Below are positions 1 through 64,000 of a DNA stretch of 64,000 nt, in pieces. The notes under the pieces are model-generated. The model saw only the letters and a list, made by a program, of their open reading frames with translations. It did not search any database and was not told the DNA's origin. Source of the stretch: Candidatus Latescibacterota bacterium (GTDB lineage Bacteria > Latescibacterota > UBA2968 > UBA8231). The position numbers and the translations under genes are program-made. The number at the start of each line of letters is the position of its first letter. Position 1 is the first letter of the stretch. The stretch lies in the NCBI GenBank assembly GCA_965204725.1, contig OZ242005.1, forward strand, positions 608,001-672,000, in the 5' to 3' direction.

Positions 1-997
1 AAGTAGCAGCGAGAACGCTGGAATAGTTCCGCCAATAGTACATCTCTTGGTTGCGCTCTATTTCGTGGCCGCGCCAGAACTGGGCTGTTTTGGCGGCCAG
101 CAATCCTATGTAATCGAGGGGGGTGTGCTGCATGTATTCGAGAGCCTGCCTATAAAAGAACCGGGATTTGGCCGACGGGCGGGTGATCCCTTCCCGCAGC
201 GGCCAAGCCACCAGTTCCTCCCATTCCCACCCCGGGCGCAACGCGAGCGTCCGCTCGGTGTTGGCGTTGTTCCCTAGGTAGAAATTCACGCCGCCGTTGT
301 ACGAGATCGGCACGATGTCGCCGCCGATGGCGTAATTTCTTAGGGTCGCAGGCGCAATCGCCAGCAGGGCACCCAGCACAAAAGGCGCGGTCGTTTTCCG
401 CGACCGGTAGAACAGCCAGATAGCCACGCCTGGGATCAAAGACGCGAGGATCGCCGCGCTAAGCGAGGCAAGGCCCAGCGCGAAACCCGCGACCAGCGCA
501 ACCCAGCGCGTCGGCCGCTCGACCGCACGCATTAACAGCAAGAGACTGACGAGGAAGAGAAACGTGGCCAGCCCAACCGGCAAGAGCCGGGCGTCAAAAT
601 GGATCAGCGGCCCGTACCCCGCTGCAATGAGGCCGCCGCAGAACGCAACGCCGTGACCAAAAAGCCGCTGCCCGACCCAGTACAGCAACACACAAGTCAG
701 GCTGCCGATTAGCGCCTGCGCCCAGCGGGCTGCGTAGTAAAAGGATTCTGGAAATGCGAGCTTGATTGAGCCGAGGAAATAAGGATAGAGCGGGGGTTGC
801 CAAAACGGGCCTTGGCCGCGCCCCAACCAGTTGCCCGCGGCTAGGCGGGCGGCCTGCTCGGAGTAGGTGGTCGCATCGACCGCCGGCATGGTAAAAAGAG
901 GACTGGCCGACATCTCAAACGCATGCACCACCCGCAGGCTCAACGCCAGACCAAAGACGATCCCCAAGGCCCAGCGCGGATGGCTGGCAATGGGCAT
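1..997 (-). CDS. GT-C fold (GT39/ArnT/PMT-like) integral membrane glycosyltransferase; 3' part runs off the window
   Basis: Not in the ORF track (no stop in window). Manual translation from ATG at 997 (GAGGTG upstream): MPIASHPRWALGIVFGLALSLRVV...VDATTY...PFWQPPLYPYFLG...RNYAIGGDIVPISYNGGVNFYLGNN; multi-TM with D-x-x-x-Y and P-L-Y-P motifs. Confidence 0.75.
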   Translation of the reverse strand, partial: MPIASHPRWALGIVFGLALSLRVVHAFEMSASPLFTMPAVDATTYSEQAARLAAGNWLGRGQGPFWQPPLYPYFLGSIKLAFPESFYYAARWAQALIGSLTCVLLYWVGQRLFGHGVAFCGGLIAAGYGPLIHFDARLLPVGLATFLFLVSLLLLMRAVERPTRWVALVAGFALGLASLSAAILASLIPGVAIWLFYRSRKTTAPFVLGALLAIAPATLRNYAIGGDIVPISYNGGVNFYLGNNANTERTLALRPGWEWEELVAWPLREGITRPSAKSRFFYRQALEYMQHTPLDYIGLLAAKTAQFWRGHEIERNQEMYYWRNYSSVLAAT

Positions 998-1035
998 CTG
1001 CTCACCTCGCAGCCCAGCGCGCTGGCTCCTCCCGC

Positions 1036-2190
1036 TCAATCCATGCGGTTGGCATTGATATAGTCCCAGTTATAAGCCATGCCCAGCCCCGGTTCTTGCG
1101 ATACGTGGACGAACCCTTCGTCGTCCATGGGATCGGCGATCTGATCGAGGTGAGGCGGGCTGGCATCGTACTCGCGCCCGGGGCGCAACAGCCCGCGCTC
1201 GTAGTAGCGGCAGGTGGCCTCCGGGGCGGCCGCGGCCAAGTGTACATGCGGCGCACCCACCCCGTGCAGCTCGCATTGCACGCCGTAGAGCTGGCACAAA
1301 TTGATCAGCTTCCAGCAGCCGGTGATGCCGCCGTAATTCACGTCGATGCGCAACATGTCGCAGGCCCCTTGCAACAGCCACTCGGCCCGCGCAAAGGGAC
1401 CGCCCTTGACGTGTTCGGGGGAACAGATAGCAATGGCGGTTTGCTGGGTCAAGCGGCGATAGGACTCCACCCGCGTCTCGACCATCGGATGCTCCAACCA
1501 GTAGTAATTGAGCACTTCCAATTCCCGCGCGACCCTCAGCGACTCTTCGAGGGTATAGACGCCGAATGGATCGAGCATCAGCACCACATCGTCGCCCACG
1601 GCCTCGCGCACCGCCCGACAGATCGCCATGTCCTCTTGGGGAAATCCCGGCAGTTGCGGCGCGGGTTCCCGCGTGTGCGGATTCCAGCAGATATTGGCAT
1701 GAACTTTGAAGGCTTTGTACCCGCGCTCAACACATGTGCGCGCCAACGCGGCGTACTCTTCGGGGCCGCCCAAGTTCGGGTAGGTGCTGGCGTATGCTTC
1801 GACCCTATCGCGGGTGCCGCCCAAGAGTTGGTACACCGGCATGCCTGCTTTTTGCCCGGCCAAGTCCCACAGCGCGCAATCGACAATCCCGAGCTCGTGT
1901 TCGGCGAGGCTGTGGCCAAACGTGGACATCTGGTCCATCCAGTGCCATAGCTTCTCGCGGTTTAGGGGATCCTCGCCGACGAGGAGGTTTTTGACGGGGC
2001 CTTCCATAGTCGCCTTGCTGCCGCCCAAGCTGTGCCCGACGACGCCCTCGTCAGTGGAAATTTGGGTGATCGCCCCGGTGCTTTCCACCTCTTCGTCGTC
2101 AATCCACACGCCGTAGCCCCAGCGCGACCCTGCACTGCGGCCGCGATGCTTGGTGCGAAAACGAATGACTTCAACATTGGTAATTTTCAT
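1036..2190 (-). CDS. Mandelate racemase/muconate lactonizing enzyme (enolase superfamily), probable sugar-acid dehydratase/epimerase
   Basis: DCALWDLAGQKAGMPVYQLLGG capping-domain motif; KVH; metal ligands D (MLDP), E (LEHP), E (SPEH); GAGGAGG RBS. Confidence 0.9.
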   Translation of the reverse strand: MKITNVEVIRFRTKHRGRSAGSRWGYGVWIDDEEVESTGAITQISTDEGVVGHSLGGSKATMEGPVKNLLVGEDPLNREKLWHWMDQMSTFGHSLAEHELGIVDCALWDLAGQKAGMPVYQLLGGTRDRVEAYASTYPNLGGPEEYAALARTCVERGYKAFKVHANICWNPHTREPAPQLPGFPQEDMAICRAVREAVGDDVVLMLDPFGVYTLEESLRVARELEVLNYYWLEHPMVETRVESYRRLTQQTAIAICSPEHVKGGPFARAEWLLQGACDMLRIDVNYGGITGCWKLINLCQLYGVQCELHGVGAPHVHLAAAAPEATCRYYERGLLRPGREYDASPPHLDQIADPMDDEGFVHVSQEPGLGMAYNWDYINANRMD

Positions 2191-2307
2191 TTGGTCCTCC
2201 TCAGAAATGGATGAGAGATTTCATGTACCGGATAAAGGGACAGAACGCCCAAAAAATTCAAACGGTACCACTACCTATTTTTTCGCTATTTGCGGACGTT
2301 ATTTTCT

Positions 2308-2335
2308 CGTCATTCCCGCGCAAGCGGGAATCCAG
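2308..2335. repeat. REP/dRS3-like palindrome CGTCATTCCCGCGCAAGCGGGAATCCAG
   Basis: ATTCCCGC-loop-GCGGGAAT hairpin; related copies at 23790 and 62301. Confidence 0.8.
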
Positions 2336-2338
2336 AGT

Positions 2339-2401
2339 CAGTTGATCCATTCGGTAGAAGTAAGGTAATGGGGATGTATCGACGCTACAGATTCTTGGCA
2401 T
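2339..2401 (-). pseudogene. Truncated DUF3368-like PIN toxin (N-terminal ~21 codons only)
   Basis: MPRICSVDTSPLPYFYRMDQL overlaps the end of the UPF0175 gene and resembles the DUF3368 start (NTSPL..L..I.QL); homology stops at the palindrome. Confidence 0.55.
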
Positions 2402-2648
2402 GGAAGAAATCCTTTGCCAGTTCTTCCGGGGGTAGATTGATCGTCGATACTTGGTATGTCTTTAAGGCATCTAAAAACACAACGCGTTCCATACCCGCAA
2501 ATCGAGCGGCTTGCCCAGAAGACAGACTTCCGAGTTCAAACAGTTTGACAGCTATCAGCAGACGTCCTTTTTCGGCGAAGTGTCCAGGCGTTTCGCCGAG
2601 GGTTTGCAGAATATCATCTGGACACTCAAATGTGATTTTAGACATTAT
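2385..2648 (-). CDS. UPF0175 family antitoxin-like protein
   Basis: AVKLFELGSLSSGQAARFAGMERVVFL helix-turn-helix pattern; likely start MSKITFECP. Confidence 0.8.
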   Translation of the reverse strand: MMSKITFECPDDILQTLGETPGHFAEKGRLLIAVKLFELGSLSSGQAARFAGMERVVFLDALKTYQVSTINLPPEELAKDFFHAKNL

Positions 2649-2667
2649 GCACTCCGTCTGGAAATTC

Positions 2668-4362
2668 TCATTGGGAAAACAACGTCTCGAGGCGGTCCTC
2701 ATATACCACAACCCGCGCTTCGTAGTCCCGCCGCAGCCCGCGCAGGAACTCGTCGGCCAAGCGGCTTTCCTCGGCGCGTTTCAACAGCGCCCGCGCCCGC
2801 TTCGCCGCTGTGTCGAAAGGCTCGGGCGCACTGCCGAAGTTCGACTCCAGCACCTTGAATACCGAATAGTACTCGCCGCCCCGCGGCATGGCCTCCGGGC
2901 CGACCACTTGGGCGGCCTGCGCCGTCACCGCTAGCGGGCCGTACAACCGGCCGACCTCGGCGTTGCGCACCGCGTCGATCAATTCTCGGTAGAAGGATTG
3001 TTCAAAGGCGTGGATGTGGAATTTGCCCTGCGCCCCTTTGCCGACGGCGCGCAAGGTGTGCTCGTCGGCGAGCGGGCCTATCGGCTCCCCTGCCTCGATC
3101 CGCTCCTTGAGCGCGGCGGCCTCGGCCCGGGTTCGCACCATGATCTCCTGCAGCGCGACCTCCTCCGGGGCGGTAAACAACTCGGGCCGCTCGTCGTATA
3201 GGTTTCTGACGGCCTCCGGCTCGATATGGACTTGGTCCTTGACCGCCGTCTGCCTAAGAGCCAAGAGTAACAGTGCGTCTTTGCGGCGCTGGTGCCAGCG
3301 CGCGATCGGCTCTTCGCGGTCCAAGCCCCTTTCTGTGGCCACGTGCAAAAACAAGGTGCGGGGCAGCAGCACGTCTTCGGCGAACCAGCGCACCGACTCG
3401 GCAATGTCGCCGGAAAAACCCATCTTCAACTCGTCAGCGTACTCCCAAAAATCGCCTACGGTGACCCGACCGCCGCGAAATTGAAAGAGCTCCTCGGCGC
3501 GTTCGGCCGCGGTGTACTCTCTCCGCCCGGCCGCGATCTGTTGCTGGAGCTGATGCAAGGTCGCGGCGTTGGCCTGCAAGTCGAGGTCGGTCCGCAGTTG
3601 CGCTAGGAATGCCTCTATCAGCGCGGTCGTCTTTTCCTCTCTCAGCTTGGCCTCCAGCGCATTGCTCGCCGTGGCAAAACTCACGGGCCGGGCGTGCATG
3701 ACTTGATAGATCCCAAACTGACCATTGGGCAAGTCAATCGGCTCTGAGTACTCGCCGACCGCGAGCGCGTTGATATACTGTTGCAGGTAAATCGGGATGC
3801 GGTTGGCAGTCAGATAGCCGTCGAGCTCCCCGCCGTGCGGCGCGGTCGATTGGTGCAGCGACCGGCTGAGCGCCAGTTCGGCGAAATCCCTCCCGTCAGC
3901 CAGACTTTGCCGAATTTGCTCGGCTTCTTGCTGCGTAGCCACGATGATCAGGCGCAGCTTAATCTCGCGCTCCTCGTCCGCGGCCTCGTAGGCCGCGCGC
4001 AGCTCCTGTTCACTGACGCGGACCTTGGCGAGGAATTCGCGCTCGAACAACAGCCGCAACACCCGCTCGGCCTTTTCCCGCCGCAGCTTCTGCGCCACCT
4101 CCGGCGCTTTGTCAAGCCCCCGGTTGAGCGCTTCTTGGAGGAAAATCTCCTTGTCGATAATCGTCTGTAAATAGTCGCGGTAGCCGTCCAAACCGGACTT
4201 CTTGGTCTTTAGCTGCTCTGGCAAGCGCTGTTCAAAGTCGATCAGTTGAGAGGCCGTTATCCGGCGGTCGCCCACTTGGGCCAAAACCGGATCTTCGAGT
4301 TCCTCAGCATCCTTTGCACAACCAGCGAGGACCAAGCCGACGCCCAAAAGTATCAGATTCAT
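2668..4362 (-). CDS. Lipoprotein peptidyl-prolyl isomerase/foldase with two PpiC (parvulin) domains (SurA/PrsA-like)
   Basis: Lipobox LAGC; VLAQVGDRRIT SurA-N-like start; DFAELALSRS..GGELDG and a second parvulin repeat (EIMVRT..IGPLADEHT..G). Confidence 0.85.
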   Translation of the reverse strand: MNLILLGVGLVLAGCAKDAEELEDPVLAQVGDRRITASQLIDFEQRLPEQLKTKKSGLDGYRDYLQTIIDKEIFLQEALNRGLDKAPEVAQKLRREKAERVLRLLFEREFLAKVRVSEQELRAAYEAADEEREIKLRLIIVATQQEAEQIRQSLADGRDFAELALSRSLHQSTAPHGGELDGYLTANRIPIYLQQYINALAVGEYSEPIDLPNGQFGIYQVMHARPVSFATASNALEAKLREEKTTALIEAFLAQLRTDLDLQANAATLHQLQQQIAAGRREYTAAERAEELFQFRGGRVTVGDFWEYADELKMGFSGDIAESVRWFAEDVLLPRTLFLHVATERGLDREEPIARWHQRRKDALLLLALRQTAVKDQVHIEPEAVRNLYDERPELFTAPEEVALQEIMVRTRAEAAALKERIEAGEPIGPLADEHTLRAVGKGAQGKFHIHAFEQSFYRELIDAVRNAEVGRLYGPLAVTAQAAQVVGPEAMPRGGEYYSVFKVLESNFGSAPEPFDTAAKRARALLKRAEESRLADEFLRGLRRDYEARVVVYEDRLETLFSQ

Positions 4363-4390
4363 TTTATTGTACCTTATCTACGGCTTGGCC

Positions 4391-7222
4391 CTAGCGGACG
4401 CTGCCATATACCGTCACGAAGGAAAGCGCGCCCGTCTCCCGCGCACTCGGTTGTTCAAAGCGCTCTAGACGACGTCGGCTCAGCCTAAGCCCCATCAGGG
4501 TTTGCAGGGTATAGCCCAGATACGGCTTGTCGATGGAAAACTGCACGGCGAGCGAGGTCTCGGCGAAATCCCCGGTCACATCGCCAGCGCGCAAACCACC
4601 GGCGGCCGTCTCAGCTTGGACAAAATCGCGGAAAATTAGGTGCTCGACTCCTACCTGCAACAACACGCTGTTCAAAAAGGGGCGTCGCACCAACAGCGAA
4701 AAAATCCCGCTCCAGTCTTGGCGCTCGGCAGCCGCGGCGTTGGTTAGGCGGCCAATGTTATAGGGCGTGTCGTCCATGAAAAGTTCGTGCTTGAAGCGCG
4801 GTTGCACCGCCAGCCGGCCCAGCGAAAACTGGTAGTCAAAGCGGTTGATCAGCCCCAGCCGCCGCGTGGTGCGGGCGATTTTGCGACCGGTGCGATCGCG
4901 GGCCTCGGCGTCGCGCTGCCGAATGAATTCGTGGATGAGCTTGCCCTCGCTATGGATGCCCCGGTAGGGCTTGCTGGTAAAACCAGCCCACAGCCGGTTG
5001 ACGACCGCGTCGCGCATGGCCAGCGGGTCTGCGATGGGCTGCATCGCCCCAGACGAGTTTAGCGGCCGGCCCAGCTCGGGCCGCGCCGTCACCCATTGAA
5101 CCACGTCGTCGGCAATATCGTCCTGCACCACCTTGAACACGTTGTAGAAAGCCGCATTGCCCAGCCGGGGGAAATCGCGCTCGTAGGCCAGCAGGGCGTA
5201 GCGGGTCAGGTTGTTTTCGCCCGTCGATAGGCGCTGAACGTGCTCTTGCCCGGCCATCCACTTCAAGGCCGGCGTCAGCCACGCCCCCAAGTAGGCGTTG
5301 TACCCGCGCCGGTCGCGCTTATAGGGGTAATCCGGCTCGTCGTCGTTTTCAAAGCGCTCGCCCCAACCATTGTTGTTCAAATCGAGGGCAAAGACGAATT
5401 CTGGGCGATCGACGTAGTGGCGCAAAAACTGCTCCTCGTAATCGGGCATGAAGTTCGGGCGCACGGACGTGTTGTTCTGGTTGAAATCGGAAATGAAGTC
5501 GTTGTTCTCGTCGAGCCCGGGGAACACCGCCTCGTCGGCCCAGCCCTCCTTGTCGCGCCGTTGGTCGAGGCGGATGTCGTTGTCGTCGTTGTCGTCGACC
5601 AAGTCGTAGATAAATTCCGACCGCGCCTCTTCGTCGTCGCCGTAGTTGATCCGCCCGCCCTGATCGACGAGGAACGATGTGGTATTGTACTCGGCGTCCA
5701 TGCCAAACGCCTCGCCGAAGAAGAAGAAGGGATGCAATTCTTTGGCGACGTTGATCATCCAGCCCGTCGCTGACTCGTCCCCCAACACGCCGGACGCGCT
5801 GCGGTGGGTCGAGCGCGTGATATTGGGGTACTGCCGGAACTGGTGGTTGACATTGTACTCGGCGTACAGCCGAAAACCCGCCCAATCGCTGACCTCAAAG
5901 CTGAAGCCAAAAACCTGAGTCGCGGTCGGCAAACCGTAGTCGAAAACAACCCACTGCTGATTGGAGTTGTCGCGGACATTGTCGGCCGCCCGCACTACGG
6001 TTAAGAACTTGGATTGGGCACCCAACGGCTCGTTGTCGGTCTGGACATCCGAGGTGACGGCGACCCGGTAATCGTTGTTGAGCAGGAAGCGGAACCGCAC
6101 CGCAGTGATGTTGTTGACCAAGTCGGCGTCGTCGATGAGGTCTTCCAACGCCGCCACGGCCGGGGCCTCCGCGGAAAAATTGTACCGATAGGTGAGCGCG
6201 CCCTCGCTGCCCGCTCCTTCGGCCACGGGAAAGCCATTGCGCGTGGTGCCCCCTTCCACCTGCGGCTGAAAGCCGATTTGGCTGCCGACCAGCACGGTGT
6301 CGCGGCCGCCGATTTGGGTATGGACTTCGATGTCGCGGTCAAAAACCATCGGGCCGCCCACGCCGTCCTCGGGCGAGTCGTCGGTTATGCGGACGATGAT
6401 CCAGTTGATGCGGTTCTCCAGTTGACCATTGGTCAGCTTGCCCTTGAAGGGGTTGCCGCCGCGGTCAGCTTGCGCCCGGCCGTTGTGGGCGTTGACAAAG
6501 GTCGCGCCCAAGCGCACGGCGTTGAGGGCCTTCCATTCGCTCCTGAAGCCGAGCAAATTGGTAAAGTTTTCCGTGACGACCGGGACGCGCACCCCCGGCG
6601 CGATCTGATCCACCGGCAGGCTAATCCGCGCCATCAGCACAGTCGCGGCCAAGCGATCGGCCGCATAGTCGAATTGCACCCCGTTGAAGCGGGTTTTGCG
6701 GAACGTCATCGGCGTCAACGTGGTGTTGATCAAGTCGCCGATGGTCACCCCCAAATAGTGCTGGCCCTTGGCGTCGGTGGCGATGAGCAGGTTGCTAAAC
6801 CACGAGTTGTAGCGGCCGTCCGGCTTGAGCAGGCCCGAGCCCCCCGAGCTGGTCGGCTGCCGCTGCCGCCAGTCGTACACCAGCCAACCCTTGGTTAAAT
6901 AGCGGCCGTACAGGTCGTAGAAATAATCGCCTTCCTGCGCGGGCGAAAAATAGCGCCGGTAGGGCGTCTGGGCGTAGTTGGTGTACTCCCACTGCCAGCG
7001 GTATTCCGGGGCCATTTCCTGCGGCATGTACCAGCGCTTCAACGCGGGGACCAACGCCGCCTGCTGCGTGAGCGGCCCGGTGGCGTAGTAGGAAACCCGG
7101 TCCGCCTCGTTGATCCCCAAGCGGTTGCCGTAGTCGGGCTGGGCACTCGCCGGCGTCAGCCCGGCCAACAAGCAAACCACCGCCCACCTAATGCGCGGCC
7201 CCTTGGTCGAATCGCGTCGCAT
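4391..7222 (-). CDS. Large secreted/putative outer-membrane protein with Asp-rich motifs (paralog A, 943 aa)
   Basis: Signal peptide (ASA-Q); alternating beta-strand pattern; DDSPEDG, DDNDDND, PGLDENNDFISDFNQN, DLNNN; colinear paralog of the adjacent gene. Confidence 0.8.
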   Translation of the reverse strand: MRRDSTKGPRIRWAVVCLLAGLTPASAQPDYGNRLGINEADRVSYYATGPLTQQAALVPALKRWYMPQEMAPEYRWQWEYTNYAQTPYRRYFSPAQEGDYFYDLYGRYLTKGWLVYDWRQRQPTSSGGSGLLKPDGRYNSWFSNLLIATDAKGQHYLGVTIGDLINTTLTPMTFRKTRFNGVQFDYAADRLAATVLMARISLPVDQIAPGVRVPVVTENFTNLLGFRSEWKALNAVRLGATFVNAHNGRAQADRGGNPFKGKLTNGQLENRINWIIVRITDDSPEDGVGGPMVFDRDIEVHTQIGGRDTVLVGSQIGFQPQVEGGTTRNGFPVAEGAGSEGALTYRYNFSAEAPAVAALEDLIDDADLVNNITAVRFRFLLNNDYRVAVTSDVQTDNEPLGAQSKFLTVVRAADNVRDNSNQQWVVFDYGLPTATQVFGFSFEVSDWAGFRLYAEYNVNHQFRQYPNITRSTHRSASGVLGDESATGWMINVAKELHPFFFFGEAFGMDAEYNTTSFLVDQGGRINYGDDEEARSEFIYDLVDDNDDNDIRLDQRRDKEGWADEAVFPGLDENNDFISDFNQNNTSVRPNFMPDYEEQFLRHYVDRPEFVFALDLNNNGWGERFENDDEPDYPYKRDRRGYNAYLGAWLTPALKWMAGQEHVQRLSTGENNLTRYALLAYERDFPRLGNAAFYNVFKVVQDDIADDVVQWVTARPELGRPLNSSGAMQPIADPLAMRDAVVNRLWAGFTSKPYRGIHSEGKLIHEFIRQRDAEARDRTGRKIARTTRRLGLINRFDYQFSLGRLAVQPRFKHELFMDDTPYNIGRLTNAAAAERQDWSGIFSLLVRRPFLNSVLLQVGVEHLIFRDFVQAETAAGGLRAGDVTGDFAETSLAVQFSIDKPYLGYTLQTLMGLRLSRRRLERFEQPSARETGALSFVTVYGSVR

Positions 7223-10020
7223 TACTCTACCCCAGCGTACACCGAGATAAAACTAGTCCCAAAGGAGCGGCTCTCGCTCTGCTTGACGAGGCCCTCGGCA
7301 CTCAACACCACGGCCTCGTCCCACCGCTTGGTATAACTAAGGCCGAACTGGGTGGTCAGCTTGTAGCCGAGATAGTGCCCGAGCGTCGTCCACTGCAAGG
7401 CCAAGACCAAGTTGCGAAAATCGCCCGTGTCTGCGGTGGGGCCGTCGGCCAGCAATGCGTCTTCGTCTAGGACCAACTCGCGGAACATCGAATACTCCAC
7501 GCCGCTTTCGAGGAAGGAGTTGTTCAACACCGGCAGCCGCGCCTGCACAATGCCGATGCCCATCCACTCCTTGCGATCGGGCTCGGCCCGCAAAAAGGCC
7601 GTCTGGTTGAGGTATTCGCTTTTGAGCTTGGGTTGCAGCACGAGCTGGCCGATTTCGTAGGTGTAATCCGCCTTATTGATCAGCCCCAGAAACTGGGTGC
7701 GTGGATTGAGAATGGGCGCGTCGCCGCTTTTGAACGCCTGACCGCGCTGGCGGAAGAGGCTGTACTTGAACTTGTTGATCACGTTTAATTTTTTGACCGG
7801 CGCATAATCGAATTGCACGTAGCTGTCATTGACCCAAGTGTCCCGAGCCGGCAGGATGTCCTCGACGAGGGCCAGCGAGACCGTCTGCAAGTCGGGCGTT
7901 GGCTCGCGGCGAATGTCCGGGATGTTGTCGGCGACCTTTTTCAGGGAATTGAAAAACCGCAAGCGACCCCAGCGCGGGTGGTCGCGGTCGTACGCGAAAA
8001 CGCCGTACGTCACGTGGTTGCGGCGGTCGGACGAGATCTCGTTTTCGCGCAGCCGCCCTACGGTCAAGCGCGCGTCCGGCGTCAGGTGCTGGCCGACGTA
8101 CACATTGTACCCCCGGTGATTGCGGCGATAGGGGTAGTCGGGCAAGTCGTCGTTTTCAAACCGGTCGATCCAGTTGTTGTTGTTGAGGTCAATGCCGAAG
8201 AGGAATTCTGGGCGATCGACGTTGTAGCGGAAAAACGGCTCCTCGTAATCCGGGATGCGATTGCTCAGGGAGACGTTGTCGTTCTGGTTGAAATCCGAGA
8301 CGAAGTCGTTGTTTTCGTCCCAACCGGGAAAGACGATCGCATCGGGGCCGCCTTGGCCCCAGCGGTTCCAATCCGGCGTGCGGTCTTGGTCGTCGTTGTC
8401 ATCGACGAACTCATAGACCGAGGTGCGCTCGTCGTCGTAATACACGCTGCCGCCCGAATCGACGATAAACGCCGTCGTCGAGTACGCCGGGTCCATGCTG
8501 AAGGCTTCGCCGAACAAGAAAAACGGATACGCCTGCTTGGAAACATTGACCATCCAAGCGGCCGCGTCGCGGGCGTGGGTATTCAGGTTGCGATCCGAGT
8601 TGACGAGCGTGAGGTTGGGATACTGGGTGTAAGCGCGATTGATGTCGTACTCGGCATAGGCATCAAAGCCCAGCAACTGCAACACCTCCAGCGTGAACCC
8701 AAACACCATGTTGGCCGACGGCAACCCATAGTCGAAGACGACGCGCTGTTGGTTTGAATTGTCCGTCACATTGCCGGCCGCACTGCGGACGTCAAAGAGC
8801 ACGGCCCCGGCTTGCTCCAAATCCAAGCTCGTAAGCGGCGGACTGGGTAGGCTGCCGCGCCCGATCTGGCGGTCGGACCAAACTTGGATCTTGTAGTCGT
8901 TAGCAACGACCAAATCGAACTGGATATCGACGATCTCGGTCGGCCTGGGGCCAATATAGGCCAAGTCGGCGAAATCGTAGTTGATGACGATTTGCTCCTC
9001 GCCATCGGCCGCCAAAAAACCCTCCCGGGGGAAGCCGCCAGTGACGACCGGCCACTTGGTCGGATCGGCGACCACCTCCCGCCAGCGGAATTTCGTGCGC
9101 TTCTTGGTGTTGAAGTCCTCGGCCGTAATGATGATGTCGTGGGCAAACAGCGCCGCCCCGCCCCGACCATCTTCCGGGGAGTCGTCGCTCAGGACCACGG
9201 CGATGGCCCGAATAGGGTCGCTGCCCTGCTCGGCCCCCAAGGTGCCGACGAGCGGGTTGCGTTCAAACGCCTCGGCCAGCGTCTGCGAGTGATGGGCATT
9301 GACCAGCGTCGCGCCGAGCTTGACGAAATCCCCCACCTGCGCGGTGGCCCGGCCCCCCATCATATTGGTCGCGTTGGTCGAGGTGCTGGGCTGGCGCTCG
9401 GGGGTGGTGCCGAGAATGGCCTCGCTGGCGCGGGAGAACAACAGCGTCGCTTCGTATTTGTCTGCGGCAAAGTCCATCTGGATGCCGTTGAAGCGCGGCT
9501 TTGAAAAGGTCAGCGGGGTCAGGGCCGTGCGAATGCGCTCGCCGATGGTTATCGCCAAGTAATACTGATCTCGTGCGTCGGAAGAAACCGTGACGGCGTT
9601 GAACCACGAATTGAACTTGGGGTCTTTGTATATCGACGAACCAAATTGGCCCGGTTGGGTCTGGTTCCAGTCGAAAATCAACCAACCCCAAGTCTGGTAA
9701 TTCCCGTACAGGTCGTAAAACGGCCCGCCTTGGCGGTTGGTGTTGACGTAGCGCTGGTATAGGTCGCGTGCGTAATTCGAGTACTCCCACTGGCGAAAGC
9801 CGTAATCGACGTATAGCTCCTGCGGCACGTACCATTTCTTGAGCGCCGGATCGAGGGCATCGAAGAGGACGCCCGGCCCTCTGGGCTCAAAGGTGAGCTG
9901 GGCGCCGCGCTGGGTCCCGAAACGACGGTCCAGCGACTGGCCGACCGCCCCGGTCGCCGGCCATACCAGCGCCAACGCCCAGAGGACCAACCACGCGGAT
10001 ACCCCCCTAGTTCTGCCCAT
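7222..10020 (-). CDS. Large secreted/putative outer-membrane protein with Asp-rich motifs (paralog B, ~932 aa)
   Basis: Signal peptide; same motifs (PALKKWYVPQE, DDSPEDG, DDNDDQD, PGWDENNDFVSDFNQN); stop overlaps the start of paralog A (TAATG). Confidence 0.8.
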   Translation of the reverse strand: MGRTRGVSAWLVLWALALVWPATGAVGQSLDRRFGTQRGAQLTFEPRGPGVLFDALDPALKKWYVPQELYVDYGFRQWEYSNYARDLYQRYVNTNRQGGPFYDLYGNYQTWGWLIFDWNQTQPGQFGSSIYKDPKFNSWFNAVTVSSDARDQYYLAITIGERIRTALTPLTFSKPRFNGIQMDFAADKYEATLLFSRASEAILGTTPERQPSTSTNATNMMGGRATAQVGDFVKLGATLVNAHHSQTLAEAFERNPLVGTLGAEQGSDPIRAIAVVLSDDSPEDGRGGAALFAHDIIITAEDFNTKKRTKFRWREVVADPTKWPVVTGGFPREGFLAADGEEQIVINYDFADLAYIGPRPTEIVDIQFDLVVANDYKIQVWSDRQIGRGSLPSPPLTSLDLEQAGAVLFDVRSAAGNVTDNSNQQRVVFDYGLPSANMVFGFTLEVLQLLGFDAYAEYDINRAYTQYPNLTLVNSDRNLNTHARDAAAWMVNVSKQAYPFFLFGEAFSMDPAYSTTAFIVDSGGSVYYDDERTSVYEFVDDNDDQDRTPDWNRWGQGGPDAIVFPGWDENNDFVSDFNQNDNVSLSNRIPDYEEPFFRYNVDRPEFLFGIDLNNNNWIDRFENDDLPDYPYRRNHRGYNVYVGQHLTPDARLTVGRLRENEISSDRRNHVTYGVFAYDRDHPRWGRLRFFNSLKKVADNIPDIRREPTPDLQTVSLALVEDILPARDTWVNDSYVQFDYAPVKKLNVINKFKYSLFRQRGQAFKSGDAPILNPRTQFLGLINKADYTYEIGQLVLQPKLKSEYLNQTAFLRAEPDRKEWMGIGIVQARLPVLNNSFLESGVEYSMFRELVLDEDALLADGPTADTGDFRNLVLALQWTTLGHYLGYKLTTQFGLSYTKRWDEAVVLSAEGLVKQSESRSFGTSFISVYAGVE

Positions 10021-10050
10021 CAAATTCCTCCATCAAAGGTCGATACGGAC

Positions 10051-10383
10051 TCACGCCTTCCGAGCATTCCTCAATTTGCCGACCCAAGCCAGTACTACGA
10101 TGACCACCGGCCAAAACATGGTATTGATTAGATCGTGAATACTCGCCGTCAGGGCTGTCTGGCGAAAGTAACTCAGATAGGTATAATCGTCGCGTAAGTC
10201 AAAAACCTCCATCAGGGCCGCCGTAATGGCGACCGGGATCAAACAACGCGATTCAATCGCGCCCTTTTTCCACAGGACTACGGCCCCAAAAAACACGAGC
10301 AATCCGAGGTGAACGTGGATCGAGTCGTGTGAAAGCTCCAAGAGGGTGGTGATTACGGACTTAGCGTTTTGATAGGTGGACAT
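10051..10383 (-). CDS. Small membrane protein, hypothetical
   Basis: 110 aa with ~3 TM segments; HVHLGL, MEVFD and DLINTMFWP motifs; GAGG RBS. Confidence 0.7.
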   Translation of the reverse strand: MSTYQNAKSVITTLLELSHDSIHVHLGLLVFFGAVVLWKKGAIESRCLIPVAITAALMEVFDLRDDYTYLSYFRQTALTASIHDLINTMFWPVVIVVLAWVGKLRNARKA

Positions 10384-10410
10384 TGCCTCGTTTTTATTCC
10401 ATGTGTGCCG

Positions 10411-12618
10411 TTAATAAACCATTTCGACGACGCCCAGTGCCGCTTCCTTTTTGGCATCGGTCGCCAAATGGACGCGGAAGAGGTAGATGCCCGGGGGCGC
10501 CCGTCGGCCCGCCGAGTCCGTGCCGTCCCACGCTACGGCAAAACTCCCGCCTCCTTGCTCGCCGGCAAAGAGCGTACGGACGCGCCGCCCAGCCAGATCG
10601 AACACGCGCACAGTAAGCGGCGCGGCATCAACCAACCGCACCAGATCGCAGTGGATCCGGGTTTCGTCGTTGACCCCATCGCCGTTGGGGCTGAACAGAC
10701 GCGGTTGGGCCGCGACGTTGATCATCAGTCGGCGGCCCGCCAGCGGCACCTTTACCGCTAGGTCGTTTGGGTCGGCCGCCCCTAGGGGGATCAAATCGTC
10801 GTCCGCGGGTCCCAAGTCGGCTGCGTTGCCGCCGATGACCCGCTGGCCGAGGGCGTCGGCGGTGCTGTTCCAAGCAGTGCCGGCAAAGGTCGTACCAAAC
10901 CGCAGCACTCGGCACTGGAAGCGGATTTTGACCACCGCCGCCCGCCCGGCCGCCAAATCGCTTTCCTCAATCGCGGGAAAGCGCACCCGTAGATACCGCT
11001 CGGTCGCCGCTTCCACGGCAAAGAGGCCGCTGGCGTCTGAGACGGGCAGATCGGTCAAGGCGACGCCGGTGAAGTCGGCCGTTTGCACCGCGCCGTCGGC
11101 GTGTACGACCTCAATGGTCTCGACCGCTTCGGCCCGCACGGGCGTGGCGATCTCAAACACGTCAAACCCCAAATCGACGCCCCGGCGCATTTTGGTCGGC
11201 AGGACGGCATACGTGAACGACACCGGAACGCCCAGCTCGACTTGGCGCGGGACGACCTCGCTGACGATCCGCTCGGTCAGCGGCGGGTTCGACACCGTAA
11301 AGGCGAGGGCACCCAACGCCCGGGCGGATTCTAAATCTTCGCTCGCAAATTCGGCCTTCAACTGGAAGTAGCGGCGGGGGCCGGGCGAGAGGATGGGCAC
11401 ACCGAGCGTATCCTCGGCCGTTCGCTTGTACGGCGGCGACCAGCGGCTCCACGCGACTAGGTCGTCGCGCACATCGCCCTTATCCGCATTTCTCAAATCG
11501 TCGTACTCGTCCTGCGTCAGCGCGACTTGATTGCGCTCGACAATGGGCAGGGCGTTGAACAGGTCGAGGGCCGCTTGGCCGTCCTCCATGGCGTCGAGGT
11601 CAACCGCATCGCCTGCGGCCGTGGTCGCAACCGCTCCTTCCCGCCACGGCACGTCCTCGCCGTAGCCGCGATGTTGGCGGGTAAATTCCACAGGAGTGTC
11701 GTCCCAACCGCTACGCGAACTTATCTGCAAGCGCGACAGACGCTCGACTCCTACGTGCTCCTCTTGCCAGCGGACGCGCCCCCACAGCGCCAATTCCGCG
11801 CCAAAATCGAAGACATTGGAAAGATAATCGGCGCGGGGCACAAAACCGGAGCCAAAGACGCGAAATTCCGCGATCTCAAATCCCACAGTGGTCTGGGATT
11901 TTAAGCGGATGTAGCGGACGTATTGCGGCGGGATGGTCAGTTCGACGACCGGCTCTTCGTTTTCCGGCTCCAGTTCAACGGTGGTCAGCACCGGCTGATT
12001 GGCGACCTGCGTTTCTTCGCTGCCGTCGTTGAGCAGCAACTCAAAGCCCCGCAGAAAATCGTTTTGGAACGGAAAGTCCGGGGTGGGGAAATCGGGGTGC
12101 GCGTTGCGGGGAAAAAACTGGATGCGCTCGACCCCAAACCGCGCCCCGAGATCGAAATCCATGATGACCCCCAAGGAGTTGACTTGGCTCGCCCCTCGGG
12201 CTGTCTTGCGCTCAAAGGCGGTCGCGGGGTCGTCGTCAATCATAAAAATCAACTGGTCTTTTATGACCTGCGACAATATGGTCGGCGCACCGAGACGACC
12301 GCCGCGGTCGAGAAGGCCCAAGGCGATATTCGCGGTCTCATCCGCCCGTTGCGGCGTCATCCAGCCCAGCCGGCCAGCCGCGTCAAATTCGAGTACATTG
12401 CCCGGGGTATTGCTGACCTCGACCTCGGTCGGGCCGGTTTGGATCAAGGCCGCAATGGTCCCGCCGCCGCCAGCCCACTCCAACCCGTCCTCGCCGCCCA
12501 TGACGATGGTACGGCGTTCAGCCCCTAGGTCTTGGACCACCAAAAACATCAGCACGAGGGCCTTCGCGCCCAGATACAACACAGCCGATTCTCTCCTCGA
12601 TCGGTTGGGATAGGTCAA
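10411..12618 (-). CDS. Secreted discoidin-like + FlgD Ig-like domain protein (paralog 1)
   Basis: IDDDPATAF...DFDLG...RYIRL...EIAEFRVFG; C-terminal FSPNGDGVND...VFDLAGRRVRTL...WDG...PPGIYL. Confidence 0.85.
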   Translation of the reverse strand: MTYPNRSRRESAVLYLGAKALVLMFLVVQDLGAERRTIVMGGEDGLEWAGGGGTIAALIQTGPTEVEVSNTPGNVLEFDAAGRLGWMTPQRADETANIALGLLDRGGRLGAPTILSQVIKDQLIFMIDDDPATAFERKTARGASQVNSLGVIMDFDLGARFGVERIQFFPRNAHPDFPTPDFPFQNDFLRGFELLLNDGSEETQVANQPVLTTVELEPENEEPVVELTIPPQYVRYIRLKSQTTVGFEIAEFRVFGSGFVPRADYLSNVFDFGAELALWGRVRWQEEHVGVERLSRLQISSRSGWDDTPVEFTRQHRGYGEDVPWREGAVATTAAGDAVDLDAMEDGQAALDLFNALPIVERNQVALTQDEYDDLRNADKGDVRDDLVAWSRWSPPYKRTAEDTLGVPILSPGPRRYFQLKAEFASEDLESARALGALAFTVSNPPLTERIVSEVVPRQVELGVPVSFTYAVLPTKMRRGVDLGFDVFEIATPVRAEAVETIEVVHADGAVQTADFTGVALTDLPVSDASGLFAVEAATERYLRVRFPAIEESDLAAGRAAVVKIRFQCRVLRFGTTFAGTAWNSTADALGQRVIGGNAADLGPADDDLIPLGAADPNDLAVKVPLAGRRLMINVAAQPRLFSPNGDGVNDETRIHCDLVRLVDAAPLTVRVFDLAGRRVRTLFAGEQGGGSFAVAWDGTDSAGRRAPPGIYLFRVHLATDAKKEAALGVVEMVY

Positions 12619-15188
12619 TACGCCACGTGCAGCACGCGCTGAACCCCCGTTTGCCGGACGCCGCGGTCCGAATCTGCGTCCACGTCGATCCGCAAGATAT
12701 ACACCCCGGGCGGAACCACCTGCCCCTGCTCGTCTTGGGCCGCCCAGTCAATCCCGTATTGCCCGGCCACTAAGGGCTTGTAGGCATCGAGCCGACGCAC
12801 CAAGCGGCCACCGAGGTCGTAGATTCGCACTTTGACGGGCCGCGCCCCGCTCAGCCGACGCACGGTGAAATCAATGGTTAGCGCGTCGTTGACCCCGTCG
12901 CCGTTGGGCGTCACGACCTCGGGCTGAATGCCCAAGTCGCCGAGGACTTTGTCGTCCTGCACCGACGCTACGATCTGCAACCCCCCGCTCTGGGCCAGTT
13001 CGGTGACGTCCGCGGGGTCAACTTGCTGCCACGAGTTGGCCAACGACGAATTGCCCAGCGCCGCTTGCAGGACGACCCCAGGCGAAAACAGGGCCGTAGT
13101 AAACCGCACCTCAAGCAAGTCGATCTGCCCGCCCCGCTCGACCAGCCGGTCGAGGCGCAACCAGAGCGAGTCCGAGCGCGTTTCCACCACTTCTACGGCG
13201 AGCTCCTCGGGTTGGCCGCTGGCCCACTGCGCCGAGCTACCCAAGCGCAACGCGCCAAACTCGAGCGACATATCCGGCGGCGAGCGCACCAAGATCTCAT
13301 CAAAGCCCAGATCCTGCGGCCCAAAGGTCGGCTCGACAAACAGCGAAACCTCCTGCGGCGCACCCAAGCGCGCAAAGACCCCGAGGTCTAGTTCGCCCTG
13401 AAGCTGCTTGGCGACCGGCGGATTGAAGTTCAAGCGGATGGAGTGCAATCGGGCCGCCTCCATGGGGTCGGCGGTCGCCAACCGGGCGCGCAATAGCAGG
13501 TATTGACGCGGGCTGGGCGAAGTAATGGGGTCGCCGGAACGCACGTAGGGCGCGCTCCAATTGCTCCAGTCGGAACCGGCCACCTGTAGGGTGTCGATTC
13601 GACCCTTCTTAAAAAAGCCCAACTTCTCGTATTTGCCCGCCGAGACTTCCACGCCGCCACTGTCGTAGTACCGATAGGCTTCGGCCACCTCGTTGCCGGT
13701 GCGGGTTTGGATTTGCACCGCCGTGCCCGAGGGCGCGTCCGCCTCCCATTCGATGGACACGAGGCTCTTGGCCCCCTGCAAGGGAATCAGCCCCGACTCC
13801 AGCGCCACCTCGGGATGATACCCTTCACCGTAGATCTGCACTTCGCGGACACGCGCCTTATTCCCCTCTCGGCCCGACTCGCTGCTGGCAAAGGGATAGG
13901 CTAGGCGCACAAAGCGGGCCGGCGTCGGCTCGAAGGTGTTGACCTCAAACGCCGTGCCCAAGCCGCGGACCTGGGCCGGCGCCGCCCACAACCGGCCGCC
14001 ACCGGGGGCGGGCGTACCATCTGAAGTCTGGATTTCGTATTGGTGAAAACTGGCACCCGTCAGCCGGCCGCCGGCGACGCTGAGGTTGTACCATAGCTGC
14101 ACGGTGTCGAGCCAGTAGGAAGCCCCTAGGTCAAACTCCAGAAAGCGCTCGCCAAAGGCCACGTTCCCCGTCTGAAAGGCTTTGAGATTAAAGGTCAGAT
14201 AGGTCCCCTCCCCATCGACGAGGTTGCCCACAGACCCTTCGTGCGAGCTTTCGGCGCTGCCATTGCGGTCGAGGATCAGGCCCTGCGAAATGTTTTTGCC
14301 CAGCTCATAGACAGCCAACTCGGCCAAGCGCGGCCGCTCCCGCCGATAGTAGCGCACCGAGCCGCGCAACTGCGGGTCAATCGCCTCGTAAATCGCTTGC
14401 TCGACCTCCACCTCCCCTTCCCCCACCTGCTTGTAGAAAACCACGTCTCCCCGGTCGCGCCTCGCCAACGCTTCATACTCGTCGGCCGACACCTCGACCG
14501 CACGTCCTCCGTCGCTTTCGGAGACCACGATTTGGACGAAGCGCACCATGTCGCCGGCAAAATCCACCCCGGGCACCGGATTGATGAGCTCCCCGCGGTT
14601 CAGGTCGAACTCAAACGCGCGCTGGTTTTTGTTGTCGCTGGGCGTCCGGTACACCAAGTGCATGGGCACTTTGCCCGCCACCTTGTTGCCTTGGTCCGCA
14701 TTGTCAGCCGTTAGCACCGCGAACTGTAGGAAGGGATCGCCCTGCCCCTCGGGCACAAATTGCAACCCAATGCGCGTGGCGTTGATCAACCGCCCCATAT
14801 CGACTTGGAACCACCAATCCCGCAGCGGGCTGTCCGGGTCGGGTTCCCAATAGGTCGTTGCGTCGCCGTCGAAGAGGTTGGCGACCGCCGCCTGATTGGT
14901 CCCGGCCTCAATCGCGTCGAGGATGGTCGCGTTGTCGGGATCGGAAGCGGTGCGCCGCAGGTGTTGGACAATGTCCGTCACGGCGTTGTGGTCCTTGGGC
15001 ACGAAGGCCGGAGCGACCGCCCCGCTGGCCGAGAGGTCCAGCGTCCCCTCGACAAAGGCCCAATGGCTCCAGTGGCGTTGGGTATTTACGGCGACGTGGT
15101 CGGAGCGCAAGGCGTGATTCTGCGCCCCAACCAACCCCCACAACCCGAGCCCCATCCCCAGCGCCAGTGCGAATTTTTCGCGGACCAT
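12615..15188 (-). CDS. Secreted protein with two discoidin-like modules and a FlgD Ig-like domain (paralog 2, 857 aa)
   Basis: Start corrected to MVREKFALAL (AGGAG RBS, signal peptide); LFDGDATTYW, DMGRL, FDLGASY; VTPNGDGVND...IYDLGGRLVR...PPGVYIL. Confidence 0.85.
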   Translation of the reverse strand: MVREKFALALGMGLGLWGLVGAQNHALRSDHVAVNTQRHWSHWAFVEGTLDLSASGAVAPAFVPKDHNAVTDIVQHLRRTASDPDNATILDAIEAGTNQAAVANLFDGDATTYWEPDPDSPLRDWWFQVDMGRLINATRIGLQFVPEGQGDPFLQFAVLTADNADQGNKVAGKVPMHLVYRTPSDNKNQRAFEFDLNRGELINPVPGVDFAGDMVRFVQIVVSESDGGRAVEVSADEYEALARRDRGDVVFYKQVGEGEVEVEQAIYEAIDPQLRGSVRYYRRERPRLAELAVYELGKNISQGLILDRNGSAESSHEGSVGNLVDGEGTYLTFNLKAFQTGNVAFGERFLEFDLGASYWLDTVQLWYNLSVAGGRLTGASFHQYEIQTSDGTPAPGGGRLWAAPAQVRGLGTAFEVNTFEPTPARFVRLAYPFASSESGREGNKARVREVQIYGEGYHPEVALESGLIPLQGAKSLVSIEWEADAPSGTAVQIQTRTGNEVAEAYRYYDSGGVEVSAGKYEKLGFFKKGRIDTLQVAGSDWSNWSAPYVRSGDPITSPSPRQYLLLRARLATADPMEAARLHSIRLNFNPPVAKQLQGELDLGVFARLGAPQEVSLFVEPTFGPQDLGFDEILVRSPPDMSLEFGALRLGSSAQWASGQPEELAVEVVETRSDSLWLRLDRLVERGGQIDLLEVRFTTALFSPGVVLQAALGNSSLANSWQQVDPADVTELAQSGGLQIVASVQDDKVLGDLGIQPEVVTPNGDGVNDALTIDFTVRRLSGARPVKVRIYDLGGRLVRRLDAYKPLVAGQYGIDWAAQDEQGQVVPPGVYILRIDVDADSDRGVRQTGVQRVLHVAY

Positions 15189-15213
15189 AGCCAATCTCCT
15201 CAACGAGCCGGTT

Positions 15214-17202
15214 TCAATAGGCGACCGCGGCAACCCCAGTGCGCTGCTGCGGCCCCTCTTCGGTCTGTACCTCAACGCGGCAAATGTACACCCCCGGGGC
15301 CACCGGCTGGCCGCGCTCGTCCAAACCGTCCCATTGCCGCCGGTGGCGACCGGCCGCGTCGCGCCCCTGATACACCGCACGCACCAACCCGCCGGCCAAG
15401 TCCCGCACCTCCACCACGGTCGGGGTCGGCACCACCAGTTTGAGCAGATTATAAGTAATGTCCAATCCGTCGTTGACGCCGTCGCCGTTGGGCGTAAAAA
15501 CGCCCCCGGCCAAGTCGAGCGCCCCAAGGACCCGAGTGCCCAGCGCAACCGCCTGCACCGAAAGGGTGTTGCCGTCGCGCAGGGCTGTGGCATCGCCCGC
15601 CTGCACCGACTGCCCAATCTCCTGCGGGGTTTGGCTGTCGGACACGCGCCCGGCAAAGGTCGCTCCGTAGCGGAAAATCTCGCCGCTGAAATCCACCTCC
15701 ACCACCTCTTCCGTGCGGTCCACGTCCAGCCTCGGTACGCCGACCACCAGCCGCTCGCCGCCTTCTTCGATCCGCTCAAAAGCCACCGCTTGCCCCCCGA
15801 TCCGCACGTCGTCAATGCTCACCAAGCGCCCGCCTTGAGCCGAGATTTCCAAGCGGTCAAACCCCGGATCGTCGAGTCCAATGGTGGGCCGGATGGCGTA
15901 GGTAAACTGCGTCACTTGGGCCGTTTCTGCCTGATAGGGATCAATTTCTCCCACCAGCGCCGCGACGGTCGGCCGCGACGCGGTAAACTCCAAGTAATTC
16001 ACCCGGCTGCCCGCGGCGACATTCGATTGGAAGTCCAAATCAAATTGCACAAAACGCCGGGGCTTGGTCGCCGACCAGCGCGTCCCGGTGCTGTCGCTAA
16101 AATCGTAGGTCGTCGACCAGAAATCCCAATGGTCGGCATCGCGGGTGATCCGGCCGCGCTCGGAAATTTCCAAGCGTCCGTAGGTCCGCAGGGTCAGCGG
16201 CCTGCCCCTGCTGTCGTAGTTCACCTGCTCGTCGCCGCGGAACGTATGACGCCAGTATATGTTGGGGTCGGCATCGCTGCCGCTCTGGCTGCGGACGTTG
16301 ACCGTGGCCTCAGCGTCCTCGCGCCCCGACCAGCGCAGTTCGCCGAGCGTGACCTCTTGGCCTAAATCGAGGATGTTGGACCGGTACGAGGCGTTGGGCA
16401 CATAGCCGGGGGCGAAGATCTCGAACTCGGCGATCTCCCAATCGCGCGTCGGCTGCGAAGGCACAAACAGCACCACGCGCCGAATGTACTCACCGGTGAG
16501 TTCCACCTCCACGGTGGAGCGGGTGTTTTCCTCGACCTCCAATAGCGCGTTGAAATACATGTCTTTGCGGTTGTACAGATCGCGGTGCGCCCGGTTGATG
16601 AAGTCCAAGCAGTTATCCGTCCGCCCGGCCGTACACAAATCTACGCTGCTGATCCCGGCTTCCTCAATCGTCAGCGTATTGGTCCAAACGTGAAAGAGTT
16701 CGATGTAGTTGTCTTCGTTGCCGGTGCGCGTAAAAAAGCGGAGGCGATCTACGGCAAATAAACCCCCGAGGTCGAACAACAAGGTTTTGCCGAACCGCAA
16801 GTCATCCCCCACGTTCACCCGATTCGATCCCTTCTCCTCGTAATAGGCCGTCTCGCGATCGCCGTCGTTTATCAAGACGATATCGTCGGTTTCGATCCAA
16901 GCCTGAAAGCCTTGGGTCTGCAAGTAGCCGCCGCGATCTTTGACGGTCGGCGCGATGTTGAAATCAGCGGGAAAGAACAACGGGGCAATGCCGTCGGGAG
17001 CAATCGTCAGGGACTCGCTGACCCCCTGCAAGTCGGCATCGAGCGCGGCCCAGCTAAATTGGACGAAATCAGCTTCCCCGCTGGCCACTTCGGGCGGCAG
17101 CGGCAAGCCCTCGCCACCCAACCGATAGACGGTCAATCCCACCACCGGAGCACTGCTCGCGGCCAACAACAGCGCGACGCAGCATCCTCTAAATGCGACC
17201 AT
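15214..17202 (-). CDS. Secreted discoidin-like + FlgD Ig-like domain protein (paralog 3)
   Basis: Start MVAFRG (GGAGA RBS); INDGDRETAY, FDLGG, WEIAEFEIF; FTPNGDGVND...DLAGGLVR...WDG...APGVY. Confidence 0.85.
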   Translation of the reverse strand: MVAFRGCCVALLLAASSAPVVGLTVYRLGGEGLPLPPEVASGEADFVQFSWAALDADLQGVSESLTIAPDGIAPLFFPADFNIAPTVKDRGGYLQTQGFQAWIETDDIVLINDGDRETAYYEEKGSNRVNVGDDLRFGKTLLFDLGGLFAVDRLRFFTRTGNEDNYIELFHVWTNTLTIEEAGISSVDLCTAGRTDNCLDFINRAHRDLYNRKDMYFNALLEVEENTRSTVEVELTGEYIRRVVLFVPSQPTRDWEIAEFEIFAPGYVPNASYRSNILDLGQEVTLGELRWSGREDAEATVNVRSQSGSDADPNIYWRHTFRGDEQVNYDSRGRPLTLRTYGRLEISERGRITRDADHWDFWSTTYDFSDSTGTRWSATKPRRFVQFDLDFQSNVAAGSRVNYLEFTASRPTVAALVGEIDPYQAETAQVTQFTYAIRPTIGLDDPGFDRLEISAQGGRLVSIDDVRIGGQAVAFERIEEGGERLVVGVPRLDVDRTEEVVEVDFSGEIFRYGATFAGRVSDSQTPQEIGQSVQAGDATALRDGNTLSVQAVALGTRVLGALDLAGGVFTPNGDGVNDGLDITYNLLKLVVPTPTVVEVRDLAGGLVRAVYQGRDAAGRHRRQWDGLDERGQPVAPGVYICRVEVQTEEGPQQRTGVAAVAY

Positions 17203-17234
17203 ACGAACATCTCCCAAGGAGAAGGACTTTATAA

Positions 17235-17269
17235 CTGAAGGGGAGATGCCCTAGACACCTCCCCTTCAG
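17235..17269 (-). terminator. Stem-loop after the first cassette gene (terminator/attenuator or mRNA stabiliser)
   Basis: CTGAAGGGGA...TCCCCTTCAG 10-bp perfect stem; weak U-tract. Confidence 0.55.
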
Positions 17270-17300
17270 AGACTACAGGTACTGACAGACGCGAAGCAAA

Positions 17301-18263
17301 CTATTGGATATAGACCGCCTTGATGCGCCCCCAGCTTTCTTCTTCCACCGAGGTGCCGGTGCCGAGGCTGCTGAAATCCACGCGGGGATCAATCGGCGCG
17401 AGCAGGAAGTCCGAGCAATTGACGCAGTCGAACCACATCTGGATGTTGGGGTTGATGCCCCAGCCGCCATCGCTGGCGCCGCCGTTGTCCTCTTCGGCCG
17501 AATCCATGTCGTGTACGACCCAGCCCAAGCCGATGGTATTGCCCTCGACAAAGGTGTGAATTTGGCTCTCGTCCGGGCCGACCCAGTAGAAATCGTCCCA
17601 AGCAACCGACATCACCTCAATGCGCGCGGTGACCTCGCCGGAGTTGACTTCGCCATCTAGCTGGAACCCGTAATCGCCCCACGGGGGCTTGTCGTGCCAA
17701 GTGGAATTGCTGTTGAAGAACCACTTCCAACCGACGGCTCGGTTGGCATCGGGCAATTCAGGCCAGACATAGTGGGCGTTCTGGGCCAGCCGGCCTTGGT
17801 TGCGCTGGCGCTCTTCGTCGTCGTCGTAGTCGTCGGGGAGCGCGAAGTGCCGGTCGCCGCCGTGGTCGGCGTCGATCATGATTTCCCAGCTATCGTCGCC
17901 CGCGGCCACCGCGCCGACGCCATTGCGATCCCAGTAGTTGTCAAAACGCTCCATCATCAGGTAGAGGCGGTTGGTTCCCGCGCTCCACGCACCCACCACC
18001 CGAAACGACAGATTGCTCTCATCGTTTTCGTGGCCCAAGCCGAGATAGTACTCGAAGTGCGAGTCAAAGGGAACGTAGTAATCCTCTGGGACGATATCCC
18101 ATTCCGAGAGGTCGCCGTCCAAGGTGGGTTCCTGACCTGCGGGCCACTGGAAAAGCGTACCGGAGTCAATGCCGGGGATCGGCACATGGGCCGATGCCGC
18201 GCTGGCCTGTAGCAGGATGCCGAGGGCCAAAACAGTCGCGCTGCTCAGAATTTTCTTCTTCAT
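17301..18263 (-). CDS. Secreted CBM9/DOMON-like protein with C-terminal TSVEEESWGRIK motif
   Basis: Start MKKKILSS (GAGGTGA RBS); signal ASA-H; PTLDGDLSEW, NRLYL, DSWEIMIDAD, IGLGWVVHDMD typical of CBM9-like folds. Confidence 0.75.
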   Translation of the reverse strand: MKKKILSSATVLALGILLQASAASAHVPIPGIDSGTLFQWPAGQEPTLDGDLSEWDIVPEDYYVPFDSHFEYYLGLGHENDESNLSFRVVGAWSAGTNRLYLMMERFDNYWDRNGVGAVAAGDDSWEIMIDADHGGDRHFALPDDYDDDEERQRNQGRLAQNAHYVWPELPDANRAVGWKWFFNSNSTWHDKPPWGDYGFQLDGEVNSGEVTARIEVMSVAWDDFYWVGPDESQIHTFVEGNTIGLGWVVHDMDSAEEDNGGASDGGWGINPNIQMWFDCVNCSDFLLAPIDPRVDFSSLGTGTSVEEESWGRIKAVYIQ

Positions 18264-18368
18264 AATGCGATTCACCTCATAGGTTCGTGGATTAAACGGG
18301 TCAAAAAACGAAAGTGAGCTTCTAATGCCAAACGGCCTCTGCACCTCCTTTCATCAGCTCTTAATAAT

Positions 18369-18386
18369 TGCTAAACAACATTAGCA
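18369..18386. promoter_or_regulatory. Possible operator TGCTAA-N6-TTAGCA in the AT-rich cassette promoter region
   Basis: Perfect 6-bp dyad in an AT-rich intergenic segment upstream of the cassette. Confidence 0.3.
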
Positions 18387-18425
18387 CAATATGCAAAAAA
18401 CGGCAAACAATTATGTTGGCGGCGG

Positions 18426-20450
18426 CTAGTTGGCAACGTCCTCCGCCAGATACCAAGTCTCTGGATAGTACGGCCACGTCCAGCGCGAATCCCAGCCCCA
18501 ATAGCCTTGGGGCGGCACGTTGCGCAGCTTGCGGCTGACTACGACCGGATGCGGCCCCAAGCCAATGACGCCGAGTGCCCACAGGTTTTCGGCTTGGCTG
18601 CGGAGGATTTTCTTGCCCAGCGCAATGCGCTCGTCCTCGTCTGTGGTGCGGCGCAACCTCTCCCACCAGCCAAGCAGCTCCCGGATCTCGGCCGGCGGCT
18701 CCCACCCGAGCGCGCCGTCGGAAAAGTACCACCGCGTCCACTTGGACCACTGGCTCTGCTCCCAGCCGCCATTGGTCGGCACGTACCAGTACGGCTCAAT
18801 GGGAAAGAGGATGTCCGCGTTGCGGTCGGCGTGCCATATAGTCATGTCCATCAAGCCCGCCCGGGCGCGAATTCGTTGCAGCGTGCCGCTGATCTGCTTG
18901 AGATGGATGGCGACGCCCACCTCGCGCCAGTAGGCCGCGACCAAGTCCAAGGTGACCTGCTTGGGCGTCTCCCCGATCATGTACTCCAAGGTGATTTGCA
19001 ACGGCTCGCCGTCGAGCCGCTCGCGCTGGCCATCGCCGTCGCGATCGACGAGCCCCATTTCGTCGAACAGGGCCTTGGCCCGCGCTGGGTCAAACTCGGC
19101 CCACGCAGCGGCAAATTCTGGCTCGAAGTAGCGGCTCGAAGGCACCACCGTCAACTGACGCGGCACCCCGTAGCCAAAGTACACGATGTCGTTGATTTCC
19201 TCCCGATGGATGGCCAGCGACATGGCCCGCCGGAAGCGCACATCCTGAAAAATCCGCCGCAGCTCCGCGTCGGGATGATTCAAATTGAACTGCAACACCA
19301 CGTCCGAGCCGTAGGGCCGCGGCCAGACGTACGTGGAATAGCCGTTGCGCTGCTCAAAGCGCTTAAACAGCGGAATATCAGCCGTCATAAACTGCCGCCC
19401 AGCAAAGTCGATCTGTCCGGTCGCGGCTTTTGCCGCCATGATCTCGGGGCTATCGACCCGCTGCACCTCCAGATAGTCGATATAGGGCAACTGGTTGCCC
19501 TCGGGATCGACCTTGGGGTAGTAGGGATTGCGGCGCAGCAAGGCGCGGGTCGAGGTCCGGCTGACCAGCACGTACGCGGTCAGCACCGGGCGGTTGAAGG
19601 GGATCAGATCGGTCGTGCTGTTGACGGCCCCGAAATAGGTGCGCCAGTCCTGCAAACCGAGCGCTTCGGCCTCGCGCTCCAACTGCGCCCGCTCGGTAAA
19701 CGCCGGATGGTAGCGGCGCATGAAGTGCGCTGGCACTGCTAGGCGCGCACTGTTGTGGGCGAGGTGGTTGACAAACAGCGGCATGGGCTGGGGAAAGTGA
19801 TAACTGAAGCTGTGGGCATCGTGCTTTTCAATCCGCGCCCCTTTGAAGCGAGGCTCCACGACCGGCGTGAGTTCCTCGTTCATCAGCACGTGGTCGAACC
19901 AGAACGCATAGTCGTCGGCCGTCACCGGATGGCCGTCGGACCACTTGTGCCCGGGGCGCAGGGTGATCCGCAAGGTCCGCGCCCCATGGAGGTATTCGGC
20001 CTGTTGGGCAAAATTCGGCAGGTTCAGCCGCATCTGCGGCCCTGGGCGCAGCACCCCTTCGGGCACGTTGATCAGGCTTTCACCGGCAAAAAACAGCCGG
20101 GCCGTACCCCCGTAGCGGCCCAGTTCGCCGCTGGGTTCGACCACCACCGGATCGTCGGGCAGGCGCTCGGCGACCGGCGGCAATTCACCGGCCGCTACCG
20201 CTGAGTCGAGCACGGGCGATTGGCCGAAGCGCTGCAAGCCCACGGCCGAAGCCGTAGCCGGCGGCCGGAACCAAGCCTCCGGCCACGCGCTGCGCGGGAT
20301 GTCGCCCGTCGGCGCCGCGCGCTGGACCGCGGCCGCCGGGTGCGGACGCTCCGTTTCGACCGGCGCACAGCCCAACCACGCCACCGCGCCGACGCGCCAT
20401 ACCATCTTACCCCATCCAATCGCCTGCATGACCTCTTTCCTTTGGCCCAT
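18426..20450 (-). CDS. ABC transporter substrate-binding protein, family 5 (oligosaccharide/peptide type)
   Basis: GELPPVAERLP..P, GRYGG, LRPGHKWSDGHPVTADD, RNPYY.KVD.EGNQLPYID, FRRAMSLAI; lipobox-like WLGC; no permease adjacent; start may be slightly downstream. Confidence 0.9.
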   Translation of the reverse strand: MGQRKEVMQAIGWGKMVWRVGAVAWLGCAPVETERPHPAAAVQRAAPTGDIPRSAWPEAWFRPPATASAVGLQRFGQSPVLDSAVAAGELPPVAERLPDDPVVVEPSGELGRYGGTARLFFAGESLINVPEGVLRPGPQMRLNLPNFAQQAEYLHGARTLRITLRPGHKWSDGHPVTADDYAFWFDHVLMNEELTPVVEPRFKGARIEKHDAHSFSYHFPQPMPLFVNHLAHNSARLAVPAHFMRRYHPAFTERAQLEREAEALGLQDWRTYFGAVNSTTDLIPFNRPVLTAYVLVSRTSTRALLRRNPYYPKVDPEGNQLPYIDYLEVQRVDSPEIMAAKAATGQIDFAGRQFMTADIPLFKRFEQRNGYSTYVWPRPYGSDVVLQFNLNHPDAELRRIFQDVRFRRAMSLAIHREEINDIVYFGYGVPRQLTVVPSSRYFEPEFAAAWAEFDPARAKALFDEMGLVDRDGDGQRERLDGEPLQITLEYMIGETPKQVTLDLVAAYWREVGVAIHLKQISGTLQRIRARAGLMDMTIWHADRNADILFPIEPYWYVPTNGGWEQSQWSKWTRWYFSDGALGWEPPAEIRELLGWWERLRRTTDEDERIALGKKILRSQAENLWALGVIGLGPHPVVVSRKLRNVPPQGYWGWDSRWTWPYYPETWYLAEDVAN

Positions 20451-20536
20451 CTCCTTGACGGGTTGGGCGAAGTTTTATAGTCTGTATCCCCGCCAGCCCT
20501 TCAGCCCCTGCGCGGCGCGCTGTGCCGCAAAACGCC

Positions 20537-21769
20537 ATGACCGCACAACCCCAGTTACAACCAGCCGCCCCCCCTCAGCCCCGCTGCGCGGCGGCTCGCC
20601 TCCTCCACGAGGCCCTCGCCGACGTCCCCTTCCCTTGCCAGTTCACTTTTGCCCACGGCGAGACCTTGCACCTAGGCCCGCCGGGCGAACCGGCCTTTCG
20701 CGTAGTCTTTCACGCCGACGAAGTGCTCGGCAAAAGGCTTGACGAATACGCCATTGGGCGCGCTTACGTCGAAGGCCAAATCGAGATTGAGGGCGATGTG
20801 CGCTGCTTTCTAGGGTTGCGCCAGTACATCCGGGGCAGGGTCAGCCTCGGCTTCTTGCTGCGGGCCTACCTCCAGCTCTTTTGGCGCAACCGCATTCGCC
20901 TCAACCGCGCCTCCATCGCGCATCACTACAACTTCGGCGACGACTTCTACTTGGCGTTTGTCGATCGCCAGTACCACCTCTACTCGCATTGCCTTTTTCA
21001 CCGCGACGACGAGACGCTCGAACAAGCGGCCGAGCACAAATTTGCCACCATGGCCCGCGCTCTGCGTCTGCAAGCCGGCGACCGCCTGCTCGACATTGGC
21101 GCGGGCTGGGGGGCCGTCACCCGCTACGCTGGCCCGCGCGGCATCCACTGCACGGCCCTGACCATTGCCGAGGACTCGCACCGGCTGCACCAAAACCTCA
21201 TCGCCGACCAAGGGCTGACCACCTGCGCGGTTCGCCTCGAAGATTTCCTCGCCCACGATCCGCCCGAGCCGTACGACGCCATCGTCATCTTCGGCGTCAT
21301 CGAGCACATCCCCCACTACCGCGACTTTGTCGCGCAAGTGTGGAAGTGCCTCAAGCCCGGGGGCCGCATTTATCTCGACGCCTCGGCCACCCTCGAAAAA
21401 TACAAGGTCAGCAATTTCGTGCGCCGCTACATCTATCCCGGCACCCACACGTACTTGTGCCTGCCCGACCTGCTGCAAGAGTTCCTCATGCACGGCTTCA
21501 AGGTGGAAGAAGTGATCGACGAAACGCACGACTACGCCCGGACGCTGGAGCACTGGGCCGCGCGCTTTGAGGCCAACCGCCAAACCATCGTCGAGCGCTG
21601 GGGCGAAGCCGTCTTTCGGGCCTTCCGCCTGTACTTGTGGGGCGGCTCCCAGGCCATGGACCACCACCAACTCCAAGCCTACCACTTGGTGGCCCAGCGC
21701 ACCGAGGCCCCCGGTATCCGGCCGGGGTTTTTCAAGCGCTTGCTCTACTTCATCCGCAGTCTCAATTAG
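20537..21769 (+). CDS. cfa: Cyclopropane-fatty-acyl-phospholipid synthase family SAM methyltransferase
   Basis: IAHHYNFGDDFY, YSHCLF, LLDIGAGWG, RYIYPG, DYARTL.HW..RF. Confidence 0.85.
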   Translation: MTAQPQLQPAAPPQPRCAAARLLHEALADVPFPCQFTFAHGETLHLGPPGEPAFRVVFHADEVLGKRLDEYAIGRAYVEGQIEIEGDVRCFLGLRQYIRGRVSLGFLLRAYLQLFWRNRIRLNRASIAHHYNFGDDFYLAFVDRQYHLYSHCLFHRDDETLEQAAEHKFATMARALRLQAGDRLLDIGAGWGAVTRYAGPRGIHCTALTIAEDSHRLHQNLIADQGLTTCAVRLEDFLAHDPPEPYDAIVIFGVIEHIPHYRDFVAQVWKCLKPGGRIYLDASATLEKYKVSNFVRRYIYPGTHTYLCLPDLLQEFLMHGFKVEEVIDETHDYARTLEHWAARFEANRQTIVERWGEAVFRAFRLYLWGGSQAMDHHQLQAYHLVAQRTEAPGIRPGFFKRLLYFIRSLN

Positions 21770-21797
21770 GCGGTTTCTCACGTCCCGTCCCATCCCC

Positions 21798-23717
21798 TTG
21801 TCTGCCTTCTCTTGGCGCGCCGTCGGCACGGGTTTGCTCCTCGTTGGGGCGATCAGCGTCCTAAGCCCTTGGGGCATCCTCATCGTCAAAGGCTCGCAGC
21901 TCACCAGCAATGCCATCCCGGTCATCGCCGTCCTCTCGCTCTTTGTGCTGACGGCCGCGGTCCTGCCCCTGCTCAAGATGCTGGGCCGGGCGTGGGCCTT
22001 TTCCCGCGCCGAACTCATCGCCGTGTACGCCATGATGCTGGTCGGCGCGGTCGTGGTCACCACCGGCTTCACCGGCACCTTTTTGTCGGTCATCACCGGC
22101 GCCGCGTACTACGCCACACCGGAAAACGCTTGGCAGGAGCTTTTCGTCCAATACATCCACCCCGCGCTGGCTCCCACCGATACCGAGGCCGTGCGCCTGT
22201 TCTACGAAGGGCTGCCCCAAGGCCGCGCCATACCATGGGCCGCTTGGACCCGCCCGCTCGCCGCTTGGACCTGCTTTATCTTCGCCTTCTACTGGGTCCT
22301 CTTTTGCCTCGGCGTGTTGCTCAGAGGCCAGTGGGTCGCCAACGAGCGCCTCGTCTTCCCGCTCACCCGCCTGCCGCTGGCCATGCTCGAAGGCGCGGAC
22401 TCGGCGTCCCGCCTCGGCGGCCTGTTCAAGCACCGCCTGCTGTGGCTGGGCTTTGCCGTGCCGCTTGTGCTGCACTCTTGGAACTCGCTTCACCACTACC
22501 ACGACGCCTTCCAGCCCATCGCCCTGACCGGCAGCTTGTCCCTGCTTCAAGGCAGCGTCGGCCTGCCTTGGCGGATCAACCTGCCGATTTTGGGCCTCGC
22601 GTACCTGATGGCGCTCAGCGTCTCCTTCAGTATATGGTTTTTCTTCTTGATCTACACCCTCGAAAAAGTCGTCTTTGCCCGCATCGGCCTCGTACTCGGC
22701 GGCGGCGATATTTGGACCTCGGGCGGCGGCACGATCCCCATTTCCCATCAGCAAGCCGGCGGCCTCTTGGTGCTGGCCCTGTTCGTGCTGTGGACCGCCC
22801 GCACCCACCTGCGCCGCCTGTGGCGTCAAGCCTTAAACGACGAACCCGCCCCCGGCGAGCTCATGGCTCCGCGCACGGCGTTTGGCGGCCTAGTGCTCGG
22901 CGTGGCGTTCATGGTGGCTTGGCTGACGCTCACGGGCCTCGCCCTGTACGTGGCCGTGCTGCTAGTGGCCGGGGCGCTCATCGTCTTTATCGGCTTGTCG
23001 CGCATCGTCTGCGAGACCGGGATTCCCGGCTGCCAGACGCCCATGGTCCCGCAGGCTTTCATCACCCGCGGCATAGGCCCAGAGACCCTCGGCCTCGGCA
23101 ACATGACCGGCTTGGGCTTGAGCACGGTGTGGATGGGCGAGACCGCGGCCAACATGATGAACGCCATCATGCACAGCCTCAAGCTGACCTCCGGCGATTC
23201 GCCCGCGCCGCGCTGGCTGCTTGGGGCGCTGTTCGCCGCTATTGCCGTGGGCCTTATCGGCTCGATCTGGTTTACCATGACTTTGGCCTATACCTATGGC
23301 GGCATCAACTTGGACGGCTGGTACTTTGGTGCCGCGCCGCGCTGGCCTTTTACCTACATGGCCTCGGTGTACAACGCGCCCGAGCCGTCGTTTGCCCCGC
23401 GCCTCGCCTTCACCACCAGCGGGGGCTTGGTCATGGCGGCCCTGCTCTTTTTGCGCCACCGCTTCACGTGGTGGCCCCTGCATCCGTTGGGTTTTCCCAT
23501 CGCCTCCACCCTTACCATTGTGTACTATGGCTGGTTGTCCATCTTTTTAGCTTGGCTCTGCAAGGCGACCATCCTGCGCTACGGCGGGGTGCGCGCCTAC
23601 CGCGCTCTGATGCCGTTCTTTTTGGGGCTGATCCTCGGCGAGTTCACCACGGCCTGCCTGTGGCTCTTCATCGACGGAGCCTACGGCGTCGAGGGCAACA
23701 TGATCTTCAACTTCTGA
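21798..23717 (+). CDS. DUF6785/DUF6784-like multi-TM protein (putative transporter)
   Basis: YYATPENAW, FYEG, W...ERLVFPL, WWPLHPLGF, LRYGG...Y....PFFLGLILG; start uncertain (TTG 21798); paralog at 40199-42169. Confidence 0.75.
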   Translation: MSAFSWRAVGTGLLLVGAISVLSPWGILIVKGSQLTSNAIPVIAVLSLFVLTAAVLPLLKMLGRAWAFSRAELIAVYAMMLVGAVVVTTGFTGTFLSVITGAAYYATPENAWQELFVQYIHPALAPTDTEAVRLFYEGLPQGRAIPWAAWTRPLAAWTCFIFAFYWVLFCLGVLLRGQWVANERLVFPLTRLPLAMLEGADSASRLGGLFKHRLLWLGFAVPLVLHSWNSLHHYHDAFQPIALTGSLSLLQGSVGLPWRINLPILGLAYLMALSVSFSIWFFFLIYTLEKVVFARIGLVLGGGDIWTSGGGTIPISHQQAGGLLVLALFVLWTARTHLRRLWRQALNDEPAPGELMAPRTAFGGLVLGVAFMVAWLTLTGLALYVAVLLVAGALIVFIGLSRIVCETGIPGCQTPMVPQAFITRGIGPETLGLGNMTGLGLSTVWMGETAANMMNAIMHSLKLTSGDSPAPRWLLGALFAAIAVGLIGSIWFTMTLAYTYGGINLDGWYFGAAPRWPFTYMASVYNAPEPSFAPRLAFTTSGGLVMAALLFLRHRFTWWPLHPLGFPIASTLTIVYYGWLSIFLAWLCKATILRYGGVRAYRALMPFFLGLILGEFTTACLWLFIDGAYGVEGNMIFNF

Positions 23718-23724
23718 CTTTGCG

Positions 23725-24187
23725 TATAGCAGTCCTAAATGACTTGAGATCATGGAATGTTCATCGGCACTGTTTTTTGCCTGACGAGGCGTCATTCCCG
23801 CGAAAGAACGTCACCCCGTGCCCCGACACGGGGCGGGAATCCAGTCTTGAAGGATGTAGGATTGCTATATACGGGCCGTTTGACTTAGCCAGTGAAATGC
23901 CGGACCCTTGGCACGGCGTCCAGTTAAGAAAAGGAGCAAACGGCCATGCCCCCCGCAAACGGTTGCTATAGCTGTCCTACATCGTTCATAAGGGATGTTC
24001 TGCATGGCGTGTTGGGTATGAGATACTTCGCTGCGCTCAGTATGACACGGTCTGGGGTACGCAGCCCCTGTCTCTGGGTCACGCTGAGCGCAGCGCAGTC
24101 GAAGTCCCCGTCTCGGTGTCATGCTGAGCGTAGCGAAGCGTAGTCGAAGCATCTCTACATGCTTGCAAGTCATTTAGGATGGCTATA
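23725..24187. mobile_element. Array of three TA-joined MITE-like units carrying internal REP-like hairpins
   Basis: Ends TATAGC.(G/A)TCCTA(A/C)AT at 23725, 23869 (rc), 23967 and 24187 (rc); middle unit bounded by CCGTTTG/CAAACGG; internal GTCATTCCCGC..GCGGGAATCC and three GTCA(T/C)(G/A)CTGAGCG hairpins. Confidence 0.7.
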
Positions 24188-24226
24188 TACGCTAGACGAC
24201 CTCTCAACCGCATGCCCCCCATAGCC

Positions 24227-25393
24227 ATGCGCTGGCTATTGCTGCTAGTCCTATCGGCCGGGCCGGGGTGGACGCAGGTGGATGTGCTGCTAACCAAAAT
24301 CGACGAGGGCATCGCTTGGGTCAGCCCCTATTGGGGGTACAACGCGCCCAAACTAATTTTCGACGGCACGGCCTATTACACCCTAGGGCTGTGGGGGGCC
24401 GAGCCGGCCACGGCGCGAGGGGCGATCTACAAGCTAGAAGCCGGGCAATGGCGGCGCGGTTATACGTGGGATGGCTTGAACTACCAACCGGGCCTGCTGC
24501 TCCTCGATAGCCAGCAGCACCTCATCCTGATTTACCCCACCCTCAACGGCCCGCCCGTCGCGTTGCGGGCGACCGAGCCGGGGCAAATTGACCGCTTTGA
24601 GCCGTTGCCCGTGCCGCCGTTGAGCAAGGCCGGGTACATGGGGGCCGGGATCTACCGAGAGCGGCTCGTCGTGGGCTGTATCGGCGACCCTGCTACCTAT
24701 ACCTTCCAGCTAGCCGTGCTCGACTTGGACACACGGACTTGGACCGACCCCTTTGTCTTGGCCCCGGCCCAGCGGCGCGACGAGCCTTTCACCACTTGGC
24801 TATACCCCATCGTCCAGCCCGATGCGACCGGGATTCATCTGCTCGTGAGCAACCAGCCCGATCCAACGGCCCGCTACGACCGCATCCTCTACCTGCACCT
24901 GCCCTACCCACCAACCCAACCGCCTCAGCCCGAAGTGATCGCGCAAGGCGAGATGGCCTTTGGCGAGGCCATGCTGCGGACGCCCGACGGCCACATCTAC
25001 GTCACCGGCCAGTACCAGCCCGCCGGGCAGCCCAACCAGCTCTACATTTTCCGGCGCGATCCACAGACGCACTCTTGGAGTGGTCAAGCCCTGAGCCTGT
25101 CGCAAGTGGCGGCCGTATTCCAAGCACCCGACGAGCCAGCACGCCTGTGGATTCCGAGCACCTACGGCGCGCAACTGCGGCTCTATGTCTCGGAGGACGC
25201 CGGGGCGCGCTGGAGCGCGGTGCCCCTGCCGGGCTTGGAGGAGCAGTCGCTGGTCTCTACCTTTTTCATGCACGGCATCTCCGCGGCCAGTGGCAGCCTC
25301 GTGCCGCCGGAGCCTACCGTGGTGTTCAGTGCCGGCGTCCATCCCAACTACCAGTTGTGGTTCGCCCAATTTAAGACGCGACTGATTCGCTAA
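24227..25393 (+). CDS. Secreted hypothetical protein, BNR/sialidase-like beta-propeller
   Basis: Signal peptide MRWLLLLVL; Asp-box [10 protein letters not shown]; YWGYNAPK motif. Confidence 0.6.
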
Positions 25394-25415
25394 TCCATCG
25401 CAAAAAGGAGCTACC

Positions 25416-25730
25416 ATGATCCGCAAAGCCTTTGTCATGCAAGTCAATCCCGACCAACACGCCGAATACGAAAAGCGCCACAACCCGATATGGCCTGAGC
25501 TGGAGCAGACCCTCAAGGAACACGGCGTCCACAACTACTCCATCTTCCTCCACCCAGACACCCACCAGCTTTTTGCCTACGTGGAACTCGAAGACGAGGA
25601 GCGCTGGCAGCGCATCGCCGAGACGCCGGATTGCCGCCGGTGGTGGACGTACATGAAGGACATCATGGCCACCCACCCGGACGACAGCCCGCGCGCCCAA
25701 GACCTGCGCGAGGTGTTCCACATCGACTGA
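25416..25730 (+). CDS. rhaM: L-rhamnose mutarotase
   Basis: [41 protein letters not shown]; AAGGAG RBS. Confidence 0.95.
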
Positions 25731-25802
25731 GTTCGCACGCAAAGCGCGTCGTCCTTAGCTTCTATCCGCTAGCTAACTTCGCTGCGAAATTCGGCTGAAA
25801 AC

Positions 25803-27146
25803 ATGCACATTTTGGTCATAGGTGCCGGCGCCATCGGCTTCCAGTTGAGCAAGCAACTGAGCCAAGACGGGCACGACATTACCCAGATTGACACTGATCC
25901 GCGGCGCGTCAAGCGCGTCAGCGACCAGCTCGACATCATCGTCGCCGAGGGCAACGGCACCAGTTTGCAGGACTTGCGCGGGATCGGCATCGAGGAGGTG
26001 GATATCGTCGCCGCCATGACCACCAACGACGAGGTCAACCTGCTCGCCTGTAGAATGGCCAAGAAGCTAGGGGTCCAAGAGGCCATCGCCCGCGTCCGCA
26101 ATCCCGAGTTTACAGCCCCCGACTTTATTTTTAGCCCGGAAGAGCTCGGCGTCGATCAGTTCATCCACCCCGAGAAAGAAACCGCCGACGCCATCGCCCG
26201 CCTCATTCGCCAGTCCAGCGCCACCGATCTGGTCGAGTTTTCCGAAGGCAAACTCGTCTTGCTCGGCACCCGCCTCGACCCCCAGTCCTCCTTGCTCCAC
26301 GCGCCGTTGACCGAGTTGGGGCGGCAGTTTGCCGACATTCCCATGCGCATCGTCGCCATCCAGCGCAAGCAACAGACCTTGATCCCCCGCGGCAACACCA
26401 CCCTGCTGCCCGAGGACCGGATCTTCGTCATCAGCGATCCCGACTTCATTCCCTCGGTGGTCCGCCTGACCGGCCACACCGACCACCGCATCGAGGACAT
26501 CGCCATCCTCGGCGGCGGCCTCATCGGCCGGTTCGTCGCCGAAGAGCTCTCGGCGCAGATGCGCGTCAAGCTGATCGAAAGCCGCGTCGGACGCTCGCGG
26601 CAAATCGCCGACCAACTCGCCAACGTGCTGGTCATCCAAGGCGACGGCACAGACTACGACCTGTTGGCCGTAGAAGGGCTCGCCGACATGGATGCCTTTA
26701 TCGCCGTCACGGGCAACGACGAGGTCAACATCATCTCCACGCTCGTCGCCAAGCACCTCGAAGTGCCGCGCGCCATCGCCTTGGTCAACAACGTCGGGTA
26801 CATGCCCATCACCCCGGCCATCGGGCTCGATTCGGTGTTGAGCAAACAGCTCCTGACCGTCAACGCCGTCCAGCGCTACGTGCGGCACCAGCGCATCGCC
26901 TCCATCGCCAGCCTCCCCGGCCTCGACGTGGAAGCGGTCGAGTACATCGCCCGCGACGACAGCAAAATTACCCAAAAGCCCCTCATCTCCATCCGCCTGC
27001 CCAAAGATTCGATTATCGGTGCCGTCGTCCATCGCGATCGCGTGGTCATCCCCCGAGGCGATACGCGCATCCGCCCCGGCGACAAAGCCGTGGTCTTCGC
27101 CCGGCACTACGTCCACGAGGCCGTGCGCAAAATTTTCGGCGGCTAG
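25803..27146 (+). CDS. trkA: Trk potassium uptake NAD-binding subunit
   Basis: Two RCK N/C repeats, GAGAIG and GGGLIG; 447 aa. Confidence 0.95.
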   Translation: MHILVIGAGAIGFQLSKQLSQDGHDITQIDTDPRRVKRVSDQLDIIVAEGNGTSLQDLRGIGIEEVDIVAAMTTNDEVNLLACRMAKKLGVQEAIARVRNPEFTAPDFIFSPEELGVDQFIHPEKETADAIARLIRQSSATDLVEFSEGKLVLLGTRLDPQSSLLHAPLTELGRQFADIPMRIVAIQRKQQTLIPRGNTTLLPEDRIFVISDPDFIPSVVRLTGHTDHRIEDIAILGGGLIGRFVAEELSAQMRVKLIESRVGRSRQIADQLANVLVIQGDGTDYDLLAVEGLADMDAFIAVTGNDEVNIISTLVAKHLEVPRAIALVNNVGYMPITPAIGLDSVLSKQLLTVNAVQRYVRHQRIASIASLPGLDVEAVEYIARDDSKITQKPLISIRLPKDSIIGAVVHRDRVVIPRGDTRIRPGDKAVVFARHYVHEAVRKIFGG

Positions 27147-27154
27147 GCAACGCA

Positions 27155-28603
27155 ATGCACGCGGCCGTTGCATTTCGGGTGCTGGGCGTCCTGCTGACGT
27201 TGTTTAGCGTCACTATGTTAGTCCCCGCGGGCGTGTCGCTCCTCTACCGCGATGGCGCGGCCAACGCCTTTCTGTCGGCCTTTGCCATTACGCTCGTCAC
27301 CGGCTTGGCGTGCTGGTTGCCCGTGCGCCGGCAGCGCGCCGAGTTGCGGATTCGGGATGGCTTTTTGGTAACGGTCTTGTTCTGGGCCGTCTTGGGCTTG
27401 TACGGCGCCTTTCCCCTGATGTTGTCCGACCAGCCCCAACTGAGCGTCACCGACGCCGTATTTGAGTCCCTCTCGGGCTTGACCACGACCGGGGCCACGG
27501 TCATCGAAGGGCTAGACGACCTGCCGCGCTCCATCTTGTTATACCGTCAGCAACTCCAGTGGTTGGGCGGCATGGGCATCATCGTCCTCGCCCTTGCCGT
27601 GTTGCCCATGCTCGGCGTCGGCGGGATGCAGCTTTTTCGCGCCGAGATCACCGGCCCCATGAAGGATTCAAAGCTGACCCCGAGAATCACCCAGACCGCC
27701 AAGGCACTTTGGTACATCTACTTGAGTTTAACCGCAGCCTGTGCCGTGGCCTATTGGCTGGCTGGCATGACGCCATTCGACGCCATCGCCCACAGCTTTG
27801 CCACAGTTTCCATCGGCGGTTTTTCAACCCACGACGCCAGCATCGGCTTTTTTAACAGCCAAGCCATCGAGCTGGTCGCCGTCTTTTTTATCATAATATC
27901 GGGCATCAACTTCACGTTGCACTTTTACGCCTTTCGCCAGCGGTCTCTACACCCGTATCGCACCGACTCCGAATGCCGCGCTTACCTGACCATTTTGCTC
28001 GCCACCGCCCTCGTCGCCGCGCTAATACTCTTTACCCACGACGAGCACGACGCCATCGCCTCCCTGCGCTACGGCCTCTTCGCCACCGTGTCCATCGTCA
28101 CCACCACCGGCTTTAGCATTGCCGACCATTCGGTCTGGCCCAGCGTTCTGCCGTTTTTATTGTTCCTCGGCTCGTTTGTCGGGGGGTGCGCCGGCTCAAC
28201 AGCCGGGGGCATCAAAACGATGCGCCTGTTGCTCATTCTAAAACAGGGGAGCCGCGAGATCACGCGCCTGATTCACCCCAACGCCGTCCTCCCCATTAGG
28301 GTGGGGCAACGGTCGGTTCCCGATCGGGTCATGGAAGCGGTGTGGGGGTTTTTCTCGATGTACGTGCTGACGTTCACGATCATGTTCATCGCCGTGCTCG
28401 CCACCGGCTTGGACCTGACGACGTCCTTTTCAGCGGTGGCCGCCTGCATCAACAACTTAGGCCCGGGCCTCGGGCAAGTCGTTCACCACTACGGCGACAT
28501 CAATTCGGTCGCCAAGTGGATTCTGTGTTTTGCCATGCTGATTGGGCGGCTGGAGGTTTTCACGCTCTTGGTGCTGTTCAGCCCGGGGTTTTGGCGCAAG
28601 TAA
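27155..28603 (+). CDS. trkH: Trk potassium uptake membrane protein
   Basis: FESLSGLTTTGAT, QWLGGMGII, SIGGFS, GGCAGSTAGGIK, NNLGPG, GRLE. Confidence 0.95.
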   Translation: MHAAVAFRVLGVLLTLFSVTMLVPAGVSLLYRDGAANAFLSAFAITLVTGLACWLPVRRQRAELRIRDGFLVTVLFWAVLGLYGAFPLMLSDQPQLSVTDAVFESLSGLTTTGATVIEGLDDLPRSILLYRQQLQWLGGMGIIVLALAVLPMLGVGGMQLFRAEITGPMKDSKLTPRITQTAKALWYIYLSLTAACAVAYWLAGMTPFDAIAHSFATVSIGGFSTHDASIGFFNSQAIELVAVFFIIISGINFTLHFYAFRQRSLHPYRTDSECRAYLTILLATALVAALILFTHDEHDAIASLRYGLFATVSIVTTTGFSIADHSVWPSVLPFLLFLGSFVGGCAGSTAGGIKTMRLLLILKQGSREITRLIHPNAVLPIRVGQRSVPDRVMEAVWGFFSMYVLTFTIMFIAVLATGLDLTTSFSAVAACINNLGPGLGQVVHHYGDINSVAKWILCFAMLIGRLEVFTLLVLFSPGFWRK

Positions 28604-28686
28604 TATCCGCGACCTAAGTACTGTTGCCGCTGCGTCCGGGATCCTTAGGAGGCTGGAGGCTGGTGTCGTGTAGTAATATCCGCGAC
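28601..28686. mobile_element. Degenerate 60-bp miniature insertion flanked by a 13-15-bp direct repeat
   Basis: (AG)TAATATCCGCGAC at 28599-28613 and 28672-28686; the insert starts CTAAGTAC and ends TGTCGTGTAG, like the element at 60097. Confidence 0.55.
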
Positions 28687-29223
28687 GATGGCGGCCAGTG
28701 CTTCCCACAGGTAAGCCGCCAAGCTGTAATCGACCCACAGGCGGTACGCGCGCTGCCCATCCTCGCTGCGCGGCAGGACCGCACAAGCCGCACCCGCCAC
28801 CTGCGTGTACACCATCCGTCCTGCCGGCGCACGGGCCAAATCCACCGCGCAAGCCTGCGCCCAAATGCCCGCGGTCGCATGGCCGCGCACCACCAAGGTC
28901 GCCGACTGCTGCTCCACCCGATACACGCCGGCCTCGGCCGCGTCCAACGCCGCGTTCAGCCGCGCCCAGAGCGCGTCTTGGGGTCGGCACTCCAAGATCA
29001 GTTCGCCCGCACCCACCCGCGCCAAAACCCCGTCCGCGCCCACGAGCCGCGTGTCGTATATCCGCGCTGGCAATCCGAGCGTGTGCTGCTCGGCCCACTC
29101 GACCAAGCGCGGACCTTTGGCCCCGATCTGGACCGTATCAACCGGATGGTGCAAGGCGGCCTGCACCGCAGCCGGTGCGTCGGCGACGAGATGAGCGATG
29201 GGACTTTGGCGCGTCGCGGTCAT
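28645..29223 (-). CDS. soxG: Sarcosine oxidase gamma / N-methylglutamate dehydrogenase subunit D
   Basis: [41 protein letters not shown]; ATG overlaps the hsdR stop (ATGA). Confidence 0.8.
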
Positions 29224-31433
29224 CCGCTCCATCCTTCCGACAGCACTTCGGCCTGGGCTAGGACGGTCTGGGTGGCGTTTTCTCGCTGGTCTGGCGGGTA
29301 GCCGTGGCGTTTCAGGGTGCGCTTGACCAACACGCGCAACTTTGCCCGCACGTTCTCCCGCAGCATCCCCACCAAGCCGCCCGGCTTATCCCTGAACACG
29401 CGGTTGACGCGGGCAATGGCCTGCATCAGTCCGTGTCCGCGCATGGGCTTATCTACATACATCGTATGCAGGCTTGGCGCGTCAAAGCCCGTCAGCCATA
29501 GATCGCGGACTATCACGACGCGGAACGGGTCGGCCGCGTCGCGGAACCGCTTGGCGAGGGCTTCCCGCCGGGGCTTGCTGCGAATGTGCGGCTGCCATTT
29601 CAGCGGATCGGACGCCGCTCCGGTCATCACTACCTTGACCGCGCCCTGCATGTCGTCCTCGCGGTGCCAGTCGGGGCGCAGGCGCACCAATTCGCGGTAG
29701 AGCGCGATGCAAATGCGGCGGCTCATGCAGACGACCATGGCCTTGCCCTCCAGCACGGCCAAGCGTTGCCCAAAGTGTTCTACGATGTCTTGGGCGATCA
29801 GCCGCACACGCTGGTCCGCGCCGACGATGGCCTCTAGCTGGGCCCAACGAGCCTTGAGCTTTTCCTTGCGCTCGATTTCCTCGCCCTCGGTGGCCTCTTC
29901 AAAACCCGAGTCGATGCGCGGTCGCTCCCCCTCGTCAAGGGCCAGTTTAGCGAGCCTGCTCTCGTAGTAGATCGGCACGGTCGCCCCATCCTCGACCGCA
30001 CGTTGGATGTCGTAGATGCTGATGTAATTGCCGAACACAGCGCGGGTGTTGGCGTCCTGCTGCTCAATCGGGGTGCCGGTGAAGCCAACGAAGGAAGCCT
30101 GCGGCAGCGCGTCGCGCAGATGGCGGGCGAACCCGTCGATGAAGTCGTACTGGCTGCGATGCGCTTCGTCGGCAATGACCACGATGTTGCGCCGGGCGGA
30201 AAGCAGCGGATGCACGTCGCCCTTTTCTTCGGGAAAAAACTTCTGAATGGTCGTAAAGACCACGCCGCCCGATTCGACCGCCAGCTTGCGGCGCAAATCG
30301 GCCCGGCTGGTGGCCTGCACTGGCGGCTGGCGCAGCAGGGCTTGGCAACGCGCAAATGTGCTGAAGAGCTGGTCGTCGAGGTCGTTGCGGTCGGTGAGCA
30401 CGACGACCGTTGGATTCTCCATGGCCGGCTCGCGGATGACGGCCCCCGCGTAAAAGGCCATGGTCAGGCTCTTGCCCGACCCTTGGGTATGCCAGACGAC
30501 GCCAATGCGCCGGTCGCCGCGCTCGCCCCCGGGGGACTGACCCGTTTCGTACCGCCCTTGCGTCTCGGCGGCGCGCTCATCGGCCTGCTGCACCGCTCGC
30601 AGGGTCTCGCCCACGGCCACCCGCACCGCGTGGAACTGGTGATAGCCGGCCATCTTCTTGGCGAGCGCACCGCCGCCGCTGTCCTCAAACGCGATGAAGT
30701 CGCGCACGAGATCGAGAAAGCGACGCGGCTCGAATACGCCTTCAATCAGCACTTGCAGCTCGGGTAGGGAGGCTGGGGCGAGCCCTTCGCCAGCGACCGT
30801 GCGCCACGGCTTGAACCACTCCCACCCGCTGGTCAGCGTCCCGATCCTCGCCTCAACTCCGTCCGATACCACTAGGGCCGCGTTCATGGCGAATAGAGCG
30901 GGCAATTCGGCCTTGTAGGTCTGAAGCTGTTGCCAAGCGGTTCGGATGGTGGCGTCTTCGTCCGCCGGGTTCTTGAGTTCGATCAGCGCTAGCGGCAGGC
31001 CGTTGACGAATAGCGCGATGTCGGGACGACGGATATATCGGTTCTCAGCGACCGTGAACTGGTTGACCGCGAGCCAGTTGTTGGCCTCTGCGTCGTCAAA
31101 GCTGACAACCTGCGCTTGCGCCCCGCGGACTGAACCGTCGCTCGCTCGGTATTCGACCGCCACGCCGTTCACCAGCATAAGATGGAAGGCGCGGTTGCGC
31201 GTTTCGAGGGTTGCGCCCTCCGGGCGGGTCAGCTTGCGGCGGGCGTCGTCAAGCGCACTATCGGGCAACGCGGGATTCAGCCGAGCCAAGGCGTCCCGCA
31301 GCCGTTGCTCCAAGACGACCTGACCGTAGTCGGTGCGCTCCGCTGCGGCAGCACCGGGGGCAATCGTCCAGCCGAGGCTTTCGAGATAAGCGAGGGCCGC
31401 GTCTTCGACGGTGGCTTCGGTGAAGGGGGTCAA
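29220..31433 (-). pseudogene. hsdR: Type I restriction subunit R with an in-frame internal deletion near the C-terminus
   Basis: [52 protein letters not shown]; KPGGLV is joined directly to the terminal [14 protein letters not shown] segment; 737 aa versus ~1000+ typical. Confidence 0.85.
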
Positions 31434-32572
31434 GGTGTGTCCTCGTCCGGCGCATCCTCATTCAGGATGACATCTGCAATGCGCGGGTTCAGCAATCGCC
31501 AGCGTTGGCCGGTGCGCTCTAGATCGCCCTCCATGACGAGCGGCGACTTCGTCTTGTGAGCCTGTATGGCTCGCTCGTAATCGGACTGTTTTAGAACGGC
31601 CACGACCTCTTGGTTTTGCCCCTTAATGGATGCCCGCAGGGCAATGGTTCCTTCCGTATCCGTCTCGTAGCGTTTCAGCCTCTGCACGACGCCAAACAGG
31701 CGTATATCCGGTCGCGGTTCGCGCTCGCGAAATGACCGGGCAACTTGGCGCAGGATCGGCGCATCGTGAGCGGCGAAGCGAACGACGTTCCGGGCGGTAC
31801 TCATCGGATGGGTGCGCGCCCAAACCAGACTGATGTCGAGGGTTGGGAACGGCTCAATTAGCTTGACGAGTGCCTCGCACAAATTGGCACTCACTCCACG
31901 CGCTACGGCTTCCGAGAAAGCACCAGCGTCCCCGCCAACCGTTTTTTCGGTCGCCTCGCGGGTCGCTGCCAGCGCATCCGCCAGACGCCTTGTCACCTGT
32001 CGCTCAATCGGGTCATCGCCATCCAATGCCGAAAAGAGCGGCTGTTGTATCGGGGGAGAGATGACGGGACTCAACAGCGTAATGGCGAAGCTACCCTGTT
32101 CGGTCTGCCCTAAGCGAACCCGGCTCAGGTAGTCCCTAGCCTTTCTGTTAGCCCCCGCACGATAGAGGGGCTGTGGCTCTTGGAGCGAGCAGGCGGCAGC
32201 GAGGATCATGTCGCGTGCGCCACTCATTAGATCAACCCCATCGCTTACTGCCACGCTGCCGCTGTCGTCGCCATCAACCGCCCGGACCCGGACCACGTCG
32301 CGATCCGCCATCACCAAGTCGCGGTAGAGGGTAAGCTCGTCCACATCGGCGACCTTGGCGAAAATTTCAATGACCATCGAGACGACTCGGGCGTAATCGC
32401 CCAAGTGTGCAGTTCGCGGCAGAATGATCTCGGGTAGCCCCTCGCCCGTAAACACATCGGAATGCTCGCCGTAGGTATCGACCTTGGCCCAACCGGCCGT
32501 GCGAGCGTACGCAGACAACGCCGCAGGAGAAATCGCAAGCAAGGCTTCCTTGTCTTGGATACTGACTTTCAT
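31430..32572 (-). CDS. Hypothetical protein coupled to the DUF4365-like gene (putative defence component)
   Basis: 380 aa; ATGA/TGA overlaps with both neighbours; GQTEQGSF and [10 protein letters not shown] motifs; OB-like C-terminus. Confidence 0.75.
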
Positions 32573-33069
32573 CGGCTCCCTCCTGTTCTCGATTGTTCCA
32601 TTAGCGTCCGCAAACTTTCGACGTTGAACAGATTCTCTTCAGGGATGCGGACGGTAACAGACGACTGGTTAGCGGTTTCTTCGTATCCTTGCAGATTGAG
32701 CCAATAGGCCCGATGTCTCAGTATGAGTTCATCTTGGGTGATCGTCATCCATCGTTGTTCGTCTTTCGGCAAGTCAAGCACCACGAGTAGCCGAAGTATC
32801 TGGCTTTCAATACGCAGGTCATTGTAATTCTTAATGCCCAGCGGGAAGTGTAGGAACCCGTCACCCGGCCGTTTCAAGTTGACGGTAGCTTTCAACTGCA
32901 AATCGAGCAGGGGCCGTATCCTACCACCAGCACGGATGCACAGATCAACGCTGTCTCGGTCCGTGCTGGGAACTTCAGTGACATAACCGGCACGCGCCGC
33001 CACTGCCCGTGCATAGATAAGGGACAGGGCTTCTTTCTGATCGGAGACTGTCAGCAATGCGTCGGTCAT
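32569..33069 (-). CDS. DUF4365-like PD-(D/E)xK nuclease-fold protein
   Basis: KEALS..Y..AVAA.AG, DRDSVD, LQLKAT, KNYNDLR, AYWLNL.G. Confidence 0.8.
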   Translation of the reverse strand: MTDALLTVSDQKEALSLIYARAVAARAGYVTEVPSTDRDSVDLCIRAGGRIRPLLDLQLKATVNLKRPGDGFLHFPLGIKNYNDLRIESQILRLLVVLDLPKDEQRWMTITQDELILRHRAYWLNLQGYEETANQSSVTVRIPEENLFNVESLRTLMEQSRTGGSR

Positions 33070-33090
33070 GCAATGGCCTCCGCCATTTTT

Positions 33091-34281
33091 TTAGCACTTT
33101 TCATGTAGAGCCTCGCAGTTAGATTCGCGGCGGTCTGGAACTTCGAGATTAGCCCCACGAGCGTTCTGTCTTCTTTCGAGAAAATAAAATAGCTGGTGAG
33201 CCGTCAGTATTCCAATCAATGCAGATTTATAACCGAACTTAGACGGATTCGCAACACCATGTGCAACACTATGTCTGGAGACTTCGATATTCTCTGAGCT
33301 ATGATCGAAATTCGCAAAATAGACATCACGGAGATAGGCAGCGAAACGACGGGGTAAGAGTAGGCATTTATCGTTTTCTATTTGGGCAGCCACTGCTAAC
33401 TCCGTCAGGTTTTCGGATCTAGGAGGCAGTTGAGTGTCAAAAATACTATTATGAGTGCGTAAGATTCCTTCTATCCGGGGAAACAACAACGCGGTGCAAC
33501 TCACAGGATCATCGTTTTGGAACCGTTCGACAGCACGTTCAAGAAGATCAAGGTGGGGCAGGAACGAAGGGTGTTCACGCCAACTTTCTAGCATTTGTGG
33601 AACACGGCTCTTAGTTTCGGAAACAATGTCATCGAGGTTTTCATCTGGGTCCCAACCAGATCGGATATGACTTATTAAGGCACCGATCTTTTCATTGCTA
33701 AGACCCACAAATGGGAACCATTTTTTGGAAAACAAGGCATCCCATTCAGCATCAGAAATGCTAAGCCTTTCTTGAAATAGTACCTGTCCATACATATGGG
33801 CCAAAACTGCGGCTATGTCATACTGGCGCGGCTGTGGGTGTGGAAGTGTGGGACCAAAATCAAAAAAAAGTCCCTTTCTCCAGCCAACGGAAAATACAAA
33901 TAAGACGCCAGCATCGTCAGGTATTTGTACACCAAGTTCGACACTCTTCATATCAGCGATGTCATCTTTAGAGATGGATTCCCCTTCTTCAATTGGCCTT
34001 GCTGAACGAACATTCATACGTAAATCTAGTTCATTCACGTAAACGCATGCTTTACCGTCACGACGGCAAATAGCTAGCATGTGATCTATTTGCGATGGGG
34101 AGATATGAGACGGCAACCGTTGTAGAATATGACCGGTTGCTCCTTCGATCCGTTGAATGAAGTGTCCCCCGTCCTCAGTCGATGTGAATTCACGGTACAC
34201 AAGATCGACATGTTCACCGGCACGGGCAGATGTACGAGCATAACCAGCCGGTGGCTTTCCAAGGTCAATTTCAAATGGCAT
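33091..34281 (-). CDS. Hypothetical protein with a C-terminal HEPN-like RxxxxH motif
   Basis: Helical C-terminus with IEGILR and SRHSVAHG; lower GC; GAGGAG RBS. Confidence 0.7.
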   Translation of the reverse strand: MPFEIDLGKPPAGYARTSARAGEHVDLVYREFTSTEDGGHFIQRIEGATGHILQRLPSHISPSQIDHMLAICRRDGKACVYVNELDLRMNVRSARPIEEGESISKDDIADMKSVELGVQIPDDAGVLFVFSVGWRKGLFFDFGPTLPHPQPRQYDIAAVLAHMYGQVLFQERLSISDAEWDALFSKKWFPFVGLSNEKIGALISHIRSGWDPDENLDDIVSETKSRVPQMLESWREHPSFLPHLDLLERAVERFQNDDPVSCTALLFPRIEGILRTHNSIFDTQLPPRSENLTELAVAAQIENDKCLLLPRRFAAYLRDVYFANFDHSSENIEVSRHSVAHGVANPSKFGYKSALIGILTAHQLFYFLERRQNARGANLEVPDRRESNCEALHEKC

Positions 34282-34542
34282 TTCTAGCTCCTCGAACTAG
34301 GGTTGTGTGCATCGTTTAATTTTAGATACAGTCTCGAATCGGTCGAATTTAATCAAGTTAATCTTGTCTCGGAAAGATCGGCCAATTATTGTCAAATCGC
34401 CCCCAACCCGATTGCCAGGTTTAAGCAACTTTATATGCGGCTGATAATAACGGGCTCCGAAGCAGTTCCTCCACGACGTAGTAGGATGTCGTTTACCTAC
34501 TACCTGTTGAGTCTCTAACCGATAGACACTTAGTCATTACTA

Positions 34543-35976
34543 TTACCCTACCTTCATTTCTCCCGACACCAGCTTCGGCAGCAGCGCGTCGCGCAGGGCG
34601 GCGAGGGTGCGGGATTCGCTAACAGCCTCGCTGGCCCGTGCAAACAGCGGTTGAACAACTTTACCGAACCTTGCGGCGATGGGTTCGGGCGGCGAAGGCA
34701 ACAGAAACTGAGACAATGCTTTCGCGGGTACGCGCTGACGGCCGCTCGTCCCTGTCATGTTCTGAATTGCAAACTCGCGGAACCTTGCACTACGGGCGAG
34801 GCAATAGGCAAACTCGTTTGGGAGCGGCGACATTGGCCGCAGGACAATATACTCAGTCGAACCCCAGCCTATCTGGTCAGGGGGCAAGAAATCCACATAG
34901 GCTGTTTTGCCGTTTTCCAAGCAAGGAGTAATGCGAGCGACAAGGGTGTCGCCGTTGGTGAATCGCATCCCTGAGCCGAAGGGCCGGTCGATCACCTTAT
35001 CGGGGACATGTCCTCTCGTCGGCATGTTCGCCATGTCAAGATATGGGGCGACCTCTCTCCTTCGCAGCGATCTCGGTGGATTGACCTCGATCACTTCGGG
35101 TAGCGGAACGACCTCCCACCCCGCCGGTATCTCCCCCAATTCCGAATCGACAAAATGATCGGGAAACAACGCCGCAATACTCGGCTCCATCTTATCGAGA
35201 TACGCCCGAGCACGTTCCCTCGTCCACCCCTTCCCTTGCTCCCCCTCCCCACCTCCATCACTCCCCCCTCGGGGGGGAGTCGCCGCCCCCGGCGGCGGTG
35301 GGGGGCCTTCCAACGCCGCGTACACCCTTTCCAACACGCCAAAGCAGTCCTCAAAAACCTCGTTGTTCCAAAACCGCAGAACGCGATAGCCCTCGTTCCG
35401 CAAGAAGCGGTCGCGCCGCTCGTCGTAGTCTTTTCGTTGGACATGGTAGCCGCCATCAACTTCAACGAGCAGCTTCCGGGACAGACATGCGAAATCCACG
35501 ATGTACGGGCCGATGGGCTGCTGGCGGCGAAACTTATAGCCGCCTAATCGCTTGCCGCGCAGGTAGTGCCACAGCAAGCCCTCGGCGTCGGTTTGGGCTT
35601 GGCGGAGGGCGCGGGCCTTTTGCAGGGTCTGGCGGGTATATTGGCGGCGGAGGCCCCCCACCGGCGCGCTGGCGCGCCGACTCCCCCCAAGGGGGGGAGT
35701 GATGAAGGGAGGGGTGCGCTGGGGCTGCTTGAGTGCGGCTTTGGCGTGGACCGGGTCGAAATCGACGAACCACGACTTGAACAGTGCCCGCCCCATCTCC
35801 TCCAAAGTCTCATTCTCGCGCCGGTTGAGTTCAATTTTGTCGTCGAGGGTGCCGAGGATGTGGGCGATGGCGCGTTGTTCGGGGAGAGGCGGGAGGTTTA
35901 GTTTCAACTCCTCAAGTCGCCATGCCTCCTTCTGCGAATAGGTCGCGTCATTAACTACGATGTAGTCGCCAAGCAT
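34543..35976 (-). pseudogene. hsdS: Type I specificity subunit lacking most of TRD1, with an in-frame DUF559 insertion
   Basis: [25 protein letters not shown] begins ~27 aa after the start; [43 protein letters not shown]. Confidence 0.85.
35256..35704 (-). mobile_element. DUF559 (Vsr-like) endonuclease module flanked by ~53-bp hairpin-containing inverted repeats
   Basis: [48 protein letters not shown]; inverted repeats at 35256-35308 and 35651-35704. Confidence 0.8.
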
Positions 35977-36227
35977 TACAATCCCTCAACAGACTTACCT
36001 GTAAGTTCCATGTACAGCGCATCGGCGCAAAGGTCGAGGTCATCGTCCCAAGCTATGGCTCGGTGGGAAGTTATATGCACCTTCTCGAAATATCCCGGCT
36101 CGTCCCAAACCTTGAACACGCCCTTCCCGGCGAGGTCCGACAAGTCTATCTCACCGGCGACGCCATCCGAATATCGAAGCCAAATGCGGTAGCCGGCTCG
36201 TGGGTGAACTTCGGTCGGTCTTTTCAT
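35976..36227 (-). CDS. DUF2442 family protein (orphan antitoxin-like)
   Basis: [29 protein letters not shown]. Confidence 0.85.
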
Positions 36228-36577
36228 GGTGTTGCCTCCTTATCCCAAGCTATTCGTTCCTTGTCCTCCCCCTGCACAACCACATACTCCCGCTCAATCT
36301 CCCGATGAAAGCTCTCCGGCAACCCAGCCCAATCATGCGTCTGCACAAGGATCGGGACGTTAGACTCCTCCAACGCCTCAGTCAAATCCAGCAGTTGACC
36401 GCCCGGTATCCGCTGCAAGTCCGGCCCTCTGAGCACTAAGTCCAAGTCACTGCCCTCGTGGCTTCTACCGTTGACGCGGCTGCCGTAAGCCCACACCTCC
36501 ACACCGGGCACGTGCTCTTGCAGCAGGGCCTCAATCCGATCCCGGTAGCGGCGCGGCAAATCCAGACGGTCAGTCAT
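36224..36577 (-). CDS. Minimal nucleotidyltransferase antitoxin (MntA-like)
   Basis: YGSRVNGRSHEGSDLDL (GS-X10-DXD). Confidence 0.9.
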   Translation of the reverse strand: MTDRLDLPRRYRDRIEALLQEHVPGVEVWAYGSRVNGRSHEGSDLDLVLRGPDLQRIPGGQLLDLTEALEESNVPILVQTHDWAGLPESFHREIEREYVVVQGEDKERIAWDKEATP

Positions 36578-36992
36578 CCTCCCCCTCCGTTATGACCTGA
36601 ACTAACTCCTTGGCGTCGGCGATGAATTGAGGCACCAGCGCAAGCGTCGCCTCCGCAAAGCCCTCGCCGTATTGGTGCGCCGTGTCATTGCGGTGGTCGC
36701 GGTACTCCAGCCAACGCTCGCAACTCTCAACTGAGATTAGCCCGTGTTTTGCGGCGTGGCGAAACAAGCTTTTGAAGGTTAGCTGGTCCGCCTGCCGATT
36801 GCTGGCGAAATAGGGCCTGAGCCGTTTTTTCAACAAGCTGCCGCTTTGCTCCAAGATCAACTCAAACTCCTTGACACAAGCGGTGCGGAAGATGTCGTAC
36901 CAGACGGTGTCCTCGTCGTACTGTTGCAACTGCTCCAACGCCGTTTCTAGGACGCGGATGCAGCGCGTGAGGAAGTCAGTGTTGATGTTCAT
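36570..36992 (-). CDS. HI0074-family HEPN protein (HepT-like toxin / NTase substrate-binding)
   Basis: KEFE, RNDTAHQY (R-X4-H-X-Y). Confidence 0.9.
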   Translation of the reverse strand: MNINTDFLTRCIRVLETALEQLQQYDEDTVWYDIFRTACVKEFELILEQSGSLLKKRLRPYFASNRQADQLTFKSLFRHAAKHGLISVESCERWLEYRDHRNDTAHQYGEGFAEATLALVPQFIADAKELVQVITEGEDD

Positions 36993-36995
36993 GTT

Positions 36996-37049
36996 TTACT
37001 GCCGATCTCCGTACATCTCCGTGATAAGGCGTCGGAGTTGGGCCGCCAT
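36996..37049 (-). pseudogene. PemK/MazF toxin remnant (17 aa)
   Basis: MAAQLRRLITEMYGDRQ*; ATG overlaps the antitoxin stop (TGATG); resembles recalled PemK C-termini. Confidence 0.55.
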
Positions 37050-37291
37050 CAGTCGAGTCCATCGGCGACCGCGGCGTCGAGATCGCTCCAGTCTTCGCGG
37101 TCAGCCGCCATGGCGCGGTAGGTCTCTTGCCAAGAGAGCTTGTTCTTTTCGTTACTGTGCAGAAAAACGCCTTCTTCGGTTTCTTCGAGGACGAGCGAGT
37201 CGTCCCAGCCGTATTTCTGCAACAGGACCTTGGGAAGACGAATGCCCTTAGCGTTGCCGATGGCGATCACTTTGACGGCTCTGGTTGCCAT
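37049..37291 (-). CDS. AbrB/MazE/SpoVT family antitoxin
   Basis: KVIAIGNAKGIRLPK; acidic tail DWSDLD..VADGLD. Confidence 0.9.
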   Translation of the reverse strand: MATRAVKVIAIGNAKGIRLPKVLLQKYGWDDSLVLEETEEGVFLHSNEKNKLSWQETYRAMAADREDWSDLDAAVADGLD

Positions 37292-37349
37292 TTCTTTACC
37301 CGCGTTCAGTTCTTATTCGACGAAGGGTACAATACGCTATATACGACGC

Positions 37350-38114
37350 TCATGCCGCAAGTTCCTCCCGCACACCCTCCCGCTGGCTCCACATCACCGG
37401 CCGCACGTCGTAGCTCCGTAGAGCATCCAGCGCCGCCTGATGCACCGTTTGCTCCGAATCATTCAGCAGTGCATATACACGAGATTCGGGAGTACGTACC
37501 TCCTTCGTGTCAATCCATGAGAGAACCACAGCCTGAGCAGCAGAGCGATCTGGTCGGTTGATTGTCTTGATGACGCGCTCCGGTTGCTGCCGGGACTTTG
37601 GAATTACGAAATCGAACAAGTGGTCGTACCCGGTCTTTCCGGTGAACTTCACCTTGGGGGTATATCGAATATCATGCACATCCAGCCAAGCAACGACATC
37701 CTCGTAGAACAGGCTTGCCACCATAGGCACCGCCAGATAGAACATATCATTAACGGCGAGCATTGCTTGGACGAGATTGTGTTTACGCAGCGAGAAATTG
37801 CCAGCCGACGCATGGACCTGCAACGCATTGCCGTCCTTCTTCACCCCGAAGCCGTTGAGTGTTGTCTTGAGCAGTTCTTGGCGCTTACGGCTATCGAGCT
37901 TACAGCCGCTTTGCTTCAGGTCGTCTATGATGTATCCATCGTCCGTTAATAAAAATCCCTCATTGACCTTCTTGACGTAGATCTGCACATAGTCGTTGTG
38001 TCGGTCGAGATAGGGCGTTGTGATTTCGACCCATTGGTCGATTTGGTTCAAGACGGTCTTGTCCTTGAGCCAAACATGATAGGCATCCAGCAGCCTATGA
38101 ATATCCTGAATCAT
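37350..38114 (-). CDS. DUF1828/DUF1829 domain protein
   Basis: [37 protein letters not shown]; likely start MIQDIH at 38114. Confidence 0.85.
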
Positions 38115-38210
38115 GTGAAAAGCCCCCGATCTATGTAGGGCGGTTGCGCGGTGTTTCTCCATTGCGATTAAAGCGTCCGCGTCCGCTTGTGTAAGAAGGA
38201 TGTCCACCAT
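38111..38210 (-). pseudogene. Remnant of the DUF6978-like upstream partner gene (head+tail only)
   Basis: Head [21 protein letters not shown] is followed in another frame by the tail [10 protein letters not shown], whose stop overlaps the DUF1828 ATG (ATGA). Confidence 0.6.
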
Positions 38211-38332
38211 CTGATTTTCGGCCCTTTATTGGCGTTCTGCTGGAAGCCCTGAAGCGTTCAATAGCTCAGAGCTTCTCCCAAAAAGAATATACGTAACGTC
38301 AAGCCGGTCAGCCGATGCGCTCCTCGTGCGCC

Positions 38333-40072
38333 TCATGGCTCTATGGCGCGATACTCCACCAGCGCGGACCGGCCCACAATATCGACAATACGCACCCGCC
38401 GTTCCTTTCCACCCGCGTCCGTCAGCCGCAACTCTTCTCCCAAAATGAAGTGAACCGGCTGCGGCTCGCCTTGGTTAATGGCGATGTTGGAGGCGTATAG
38501 GTACGTCCTGTCGTGGGTATCCAAGATGGGATTCAACCGCCCCGTCAAATTCGGAATATGGCCGGTCGCCTCTGGAAAAATGACCGCACCGCCCTCGGGT
38601 AGCGTCTCAAGTTCTACCGCGAGGGCACCTCGGCTCGGCACCCACTCCCGTTCCATATACGCGGCGCACCCAACAGCGGCAACAAACACCGTCATGGGAA
38701 GATGCGTAGCGTGTAGATCAATGGCCGCCTCGCCGTCTTCGTCGGTGGTCTCACGCTTCCACGTCTTGTTTGGAAAGAGGGCCAATACATCGGCGTTAGG
38801 TAGGGGCTGGCCAGCGCACCACACGGTGATAACAGCGCGGGCCGGCGTCGATTCTAGCGAAGCCGAGGGGATGGTCACGCACAGTTCGGAATCCGCGATG
38901 AGCCGAAACTCGGGGAAGGAGCCGCTGAGTTCCCGGGTGGCCCGCCGCATGATGGGAACCCCGTCCCCGCGTCGTTCCATGATGTACAACCGCCCACCAG
39001 CACCCTTGAGACTGGAAGCAGGAACTCGGCCCAGCAATGAAGTCAAAAGCTCGTTCCGCGTCGCCTGTCGGTGCGGCATATCTTCTACCGTCAGGTTGTT
39101 CGGCAGCGAACCCGGCGATTGGATCTCGACCCGATCCTCGAACATCGAAAGACGGATCCGGCTCGCTTGAATCGAATAATCGCGGTGCGCCACGGCGTTG
39201 ACCACCGCCTCGAACAGGGCTTCTTCGCTGTATTGCGGCAGTTCCGCACGCGCCGGCACCTTGTGCGCGGCAACGCGCATATTCCGCACGATAAAGGCCA
39301 CCGCTTCGGCGATTTGCCGTTGCAGCGGGCCGCCAATGGTTTGTGCATCAACCTGCCCCGTAGCGCGATCTCGACCTCGATAGCAGGTAGCGGTGATGCA
39401 GGCGTTTTTTAGCCACTCCTCCGGGGCCGCACTGCACAACAACACCCCGGCCACAGTAGCTCGCCGGACGCCGTTCTCGCCTATGGCCAGCAATCCCATC
39501 TTCTCCAGTGCCGCTGGGGGATCGGCGGCCCCCTCCGCGCTCAGCAGCGGCTTCCACAACCCTTCGTCCAGTGTTCGGAAACCCGTTTCCGGGACCGGCT
39601 GCTCGTCGAACCACTGAAAGCGAGCTTGTCCCCGCCGCTGTGCTAGGCGCAGCCGCTCGTCGCTCGTCATCCGGCGCTTTGAACTGCCGACTCGGTGGTA
39701 GCTGCCTCCGGGGCTGTCGTGCTGGGCATGACCTTGCGGCACTTCGACCAGCAGCAGTGGACATTCGTCTAGGATGCGCCGAAGGATGGTAGGCCGAACC
39801 GGCGGCTTGATCACATCGGTGCAGATGTCTATCAACAGCCGCTCTAGTGCGTCCATCTGTTCACGCGACATACCTTGAATTGCGCCTGCGTCGGTAACAC
39901 CGCAGAGCAGTACGCCGCCATCGGCGTTGGCGAACGCAGCGATCTCATCGGCCAAATCATCGCGGCTCGGACCTTTTGGCCGACTTCCGGCAAACTCGAT
40001 TTGCTTAAACTCCCATTGGCTATCCTCGCCTAAGCGAATTTGGCGTACGATCTCTTGGTCGGTGTAGTTCAT
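38333..40072 (-). CDS. AlbA_2 (Schlafen-like) + HATPase_c_4 domain protein with an extra C-terminal beta domain
   Basis: GEDSQWEFK, IAAFANADGG.LL.GV.D, EAVVNAVAHRDY, IQSPG.LP, RNELL, MERRGDG. Confidence 0.85.
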   Translation of the reverse strand: MNYTDQEIVRQIRLGEDSQWEFKQIEFAGSRPKGPSRDDLADEIAAFANADGGVLLCGVTDAGAIQGMSREQMDALERLLIDICTDVIKPPVRPTILRRILDECPLLLVEVPQGHAQHDSPGGSYHRVGSSKRRMTSDERLRLAQRRGQARFQWFDEQPVPETGFRTLDEGLWKPLLSAEGAADPPAALEKMGLLAIGENGVRRATVAGVLLCSAAPEEWLKNACITATCYRGRDRATGQVDAQTIGGPLQRQIAEAVAFIVRNMRVAAHKVPARAELPQYSEEALFEAVVNAVAHRDYSIQASRIRLSMFEDRVEIQSPGSLPNNLTVEDMPHRQATRNELLTSLLGRVPASSLKGAGGRLYIMERRGDGVPIMRRATRELSGSFPEFRLIADSELCVTIPSASLESTPARAVITVWCAGQPLPNADVLALFPNKTWKRETTDEDGEAAIDLHATHLPMTVFVAAVGCAAYMEREWVPSRGALAVELETLPEGGAVIFPEATGHIPNLTGRLNPILDTHDRTYLYASNIAINQGEPQPVHFILGEELRLTDAGGKERRVRIVDIVGRSALVEYRAIEP

Positions 40073-40173
40073 GGGGCGTCTCCAAACCCGAGGGCCTTCA
40101 GATTCGCCTCAATAGCCGCGTCCAGCCGCACGGCCTCGGCCTGCGCCCCGGCGGTGTTGGAAATTGTCGTCAT
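40069..40173 (-). pseudogene. hsdM: Type I methyltransferase C-terminal remnant (34-aa mini-ORF)
   Basis: MTTISNTAGAQAEAVRLDAAIEANLKALGFGDAP*; the tail matches the recalled HsdM terminal helix; ATGA overlap with the next gene. Confidence 0.65.
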
Positions 40174-40198
40174 GGTATGGTATCCTCTCGTTAAAAAA

Positions 40199-42169
40199 TT
40201 AATACACCGGCAGGCGGTTGCCCACCGCCCCAGAGAAGCCATCAACGATGAGCCAGACGCCGGCCGTGACGATCTGGCCGAGAGCTAGGCCGATAAAGAA
40301 GGGCACGGTCTTGTGGTAGCTCGCCGCGCCCCCGAAGCGAAGCACCAAGGTCTTGACCAGCCAAGCGAGAAAAATCGAGCACCAGATGTGGTCCATGACC
40401 CAGCCCATGCTCGCGGCAAAGCCCAAAGGATGCAGCGGCCACCAAGCCCAGCGGTTGCGCGCCCCAATCAACGCACTCATCAGCAGGGCACCGCCGCCGG
40501 TCCACAGCCAGCCGATGGCGTCCGGGCCGGTGGGATGGAGCAGTTGTTGCGCGGAGAATTTGGACGGCTCGGCCGCAAAGGTGGAAAAGTACTGCGAGTG
40601 GAGGTTGACGGCTCCGTGCGCGTAGGCCAAGCGCAGCGTGTACCAAGTTGACAGCAAAAGGCTGATGAGCATGGCCGCGGCCAAGCCCCAAAGCAACCGC
40701 CGGCGGTCGCCCGCCAATTCGCTGCCCAAGCGCAGACTGTTGGCCAAGGGGGCCGTCATAAAAACGAGCAGGTCGCCCATCCAGACGAAGGTATAGCCCA
40801 GTGCCACCACGCCCGATGACCCCAAGGCCGGTACGCCGACGGCACTGACGGTAAACCCGGCCGGGACCATGCCCGGAGTAATGGTGGGGGTCCCGGCCTC
40901 GGCGACGATGCGCGTCAGCGCGACCAAAAGGCCCAGCGCCACCGCCACCACCAGCGCGGCACTCCACACCGGCAGCCCGCTGTGCCATAACCATCCCACC
41001 ATGCCCGCCGCCCCTACGACCAAGCCGACGACGCAGAAGCGATAGGACGCCATTTCCCCGTCGTCTTGCTCGGGGTGCAAAAGGCGGCGTCCGACCTCGG
41101 CCAGATGGGCGCGGGCCGTCCACAAGCCATAGGCCACGAGCACGGCGCAGGCTCCCATCATCTGATGCCCCATCCCCGCATCGGACCACATCCCCAATTC
41201 GGCGGTGTGGTGCAGGTGCAGGTTGCGGAGCAGGCCCTCTTGCAGGGCGTGGAGCAGATAGAAAATCCAAACGCTAAAGGACAGTTGAACGCCGATGAGG
41301 TACGCGAAGCCGAGCATTAGGAAGTTCACGTCGAGGCGCAGGACGACGCTCTGCCGCAACAACGACAACCGCGTCTCCAGCTCGGGCGCGGGCATGGCCG
41401 GGAAGTAGTGATGCAGGGCCTCTAAACTGCCGAGGACAAAGGGGATGGCCAAGCCCAGCCAGACGAGACGCTGGCGAAAAAAGGGCGCGAGGCGGCTTTC
41501 TCCCGCGCCTTGGATCATGGCCAGCGGCACTTGCGCCAAAGGATAGGCCAGCCGCTCGTGATCGACCCACGGACGCCGCAGGATATTCATCAGGCATATC
41601 GCGGTTAGGTAAAATGCGGCGTAAAACGCCAGCCAGTGCCCCAAAGGGACCAGCCAAGCGTCCCAAGGGATCGGCGCGGTGCGCCCGGCCCCCTCGTAGA
41701 AGGTCTGGATGGCCTCTTTGTCCGTGACGACCATCCAGTCGGCCACGTGGGGATGGATGAGCTCGGCCCACTGGTTTTCTGGGGTGGCGTAGTAGAAGGT
41801 GCCCGTGATCATCGGCAGGAGCATCCCCACCACTCCGCGCGTGGGAATGGCCGTGGCCACCGCCATCATCGCAAAGATCGTCACCAACTCGCCGCGGCCA
41901 AACGCCCATTCCCGCCGCACAGCTCCCAGCACCACCTGCGCGCTCGCCAGCAGCACGAATAACAAGAAAAACGCGGCCGGCGTTGCCGACGAAAGCCCCA
42001 GCCGCGACCCTTGCACCACCATGCTCCCGTAGGGCACACCAACGGCGATGAGGGCCGCCAAGAGGCCGCCGGTGAGCAGGGCGCGGTCGGTGGCCCCCCG
42101 ACCCGCGGTCCGGTCGCGACGCCCTACGCGCTGGCGATAGACTGCCGGTACTTGTCGGAGCAAGACCAA
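40199..42169 (-). CDS. DUF6785/DUF6784-like multi-TM protein (putative transporter)
   Basis: YYATPENQW, FYEG, W..HERLAYPL, RIVAEAG, WWPLHPLGF, LRFGG..Y..PFFIGL; start approximate. Confidence 0.8.
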   Translation of the reverse strand: MVLLRQVPAVYRQRVGRRDRTAGRGATDRALLTGGLLAALIAVGVPYGSMVVQGSRLGLSSATPAAFFLLFVLLASAQVVLGAVRREWAFGRGELVTIFAMMAVATAIPTRGVVGMLLPMITGTFYYATPENQWAELIHPHVADWMVVTDKEAIQTFYEGAGRTAPIPWDAWLVPLGHWLAFYAAFYLTAICLMNILRRPWVDHERLAYPLAQVPLAMIQGAGESRLAPFFRQRLVWLGLAIPFVLGSLEALHHYFPAMPAPELETRLSLLRQSVVLRLDVNFLMLGFAYLIGVQLSFSVWIFYLLHALQEGLLRNLHLHHTAELGMWSDAGMGHQMMGACAVLVAYGLWTARAHLAEVGRRLLHPEQDDGEMASYRFCVVGLVVGAAGMVGWLWHSGLPVWSAALVVAVALGLLVALTRIVAEAGTPTITPGMVPAGFTVSAVGVPALGSSGVVALGYTFVWMGDLLVFMTAPLANSLRLGSELAGDRRRLLWGLAAAMLISLLLSTWYTLRLAYAHGAVNLHSQYFSTFAAEPSKFSAQQLLHPTGPDAIGWLWTGGGALLMSALIGARNRWAWWPLHPLGFAASMGWVMDHIWCSIFLAWLVKTLVLRFGGAASYHKTVPFFIGLALGQIVTAGVWLIVDGFSGAVGNRLPVY

Positions 42170-42195
42170 GCCTCCCCGAGGACGCCGCTTGGCAG

Positions 42196-42282
42196 GTCGA
42201 GCGGATGATACAAGGCGGCCTGCACGGCGGGGGACGCCACAACGACGAGTTGGGAGAGGGAGCTTGCGCCTGTTGAGAGCAT
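42196..42282 (-). pseudogene. Diverged duplicate of the first 29 codons of soxG
   Basis: MLSTGASSLSQLVVVASPAVQAALYHPLD aligns without gaps to [29 protein letters not shown]. Confidence 0.75.
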
Positions 42283-42423
42283 CGCTGATCTTCTATTTGC
42301 GAGGGGGCAAGCGGGCGATAGGGGTAGGGACATAGCGACTGCTATACTATGGCAAATTTCGCCGGGAGGCAAATTTCGTGGTAGCATTTGAGATGGGGAG
42401 ATGATAAGGCGGGTGTTCATAAC

Positions 42424-45012
42424 ATGAGTGAAGAACTTTTGCAAACTTCGGGTATCTTTATCGGGCGATATACGTATCACCGCCTTGGGGCCTCTACGTT
42501 ATCGCAGCTAAAAAGAGCGGGAATCGTCTCTGGTTCGATTCCGAACCGCATCAAAAACAAAAGGCCCGATGGGTTGATTACGCTCGGTAGAGGCACCGTA
42601 AAAGCGTGTATTGAATATAAGACTCCTGCTGAGCTATCTACCGAGTCCCAGATCAAAAAAGCAATTTTACAAGAGATAGAAGTAGCAAGGCATTTTTGTA
42701 ACCTGCTGATCGTCACAGATGGGAGCAAAACCTGCTGGGTCAACCCACATACGGGAAATCGAGTAACATCTGCTGCACTGCCAGTATTCAACGCTAAGGC
42801 ACTTATCGACCAAGCCGTTTCAGCCGAACAATTACAGCACCTAGAACAAACAATCGACCAAGCCGATCATTCGCTGTCTCCTACCAACGACGAGTTGAGC
42901 AGCCCGAAGCTGATTGATCCCTCACAACTCGCCCATACGATTTGGCAAAAAATCTGGATCAACACGGGCAAAGAACCGGAAAAATGCCTGTACAACGTGG
43001 TCGAGCTATTTGTTTTTAAGTTTCTTTCCGACCTCTCCGTACTTGAACCGCACAACAATTTTGCCCACGTGTACGAGCTAAGCAAGTCGTCTAGCCCAAG
43101 CGCGGCACTGACGAACTATGCCCAAATAAGTCGACCCGCTATTCGCGATCTATTCCCAGAGGGGACGGACGGGACTACGATCATAAACGGTACGATTTTC
43201 GTCAATGAGCGAGGCAAACCCAATTTATCTCAAGCGAGGCTGTTTTGCGAAGTTTTAGGCGACCTGCAAGGCTTTGATCAGGAATACGGGTCCTTCAAAT
43301 ACATTCAGCGGCAATTCAAAATGAGGCTCTACGAATCGTTTCTCCGCCAAGGGGCAGGCTTGCGTCATTTGGGCCAATACTTCACGCCGCGAAACGTCGT
43401 GCAAGCTATCGTAAAAATGTCAACAGCTAATTCGCTAGCGCCCGGTGCCTCTTTGTGCGACCCTTTTTGTGGCGTAGGGGGCTTCTTGTTGGAGGCCATC
43501 CTTGAAAGCCCTCGGTTGATGGCGCAATTCAGACCGCACAATGGAGTCATAAACCCGCAAGTATCGGTTGTCGGATACGATAAGGGAAGCGACGAGCAAG
43601 AAGACGAGCGGACCATTGTTCTAGCAAAAGCCAATGCCATTATTTATTTTTCCGATCTTATCGCGGCCTATAACTCCCCTGATTTTATCGGCGAGTTTGC
43701 CAAAAAAGTCGTCAACCCGATGTTTAAGCTGCTACGGGACAACCTCGGCACATTTGCCGTCCCTGACGATGCCAAGCACGATCTCATTCTCACCAATCCG
43801 CCGTATGTTACGAGCGGCTCCAGTAGCTTAAAAAATGCCCTAGAGGATGCCGGTATCGCCGACGAATATGCCGTTGCTGGTCGCGGCACAGAGGCCCTTG
43901 CCTTACAGTGGATCATTAAGAGTTTGAAGCCGGGCGGAGCGGCGTTTGTCATTGTACCGGATGGATTGCTGAATCAAGAAAACATCTTAAATTACACAAA
44001 ACAAAAGTGTCTGATTCGCGCCGTGGTGTCTCTGCCGATTCGCACCTTCTATTCAACTCCCAAGAAAACATATATTTTAGTGCTTGAAAACAAGGGCGAC
44101 GAACGCGCTGAACAGACTACTCCTGTTTTTACGTATTTAGTATCGGAAATCGGAGAGTCGCGTGATGCAAATCGTTGGGAACTCGACAAAAACGATCTGA
44201 TCGAAATGGTAGATTCATTTAATCAATTCAAAGGTTCCCCTGATGCGTTCACTTCTTCATGCCGGCGCTGCAAAATCATCCCGTGGAACGATTTTGCAAC
44301 CCATCGGCATTGGATGGTAGATCGCTATTGGCGAGCGGATGAATTGGAGCAACTAGGGGCAACTCATACACGGGAAGAATTAGACATAGAACAGTTTAAT
44401 CGCCTACTCGCGCAGTCGGGAGAAACCCCGATAGATTACTTGGATGTAAACGCACAATTCAAGGAGGTACTGCTCGGCGATCGGGATTTGTTCACCTTGC
44501 AGATCGGCAAACGAGTGCTCAAGAAAAATTGTGTAGAACAAGGCATTCCTTGTATCAGTGCAAACGTGCGCGATGTTTTTGGCTACATTGAGAGTTCAGA
44601 CCTGTTGACTGAATTTGACATCCCATCGCTTACTTGGGGCTTAGATGGAAACTTTGCTTGGCACCTGATCCCCGCTTGTTTTCCATTCCATCCGACGGAC
44701 CATTGCGGGGTATTGCGAATAGTCGATAACAACATTGATCCAGAGTATTTATACTATGCACTGCACACGACGCGCGATCGGCATGGGTTTGACCGAACAT
44801 ACCGTGCCAACCTAGACAACATAACACGTGTATCAGTGGATATTCCAATATGCGAGGACGGTACATTCGACCTTGCAGCGCAAAAGAAAATAGCAGCAAA
44901 ACATCGCGAAATCGAAGAAAAGCGAGCACATGCCATACAGCTCTTGCAGCAGATCGCGGATGCTCGTATTGCAGATGTAGTCAGGCAAGATGAACGCGAG
45001 CCAGCCGACTAG
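42424..45012 (+). CDS. Fused restriction-modification protein (Type IIG/IIB-like: nuclease + N6-adenine MTase + TRD)
   Basis: RPDG..IEYK, GQYFTPR, DPFCGVGGFL, TNPPY, IVPDG; C-terminal HsdS-like TRD; lower GC; opposite strand to its neighbours. Confidence 0.85.
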   Translation: MSEELLQTSGIFIGRYTYHRLGASTLSQLKRAGIVSGSIPNRIKNKRPDGLITLGRGTVKACIEYKTPAELSTESQIKKAILQEIEVARHFCNLLIVTDGSKTCWVNPHTGNRVTSAALPVFNAKALIDQAVSAEQLQHLEQTIDQADHSLSPTNDELSSPKLIDPSQLAHTIWQKIWINTGKEPEKCLYNVVELFVFKFLSDLSVLEPHNNFAHVYELSKSSSPSAALTNYAQISRPAIRDLFPEGTDGTTIINGTIFVNERGKPNLSQARLFCEVLGDLQGFDQEYGSFKYIQRQFKMRLYESFLRQGAGLRHLGQYFTPRNVVQAIVKMSTANSLAPGASLCDPFCGVGGFLLEAILESPRLMAQFRPHNGVINPQVSVVGYDKGSDEQEDERTIVLAKANAIIYFSDLIAAYNSPDFIGEFAKKVVNPMFKLLRDNLGTFAVPDDAKHDLILTNPPYVTSGSSSLKNALEDAGIADEYAVAGRGTEALALQWIIKSLKPGGAAFVIVPDGLLNQENILNYTKQKCLIRAVVSLPIRTFYSTPKKTYILVLENKGDERAEQTTPVFTYLVSEIGESRDANRWELDKNDLIEMVDSFNQFKGSPDAFTSSCRRCKIIPWNDFATHRHWMVDRYWRADELEQLGATHTREELDIEQFNRLLAQSGETPIDYLDVNAQFKEVLLGDRDLFTLQIGKRVLKKNCVEQGIPCISANVRDVFGYIESSDLLTEFDIPSLTWGLDGNFAWHLIPACFPFHPTDHCGVLRIVDNNIDPEYLYYALHTTRDRHGFDRTYRANLDNITRVSVDIPICEDGTFDLAAQKKIAAKHREIEEKRAHAIQLLQQIADARIADVVRQDEREPAD

Positions 45013-45021
45013 AATCGAGAA

Positions 45022-47898
45022 TCAATTCTTCTGCCGCTCATCCCTTGGATCGTAAAAGGGCAGCGCGGCCACCTCCGCCTCGCTCGTCGAACCATCGTCT
45101 AGGCGCACTTCCACTGGAGTACCGGGCGCGACCATGTCCGCTTCGACAAAGGCCAAGCCGAGCGGATACCCCAGCGTCGAGACCGGGGCAATGCTGGTCA
45201 TGCGACCGGCGATCCAACCCTTCCGCACGATCAAGTTGCACTCCTCGGGCAGCTTGCCGGCAAAATTAGTCGGCCACCGCACGCCGACCAGCGCGCGCCG
45301 CACGGGACGCGCCGCGTAGATTTGCAGGCTGCGCTGGCCGACGAAGAAGCGCTTGTTTTTGCCAATGGTCCACGCCAAGCCCGCCTCTTGCGGATGCGTC
45401 AGCGCGTCTGTGTCGTGGCCGACGATCAAGTGCCCCTTTTCCAAGCGCAACAGGCGCTGCGCCTCCACCCCAAAGGGACGCGCACCGGCCGCCGCCAGTG
45501 CCTGCCACACGTGTTCCCCTTCCCAAGCCGGCACGTGGATCTCGTATCCCAGTTCGCCGACAAAACCCACCCGCATCACCAGCGCCCGAACCCCGGCCAC
45601 CGCGCCCTCGCGCACCCTTAGATAGGAGAAAGGCCCGGACCTCAGATCGAGGTCTGTCAACGCCGCCAGCGCGGCACGGCTTGTTGGACCCGCCAGATTG
45701 AACGCCGCGAGCTGACCCGTGGCATTGCTCAAGGTCGCGTCCAAGCCCCAAATTGCGGCCCAGCGCAGCATCTCGCGGTAAAAGGCCGCCGCGCCGCTGC
45801 TGGTCGTAGTGACGTAGAAGCGGTCCTCGGCCAGCCGCGCAATCACCCCGTCCTCAACCACGACCCCACTCTCGTCGAGTGCCACGCCGTAGCGGCAGCG
45901 GCCAATCGGCAGCTTTTTGAAGCGGCCAGTATAAAGGCGCTCGATCAGCTCTCCAGCGTCCGGGCCGCTGATCTGCAACTTGCCCAGCGTACTCACGTCG
46001 ATCATCCCCAAACCAGCCCGCACGTGCCGCGCCTCCTGCACGATGCACTCGTCGCGGCCCGCCGTGCCGCAGCGATAGTATTCGGGTCGATACCAGTCGC
46101 CGGCGTGGGCAAAGACCGCGCCGTGTGCGCGATGCCAATTGTGGATCGGCGTCCGGCGCGTCGGGTGGAAGCGCCGACCCGCCAAATGTCCCAGCGGCAC
46201 CGGCTGGTAGAAGGGACGGGCGGTCGTCGAACCGGTCGCGGCGATGGAGTCGCCGTTGAGTTTGGCCAAGACCCGCAGCGCGTTCATGTTGGACAGCTTG
46301 CCTTGGCTCGGCCCCATCCCCACGGTGCTGTAGCGCTTGAGCAGTTCGACGCTGTCGAAGCCTTCTTGATGGGCATCAACGAAATCTGCTAGGTGCAAAT
46401 CCTCGTCGAAATCCACGAAGTTCTTTTTGCTCGGATGGGCGAAAATGGGATAGCGGTGGCTGGAGGCTTCTGACGCTGGCGGCGGCGGCGCGGGCAGCGC
46501 GGCCGGGCCGTGACCCGCGTGGTGTGCGGCCCTAAGCCCGGCGGCCCGCCCGTCTTCCCGCTGCGCCGCTAGGTCATGCACCCCGCGAACGCGCCCGGCG
46601 ACAAAGACCCCGTCGGGACATGACTGGGGCACGAGCTGGTCCAGCGCCTCGTCGTACGCGAATTGCACCCCCGCTTGGCTGGGCAGCGCGGCGTTGGGCA
46701 TCCAGCCGACCGACGCGGTTAGGCCGTCACAGGCAATCTCCGTCCCGCGCTGGGCGTCTAGGGTGCCGTCGGCCGCTAGCGGGGCCACTACGACGCCGCG
46801 CAAGCCATTCTTAGGCCGATTGGGCACCGCCGTATAGACCGCGTGGCCGCGGTAGATCGGCACCCCGGCGGCGGCGACTTTTTCCGCTAAGCCCACCGGC
46901 GTCGCGTCGGGACGCAAATCGGCAATAGCCGCCACCTCCACGCCCGCGCCGAGCATGTCCAGCACCATCCTATACGCATCGCTGTTGGCCGCGAGCACCA
47001 CCATGTGGTCGCAGGGTTTGACCGCGTACAACTTGACCAACCGCTGGGCGGCCGACCCGAGCAGCACACCCGGCAGGTCGTTGTGCCCAAAGACGGCCGG
47101 TTGCTCGATCTCGCCGTTGGCATAGACGACGGCCGCAGCCCGCACCTTGGTCATCCGCACGGCGTCGAACAAAGCAACCCATCCGTCGGCATAGTGCCCG
47201 CCAGCCATCGTCCCACAGCGGACCTCGACCGTGGGCAGGTCCGCGAGCACCGCGACCAACTCGTCGCAGTTCCCGCCGTGCTGCCACGCCCAACTCCCCC
47301 CCAACCGCGCCTGTTCCTCGACCAGCAAAACGCGGGCCCCCGCCTCGCCTGCGGCCCGTGCCGCCTCCAGCCCGGCCGCGCCCCCACCCACGACCAGCAC
47401 ATCGCACCAAGCGCATTCCTTGGGGCTGGCAGTCGGCGGCAGCGCGCCGTTGAACTGGCCCAAGCCCGCGATCTGGCGGATGATCCGCTCGTGAAAGGGA
47501 AAAAGCCACCGGGGACGGTGAAATGCCTTGTAGTAAAAACCCACTGGCATAAAGCGGCCCAACCGCTCCAGCCACTGGAGCAGGTCGCGTTTCAGCCCGC
47601 CTAGGGTGTTGACGGCCCGCAGGTTCATGCCCGAGACCAACGGCTCGCTATCGCCGCGCAGATGCGTGCGCTCGCCGTCTGTAAACAGCGCGTTGGCATC
47701 GTGCCCGGCCAAGCTGTACGCCCCGCGCGGCCGGTGGTACTTGAAGCTGCGTCCCATCATCTGTACGCCATGGGCCAGCAGCGCACTGGCCACACAATCG
47801 CCGACAAAGCCGCTAAACGCCTTGTCTTCAAAGCGAAATTCAATGGGCTGCGTCCGGTCGATCCACTCCCCGGGCTGGGCGGGCAGGCGGCGCTTCAC
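45022..47898 (-). CDS. soxA: Sarcosine oxidase alpha / N-methylglutamate dehydrogenase subunit C
   Basis: RSFKYHRPRG, GFYYK, VGGGAAG, ELLKRYSTVGMGPSQGK, GcvT-like DVSTLGK, LRLEKG; GTG start overlaps the soxD stop. Confidence 0.92.
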   Translation of the reverse strand: MKRRLPAQPGEWIDRTQPIEFRFEDKAFSGFVGDCVASALLAHGVQMMGRSFKYHRPRGAYSLAGHDANALFTDGERTHLRGDSEPLVSGMNLRAVNTLGGLKRDLLQWLERLGRFMPVGFYYKAFHRPRWLFPFHERIIRQIAGLGQFNGALPPTASPKECAWCDVLVVGGGAAGLEAARAAGEAGARVLLVEEQARLGGSWAWQHGGNCDELVAVLADLPTVEVRCGTMAGGHYADGWVALFDAVRMTKVRAAAVVYANGEIEQPAVFGHNDLPGVLLGSAAQRLVKLYAVKPCDHMVVLAANSDAYRMVLDMLGAGVEVAAIADLRPDATPVGLAEKVAAAGVPIYRGHAVYTAVPNRPKNGLRGVVVAPLAADGTLDAQRGTEIACDGLTASVGWMPNAALPSQAGVQFAYDEALDQLVPQSCPDGVFVAGRVRGVHDLAAQREDGRAAGLRAAHHAGHGPAALPAPPPPASEASSHRYPIFAHPSKKNFVDFDEDLHLADFVDAHQEGFDSVELLKRYSTVGMGPSQGKLSNMNALRVLAKLNGDSIAATGSTTARPFYQPVPLGHLAGRRFHPTRRTPIHNWHRAHGAVFAHAGDWYRPEYYRCGTAGRDECIVQEARHVRAGLGMIDVSTLGKLQISGPDAGELIERLYTGRFKKLPIGRCRYGVALDESGVVVEDGVIARLAEDRFYVTTTSSGAAAFYREMLRWAAIWGLDATLSNATGQLAAFNLAGPTSRAALAALTDLDLRSGPFSYLRVREGAVAGVRALVMRVGFVGELGYEIHVPAWEGEHVWQALAAAGARPFGVEAQRLLRLEKGHLIVGHDTDALTHPQEAGLAWTIGKNKRFFVGQRSLQIYAARPVRRALVGVRWPTNFAGKLPEECNLIVRKGWIAGRMTSIAPVSTLGYPLGLAFVEADMVAPGTPVEVRLDDGSTSEAEVAALPFYDPRDERQKN

Positions 47899-48158
47899 GC
47901 GGGATCCTCCTCGCCCCACAAATAGGTGCGGACGATCTGGTCGCGGGCCGTGTCGCGCTCGGCGATAAACCAAGTGCTGCTGGCGCGGTGGAACCACCAC
48001 TCGCGCTGGATGCCCGGCTCGCCACTGCGATTGAATACGTAGTCGGCCCACGTAGCGTCGCTAACTTGCTTGGGATCGGGCATGGGGCGCACCGCGCCGC
48101 CGAAGACAAATTCCTCCAGCGGCCTCGGGCCGTTGATCGGGCAGGTGAGGATTTTCAC
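47895..48158 (-). CDS. soxD: Sarcosine oxidase delta / MgdB
   Basis: CP..GPR...EF.FGG, W.DYVF, EWW.H, ERDT. Confidence 0.92.
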   Translation of the reverse strand: MKILTCPINGPRPLEEFVFGGAVRPMPDPKQVSDATWADYVFNRSGEPGIQREWWFHRASSTWFIAERDTARDQIVRTYLWGEEDPA

Positions 48159-48176
48159 GACTGCCCCCTTGCGCGG

Positions 48177-49421
48177 CTAGTGACCAACGGACGCCGCTCC
48201 CTTCTCCCCGACCAGCGTAAACGCGCCAAAGCGCGACAGGTTAAAGGCGCGGATGAGCGGGTGAGCCTCGTCGTGGGCCAGCGTGTGGGCCAAGGTGTAG
48301 CCGCAGACCGGCGTGGCCTTAAAACCCCAAGTGCCCCAACCCGCGTCGATGTAAAAGCCGGCAATCGGCGTCGTGCCCATGATCGGGGAAAAGTCTGGGG
48401 TCATGTCGCACAGGCCGGCCCACTGACGCAGCACCTTGACATCGGCCAAGCCGGGAAAGAGGTCGAGCAGATGCCCGGCCAACCCCTCGGCAAAGTCGAG
48501 GGTCGAGCGCATGGACGTTAGCTCGTAGGGGTCCAAAGAGGCCCCGGCCACCAATTCGCCGCGCGAGGATTGGCTGACGTACGTGTGCAGGCTGGCCGAT
48601 ACGACAATCGCGTCGAGCCACGGCTTGAACGGTTCGGTGACAAACGCTTGGAGCGGATGCACCACCAGCGGCGAGCGCAAGCCGACCATCCGCTGTATTT
48701 GCGGCGTCCAGCCGGCCACGGCGCTGAGCACCTTGCGGGTCTGGATAAAACCGCGGTCCGTGTAAACGCCAGCGATCCGGCCATCCTCTACCTCAATGTC
48801 GGTGACGCGGGTCTGCTGGTGGATTTCAACGCCTTGGCGGTCGGCACCGCGTGCATAGGCCCACGCTACGGCGTCGTGGCGAGCAATGGCCCCGGGCGGG
48901 TGGTAGAGCGCACCGACGATGGGCGGCTGGTGCCCGCCGCAGCTTAGGTCGATTGCGGGAATGGTTTTCTTGACGAACTCCGGGCCGACGACCTCGGAGT
49001 TAATGCCGAGGTGCTTGTTGACCTCGGCGCGCCAGCGCTGGGTGCGCAGCGCGGCCTGCGTGTGCGCCAAGGTGAAGTGGCCGCGCTCGGAGTAGAACAG
49101 GTTGTAGTCGAGTTGCCGCGACAAATCGCGGTAGAGCTCCACGCTGAATTGGTAAAAGCGCGCCCCTTCTTCCGTCAGGTAATTCGAGCGGATGATGGCC
49201 GTGTTGCGGCCGGTGCCGCCGTGGCCGATGTAGCGCTGCTCCAAGACAGCCACATCGCAAATGCCGTGCTCTTGGGCCAGATAGTGCGCCGCAGCCAGCC
49301 CGTGCCCGCCGCCGCCGATGATGACCACCTCGTACCGGTCGCGTAGCCGCTCGGGCGAGCGGTACATGCGCGGCTTAGGCTTCGTTTGCGAGAAGCCGTA
49401 TTTGAGCAACCGATAGGGCAT
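48177..49421 (-). CDS. soxB: Sarcosine oxidase beta / MgdA
   Basis: IIGGGGHGLA.A.YLA, GRNTAIIRSNY, RHDAVAW.YA, GWGTWGFKA, EKGAASVGH. Confidence 0.93.
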   Translation of the reverse strand: MPYRLLKYGFSQTKPKPRMYRSPERLRDRYEVVIIGGGGHGLAAAHYLAQEHGICDVAVLEQRYIGHGGTGRNTAIIRSNYLTEEGARFYQFSVELYRDLSRQLDYNLFYSERGHFTLAHTQAALRTQRWRAEVNKHLGINSEVVGPEFVKKTIPAIDLSCGGHQPPIVGALYHPPGAIARHDAVAWAYARGADRQGVEIHQQTRVTDIEVEDGRIAGVYTDRGFIQTRKVLSAVAGWTPQIQRMVGLRSPLVVHPLQAFVTEPFKPWLDAIVVSASLHTYVSQSSRGELVAGASLDPYELTSMRSTLDFAEGLAGHLLDLFPGLADVKVLRQWAGLCDMTPDFSPIMGTTPIAGFYIDAGWGTWGFKATPVCGYTLAHTLAHDEAHPLIRAFNLSRFGAFTLVGEKGAASVGH

Positions 49422-49448
49422 GGACCGTCTTCCCAAAAAGCAAGCGGT

Positions 49449-49631
49449 TTAAGGCAGTGAGCGTCCCAAGTCTTCATAGAGTTCAACAACCGCAGCAAAA
49501 GCATCTTGGGCGTTTTCCAAAGCGTGGGGTATCGAATCTCCTTCTGAGATCAACTCAGGCAACAAAGGGGACGTCACCGTGTACCCCCCTTCGGGTTGCG
49601 ACGTTAAAACAAGGGGCACTTTGTAATTCAT
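49449..49631 (-). CDS. HicB/UPF0150 family antitoxin, solo
   Basis: EGGYTVTSPLLPELISEGDS...AL.NA.DA; likely start MNYKVPL. Confidence 0.85.
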   Translation of the reverse strand: MNYKVPLVLTSQPEGGYTVTSPLLPELISEGDSIPHALENAQDAFAAVVELYEDLGRSLP

Positions 49632-49703
49632 CGGAATCCCTCCGTGTATTCGCCGGACCAAAATGTCAGAACATCGCTCAGCAAAGTAAGTAGGGACATG
49701 GCC

Positions 49704-51059
49704 TCAGCAAGACGTCAAATACCTATCGATCTCCCAGCGGCTGACTTGGCTGTCGTACTCGGCCCACTCGTCGGCCTTGATCTGGAGGAACTCGTCGGCG
49801 ATAGGGCCGAGCGCGCGTTGCACCACTTCGTCTTCGCGCAGCGCGTCGAGCGCCTCGGCCAGCGACTGCGGCAAAAGCTGAATTCCGGCGGCTTGGATCT
49901 CGTCGAGGGAACGCTCGTACATGTTGCCCAGATTGGGCGCACCCGGGTCCAAGCCGCGCTCAATGCCGTCGAGCCCAGCCGCCAAATAGGCCGCCAGAGC
50001 CAAATAGGGATTGGCCGCGGCCGAGATCGTGCGGTCTTCAAAATGCCCCTCGCCCGCCGTGCGGATCATCTGCGTGCGGTTGTTGTCGCCATAGGTGATA
50101 AACGCCGGCGTCCAAGTAAAACCCGAACGGCTCGAATAGATTCCAGCACCGAGTTGCAGGCGCTTGTAACAGTTGACCGTCGGACTGGAGACCGCACACA
50201 GGGCGCGGGCGTGGTGCAAAATGCCGCCGAGGAAGTGGTAGGCCAGCGCGGAGCAGCCCAAGCCCCGCTCGTCGCCTTCGTCCAAAAAGAGATTCTCGCC
50301 CGACTGGGCGTCGGCCAGATGGTAGTGCGCGTGTAAGCCGCTGCCGGTGCGGTCGGCAAACGGCTTGGGCATGTGCGTGGCAATCGCACCGTATTTTTTG
50401 GCGATCTGGGAAGTCGCCATCTTGAAGAAGACGACGCGGTCCGAAGTCGTCAGTGCGTCGGCGTAGGCAAAGTTGACCTCAAACTGACCGTTGCCGTCCT
50501 CGTGGTCGCACTGATAGACCCCCCAGCCGAGATCATTGAGCGACGAGGTCAGCTCCTGCAAGTACGCCATGGCCGGCGACATGGAACGGAAATCGTAGCA
50601 GGGCTTGGCCAGCGAGTCCACGCCGTCTGGGTCCCAAGGCCGGATCGAGCCGCGCCGCCGCACCACGAGAAAGTGCTCTGGCTCCATGCCTACATTGAAG
50701 ACATAGCCTTGTTGCTCGGCGGCGGCGAGCACGCGCTTGAGGTTGGTGCGCGCACAATAGGGATGGGATTCCCCTTCGACGAAGAGGTCGCTGGCAAAGC
50801 GCACCGTGTTCGGCTGCCAAGACAGGCGCGCGTACGAATTGAGGTCGATCCGCGCCATCATATCGTGCGAGTGCGGCCCCTGTCCCAAGCCCCAAATAGA
50901 CGCGCCGGCAAAACCCGCGCCTTCGTCCATCGCGTCGTCGAATGCGGTCACCGGCACCATCTTCACCTTGGGTGCGCCGGTCATATCGACGAACTGTACG
51001 AGTAGAAATTCAATGCCCTCTTGGGCGAGGCGTTCTTTGATCGCAGTGCGCTCAGTCAC
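49704..51059 (-). CDS. glnT: Type III glutamate-ammonia ligase / gamma-glutamylmethylamide synthetase (GmaS)
   Basis: GAGFAG, KPCYD, YQCDHEDGNGQFEVN, MPKPF..RTGSG.H, YGDNNRT; adjacent to glxBCD and soxBDA; GTG start with AAGGAG. Confidence 0.9.
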   Translation of the reverse strand: MTERTAIKERLAQEGIEFLLVQFVDMTGAPKVKMVPVTAFDDAMDEGAGFAGASIWGLGQGPHSHDMMARIDLNSYARLSWQPNTVRFASDLFVEGESHPYCARTNLKRVLAAAEQQGYVFNVGMEPEHFLVVRRRGSIRPWDPDGVDSLAKPCYDFRSMSPAMAYLQELTSSLNDLGWGVYQCDHEDGNGQFEVNFAYADALTTSDRVVFFKMATSQIAKKYGAIATHMPKPFADRTGSGLHAHYHLADAQSGENLFLDEGDERGLGCSALAYHFLGGILHHARALCAVSSPTVNCYKRLQLGAGIYSSRSGFTWTPAFITYGDNNRTQMIRTAGEGHFEDRTISAAANPYLALAAYLAAGLDGIERGLDPGAPNLGNMYERSLDEIQAAGIQLLPQSLAEALDALREDEVVQRALGPIADEFLQIKADEWAEYDSQVSRWEIDRYLTSC

Positions 51060-52401
51060 AGCAGGCTCCTTTTGTTGGCGTGTTTCCGGGGATCCAATCC
51101 GTCCCGGCCAAAGGGATCTTGGCCATGGCCGCGGCCTCAATGGTCAGCGCCGCCAAGTCCTCTCGGTCTAGATTGTGAACGTGCGATTTGCCGCAGGCGC
51201 GGGCCATGGTCTGGCATTCCATGGTCATTACCCGCAGATAGTTGGCAAGCTGGCAGCCACCGGCCACCGGGTCGAGACGCTGGGCCAAGGCGTCGGTCTG
51301 GGTCGAGATGCCGGCCGGGTCTTGGCCGTCCTGCAAGTCGTCGTAAAAGCCAGCCGCCGAACCAATTTGGCGGTATTCAGCGTCCAAATGCGGGCTGTTG
51401 TCGCCCAGCGCAATCAACGCGGCCGTGCCAATCGAGCAGGCGTCCGCCCCCAGTGCCAGAGCTTTGGCCACATCCGCGCCGCTGCGGATGCCCCCAGACA
51501 CAATGAGCTGCACCTTGCGGTGCATATCCAACTCATCGAGTGCTTCCACCGCTTGCCGCACGGCGGGCAGGGTCGGGACCCCCACGTGCTCAATGAACAC
51601 CTCTTGGGTCGCGCCCGTGCCGCCCTGCATCCCGTCGAGGACCACCACGTCGGCACCGGCCTTGATCGCCAAAAGCGTGTCGTAGTAAGTCCGCGCCGCG
51701 CCGATCTTGATGTAGATCGGCACCTTCCAGTCGGTAATCTCGCGCAGCTCAACTATTTTGATCGCCAAGTCGTCCGGGCCGGTCCAGTCCGGGTGCCGGC
51801 AGGCCGAGCGCTGGTCGATGTCCTTGGGCAACATCCGCATCTGGGCGACGCGGTCGCTGATTTTCTGGCCCAAAAGCATGCCGCCGCCGCCGGGCTTGGC
51901 CCCTTGGCCTAGCACTATCTCAATGGCATCGGCCTTCCGCAGATCGTCGGGGTTCATGCCATAGCGCGAGGGCAGAAGCTGATAGACCAAAATCTGCGAC
52001 TGCTCGCGCTCCTCCGGCGTCATCCCGCCGTCGCCGGTCGTGGTGCTCGTGCCCACCTCGCTGGCGCCGCGGCCGAGGGCCTCTTTGGCCTGAGCCGACA
52101 GCGAACCAAAGCTCATCCCCGCGATGGTGACGGGAATGTCGAGGTGGATCGGATTTTTGGCGTAGCGCGTCCCCAGCACCACATCGGTGTCGCAACGCTC
52201 TCGGTAGCCTTCTAACGGATAGCGCGACATGCTCGCGCCCAAAAAGACCAAGTCGTCAAAATGGGGCACTCGGCGCTTGGCCCCCCAGCCGCGGATATGG
52301 TAGATCCCGGTCCGCGCCGCACGCTGGATCTCGTAGATGACGTCGCGGCCAAAGGTAGCCGATTCGCGCAGGCCCTGTTGGCTGTGGTGTGGTTGCGTCA
52401 T
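51052..52401 (-). CDS. glxD: FMN-binding glutamate synthase family / N-methylglutamate synthase subunit C
   Basis: IAGMSFGSLS, TTGDGG, GQGAKPGGGG, RHPDWTGPDDL, DGMQGGT, SGGIR. Confidence 0.92.
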   Translation of the reverse strand: MTQPHHSQQGLRESATFGRDVIYEIQRAARTGIYHIRGWGAKRRVPHFDDLVFLGASMSRYPLEGYRERCDTDVVLGTRYAKNPIHLDIPVTIAGMSFGSLSAQAKEALGRGASEVGTSTTTGDGGMTPEEREQSQILVYQLLPSRYGMNPDDLRKADAIEIVLGQGAKPGGGGMLLGQKISDRVAQMRMLPKDIDQRSACRHPDWTGPDDLAIKIVELREITDWKVPIYIKIGAARTYYDTLLAIKAGADVVVLDGMQGGTGATQEVFIEHVGVPTLPAVRQAVEALDELDMHRKVQLIVSGGIRSGADVAKALALGADACSIGTAALIALGDNSPHLDAEYRQIGSAAGFYDDLQDGQDPAGISTQTDALAQRLDPVAGGCQLANYLRVMTMECQTMARACGKSHVHNLDREDLAALTIEAAAMAKIPLAGTDWIPGNTPTKGACCD

Positions 52402-52443
52402 GATTAAGGATGAGTGGTTGGCATCCGTCCTACGCTACTAATT

Positions 52444-53142
52444 TTAGTATTGGGATGCGTTATCTATCTTGAAGTTGTATAGCTGGCGCGCCGACCCGTA
52501 GCGGCGGAACTCCTCGGGTTGCACATCAGACAAGTCCGCTCGCCCCAGCAACTCGGCCAACGCGCTTAGATGCTCGCCGCGCATGGGCTTTTCAATGCAG
52601 TCGGCCCCTAAGCCCGCGACCCGGCCGCGCACGAAAATCCGCGTTTCGTACAGGGAGTCGCCCAACGCCTCGTCGGCATCGCCGCAGACGACCAAGTTGC
52701 CGGCTTGCGCCATAAAGCAACTGCTGTGCCCGACCGAACCGCCGACCACGATGTCGATCCCCTTCATGGAGATTCCGCACCGGCTCGCCGCGTCGCCCTC
52801 AATGACCAGTAGGCCGCCGTGCCCGGTGGCCCCAGCGGACTGGCTGGCGTGGCCCTTCACTCGCACGAATCCCGACATCATGTTCTCGGCCACCCCAACC
52901 CCGACCATCCCGTGAACGGTGACGTGGGCGCGTTGGTTCATGCCGGCGCAATAGTATCCAACATGGCCTTCGATATCGATCGCCACGGGCGCATCGACTC
53001 CAGCGGCCACCGCGTGTGCCCCGCGAGGATTCAGAACCCGCCACGGCGTCTTTGCCGTCTTTTCGGTCAGGTCGTGCAGACGCTGATTGAGCTGGCGCAA
53101 CGTCCCGGTCGCCAAGTCGAACACTTCCATGCTCGTGCCCAT
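52444..53142 (-). CDS. glxC: GXGXG-domain N-methylglutamate synthase subunit B
   Basis: GHVGYYCAGMN, AENMMSG, RCGISMKG, LGDSLYE. Confidence 0.92.
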   Translation of the reverse strand: MGTSMEVFDLATGTLRQLNQRLHDLTEKTAKTPWRVLNPRGAHAVAAGVDAPVAIDIEGHVGYYCAGMNQRAHVTVHGMVGVGVAENMMSGFVRVKGHASQSAGATGHGGLLVIEGDAASRCGISMKGIDIVVGGSVGHSSCFMAQAGNLVVCGDADEALGDSLYETRIFVRGRVAGLGADCIEKPMRGEHLSALAELLGRADLSDVQPEEFRRYGSARQLYNFKIDNASQY

Positions 53143-53145
53143 TAG

Positions 53146-53955
53146 CTAGTTCCTCGCTAGCTCAGCTACAAGCGTTGAGGGCAATGTACTGTTCGAGTGA
53201 ATTCTCTTTGCTAGGAGCCGCGACTCAACCATGGCAATATATTCTTCGTTGATGTCTGATAAAATTGCGACCCGGTTGTGTTTTAGGGCAAATGCACCTG
53301 TAGTACCAGATCCACACATAGGATCATAAATTAAATCTTCTTCCTCAGTCGTCATAAAGAAAAGAGGCTCATATACCTTTAATGGTTTTTGCGACGGATG
53401 GCCTGTTTGTTCATCGCGGCCTACAAAGCCCACCAATAAGGATGATTCTATTACGCTAGTTGGGCCGGGCATATACCTTAGCTTTCCCTTGCTTAATTTT
53501 TCTTTTTGTACGTCGTTCAAAAAGTGTTCGGGATACAGCCTTACATCCCCTTGAGAAAGGTGCAGGCAAGTATTTTGACTTGAACGCCATCCTCGAATAA
53601 CAGATGGGTTATTCTTGTAATACCAAGTGAGCCATGCGACGAGTTTATACTCCGTTGGTATGCGATTAAAGTACTGAGCTACGATCTCAGGGAAACCCCA
53701 CAAAAATACGTGGTCGGATATACCAATAAGGGCTTCGAGTATGGACACAACAAAATCATTATAATCATCTCTTATTTCTCCAAAACCTTTATTGTACCAT
53801 GGGTCGAGCATTATTATACGTGGCTTGATACCAGCTAATTTAATCCATTCGATGGATTCAAATACATCCATAGGTGGTAGTATGACAACACTGCCCTTTT
53901 TGGGTTCGCCATTGTGCGTGATCTTATCGAGCTCTGTGAAAGTCATCTGATTCAC
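53146..53955 (-). CDS. Site-specific DNA amino-methyltransferase (beta class), partner of the KpnI-like enzyme
   Basis: Motif IV variant DPWY, HPSQKP, motif I DPMCGSGTT; AT-rich. Confidence 0.88.
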   Translation of the reverse strand: MNQMTFTELDKITHNGEPKKGSVVILPPMDVFESIEWIKLAGIKPRIIMLDPWYNKGFGEIRDDYNDFVVSILEALIGISDHVFLWGFPEIVAQYFNRIPTEYKLVAWLTWYYKNNPSVIRGWRSSQNTCLHLSQGDVRLYPEHFLNDVQKEKLSKGKLRYMPGPTSVIESSLLVGFVGRDEQTGHPSQKPLKVYEPLFFMTTEEEDLIYDPMCGSGTTGAFALKHNRVAILSDINEEYIAMVESRLLAKRIHSNSTLPSTLVAELARN

Positions 53956-53957
53956 AG

Positions 53958-54665
53958 CTATTCCCTTTCCAATCTTCTGTCCTTGATTTGGTATCCAAAA
54001 TAATCGGCTAAAAAAGAGAAAACAACTTTCTTTTCTTTTTCACTTGCAGCTTGAACAATAGCATAGACATTGATTTTACCAGTTTTATCATCCCAAAAAT
54101 TCTTTTTCATAACTTGATGTCGTCCACATAACACTCTCCATTGGTTTGGATCACTTGGATCGGCCTCCGTATTTATTGAGTGAGGGGCCTTGTGGTCTGG
54201 TGTGAGTTTTGCAGCACCTCCTCCGACTGGGTCTATGTCTCCGTCTTTAAGTTCGCACCGAATACCGTCCTCCTCCCATTCACAAGAGTAGTTCGCTCTC
54301 TCCAATATCTCTAACCATACTTTATCACGTGGACGAATTCTCTTGTTTATTTTTGGCCTTTTTTCAGAGGTAGGCATAAGATATTCTTGAATTTTTAAGT
54401 CACCCCGATTCCGCCATGATAAAATTGTGTATCCAGCATCAGTTCGTAACTCCGATAATCTCTGATGCCAATTTTCAGGTTCTTTTTGGGTTACCGGGTC
54501 TCTGGCTACTTCGATTATTTGTTCGCTCAATAAAATTTTTCCAAGGTTATCGAGGAAGAGAGCTTCGATTCTCTTTTTAATACTCTTCTGATTATACGAT
54601 CTTTTTACTTCACCATACATTTTTTCTGCTTCGGAATTAAAGTGGTTTTCTTTCTTCTTTTGCAT
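53958..54665 (-). CDS. KpnI-like HNH Type II restriction endonuclease
   Basis: RIEALFL.NLGK, PENWHQRLSELRTD.GYTILSWR, RANYSCEW, LTPDH..PHS, LCGRHQVMKKN match my recollection of R.KpnI; AT-rich. Confidence 0.8.
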   Translation of the reverse strand: MQKKKENHFNSEAEKMYGEVKRSYNQKSIKKRIEALFLDNLGKILLSEQIIEVARDPVTQKEPENWHQRLSELRTDAGYTILSWRNRGDLKIQEYLMPTSEKRPKINKRIRPRDKVWLEILERANYSCEWEEDGIRCELKDGDIDPVGGGAAKLTPDHKAPHSINTEADPSDPNQWRVLCGRHQVMKKNFWDDKTGKINVYAIVQAASEKEKKVVFSFLADYFGYQIKDRRLERE

Positions 54666-54709
54666 GTTATAATGTCCGAATTAGAGTTGAAGCGCAACCT
54701 GTAAGTAGA

Positions 54710-55612
54710 TCAGCCAGCCCCACCCCAAGTGTACACCTGCGCTGGCTTAGGCTCCCAGACCTCGGCGGCGTCAATCCCCGGTAAGCTCGACAGCGCTTGA
54801 AACTCGCTGGCCATCGCCACGTACGCGTCTGTCTCGGCTAGCACCGCTGGCTTGCAGGCAATCGGGTCGCGCAAGACCGCGAAGCCATCGGCCGTGCCAA
54901 TGGCAAAGGTATAGAAGCCGTCTAGCTCGTCGAGCGCGGTTCGTAGGGCCGCTTGCAAGGTATCCCCCTGCTGCATCCGCCACATCAAGTAGCCGGCGGC
55001 CACCTCGGAGTCGTTTTTCGTGCGGATTTCGATCCCGTTGCGCTGTAGGCGCGTGCGCAACCGGCTGTGGTTGCTCAGAGAGCCGTTGTGTACTAAGCAG
55101 AGGTCCATGCCCGTAGAAAAGGGATGAGAGCCGTCGGTGGTCACCGCGCTCTCAGTGGCCATGCGCGTATGACCGATGATGTGCGTACCGCGCATCCGGC
55201 GCACGCCGAAGCGATGGACGATCTCAGCGGGTGCGCCGATCTCTTTGAGGAGCTCAATGCGGCGGCCGATGCTCATTACCGTCAGGTCAGGGTCTGAGCC
55301 AGCGAGCATCTGCCCCAGCGAATCGGCGCGGGCGCGCACGGCGATGACTGCGTAGTTGGCGTTGACGTGCAGGGGGGCCTCGCAGCCAAAGCGCCGGCCG
55401 AGTTGGTCGGCTAGCCCCGGCCAGTCGTAATCGGCGGCCGTGTGCCGCAAGGTGACTTTGATAGAGCCTTCCGGCGGCTCCTCGCCATACAGCGCCAACC
55501 CTGCGCTATCCGGGCCGCGGTCGCTCATACATATCAGCATCTCGGCGAACAGCGCCCCGAGTTGGTCGGCCAAGCGGCGTTTTTTTATGTACAGCCCAAC
55601 AATGCCACACAT
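54710..55612 (-). CDS. glxB: Class II glutamine amidotransferase / N-methylglutamate synthase subunit A
   Basis: MCGIVG, RGPDSAG, GHTRMATES, HPF, VHNG.LSN, DSE, LDGFYTF. Confidence 0.92.
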   Translation of the reverse strand: MCGIVGLYIKKRRLADQLGALFAEMLICMSDRGPDSAGLALYGEEPPEGSIKVTLRHTAADYDWPGLADQLGRRFGCEAPLHVNANYAVIAVRARADSLGQMLAGSDPDLTVMSIGRRIELLKEIGAPAEIVHRFGVRRMRGTHIIGHTRMATESAVTTDGSHPFSTGMDLCLVHNGSLSNHSRLRTRLQRNGIEIRTKNDSEVAAGYLMWRMQQGDTLQAALRTALDELDGFYTFAIGTADGFAVLRDPIACKPAVLAETDAYVAMASEFQALSSLPGIDAAEVWEPKPAQVYTWGGAG

Positions 55613-55663
55613 TACGCGCCGGTCATTCTAAGAGGCCCAAATACAGTTTCAATGGTTCCGCGC

Positions 55664-56851
55664 TCAAATGACGGCAACGGCGTTCCGGGCCACCTCGTCC
55701 CAGTCCGGTTCCGCTGCGGGGCGGTCGCTCCAAGCTATCGACATCGCGCCGTCCTCTACGACGAGCGTACCGCGACAGTCCAGTTCCTCCTCGGCCGGAC
55801 GCGGTTGCACGCCCATAGCTTCAAAGACGGGGTCGTTGCCAACGGACAGGATGACCTGTGGATCGCCACCGTGAACCTCGACGCCGAAACTTTCGGCCAG
55901 TTGGGCCTGTTTGACTTGGCCGGTGATGCCGATGCCCCGCTGCCGGACAATATCGGCGGCCTGCAACGCCAAATACGGTGCCGTATTGTAGGGCTGCCCG
56001 CCGATGGCCCCGATCCATTCGAGGGTCAAAACCGGAAGGTCGAGGGCGTCGCACAGCTTCCTCAGCCCCATGATATCGTAGTCTTGCAGCGGCTCTTCGA
56101 TCCACCTGTAACGGCACTTCTCCAAGATGCGGCCGATTTTCACGGCCTCCTCAAACGTGTATGACTCGACCGGATCGTGAAAGAGCAGGATATCGTCGCC
56201 CAGCGTCTCCCGCATTTTCACGGCCATCTCCCCATTGCCTCTCACGCCCCGATACGAATGATCCTTGCAGCCGATAAATCCTTCTTCTTCCACTCGTTTG
56301 ACCGCATGGGCCACCACGTCGTCGATGGTTCGGCCGCCGACATTGCAGTAGGCGGGGACGCTTTCGCGGCCGGCCCCGAGCAGCTTGTAGATCGGGAGGC
56401 GAGCACAGCGGCTTGCCAAGTCCCACAACATCCGGTCGATGGTATCGAGCAGCCCCCTTCCCGTGTACATGAACCGCTGGGCCATCCAAAACCGCTGCCA
56501 GATGTATTCCCGGTCGAAGGCATCCACGCCGATGAGCATGTGGGCATACCGGGCCAAAAACGCCTTGGCCTGCCATTCCAATTCCCGGGGATCGAAACCC
56601 GTAGCATAGTCGGCGTACGCATCTAGTTCGCCGTCGGTCACGAGGCGGATCATCAGGCGGTACGTGGGCTCGGGTTCTGCGCCGACGAACGAAAATCCCT
56701 CGGGCGCGGCGGCCCCGAATCCTTGGTCGTGGGTAAGCAGCCCGGAGATGCCCGGCGGCACCGGGGCGATGCTTCCTCTGGCCGCGCAGCCTTCCTGCCG
56801 CGTTGCGGGTTCACCTTTCAATAGATAACACTTGACAGCGCGAATTTGCAT
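55664..56851 (-). CDS. Mandelate racemase/muconate lactonizing enzyme family
   Basis: LWDL....LPIYKLLG, KDH, HDP, WIEEP, TLE. Confidence 0.88.
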   Translation of the reverse strand: MQIRAVKCYLLKGEPATRQEGCAARGSIAPVPPGISGLLTHDQGFGAAAPEGFSFVGAEPEPTYRLMIRLVTDGELDAYADYATGFDPRELEWQAKAFLARYAHMLIGVDAFDREYIWQRFWMAQRFMYTGRGLLDTIDRMLWDLASRCARLPIYKLLGAGRESVPAYCNVGGRTIDDVVAHAVKRVEEEGFIGCKDHSYRGVRGNGEMAVKMRETLGDDILLFHDPVESYTFEEAVKIGRILEKCRYRWIEEPLQDYDIMGLRKLCDALDLPVLTLEWIGAIGGQPYNTAPYLALQAADIVRQRGIGITGQVKQAQLAESFGVEVHGGDPQVILSVGNDPVFEAMGVQPRPAEEELDCRGTLVVEDGAMSIAWSDRPAAEPDWDEVARNAVAVI

Positions 56852-56873
56852 GGCATCCTGAGCCGGTTGGGGG

Positions 56874-57953
56874 TCAGCCTCCGATCTGAATCCGTTCCGC
56901 AGTGTGCTCCTCGACCGCGGCGAGATCTACTTCCATGCCCAGTCCCGGCGCGTCGGCAATCTCGATGTACCCATCGCATATCTGTAGTGGATTCTCGATA
57001 AACGGCGCAGAGGACATGCCAGCGCTCACCTCTAAGAAGGGCGTGTTCCGGCTAGTGCCCGCGATATGCAGATGGGCGAAACCGTCGCAGAGCCCCAAAC
57101 CGTCTAGATGGCAGTAGGCCCCAAAGGCTTCGGCGCAGCGAGCGGACTTGAGCACATTCGTTAGGCCGCCGGCCCGGGTTACCTCGGTGCGCACGTGGTC
57201 GGCGGCTTGGGCCGCCATGACTTGGGCCGCTTCTATGGGACGGGACACGCCCGTGCTCGTCGGGGTATCGAGCGCCGCGGCTACCTGCCGACCGCCGGAC
57301 CTATCGCCGTCGGGACGCGGCTGGTCAAAACAGAAAAAGTCTGCGGCGTCGAGCGCCCGGCCAATCCGTATCGCTTGGTCAATGACCCACCGCGCCCGAC
57401 CGTCGAACAACAGGCAGAAATCCGGCCCTACGGCCCGGCGCACGTCGCGTATTAGGTTGACGAACGCGGCTTCGTCCAACTGAGCGTCGAATTTGTACGC
57501 CTTGAAACCTGCACGCTGCGCTTCCCGCGCTTCCTCCACGATCTCTTCCGCCGAGCTTTGCTCCGCGCCCCTCCGGCAAACCGGAATGCGATTGCGAAAG
57601 CCATTGACATACCGATGAACCGGCTGGCCAGCGGCCTTCGCCGCGAGGTCCCACAAGGCGATGTCGATACCGGCGCGCAGGGCGACCGGCACCCTTTCAT
57701 CTACTTCGTTGAACGCCAGCCATATCCGTTCGCGGTCCACGGGATTCGCCCCGAGGAGGATGGAGGCCGCTTCGGCCACATCGGCCTCAGAGAGCGGGGC
57801 CGCAACCCCGGTGCAGCGACCTTCCAACCCCGCATCGGTCAGAACGCGCAACAGACCGGCCGGCTGGTGTACGACGATTCGGGATATAATCATGGGCTTT
57901 TTAGGGATGTATCCGCTGTGAATGATCGGCGTGGAGTATAGATTGTCAGACAT
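56874..57953 (-). CDS. Mandelate racemase/muconate lactonizing enzyme family, degenerate metal site
   Basis: DIALWDLAAK, GFKAYK, FDG, FDQP, PGLG. Confidence 0.85.
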   Translation of the reverse strand: MSDNLYSTPIIHSGYIPKKPMIISRIVVHQPAGLLRVLTDAGLEGRCTGVAAPLSEADVAEAASILLGANPVDRERIWLAFNEVDERVPVALRAGIDIALWDLAAKAAGQPVHRYVNGFRNRIPVCRRGAEQSSAEEIVEEAREAQRAGFKAYKFDAQLDEAAFVNLIRDVRRAVGPDFCLLFDGRARWVIDQAIRIGRALDAADFFCFDQPRPDGDRSGGRQVAAALDTPTSTGVSRPIEAAQVMAAQAADHVRTEVTRAGGLTNVLKSARCAEAFGAYCHLDGLGLCDGFAHLHIAGTSRNTPFLEVSAGMSSAPFIENPLQICDGYIEIADAPGLGMEVDLAAVEEHTAERIQIGG

Positions 57954-57990
57954 GCGATGTCAACGCTCTATTCGACCGCACCACCCCAAA

Positions 57991-60081
57991 TCACCGGCCC
58001 GGTGAAAACTCTGCTTCCCAGACAGTGCGATTCTCTTTGGCAATCCACTGGCCGACATAGACGCGGTCGATGGCGTAGTCGGGGAGTTGGACGGTCGCGA
58101 TACACTGGTCGGCGACCTGCATACGCGCGGCAAGATCGAGCCAGTCGAAATGGAAGCCGAGGTTGTCAGAGCCCCACCGCCTGCGGGCGATGGGTAAGAC
58201 GCCCAGGTCAGAAGGGACGACGTGCAAAACGAACTTCGCCTGCACATCCGCAGGGGCGCACGGCTGTTTGAAGTAGGTCAGCTTGCGTCCGTTGCGGTAC
58301 ACGTCCCAATCGGCACGAACCACCCGCTCACCCGCCTGTGCGAGCAGGTGCGCCACATAGCGTTCTTGGGCGCGCTGTTTTTGGGCGCGATGCCGGTCGG
58401 CATCAAACGGTTCGGTCGCCGCCACCCTTACGCGGAATACCACGCCATCGGACGCCTCGGCTACCACCTCCACGCCGGGCAGCAAGCGAATGTCGAGGTC
58501 GTTGTAGTCATAATACACAGTTCGATAGGTGTTTTTGAGCCAGACGAGATATACTTGGTCTCGGCCCGATTTGCGCCACCCGCTCGCCTTCCGCGTCCAC
58601 CACCCGCTTATGTCAAAAGGAAGCTGCCGATGTGTTCGGATGGCGGCGGTCCGGTCTGCAAACCAGAGGAGGAAATGGTTGTTGCTGTACGTTATGCTAT
58701 CGCTAAGGTGGTCCCGGAGGTACTTCAGGGGCGCGGAATATCGCCAATAGGCGACACTGAAAGCGTCGTCGTCCGGGTACCCGGTATCCAATGCTTGGGC
58801 GGTAAGACGGAGATTTCTCTGTGCCGAGAAGCCGGTATGGGCGACGGCCCCCAGCAAGACGAGGGACGCTAGACCCCACTTGGCTGCGGCCACCCAGCCC
58901 GCAACCTCGATGGACAGGAACCGGTCCAACAAGAACACCGCCGCCAACAGCAGCGGCACATACACCGGCAGCAGAACGCGGGCGAGCAGCCCCCCGGGGA
59001 CCACGAGCGGCACGATGACGACGATGAATATGAGGTAAATCGCGGCGAACACCCCGAATGGGAGCACCGGCCCCAACCCGAAAGACAGTGGACGCCGGCC
59101 GATCCTTTCCCCCTCCGTCCTTCTCGCCCAACGACCCGCCACAACGACAACCGCGGCCAGCACCACAACAACCAGCCCGGCCGTCGCCCACAGGAGAGCA
59201 CCGAACCAGTCCGATGTGCTCAGCCCGGTCGCCCTCCACAGGAGATAATCAAACCAGTCCACCGCGTTCGGGGGAATCACCCACTCATAGAGTATATCCG
59301 CCACTCGGTTCAGCATATCGGATAGGGACTGCCCGGACCCGTGTCTCCCCCCGGTCAGGCTCCCTTCGATAACCCAGTTGCGCAAAAGCACCCCCGCGAG
59401 GGGAAGGGATGAGAGACCCCCAAATACGACGGCGTCTTTCAACCGGGTAGAAAGCGGCGGAGCGCGACGCACCAGCAGCATGAGGACCGCCGCACCGATC
59501 AGGACCACGCCCGGATAGCGGATCAGCGCGGCCAGCGCGGTGCAAACCGCCGCCCACAAAAGGGGCGTCCGACCACCGCGATGCAGGAAGGATGCCAACC
59601 AGATCAAGGAGAGGAGCACGAACAGGACGAAGAGGGAGTCGGTCATAAGGCTCGACGCGAGCTCGCTCAAGGGCAGGGAAGCTGCGATGGCTATGGTGGC
59701 GGCCAGCCCCAGCCACTGCGACCTAAGATTCGAGCGCAGCCAGCAGCCGGCGACGAAGATGGTCAGGCCGAAGGCGGTGGCGTTGATCCACCGACCCGCT
59801 TCCAGCGGATCGATGCCAACCCAACAGAAGGCCGCCAGCAACAGGGGGAACAAGGGCGGCCAGAATACTATCGGGTCGCCCGTGAAATCTCGCCAGCCCT
59901 CGCCCGCGAGGAAGTTCATGGCCATAGAAAGGTAAAAGACGGAGTCCAGGACGACCGCGATGCCGTAGGTGGCGGTGCGGACGAGGATGTGCGCGGTGCC
60001 CAGCCCGGCGAGGAAGGCGATAAGCAGCATGAAGCGGTCGCGCCGCAACCGGGCGATCCATGCGATGGCGGAGCACTTCAT
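57991..60081 (-). CDS. GT-C (ArnT/PMT-like) membrane glycosyltransferase with an uncharacterised C-terminal soluble domain (copy 1)
   Basis: DSVFY..A.N...G.G, WPPLFP, RYPG, LRNW; tail YFKQPC..FVLHVVP..DNLGF..C..LPDY..GQW..WEAEF. Confidence 0.8.
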   Translation of the reverse strand: MKCSAIAWIARLRRDRFMLLIAFLAGLGTAHILVRTATYGIAVVLDSVFYLSMAMNFLAGEGWRDFTGDPIVFWPPLFPLLLAAFCWVGIDPLEAGRWINATAFGLTIFVAGCWLRSNLRSQWLGLAATIAIAASLPLSELASSLMTDSLFVLFVLLSLIWLASFLHRGGRTPLLWAAVCTALAALIRYPGVVLIGAAVLMLLVRRAPPLSTRLKDAVVFGGLSSLPLAGVLLRNWVIEGSLTGGRHGSGQSLSDMLNRVADILYEWVIPPNAVDWFDYLLWRATGLSTSDWFGALLWATAGLVVVVLAAVVVVAGRWARRTEGERIGRRPLSFGLGPVLPFGVFAAIYLIFIVVIVPLVVPGGLLARVLLPVYVPLLLAAVFLLDRFLSIEVAGWVAAAKWGLASLVLLGAVAHTGFSAQRNLRLTAQALDTGYPDDDAFSVAYWRYSAPLKYLRDHLSDSITYSNNHFLLWFADRTAAIRTHRQLPFDISGWWTRKASGWRKSGRDQVYLVWLKNTYRTVYYDYNDLDIRLLPGVEVVAEASDGVVFRVRVAATEPFDADRHRAQKQRAQERYVAHLLAQAGERVVRADWDVYRNGRKLTYFKQPCAPADVQAKFVLHVVPSDLGVLPIARRRWGSDNLGFHFDWLDLAARMQVADQCIATVQLPDYAIDRVYVGQWIAKENRTVWEAEFSPGR

Positions 60082-60096
60082 TGTAGAGCATCTCTC

Positions 60097-60164
60097 CTAA
60101 GTACACGACAGTAATCTCAATTGATCTAATATAATATGAACACATGTTACTGTCGTGTACTTAG
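60097..60164. mobile_element. 68-bp MITE with perfect 18-bp TIRs and a 9-bp target duplication
   Basis: CTAAGTACACGACAGTAA ... TTACTGTCGTGTACTTAG, flanked by GCATCTCTC at 60088-60096 and 60165-60173. Confidence 0.85.
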
Positions 60165-60203
60165 GCATCTCTCCATGCTTGCCAGTCATGTAGGACTGCT
60201 ATA
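60165..60203. repeat. Copy of the right end of the TA-type unit at 24149-24187
   Basis: GCATCTCTCCATGCTTGCCAGTCATGTAGGACTGCTATA versus GCATCTCTACATGCTTGCAAGTCATTTAGGATGGCTATA. Confidence 0.75.
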
Positions 60204-62270
60204 TCACCGGCCCGGTGAAAACTCTGCTTCCCAGACGGTACGGTTCTCTTTGGAAATCCACTGGCCGACATAGACGCGGTCGATGGCGTAGTCGGGGAGT
60301 TGGACGGTCGCGACACACTGGTCGGCGACCTGCACACGCGCGGCAAGATCGAGCCAGTCGAAATGGAAGCCGAGGTTGTCAGAGCCCCACCGCCTGCGGG
60401 CGATGGGTAAGACGCCTAGGTCAGAAGGGACGACGTGCAAAACGAACTTCGCCTGCACATCCGCAGGGGCGCACGGCTGTTTGAAGTAGGTCAGCTTGCG
60501 TCCATTGCGGTACACGTCCCAATCGGCGCGCACCACCCGCTCGCCCGCCTGTGCGAGCAGGTGCGCCACATAGCGTTCTTGGGCGCGGTGTTTTTGGGCG
60601 CGATGCCGGTCGGCATCAAACGGTTCGGTCGCCGCCACCCTTAGACGGAATACCACGCCATCGGACAACTCAACCACCTCCTCCACGCCGGGCAGCAAGC
60701 GAATGTCGAGGTCGTTGTAGTCGTAATACACAGTTCGATAGGTGTTTTTGAGCCAGACGAGATATACTTCGTCTCTGCCCGATTTGCGCCACCTGCTCAC
60801 CTTCCGCGTCCAATCGGTCCAATCGCTTATCTTAGAAGGAAGAGACTGATGTGGTCTGATGGCGGCGGTCCGGTCTGCAAACCAGAGGAGGAACAGGTTG
60901 TTGCTGTACGTTATGCTATCGCTAAGGTGGTCCCGGATGTACTTCAGGGTCGCGGCATGTTGCCGATAGGCGACGTTGAAAGTCCCGTCGTCCGGGTCCC
61001 CGAATTCCAATGCTTGGGCGGTAAGACGGAGGTTTTTTTCTGCCGAGAAGCCGATGTGGGCGAGGGCCCCCAGCAAGACGAGGGACGCTAGACCCCATTT
61101 GGCTGCGGTCATCCGACCCGTAGTCTCGATGGACAGGAACCGGTCCAACAAGAACACCACCGCCAACAGTAGCGGCCCGTACACCGGCAGCAGAAAGCGG
61201 GCGAGTATCCCCCAATGGACCACGAAAGGGACCGTGAGCGGCACGATGACGACGATGACGACGAGGTAAATCGCGGCGAACACCCCGAATGGGAGCACCG
61301 GCTCCAATCCGAAGGATGGCGACTTGCCGCGACCCGACAGAACGACGACCACCACCATCGCCACAACAACCAGCCCGGTCGTCGCCCACAGGAGAGAACC
61401 GAACCAGTCCGGTGTGCTCAGCCCGGTCGCCCTCCACAGGAGATAATCAAACCATTCCACCGCGTCTTGGGGGATCACCCACTCCTGGAGTACATCCACC
61501 ACTCGGCTCAGCGAATCGAACAGGGACTGCCCCGACCCGCTTCTCGGCCCGGTCAGGGTCCCAGAGACGACCCAGTTACGAGTCAGAAACCCGGCGAGGG
61601 GAATGGATGGGATGGCCCCAAATACGACAGCGTCTTTCAACCGGGCGACCAGCGGTGGAGCGCGACGCACCAGCAGCATGAGGACGCCGACGCCGATTAG
61701 CACCACGCCCGGATAGCGGGTCAGCACGGCCAGCGCGGTGAATACCGCCGCCCACCACAGGGACGTCCGCTCGCCGCGCTGGAGGAAGGCCGCCAACTGC
61801 ATCAAGGCGAGGAGCGTAAACAGGACGAAGAGCGGCTCGGTCATGACGGCTGACGCGAGCTTGCTCAAGGCAGGGAAGGCCCCCGCGATGATTGCGGTGG
61901 CGGCCAGCACCAGCCAGCGCGACCGGAGATGCAAGCGCAGCCAGCACCCCGCAACGAGGATGGTCAGCCCGAAGGCGGTGGCGTTGACCCACCGCCCCAC
62001 CTCCAGCGGCTCGATGCCGACCCAACCGCCGACCGCCAGCAGCAGGGGAAAGAAAGGCGGCCATTCTACCATCAAGCCGCCCGTGAACTCCCGCCAACCC
62101 TCGTCCGCGAGGAAGTTTAGGGCCGTAGAAAGGAAAGCCGTGGACGCCATGCTGACGGTCGCGCCGTAGGTGGCGGTGCGGACGAGGATGTGCGCGGTGC
62201 CTAGCCCGGCGAGGACGACGATGAGCAGCGTGAAGCGGTTGCGCCCGAACCGGGCGACGGAGCATTTCAT
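60204..62270 (-). CDS. GT-C membrane glycosyltransferase with C-terminal soluble domain (copy 2)
   Basis: Paralog of copy 1; start set at MKCS by alignment; 3' third nearly identical to copy 1. Confidence 0.8.
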   Translation of the reverse strand: MKCSVARFGRNRFTLLIVVLAGLGTAHILVRTATYGATVSMASTAFLSTALNFLADEGWREFTGGLMVEWPPFFPLLLAVGGWVGIEPLEVGRWVNATAFGLTILVAGCWLRLHLRSRWLVLAATAIIAGAFPALSKLASAVMTEPLFVLFTLLALMQLAAFLQRGERTSLWWAAVFTALAVLTRYPGVVLIGVGVLMLLVRRAPPLVARLKDAVVFGAIPSIPLAGFLTRNWVVSGTLTGPRSGSGQSLFDSLSRVVDVLQEWVIPQDAVEWFDYLLWRATGLSTPDWFGSLLWATTGLVVVAMVVVVVLSGRGKSPSFGLEPVLPFGVFAAIYLVVIVVIVPLTVPFVVHWGILARFLLPVYGPLLLAVVFLLDRFLSIETTGRMTAAKWGLASLVLLGALAHIGFSAEKNLRLTAQALEFGDPDDGTFNVAYRQHAATLKYIRDHLSDSITYSNNLFLLWFADRTAAIRPHQSLPSKISDWTDWTRKVSRWRKSGRDEVYLVWLKNTYRTVYYDYNDLDIRLLPGVEEVVELSDGVVFRLRVAATEPFDADRHRAQKHRAQERYVAHLLAQAGERVVRADWDVYRNGRKLTYFKQPCAPADVQAKFVLHVVPSDLGVLPIARRRWGSDNLGFHFDWLDLAARVQVADQCVATVQLPDYAIDRVYVGQWISKENRTVWEAEFSPGR

Positions 62271-62300
62271 AGTAGAAAGGGTGAATTTATCCATATAAGG

Positions 62301-62369
62301 CGTCATTCCGGCGAACGGACATCACCCGTGCCTCGACACGGGGCGGGAATCCAGTCTTGAAGGATGTAG
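62301..62369. repeat. Nested REP-like hairpin repeat, copy of 23790-23859
   Basis: Shares GACACGGGGCGGGAATCCAGTCTTGAAGGATGTAG with the 23.8-kb copy. Confidence 0.8.
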
Positions 62370-62370
62370 A

Positions 62371-64000
62371 TTAGAGCCGATGCGAAAACTTTGCTTCCCA
62401 AAGCGTACGATTCCCCTCGGCAATCCACTGGCCGACCCGGATGCGGCTGATGGCGTAGTCGGGGAGTCGGACGATCGCGATACACTGGTCGGCGACCCGC
62501 CCGCCGCGCCGGTCAAAATAGAAGCCGAGGTTGTCAAAGCCGTACCGCTTGCGGTGAGCTGGCAGGTCGGCCGGATCGGCCGGGACGACGTGCAAAACGA
62601 ACTTCGCCTGCACGTCAGCGGGGGCGCACGGCTCTTTGAAGTAGGTCAGTTTGCGTCCCGTGCGGTACACGTCCCAGCCGGAGCGAACCACCCGCTCGCC
62701 CGCCTGTTCGAGGAGTTGGTCCACGTAGCGTTGTTTCCGGGCGCGATGCCTTTCCGTATCGAACGGTTCGGCCGCTGTTAGGCGGAGTACGAAGCCATCG
62801 GCTAGTTCGGCCACGACTTCCACGCCGGGCAGGACGCGGAGGTCCAAGTCGTCGTAGTTTTGCTCACTCATGTTCTCGATCCAAACGATATACACGTCGG
62901 TGTCATCTTCGGTCCACTGCATCATCTGCCGCGCCAAACGAGGAAGACCGAGCGGGAATTTTTTCCGGTATTTTCCCGGGGCCGCGTCCCGATCCCAAAA
63001 CCAAGCAAGATGGACGGCGTTGCTGTAAATCCTGCCCTCAATGCGGTTCTCCCAGATGTAATTCAGGGTCTCGGAATGTTGCCAATGGGCGGCGTTGTAC
63101 GTCCTGCCTTCGTATCCGGCGACATGAGCTTGGGCGGTACGACGGAGGTTTTCTCGCGCCGAGAGGCCGACGTGGGCGATAGCCCCCAGCAAGACGAGGG
63201 ACGCCACAACGCAGCGGACGGCAACTCGCCATCCCGCCGCCTCAATGGACAGGAACCGGTCCAGCAACAACACCGCTGTCAACAGCAGCGGCACGTACAG
63301 CGGCAGCAGGAATCGGCTGTCGATTCCCCGATAAATCGCGAAGGGCACGACAGCGACCATGAATGCGAGGTACGCGACAGCGAACAGCCCGAAAGGTAAA
63401 GCCGGCCCCACCCCTAAGGACAGCGACGCAGGCCGATCCTTTCCCTTACTCCCGCCCATGCCTAAGCCGAGACCGGACAGAACGACCACCGCTACTACCA
63501 TAACCAACCCGGTCGTCGCCCACAACAGATAACCCAACCCGTCCGGCGCGTCCAGGGGAATCACCCATCCCCGGAATACATCCACCACTTGGCTCAGCGA
63601 ATCAGACAGGGACTGCCCCGACCCGCCTCTCCCCCCGGTCAGGGACCACTCGCCTCTCCCCCCGGTCAGGGTCCCGGAGATAGCCCAGTTGAGCGTCAAC
63701 ACCCCCGCGAGGGGAATGGACGAGACCACACCAAATGCGATGGCGTGCTTCAATCGAGCGGCCAGCGGCGGAGCGCGACGCACCAGCAGCACGAGGACGC
63801 CGACGCCGATTAGCACCACGCCCGGATAGCGGGTCAGCGCGGCCAGAGCTGTGAAAACCGCCGCCCACAAAAGGAGCGTCCTCCCGCCGCGATGGAGAAA
63901 GGCCGCCAACTGCATCAAGGCGAGGAGCGTGAACAGGACGAAGAGCGGCTCGGTCAGGAGGTGGGACGCCCAATGGCTCAAGGGCAGGGAAGCCGCGATG
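62371..64000 (-). CDS. GT-C membrane glycosyltransferase with C-terminal soluble domain (copy 3, 5' truncated by the window)
   Basis: LTEPLF, TRYPG and the same C-terminal domain; more diverged than copies 1 and 2. Confidence 0.8.
   Translation of the reverse strand, partial: IAASLPLSHWASHLLTEPLFVLFTLLALMQLAAFLHRGGRTLLLWAAVFTALAALTRYPGVVLIGVGVLVLLVRRAPPLAARLKHAIAFGVVSSIPLAGVLTLNWAISGTLTGGRGEWSLTGGRGGSGQSLSDSLSQVVDVFRGWVIPLDAPDGLGYLLWATTGLVMVVAVVVLSGLGLGMGGSKGKDRPASLSLGVGPALPFGLFAVAYLAFMVAVVPFAIYRGIDSRFLLPLYVPLLLTAVLLLDRFLSIEAAGWRVAVRCVVASLVLLGAIAHVGLSARENLRRTAQAHVAGYEGRTYNAAHWQHSETLNYIWENRIEGRIYSNAVHLAWFWDRDAAPGKYRKKFPLGLPRLARQMMQWTEDDTDVYIVWIENMSEQNYDDLDLRVLPGVEVVAELADGFVLRLTAAEPFDTERHRARKQRYVDQLLEQAGERVVRSGWDVYRTGRKLTYFKEPCAPADVQAKFVLHVVPADPADLPAHRKRYGFDNLGFYFDRRGGRVADQCIAIVRLPDYAISRIRVGQWIAEGNRTLWEAKFSHRL

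Follow-up and report, generated by a model that had tools for sequence, protein, structure and literature searches.

Latescibacterota, which belong to the FCB group, are widespread and uncultured. Among the envelope systems of Bacteroidota, the PorP/SprF partner barrels are small proteins of ∼300-350 amino acids, and SusCD is encoded by multi-copy paralogous gene sets. Two published accounts describe how type-B cargo of the type IX secretion system is held on the cell surface of Bacteroidota by its own neighbouring PorP/SprF barrel (PMC9143113, PMC12618676), and according to another, further phyla of the FCB group may have the type IX system as well (PMC11285876). A much larger barrel is found in Deinococcus SlpA, for which one report gives a 30-strand barrel comprising residues 254-1167, with pore insertions that carry metal sites (PMC9388160).

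Here we analysed a 64,000-nucleotide stretch of Latescibacterota DNA (the window). Seven of its genes are one copy of a conserved, multi-copy Latescibacterota envelope module and not a chance cluster. As the initial annotation had supposed, this module has no named counterpart: its proteins A, B, and G1 are without a Pfam, NCBIfam, or PDB match, and the set as a whole matches no described system. It may therefore represent a cell-surface machine of a new type.

Seven co-oriented genes recur as a module

An ORF and translation check of the window placed seven co-oriented ORFs on the minus strand at 2668..18263, and signal-peptide-like N-termini were seen by eye in all seven, in agreement with the initial description of seven exported genes. 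We refer to them as G1 to G4, A, B, and G7. Two stop/start overlaps had also been described. The one at 7222 was confirmed, since the A stop and the B start share TAATG. The one at 12615-12618 exists only if G4 starts at a TTG, and it is lost with the likelier GTG start 30 nt downstream (∼12585), which is preceded by GAGGAGAG. G3 starts with the ATG at 15188, with GAGGAG in front. The gap between G4 and A measures 387 nt and contains a 110-aa ORF that was absent from the initial annotation.

A failure of these genes to co-occur elsewhere had been named beforehand as a refutation, and we scored their co-occurrence in 61 related loci whose flanks were complete. The G4 type was found upstream of A in all 61 loci, the G2 type in 60, at least three FlgD-tail proteins in 59, the G1 type in 58, the B type in 53, and the double-parvulin G7 type in 52, while all seven gene types were present together in 41. 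This co-occurrence in related loci is far beyond chance and makes the set a conserved module, so that the refuting condition clearly does not apply. The G4 gene is always the immediate upstream neighbour of A, and the G4 type ended at most 350 nt from the A start in 70 of 72 clade members (the window's own G4 not counted). In the 73 loci where A was followed by at least 7 kb, B came directly after it in 57, after an interposed G7 in six, and later in one. There was no B within the flank in the other nine, and a heteromer would therefore not be obligatory. The exact gene order of the window was seen in 17 loci, next to at least six other fixed orders. Up to five module loci were present in a single Latescibacterota genome among the best 80 loci, and in a distant subfamily one contig of 5,870,491 bp carries 13 of the 120 clusters listed. 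The module belongs to the envelope gene sets that are repeated most often in Latescibacterota.

A and B are a probable pair of large outer-membrane barrels

A (7222..10023) is an exported protein of 933 aa and probably a large outer-membrane β-barrel, and B (4391..7222), of 943 aa, is its paralog and probably the other barrel of this pair. Their initial description as colinear paralogs was borne out by 39% identity over 963 aligned columns. By eye, both have signal peptides and no long hydrophobic helices. The A and B sequences split into two reciprocally monophyletic clades whose subtrees run in parallel (80 A and 67 B, support 1.0), which fits a co-evolving pair. Although a search with A found 899 relatives and the A/B family alone amounts to 974 clusters at 50% identity, this family is without annotation, as are G1 and the body of G2-G4. 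Neither A nor B matched a Pfam or NCBIfam family at E≤0.01 or a PDB sequence, and the PorP/SprF, FadL, Omp85, usher, and TonB-receptor models of Pfam and NCBIfam gave no match. Plug and TonB_dep_Rec were found neither in A and B nor in 22 distant relatives, and no SLH domain or coiled coil was detected in A or B.

Three observations suggest that A and B are very large barrels. In A, covariation yielded 88 antiparallel versus 7 parallel ladders at z>4.5 (49 versus 1 at z>5), and at ∼650-931 it traced successive strand-sharing hairpins, i.e. an antiparallel β-meander; barrel closure was not seen in this covariation. Second, SlpA_C, which had no match in A or B themselves, was matched below its cut-off in 9 of 22 and then in 14 of 14 distant full-length relatives (23 of 36 in total), with scores of 16.8-33.5 bits versus a cut-off of 35 and always at profile positions ∼177-330. 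Third, the nearest named cluster by language-model features was DUF6029 (0.89, with 160-162 shared features), a value at the level of a lead only. The terminal SF..VYxxV strand of the initial annotation was present, and the C-termini read ..VYAG[LV]E; the aromatic stands at position -5 and is not the last residue. We counted the lack of a terminal aromatic residue against the explanation that we favour below. Within A, the N-terminal region is conserved and the acidic segment at ∼540-640 very conserved, with the maximum at 561-640 (0.75-0.81). The acidic insert of A and B probably binds metal.

The SlpA_C matches are also what one might expect if A and B were outer-membrane tethers or S-layer anchors of the SlpA/OmpM kind. 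They fall in one constant region, and the mature length of A and B (∼905 aa) equals the SlpA barrel span, given as residues 254-1167 in PMC9388160, which also speaks for a barrel fold as such. Inserts in the barrel are a further likeness, which would extend to metal binding if the acidic insert of A has this function. However, all SlpA_C matches remained below the curated cut-off, A and B have neither an SLH domain nor a coiled-coil stalk, and their heterotypic pair contrasts with the homotrimer of SlpA. Moreover, a structural tether would hardly be expected in so many divergent paralogous copies per genome, and Latescibacterota are FCB bacteria while OmpM/SlpA tethers are described from other lineages (PMC10628300). 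A tether function is therefore extremely improbable.

The DUF6029 lead bears on another possibility, namely that A and B are porins of the Wzi/DUF6029 kind for the export of a polysaccharide or glycoconjugate that forms a surface coat, with membrane TPR and PMT_2-type glycosyltransferases making or attaching the glycan. The DUF6029 family has been linked to Wzi-like export barrels in PMC9603273. PMT_2+TPR proteins were encoded at 16 of 80 loci, a membrane-plus-TPR protein was within the module span in 15 of the 16 loci that have it, and the window itself has PMT_2 genes at 2-1039 and 57991-60081. Yet the 0.89 similarity is no firmer than stated above, DUF6029 had no HMM match in A/B or their distant relatives, and genes for Wza/OPX, Wzx/Wzy, an ABC exporter, or a synthase were absent among the recurrent neighbours. 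The substrates of the glycosyltransferases could just as well be proteins of the module itself. We consider glycan export very unlikely.

Three exported proteins carry tails that resemble the type IX type-B kind

G2 (15214..17217) encodes a 667-aa exported protein with a C-terminal FlgD-Ig/CHU_C domain that ends in V-A-Y. G3 (12615..15188) encodes an exported protein of 857 aa with an N-terminal discoidin/CBM32-like module (possibly two), a shared C-terminal half, and a CHU_C/FlgD-Ig tail. Such a tail is also present in the exported protein of ∼724 aa encoded by G4 (10411..12585/12618). As initially annotated, all three have a FlgD_ig domain above the Pfam cut-off of 27 (36.1 bits in G2, 31.3 in G3, and 46.9 in G4). 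CHU_C, with the same cut-off, was exceeded in G3 (39.0 bits) and G4 (31.2) and approached in G2 (25.6), whereas the NCBIfam type-B model TIGR04131 reached 17.8 bits in G3 and 18.9 in G4 versus a cut-off of 35, with none for G2. FlgD_ig or CHU_C was matched at E≤0.001 by 24 of 27 relatives scanned; the remaining three, all of G3 type, matched neither. The only solved structures found with the G4 profile were FlgD Ig domains (3osv, E 1e-9), plus a weak PorU tail (E 0.058). A final Tyr was invariant, as expected from the V/M-x-Y ends that had been noticed, in 85/85 G2-type, 49/49 G3-type, and 72/72 G4-type relatives. Judged by these models, the C-terminal domain of G2-G4 is a CHU_C/FlgD-Ig domain that appears to be of the type IX type-B kind, a feature of the tails that the earlier interpretation had missed.

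The idea of one architecture common to G2-G4 applies to the C-terminal FlgD_ig/CHU_C part. G2 and G4 align colinearly from end to end (E 9e-52, residues 86-724), but G3 shares only its C-terminal ∼370 residues with G4 (E 9e-28). Likewise, the discoidin-like module that had been ascribed to all three is supported for G3 (F5_F8_type_C, 36.4 bits versus a Pfam cut-off of 28.2; matched at E≤0.001 by 11 of 12 G3-type relatives scanned) and stays below the Pfam cut-off in G2 and G4. With the G3 family profile, the CBM32 chain 4a42 was found at residues 101-216 (E 0.0015) and 4a41 at residues 333-399 (E 0.16). The three proteins are non-redundant, as had been proposed, since the G2, G3, and G4 types are three old orthologous groups with clade support of 0.97-1.0 (85 sequences and 0.97 for the G2 type, 51 and 1.0 for the G3 type). 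In G4 the N-terminal region is the most conserved part (0.50-0.58), which is not what one would expect of a binding head that diversifies and which we counted against the explanation favoured below.

Tails of the CHU_C kind make cargo with its own outer-membrane anchor a closer analogy than SusCD. As in the type-B pairs SprB-SprF and PG1035-PorP, a CHU_C-tailed exported protein is encoded beside a candidate outer-membrane protein (G4 and A, 70/72), and there are several sets of cargo and partner per genome. In contrast to the type-B pairs, the partners here are two ∼930-aa paralogs without a PorP/SprF match, every A/B pair is accompanied by three proteins of cargo type, by G1, and by a double parvulin of its own, and TIGR04131 stays below its cut-off in the tail proteins.

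The explanation that we favour, tentatively and as one that falls somewhat short of probable, is that the A/B barrel pair anchors or exports G1 and the three surface proteins with tails, and that the G7 lipoprotein assists in this. In this scheme, A and B would be a co-evolved pair of very large outer-membrane barrels, each with a conserved acidic insert. G2-G4 would be Sec-exported modular proteins with a discoidin/CBM32-type or related N-terminal part, a β-rich middle, and a CHU_C/FlgD-Ig end, which would get to the cell surface and be held there by the A/B pair, with G4 pairing directly with A. G1 would be a fourth, small secreted subunit whose mature form begins with a His and has a conserved strand at its C-terminus, and G7 would chaperone barrels or subunits in the periplasm. 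The module copies within a genome would differ in the binding heads that they present, most of all in G1 and G3, and such differing heads point to ligand capture at the surface, perhaps with passage through the barrels. If A and B indeed anchor or export tail-bearing proteins, protein display in the FCB group would be wider than the small PorP/SprF partners.

A dedicated double-parvulin lipoprotein

G7 (2668..4362) encodes a 564-aa lipoprotein with the lipobox LAGC and a pair of PPIC-type parvulin domains as in SurA/PrsA. The initial annotation as a double-parvulin foldase held: Rotamase_2 scored 35.4 bits in one half and 28.6 in the other (cut-off 27), and the protein as a whole reached 55.8 bits. 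The nearest solved chains were PrsA (9ibn, E 1.5e-7) and Cbf2, and G7 scored below all NCBIfam equivalog cut-offs, those of SurA and PrsA included. A pattern search found a lipobox-type Cys in 34 of 56 G7 relatives, and others have LMGC/FMGC variants. Like SurA, PrsA, and PEB4 (Cbf2), G7 has two parvulin domains between helical chaperone-type segments, and its lipoprotein signal is as in PrsA. Unlike them, it is an internal tandem duplication of the whole PrsA-like unit (the two halves align with each other, E 9e-7), and its gene sits inside a specific module whereas theirs are housekeeping genes.

The dedicated periplasmic chaperone, present in 52/61 loci, is not needed by type-B cargo/anchor pairs, and it would be accounted for by a self-contained secretion or assembly module, independent of type IX, in which A and B are a usher-like or two-partner-like translocon for G1-G4 and G7 delivers the subunits. 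The fixed stoichiometry of gene types would agree with this, and the conserved extreme C-terminal strands of G1-G4 (V-x-Y in 206/206, SWGxIKA in 64/68) could be docking signals. Against it, A and B are unlike usher, Omp85/TpsB, or autotransporter models, and the family of the tail domain is elsewhere a type IX signal. Moreover, SurA-type chaperones normally serve barrel proteins, so that G7 may serve A and B and not the cargo. Altogether, we regard such a translocon as quite unlikely.

Neighbouring genes and the comparison with SusCD

A candidate accessory gene of uncertain membership, not co-oriented with the cluster, lies 3.3 kb from G1 on the plus strand (21567..23717) and encodes a DUF6785/DUF6784 membrane protein (413 and 107 bits, respectively) without a PDB or NCBIfam match. 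Relatives were encoded within 10 kb in 24 of the 61 full loci; their median distance to the module was ∼3.3 kb, and they were never within its span and often on the opposite strand. A second copy in the window (40199-42169) has many hydrophobic spans in a hydropathy scan. The initial annotation had taken nearby enolases, rhaM, and a family-5 binding protein as a sign of sugar uptake. An enolase-superfamily gene and the binding protein are indeed nearby, and rhaM was not found; the sign itself did not hold up, with MR_MLE recurring in 6/61 and SBP5 in 3/61 full loci. The 20 most recurrent neighbour families included no glycoside hydrolase, lyase, or regulator. Since the sugar-type neighbours are not conserved and these 20 families contain no glycosidase, the case for glycan uptake is weak. 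No ligand-processing enzymes are linked to the module, which we also counted against the favoured explanation.

These data bear on whether the module could be a TonB-independent nutrient importer analogous to SusCD, with A and B as channel, G1-G4 as lids or binding subunits, and the DUF6785/6784 protein as inner-membrane permease. The presence of many copies per genome, as for SusCD (up to five loci per MAG, and the shared contig of the distant subfamily), is one argument for it; others are the CBM32-type module of G3, the frequency of DUF6785/6784 neighbours, FG-GAP/UnbV_ASPIC proteins at 23 of 80 loci surveyed, and genes for a sulfatase at four and an FGE-sulfatase at five loci. As in SusCD, paralogous outer-membrane gene sets of an FCB-group phylum would combine a candidate big barrel with predicted surface proteins that have carbohydrate-binding-type modules. 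However, no SusC or SusD domain was found with Pfam and NCBIfam, there is neither a TonB plug or receptor domain nor a SusD fold family, the surface subunits of the module have no lipoprotein signal, and glycosidases, lyases, and regulators are absent from its 20 most recurrent neighbour families. The DUF6785 gene always lies outside the module span, and if energy coupling is lacking, so large a passive pore would leak. We thus hold an importer to be unlikely; if A and B do form a channel, the FCB superphylum would have a second way of capturing polymers, unrelated to SusCD.

Anchoring or export by the A/B pair, our preferred explanation, could be taken further. The module might be a self-sufficient outer-membrane machine of an undescribed kind, independent of both TonB and type IX, in which a hetero-oligomer of two ∼30-strand barrels with a calcium-binding insert exports and then holds three tail-bearing subunits and a histidine-brace G1. 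As a counterpart of SusCD expanded in Latescibacterota and related lineages, it would capture, perhaps oxidatively attack, and import polymers. This extended version is unlikely.

G1 has an invariant histidine at its predicted mature N-terminus

G1 (17301..18263) encodes a secreted protein of ∼320 aa from an unnamed family. Its initial description as CBM9-like was not supported: none of 15 G1-family members had a Pfam family at E≤1 or a match in PDB, and G1 itself had no Pfam, NCBIfam, or PDB match. All 248 relatives from a profile search are unnamed, and the 120 of them that were listed have no precomputed Pfam domain. From 70 ORFs, six without the anchor motif were left out, and in every one of the other 64 the first residue after the signal-peptidase site (predicted by eye) is a His. 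A second His (H134) is invariant, as is an Asp/His cluster (DGDLSEWD, DADHSGG), and the C-terminal strand reads SWGxIKAxY/F, with the tail motif in 64 of 68 relatives.

A histidine brace, as defined in PMC10952591, consists of an N-terminal His and a further His. The predicted mature N-terminal His of G1 and its second invariant His would thus resemble those of histidine-brace copper proteins (LPMOs, CopC/YcnI-type), from which G1 differs in that its sequence matches none of the LPMO or copper-protein families. An N-terminal His as constant as this could be the hallmark of a new metalloprotein family. For the invariant Asp cluster, a calcium site would be just as plausible.

A recurrent module of seven exported-protein genes

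The module consists of seven minus-strand ORFs lying head to tail, each with a signal-peptide-like N-terminus as judged by eye, in agreement with the seven co-oriented exported genes of the initial annotation. These are G1 (17301-18263, 320 aa), the tail proteins G2 (15214-17217, 667 aa), G3 (12615-15188, 857 aa) and G4 (10411-12585, 724 aa, or 735 aa if read from a TTG at 12618), the large paralogs A (7222-10023, 933 aa) and B (4391-7222, 943 aa), and G7 (2668-4362, 564 aa), in which a lipoprotein box, LAGC, is present. Two stop/start overlaps had been proposed. The one at 7222 was confirmed, with TAATG shared by the A stop and the B start, while the one at 12615-12618 exists if G4 starts at the TTG, but a GTG start behind GAGGAGAG is more likely than the TTG overlapping the G3 stop. 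G3 itself starts at ATG 15188, preceded by GAGGAG. A gap of 387 nt separates G4 from A and is filled by a 110-aa ORF with hydrophobic stretches (10051-10383, minus strand). Neither Pfam nor a tblastn search of the 80 related loci matched this ORF, which argues that it is a recent insertion or no gene.

To follow the gene set in relatives, an A-relative profile was scanned against one genome per species (species-representative genomes). At least 669 stretches matched, 626 of which encode a relative. We used the best 80 loci, from MAGs titled Latescibacterota (60) or carrying Gemmatimonadota-type names (20), called ORFs in them and searched these with the window proteins; counts were made on the 61 loci whose 10-kb flanks were complete. 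The proposed set of one G1, three tail proteins, two large paralogs and one foldase recurred, with all seven gene types in 41 of the 61. The G4 type was present in 61/61, the G2 type in 60/61, three or more tail proteins in 59/61, G1 in 58/61, B in 53/61 and G7 in 52/61.

Gene order was organized into at least seven fixed arrangements, with that of the window in 17 loci. G4 lay directly upstream of A in 70/72. Among the 73 loci having at least 7 kb downstream, B directly followed A in 57, G7 was interposed in 6, and B was missing in 9. The class with no B paralog inside the flank (L056, L062, L064, L065, L067, L068, L070, L071 and L074) has the order G4 A G1 G2 G7 G3, and here A may work without B. 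A 380-aa gene adjoining these loci was dismissed as a module member, as its product looks cytoplasmic by eye.

In trees, A (80 sequences) and B (67) fell in separate clades with parallel inner structure, and G2 (85), G4 (73) and G3 (51) formed three separate clades with support of 0.97-1.0. We therefore conclude that the whole set was duplicated as a unit, many times and long ago. One MAG contributed five of the best 80 loci and many contributed three; the window holds a single copy. No publication describing this gene set was found, and the available part of the genome paper published on Latescibacteria in 2015 refers only to non-specific porins and TonB receptors (PMC4454575).

A leader of ~150 nt upstream of G1 (18264-18400, minus strand), non-coding and conserved across the seven closest loci, holds AAAGGAGG, a T-run and CCACGAACC-ATGAGGTGA ahead of the ATG, and the upstream GTG frame is disrupted by indels. 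The leader gave no supported RNA fold (-2.5 kcal/mol, 0 compensatory pairs), and an Rfam search of the whole window, leader included, returned no match.

A and B as probable outer-membrane barrels

A and B were 39% identical, which bears out their description as colinear paralogs, and both end in S-F-I-T-V-Y-A-G-[LV]-E, the terminal strand previously noted. Pfam and NCBIfam searches returned nothing for G1, A or B, and sequence and profile searches of the PDB found no solved chain for A or for P0175, a distant A/B relative. Among 8000 candidates scored, 899 were A relatives at E<=0.001; the A profile gave 974 clusters at 50% identity, with E<=1e-30 for 343.

Distant full-length A/B relatives matched Pfam SlpA_C, in 9/22 and then in 14/14 tested, in every case below threshold (16.8-33.5 bits against a cut-off of 35) and always at profile positions ~177-330. 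SlpA_C represents SlpA of Deinococcus, an outer-membrane barrel of 30 strands. According to the accessible text on its structure, this barrel comprises residues 254-1167, and its pore insertions contain metal sites (PMC9388160); mature A, at ~905 aa, equals that span. A distant A/B subfamily (for example P0175 and P0271-P0389) of ~980 aa and 26-28% identity carries precomputed SlpA_C labels. It is more expanded still: when contigs of identical size were counted as the same chromosome, a 5,870,491-bp contig carried 13 of the 120 listed clusters, and two further contigs carried 6 and 5 of the 120. A protein language-model Atlas pointed to DUF6029, a Wzi-like barrel family, as a lead only (0.89), and this identity was set aside as no HMM supported it.

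Mean-field covariation was computed on 460 A-family members (effective number 215). Six-residue ladders in A were predominantly antiparallel rather than parallel (88 vs 7, z>4.5; 49 vs 1, z>5), and at residues ~650-931 they formed successive strand-sharing hairpins, that is, an up-and-down meander of at least 10 strands. Barrel closure in A was not found by covariation, including a reduced-alphabet run over the whole of A that produced numerous spurious long-range ladders where columns contained indels, and scanning A for strands by hydrophobic moment gave no usable signal. Conservation peaked at residues 41-120, 161-200 and an acidic stretch at 561-640 (mean pairwise identity 0.69-0.81), and the meander was the least conserved part (0.41-0.51). 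With its many invariant Asp/Asn residues, the acidic stretch is a putative metal-binding insert.

Tail proteins, G1 and G7

The C-termini of G2, G3 and G4 form an Ig-like domain matching both FlgD_ig (36.1, 31.3 and 46.9 bits, respectively; cut-off 27) and CHU_C, the type-B signal of type IX secretion (25.6 bits for G2, which is below the cut-off of 27, 39.0 for G3 and 31.2 for G4). NCBIfam TIGR04131 scored 17.8 and 18.9 bits, under its cut-off of 35. In addition, a module of the F5/8 type C family is present in G3 (36.4 bits); the G3 family profile matched the CBM32 chain 4a42 in the PDB (E 0.0015), and a second module was matched weakly. The alignment of G2 with G4 covers nearly their full length (E 9e-52), and G3 and G4 have only the C-terminal ~370 residues in common (E 9e-28). 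The V/M-x-Y ending of the tail proteins proved general, with a terminal Tyr in 206/206 and V, L, I or M at position -3.

The designation of G1 as CBM9-like did not hold at the sequence level. Its profile found 248 proteins, every one unnamed, a PDB search gave no match for G1, and comparison of the G1 and G4 profiles revealed no relationship. A His following a signal-peptide-like stretch (A-x-A, then H), and predicted to begin the mature protein, was present in 64/64 relatives with a DGDLSEW anchor, after exclusion of 6 of 70 ORFs in which the anchor was absent; the invariant residues also include another His, in DADHSGG, and several Asp. A copper histidine brace, as outlined in the consulted portion of PMC10952591, combines an N-terminal His with a further His. 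The G1 residues could be such a copper site or a calcium site, as a lead only; G1 matched no LPMO or copper family. The G1 C-terminus reads SWGxIKAxY/F in 64/68, and the terminal strands of the tail proteins, G1 and A/B may serve in docking through strand addition. G7 was indeed a double parvulin: a PrsA-like unit is duplicated within it, and both halves contain a parvulin domain.

Neighbouring genes and comparison with known systems

Several families recurred near the module in the 80 loci: a TPR lipoprotein (28/80), FG-GAP/UnbV_ASPIC proteins (23/80), pentapeptide proteins (10/80) and a DUF6785/6784 membrane protein (17 loci by clustering, 26 by phmmer). The last family lay no more than 10 kb from the module in 24/61 full loci and had no match in the PDB or NCBIfam; its two copies in the window are at 21567-23717 (plus strand) and 40199-42169 (minus strand, with many hydrophobic spans in a hydropathy scan). 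A membrane-plus-TPR protein occurred in 15-16 loci and within the module span in 15/16 loci scored. In the L032-L050 class (e.g. L034:15724-17478) it has a membrane region at its N-terminus and TPR repeats at its C-terminus, and is encoded between B and G1. PMT_2+TPR glycosyltransferases were found in 16/80 loci, beside other module classes, and both kinds of protein might glycosylate module proteins.

We rejected the reading as a polysaccharide-utilization locus as originally stated, because the top 20 neighbour families of the 80 loci included no glycoside hydrolase or lyase and the sugar genes were not conserved. A sulfatase was found in 4 and its maturase in 5 of the 80, and the window neighbours MR_MLE and SBP5 recurred in 6/61 and 3/61 full loci. 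A small ORF just 3' of G7 (2385-2645, minus strand; MSKITFECPDD...) is not rhaM and may encode a UPF0175-type antitoxin. As for SusCD, the module fails membership, having neither plug nor SusD.

The closest working analogy is type IX type-B cargo, which the available sections of two papers describe as kept on the cell surface by a dedicated PorP/SprF barrel encoded next to it (PMC9143113; PMC12618676). The module is alike in that the cargo-type G4 always precedes A, and differs in that A and B are not PorP/SprF proteins, come as a pair and travel with a dedicated double parvulin. A and B are also three times larger than PorP/SprF. Since membership fails for both the type-B cargo/anchor system and SusCD, we filed the module as a variant of the kind in which a tail-bearing surface protein has a dedicated outer-membrane partner, a tentative assignment. 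Alternatively, it could be an autonomous machine of a novel type, which we consider unlikely.

Elsewhere in the window, MR_MLE enolase-superfamily genes are paired twice with a PMT_2 membrane glycosyltransferase, at 2-2190 and 55664-60081 (minus strand). A low-GC stretch at 29220-45012 (0.51-0.57) carries type I restriction genes, namely hsdR (29220-31433), part of an S subunit joined to DUF559 (34543-35976) and a gene for an N6 methylase (42388-45012). Two further proteins encoded there are of the DUF1828/DUF1829 and Schlafen AlbA_2/ATPase types, and the stretch looks like a defence island.
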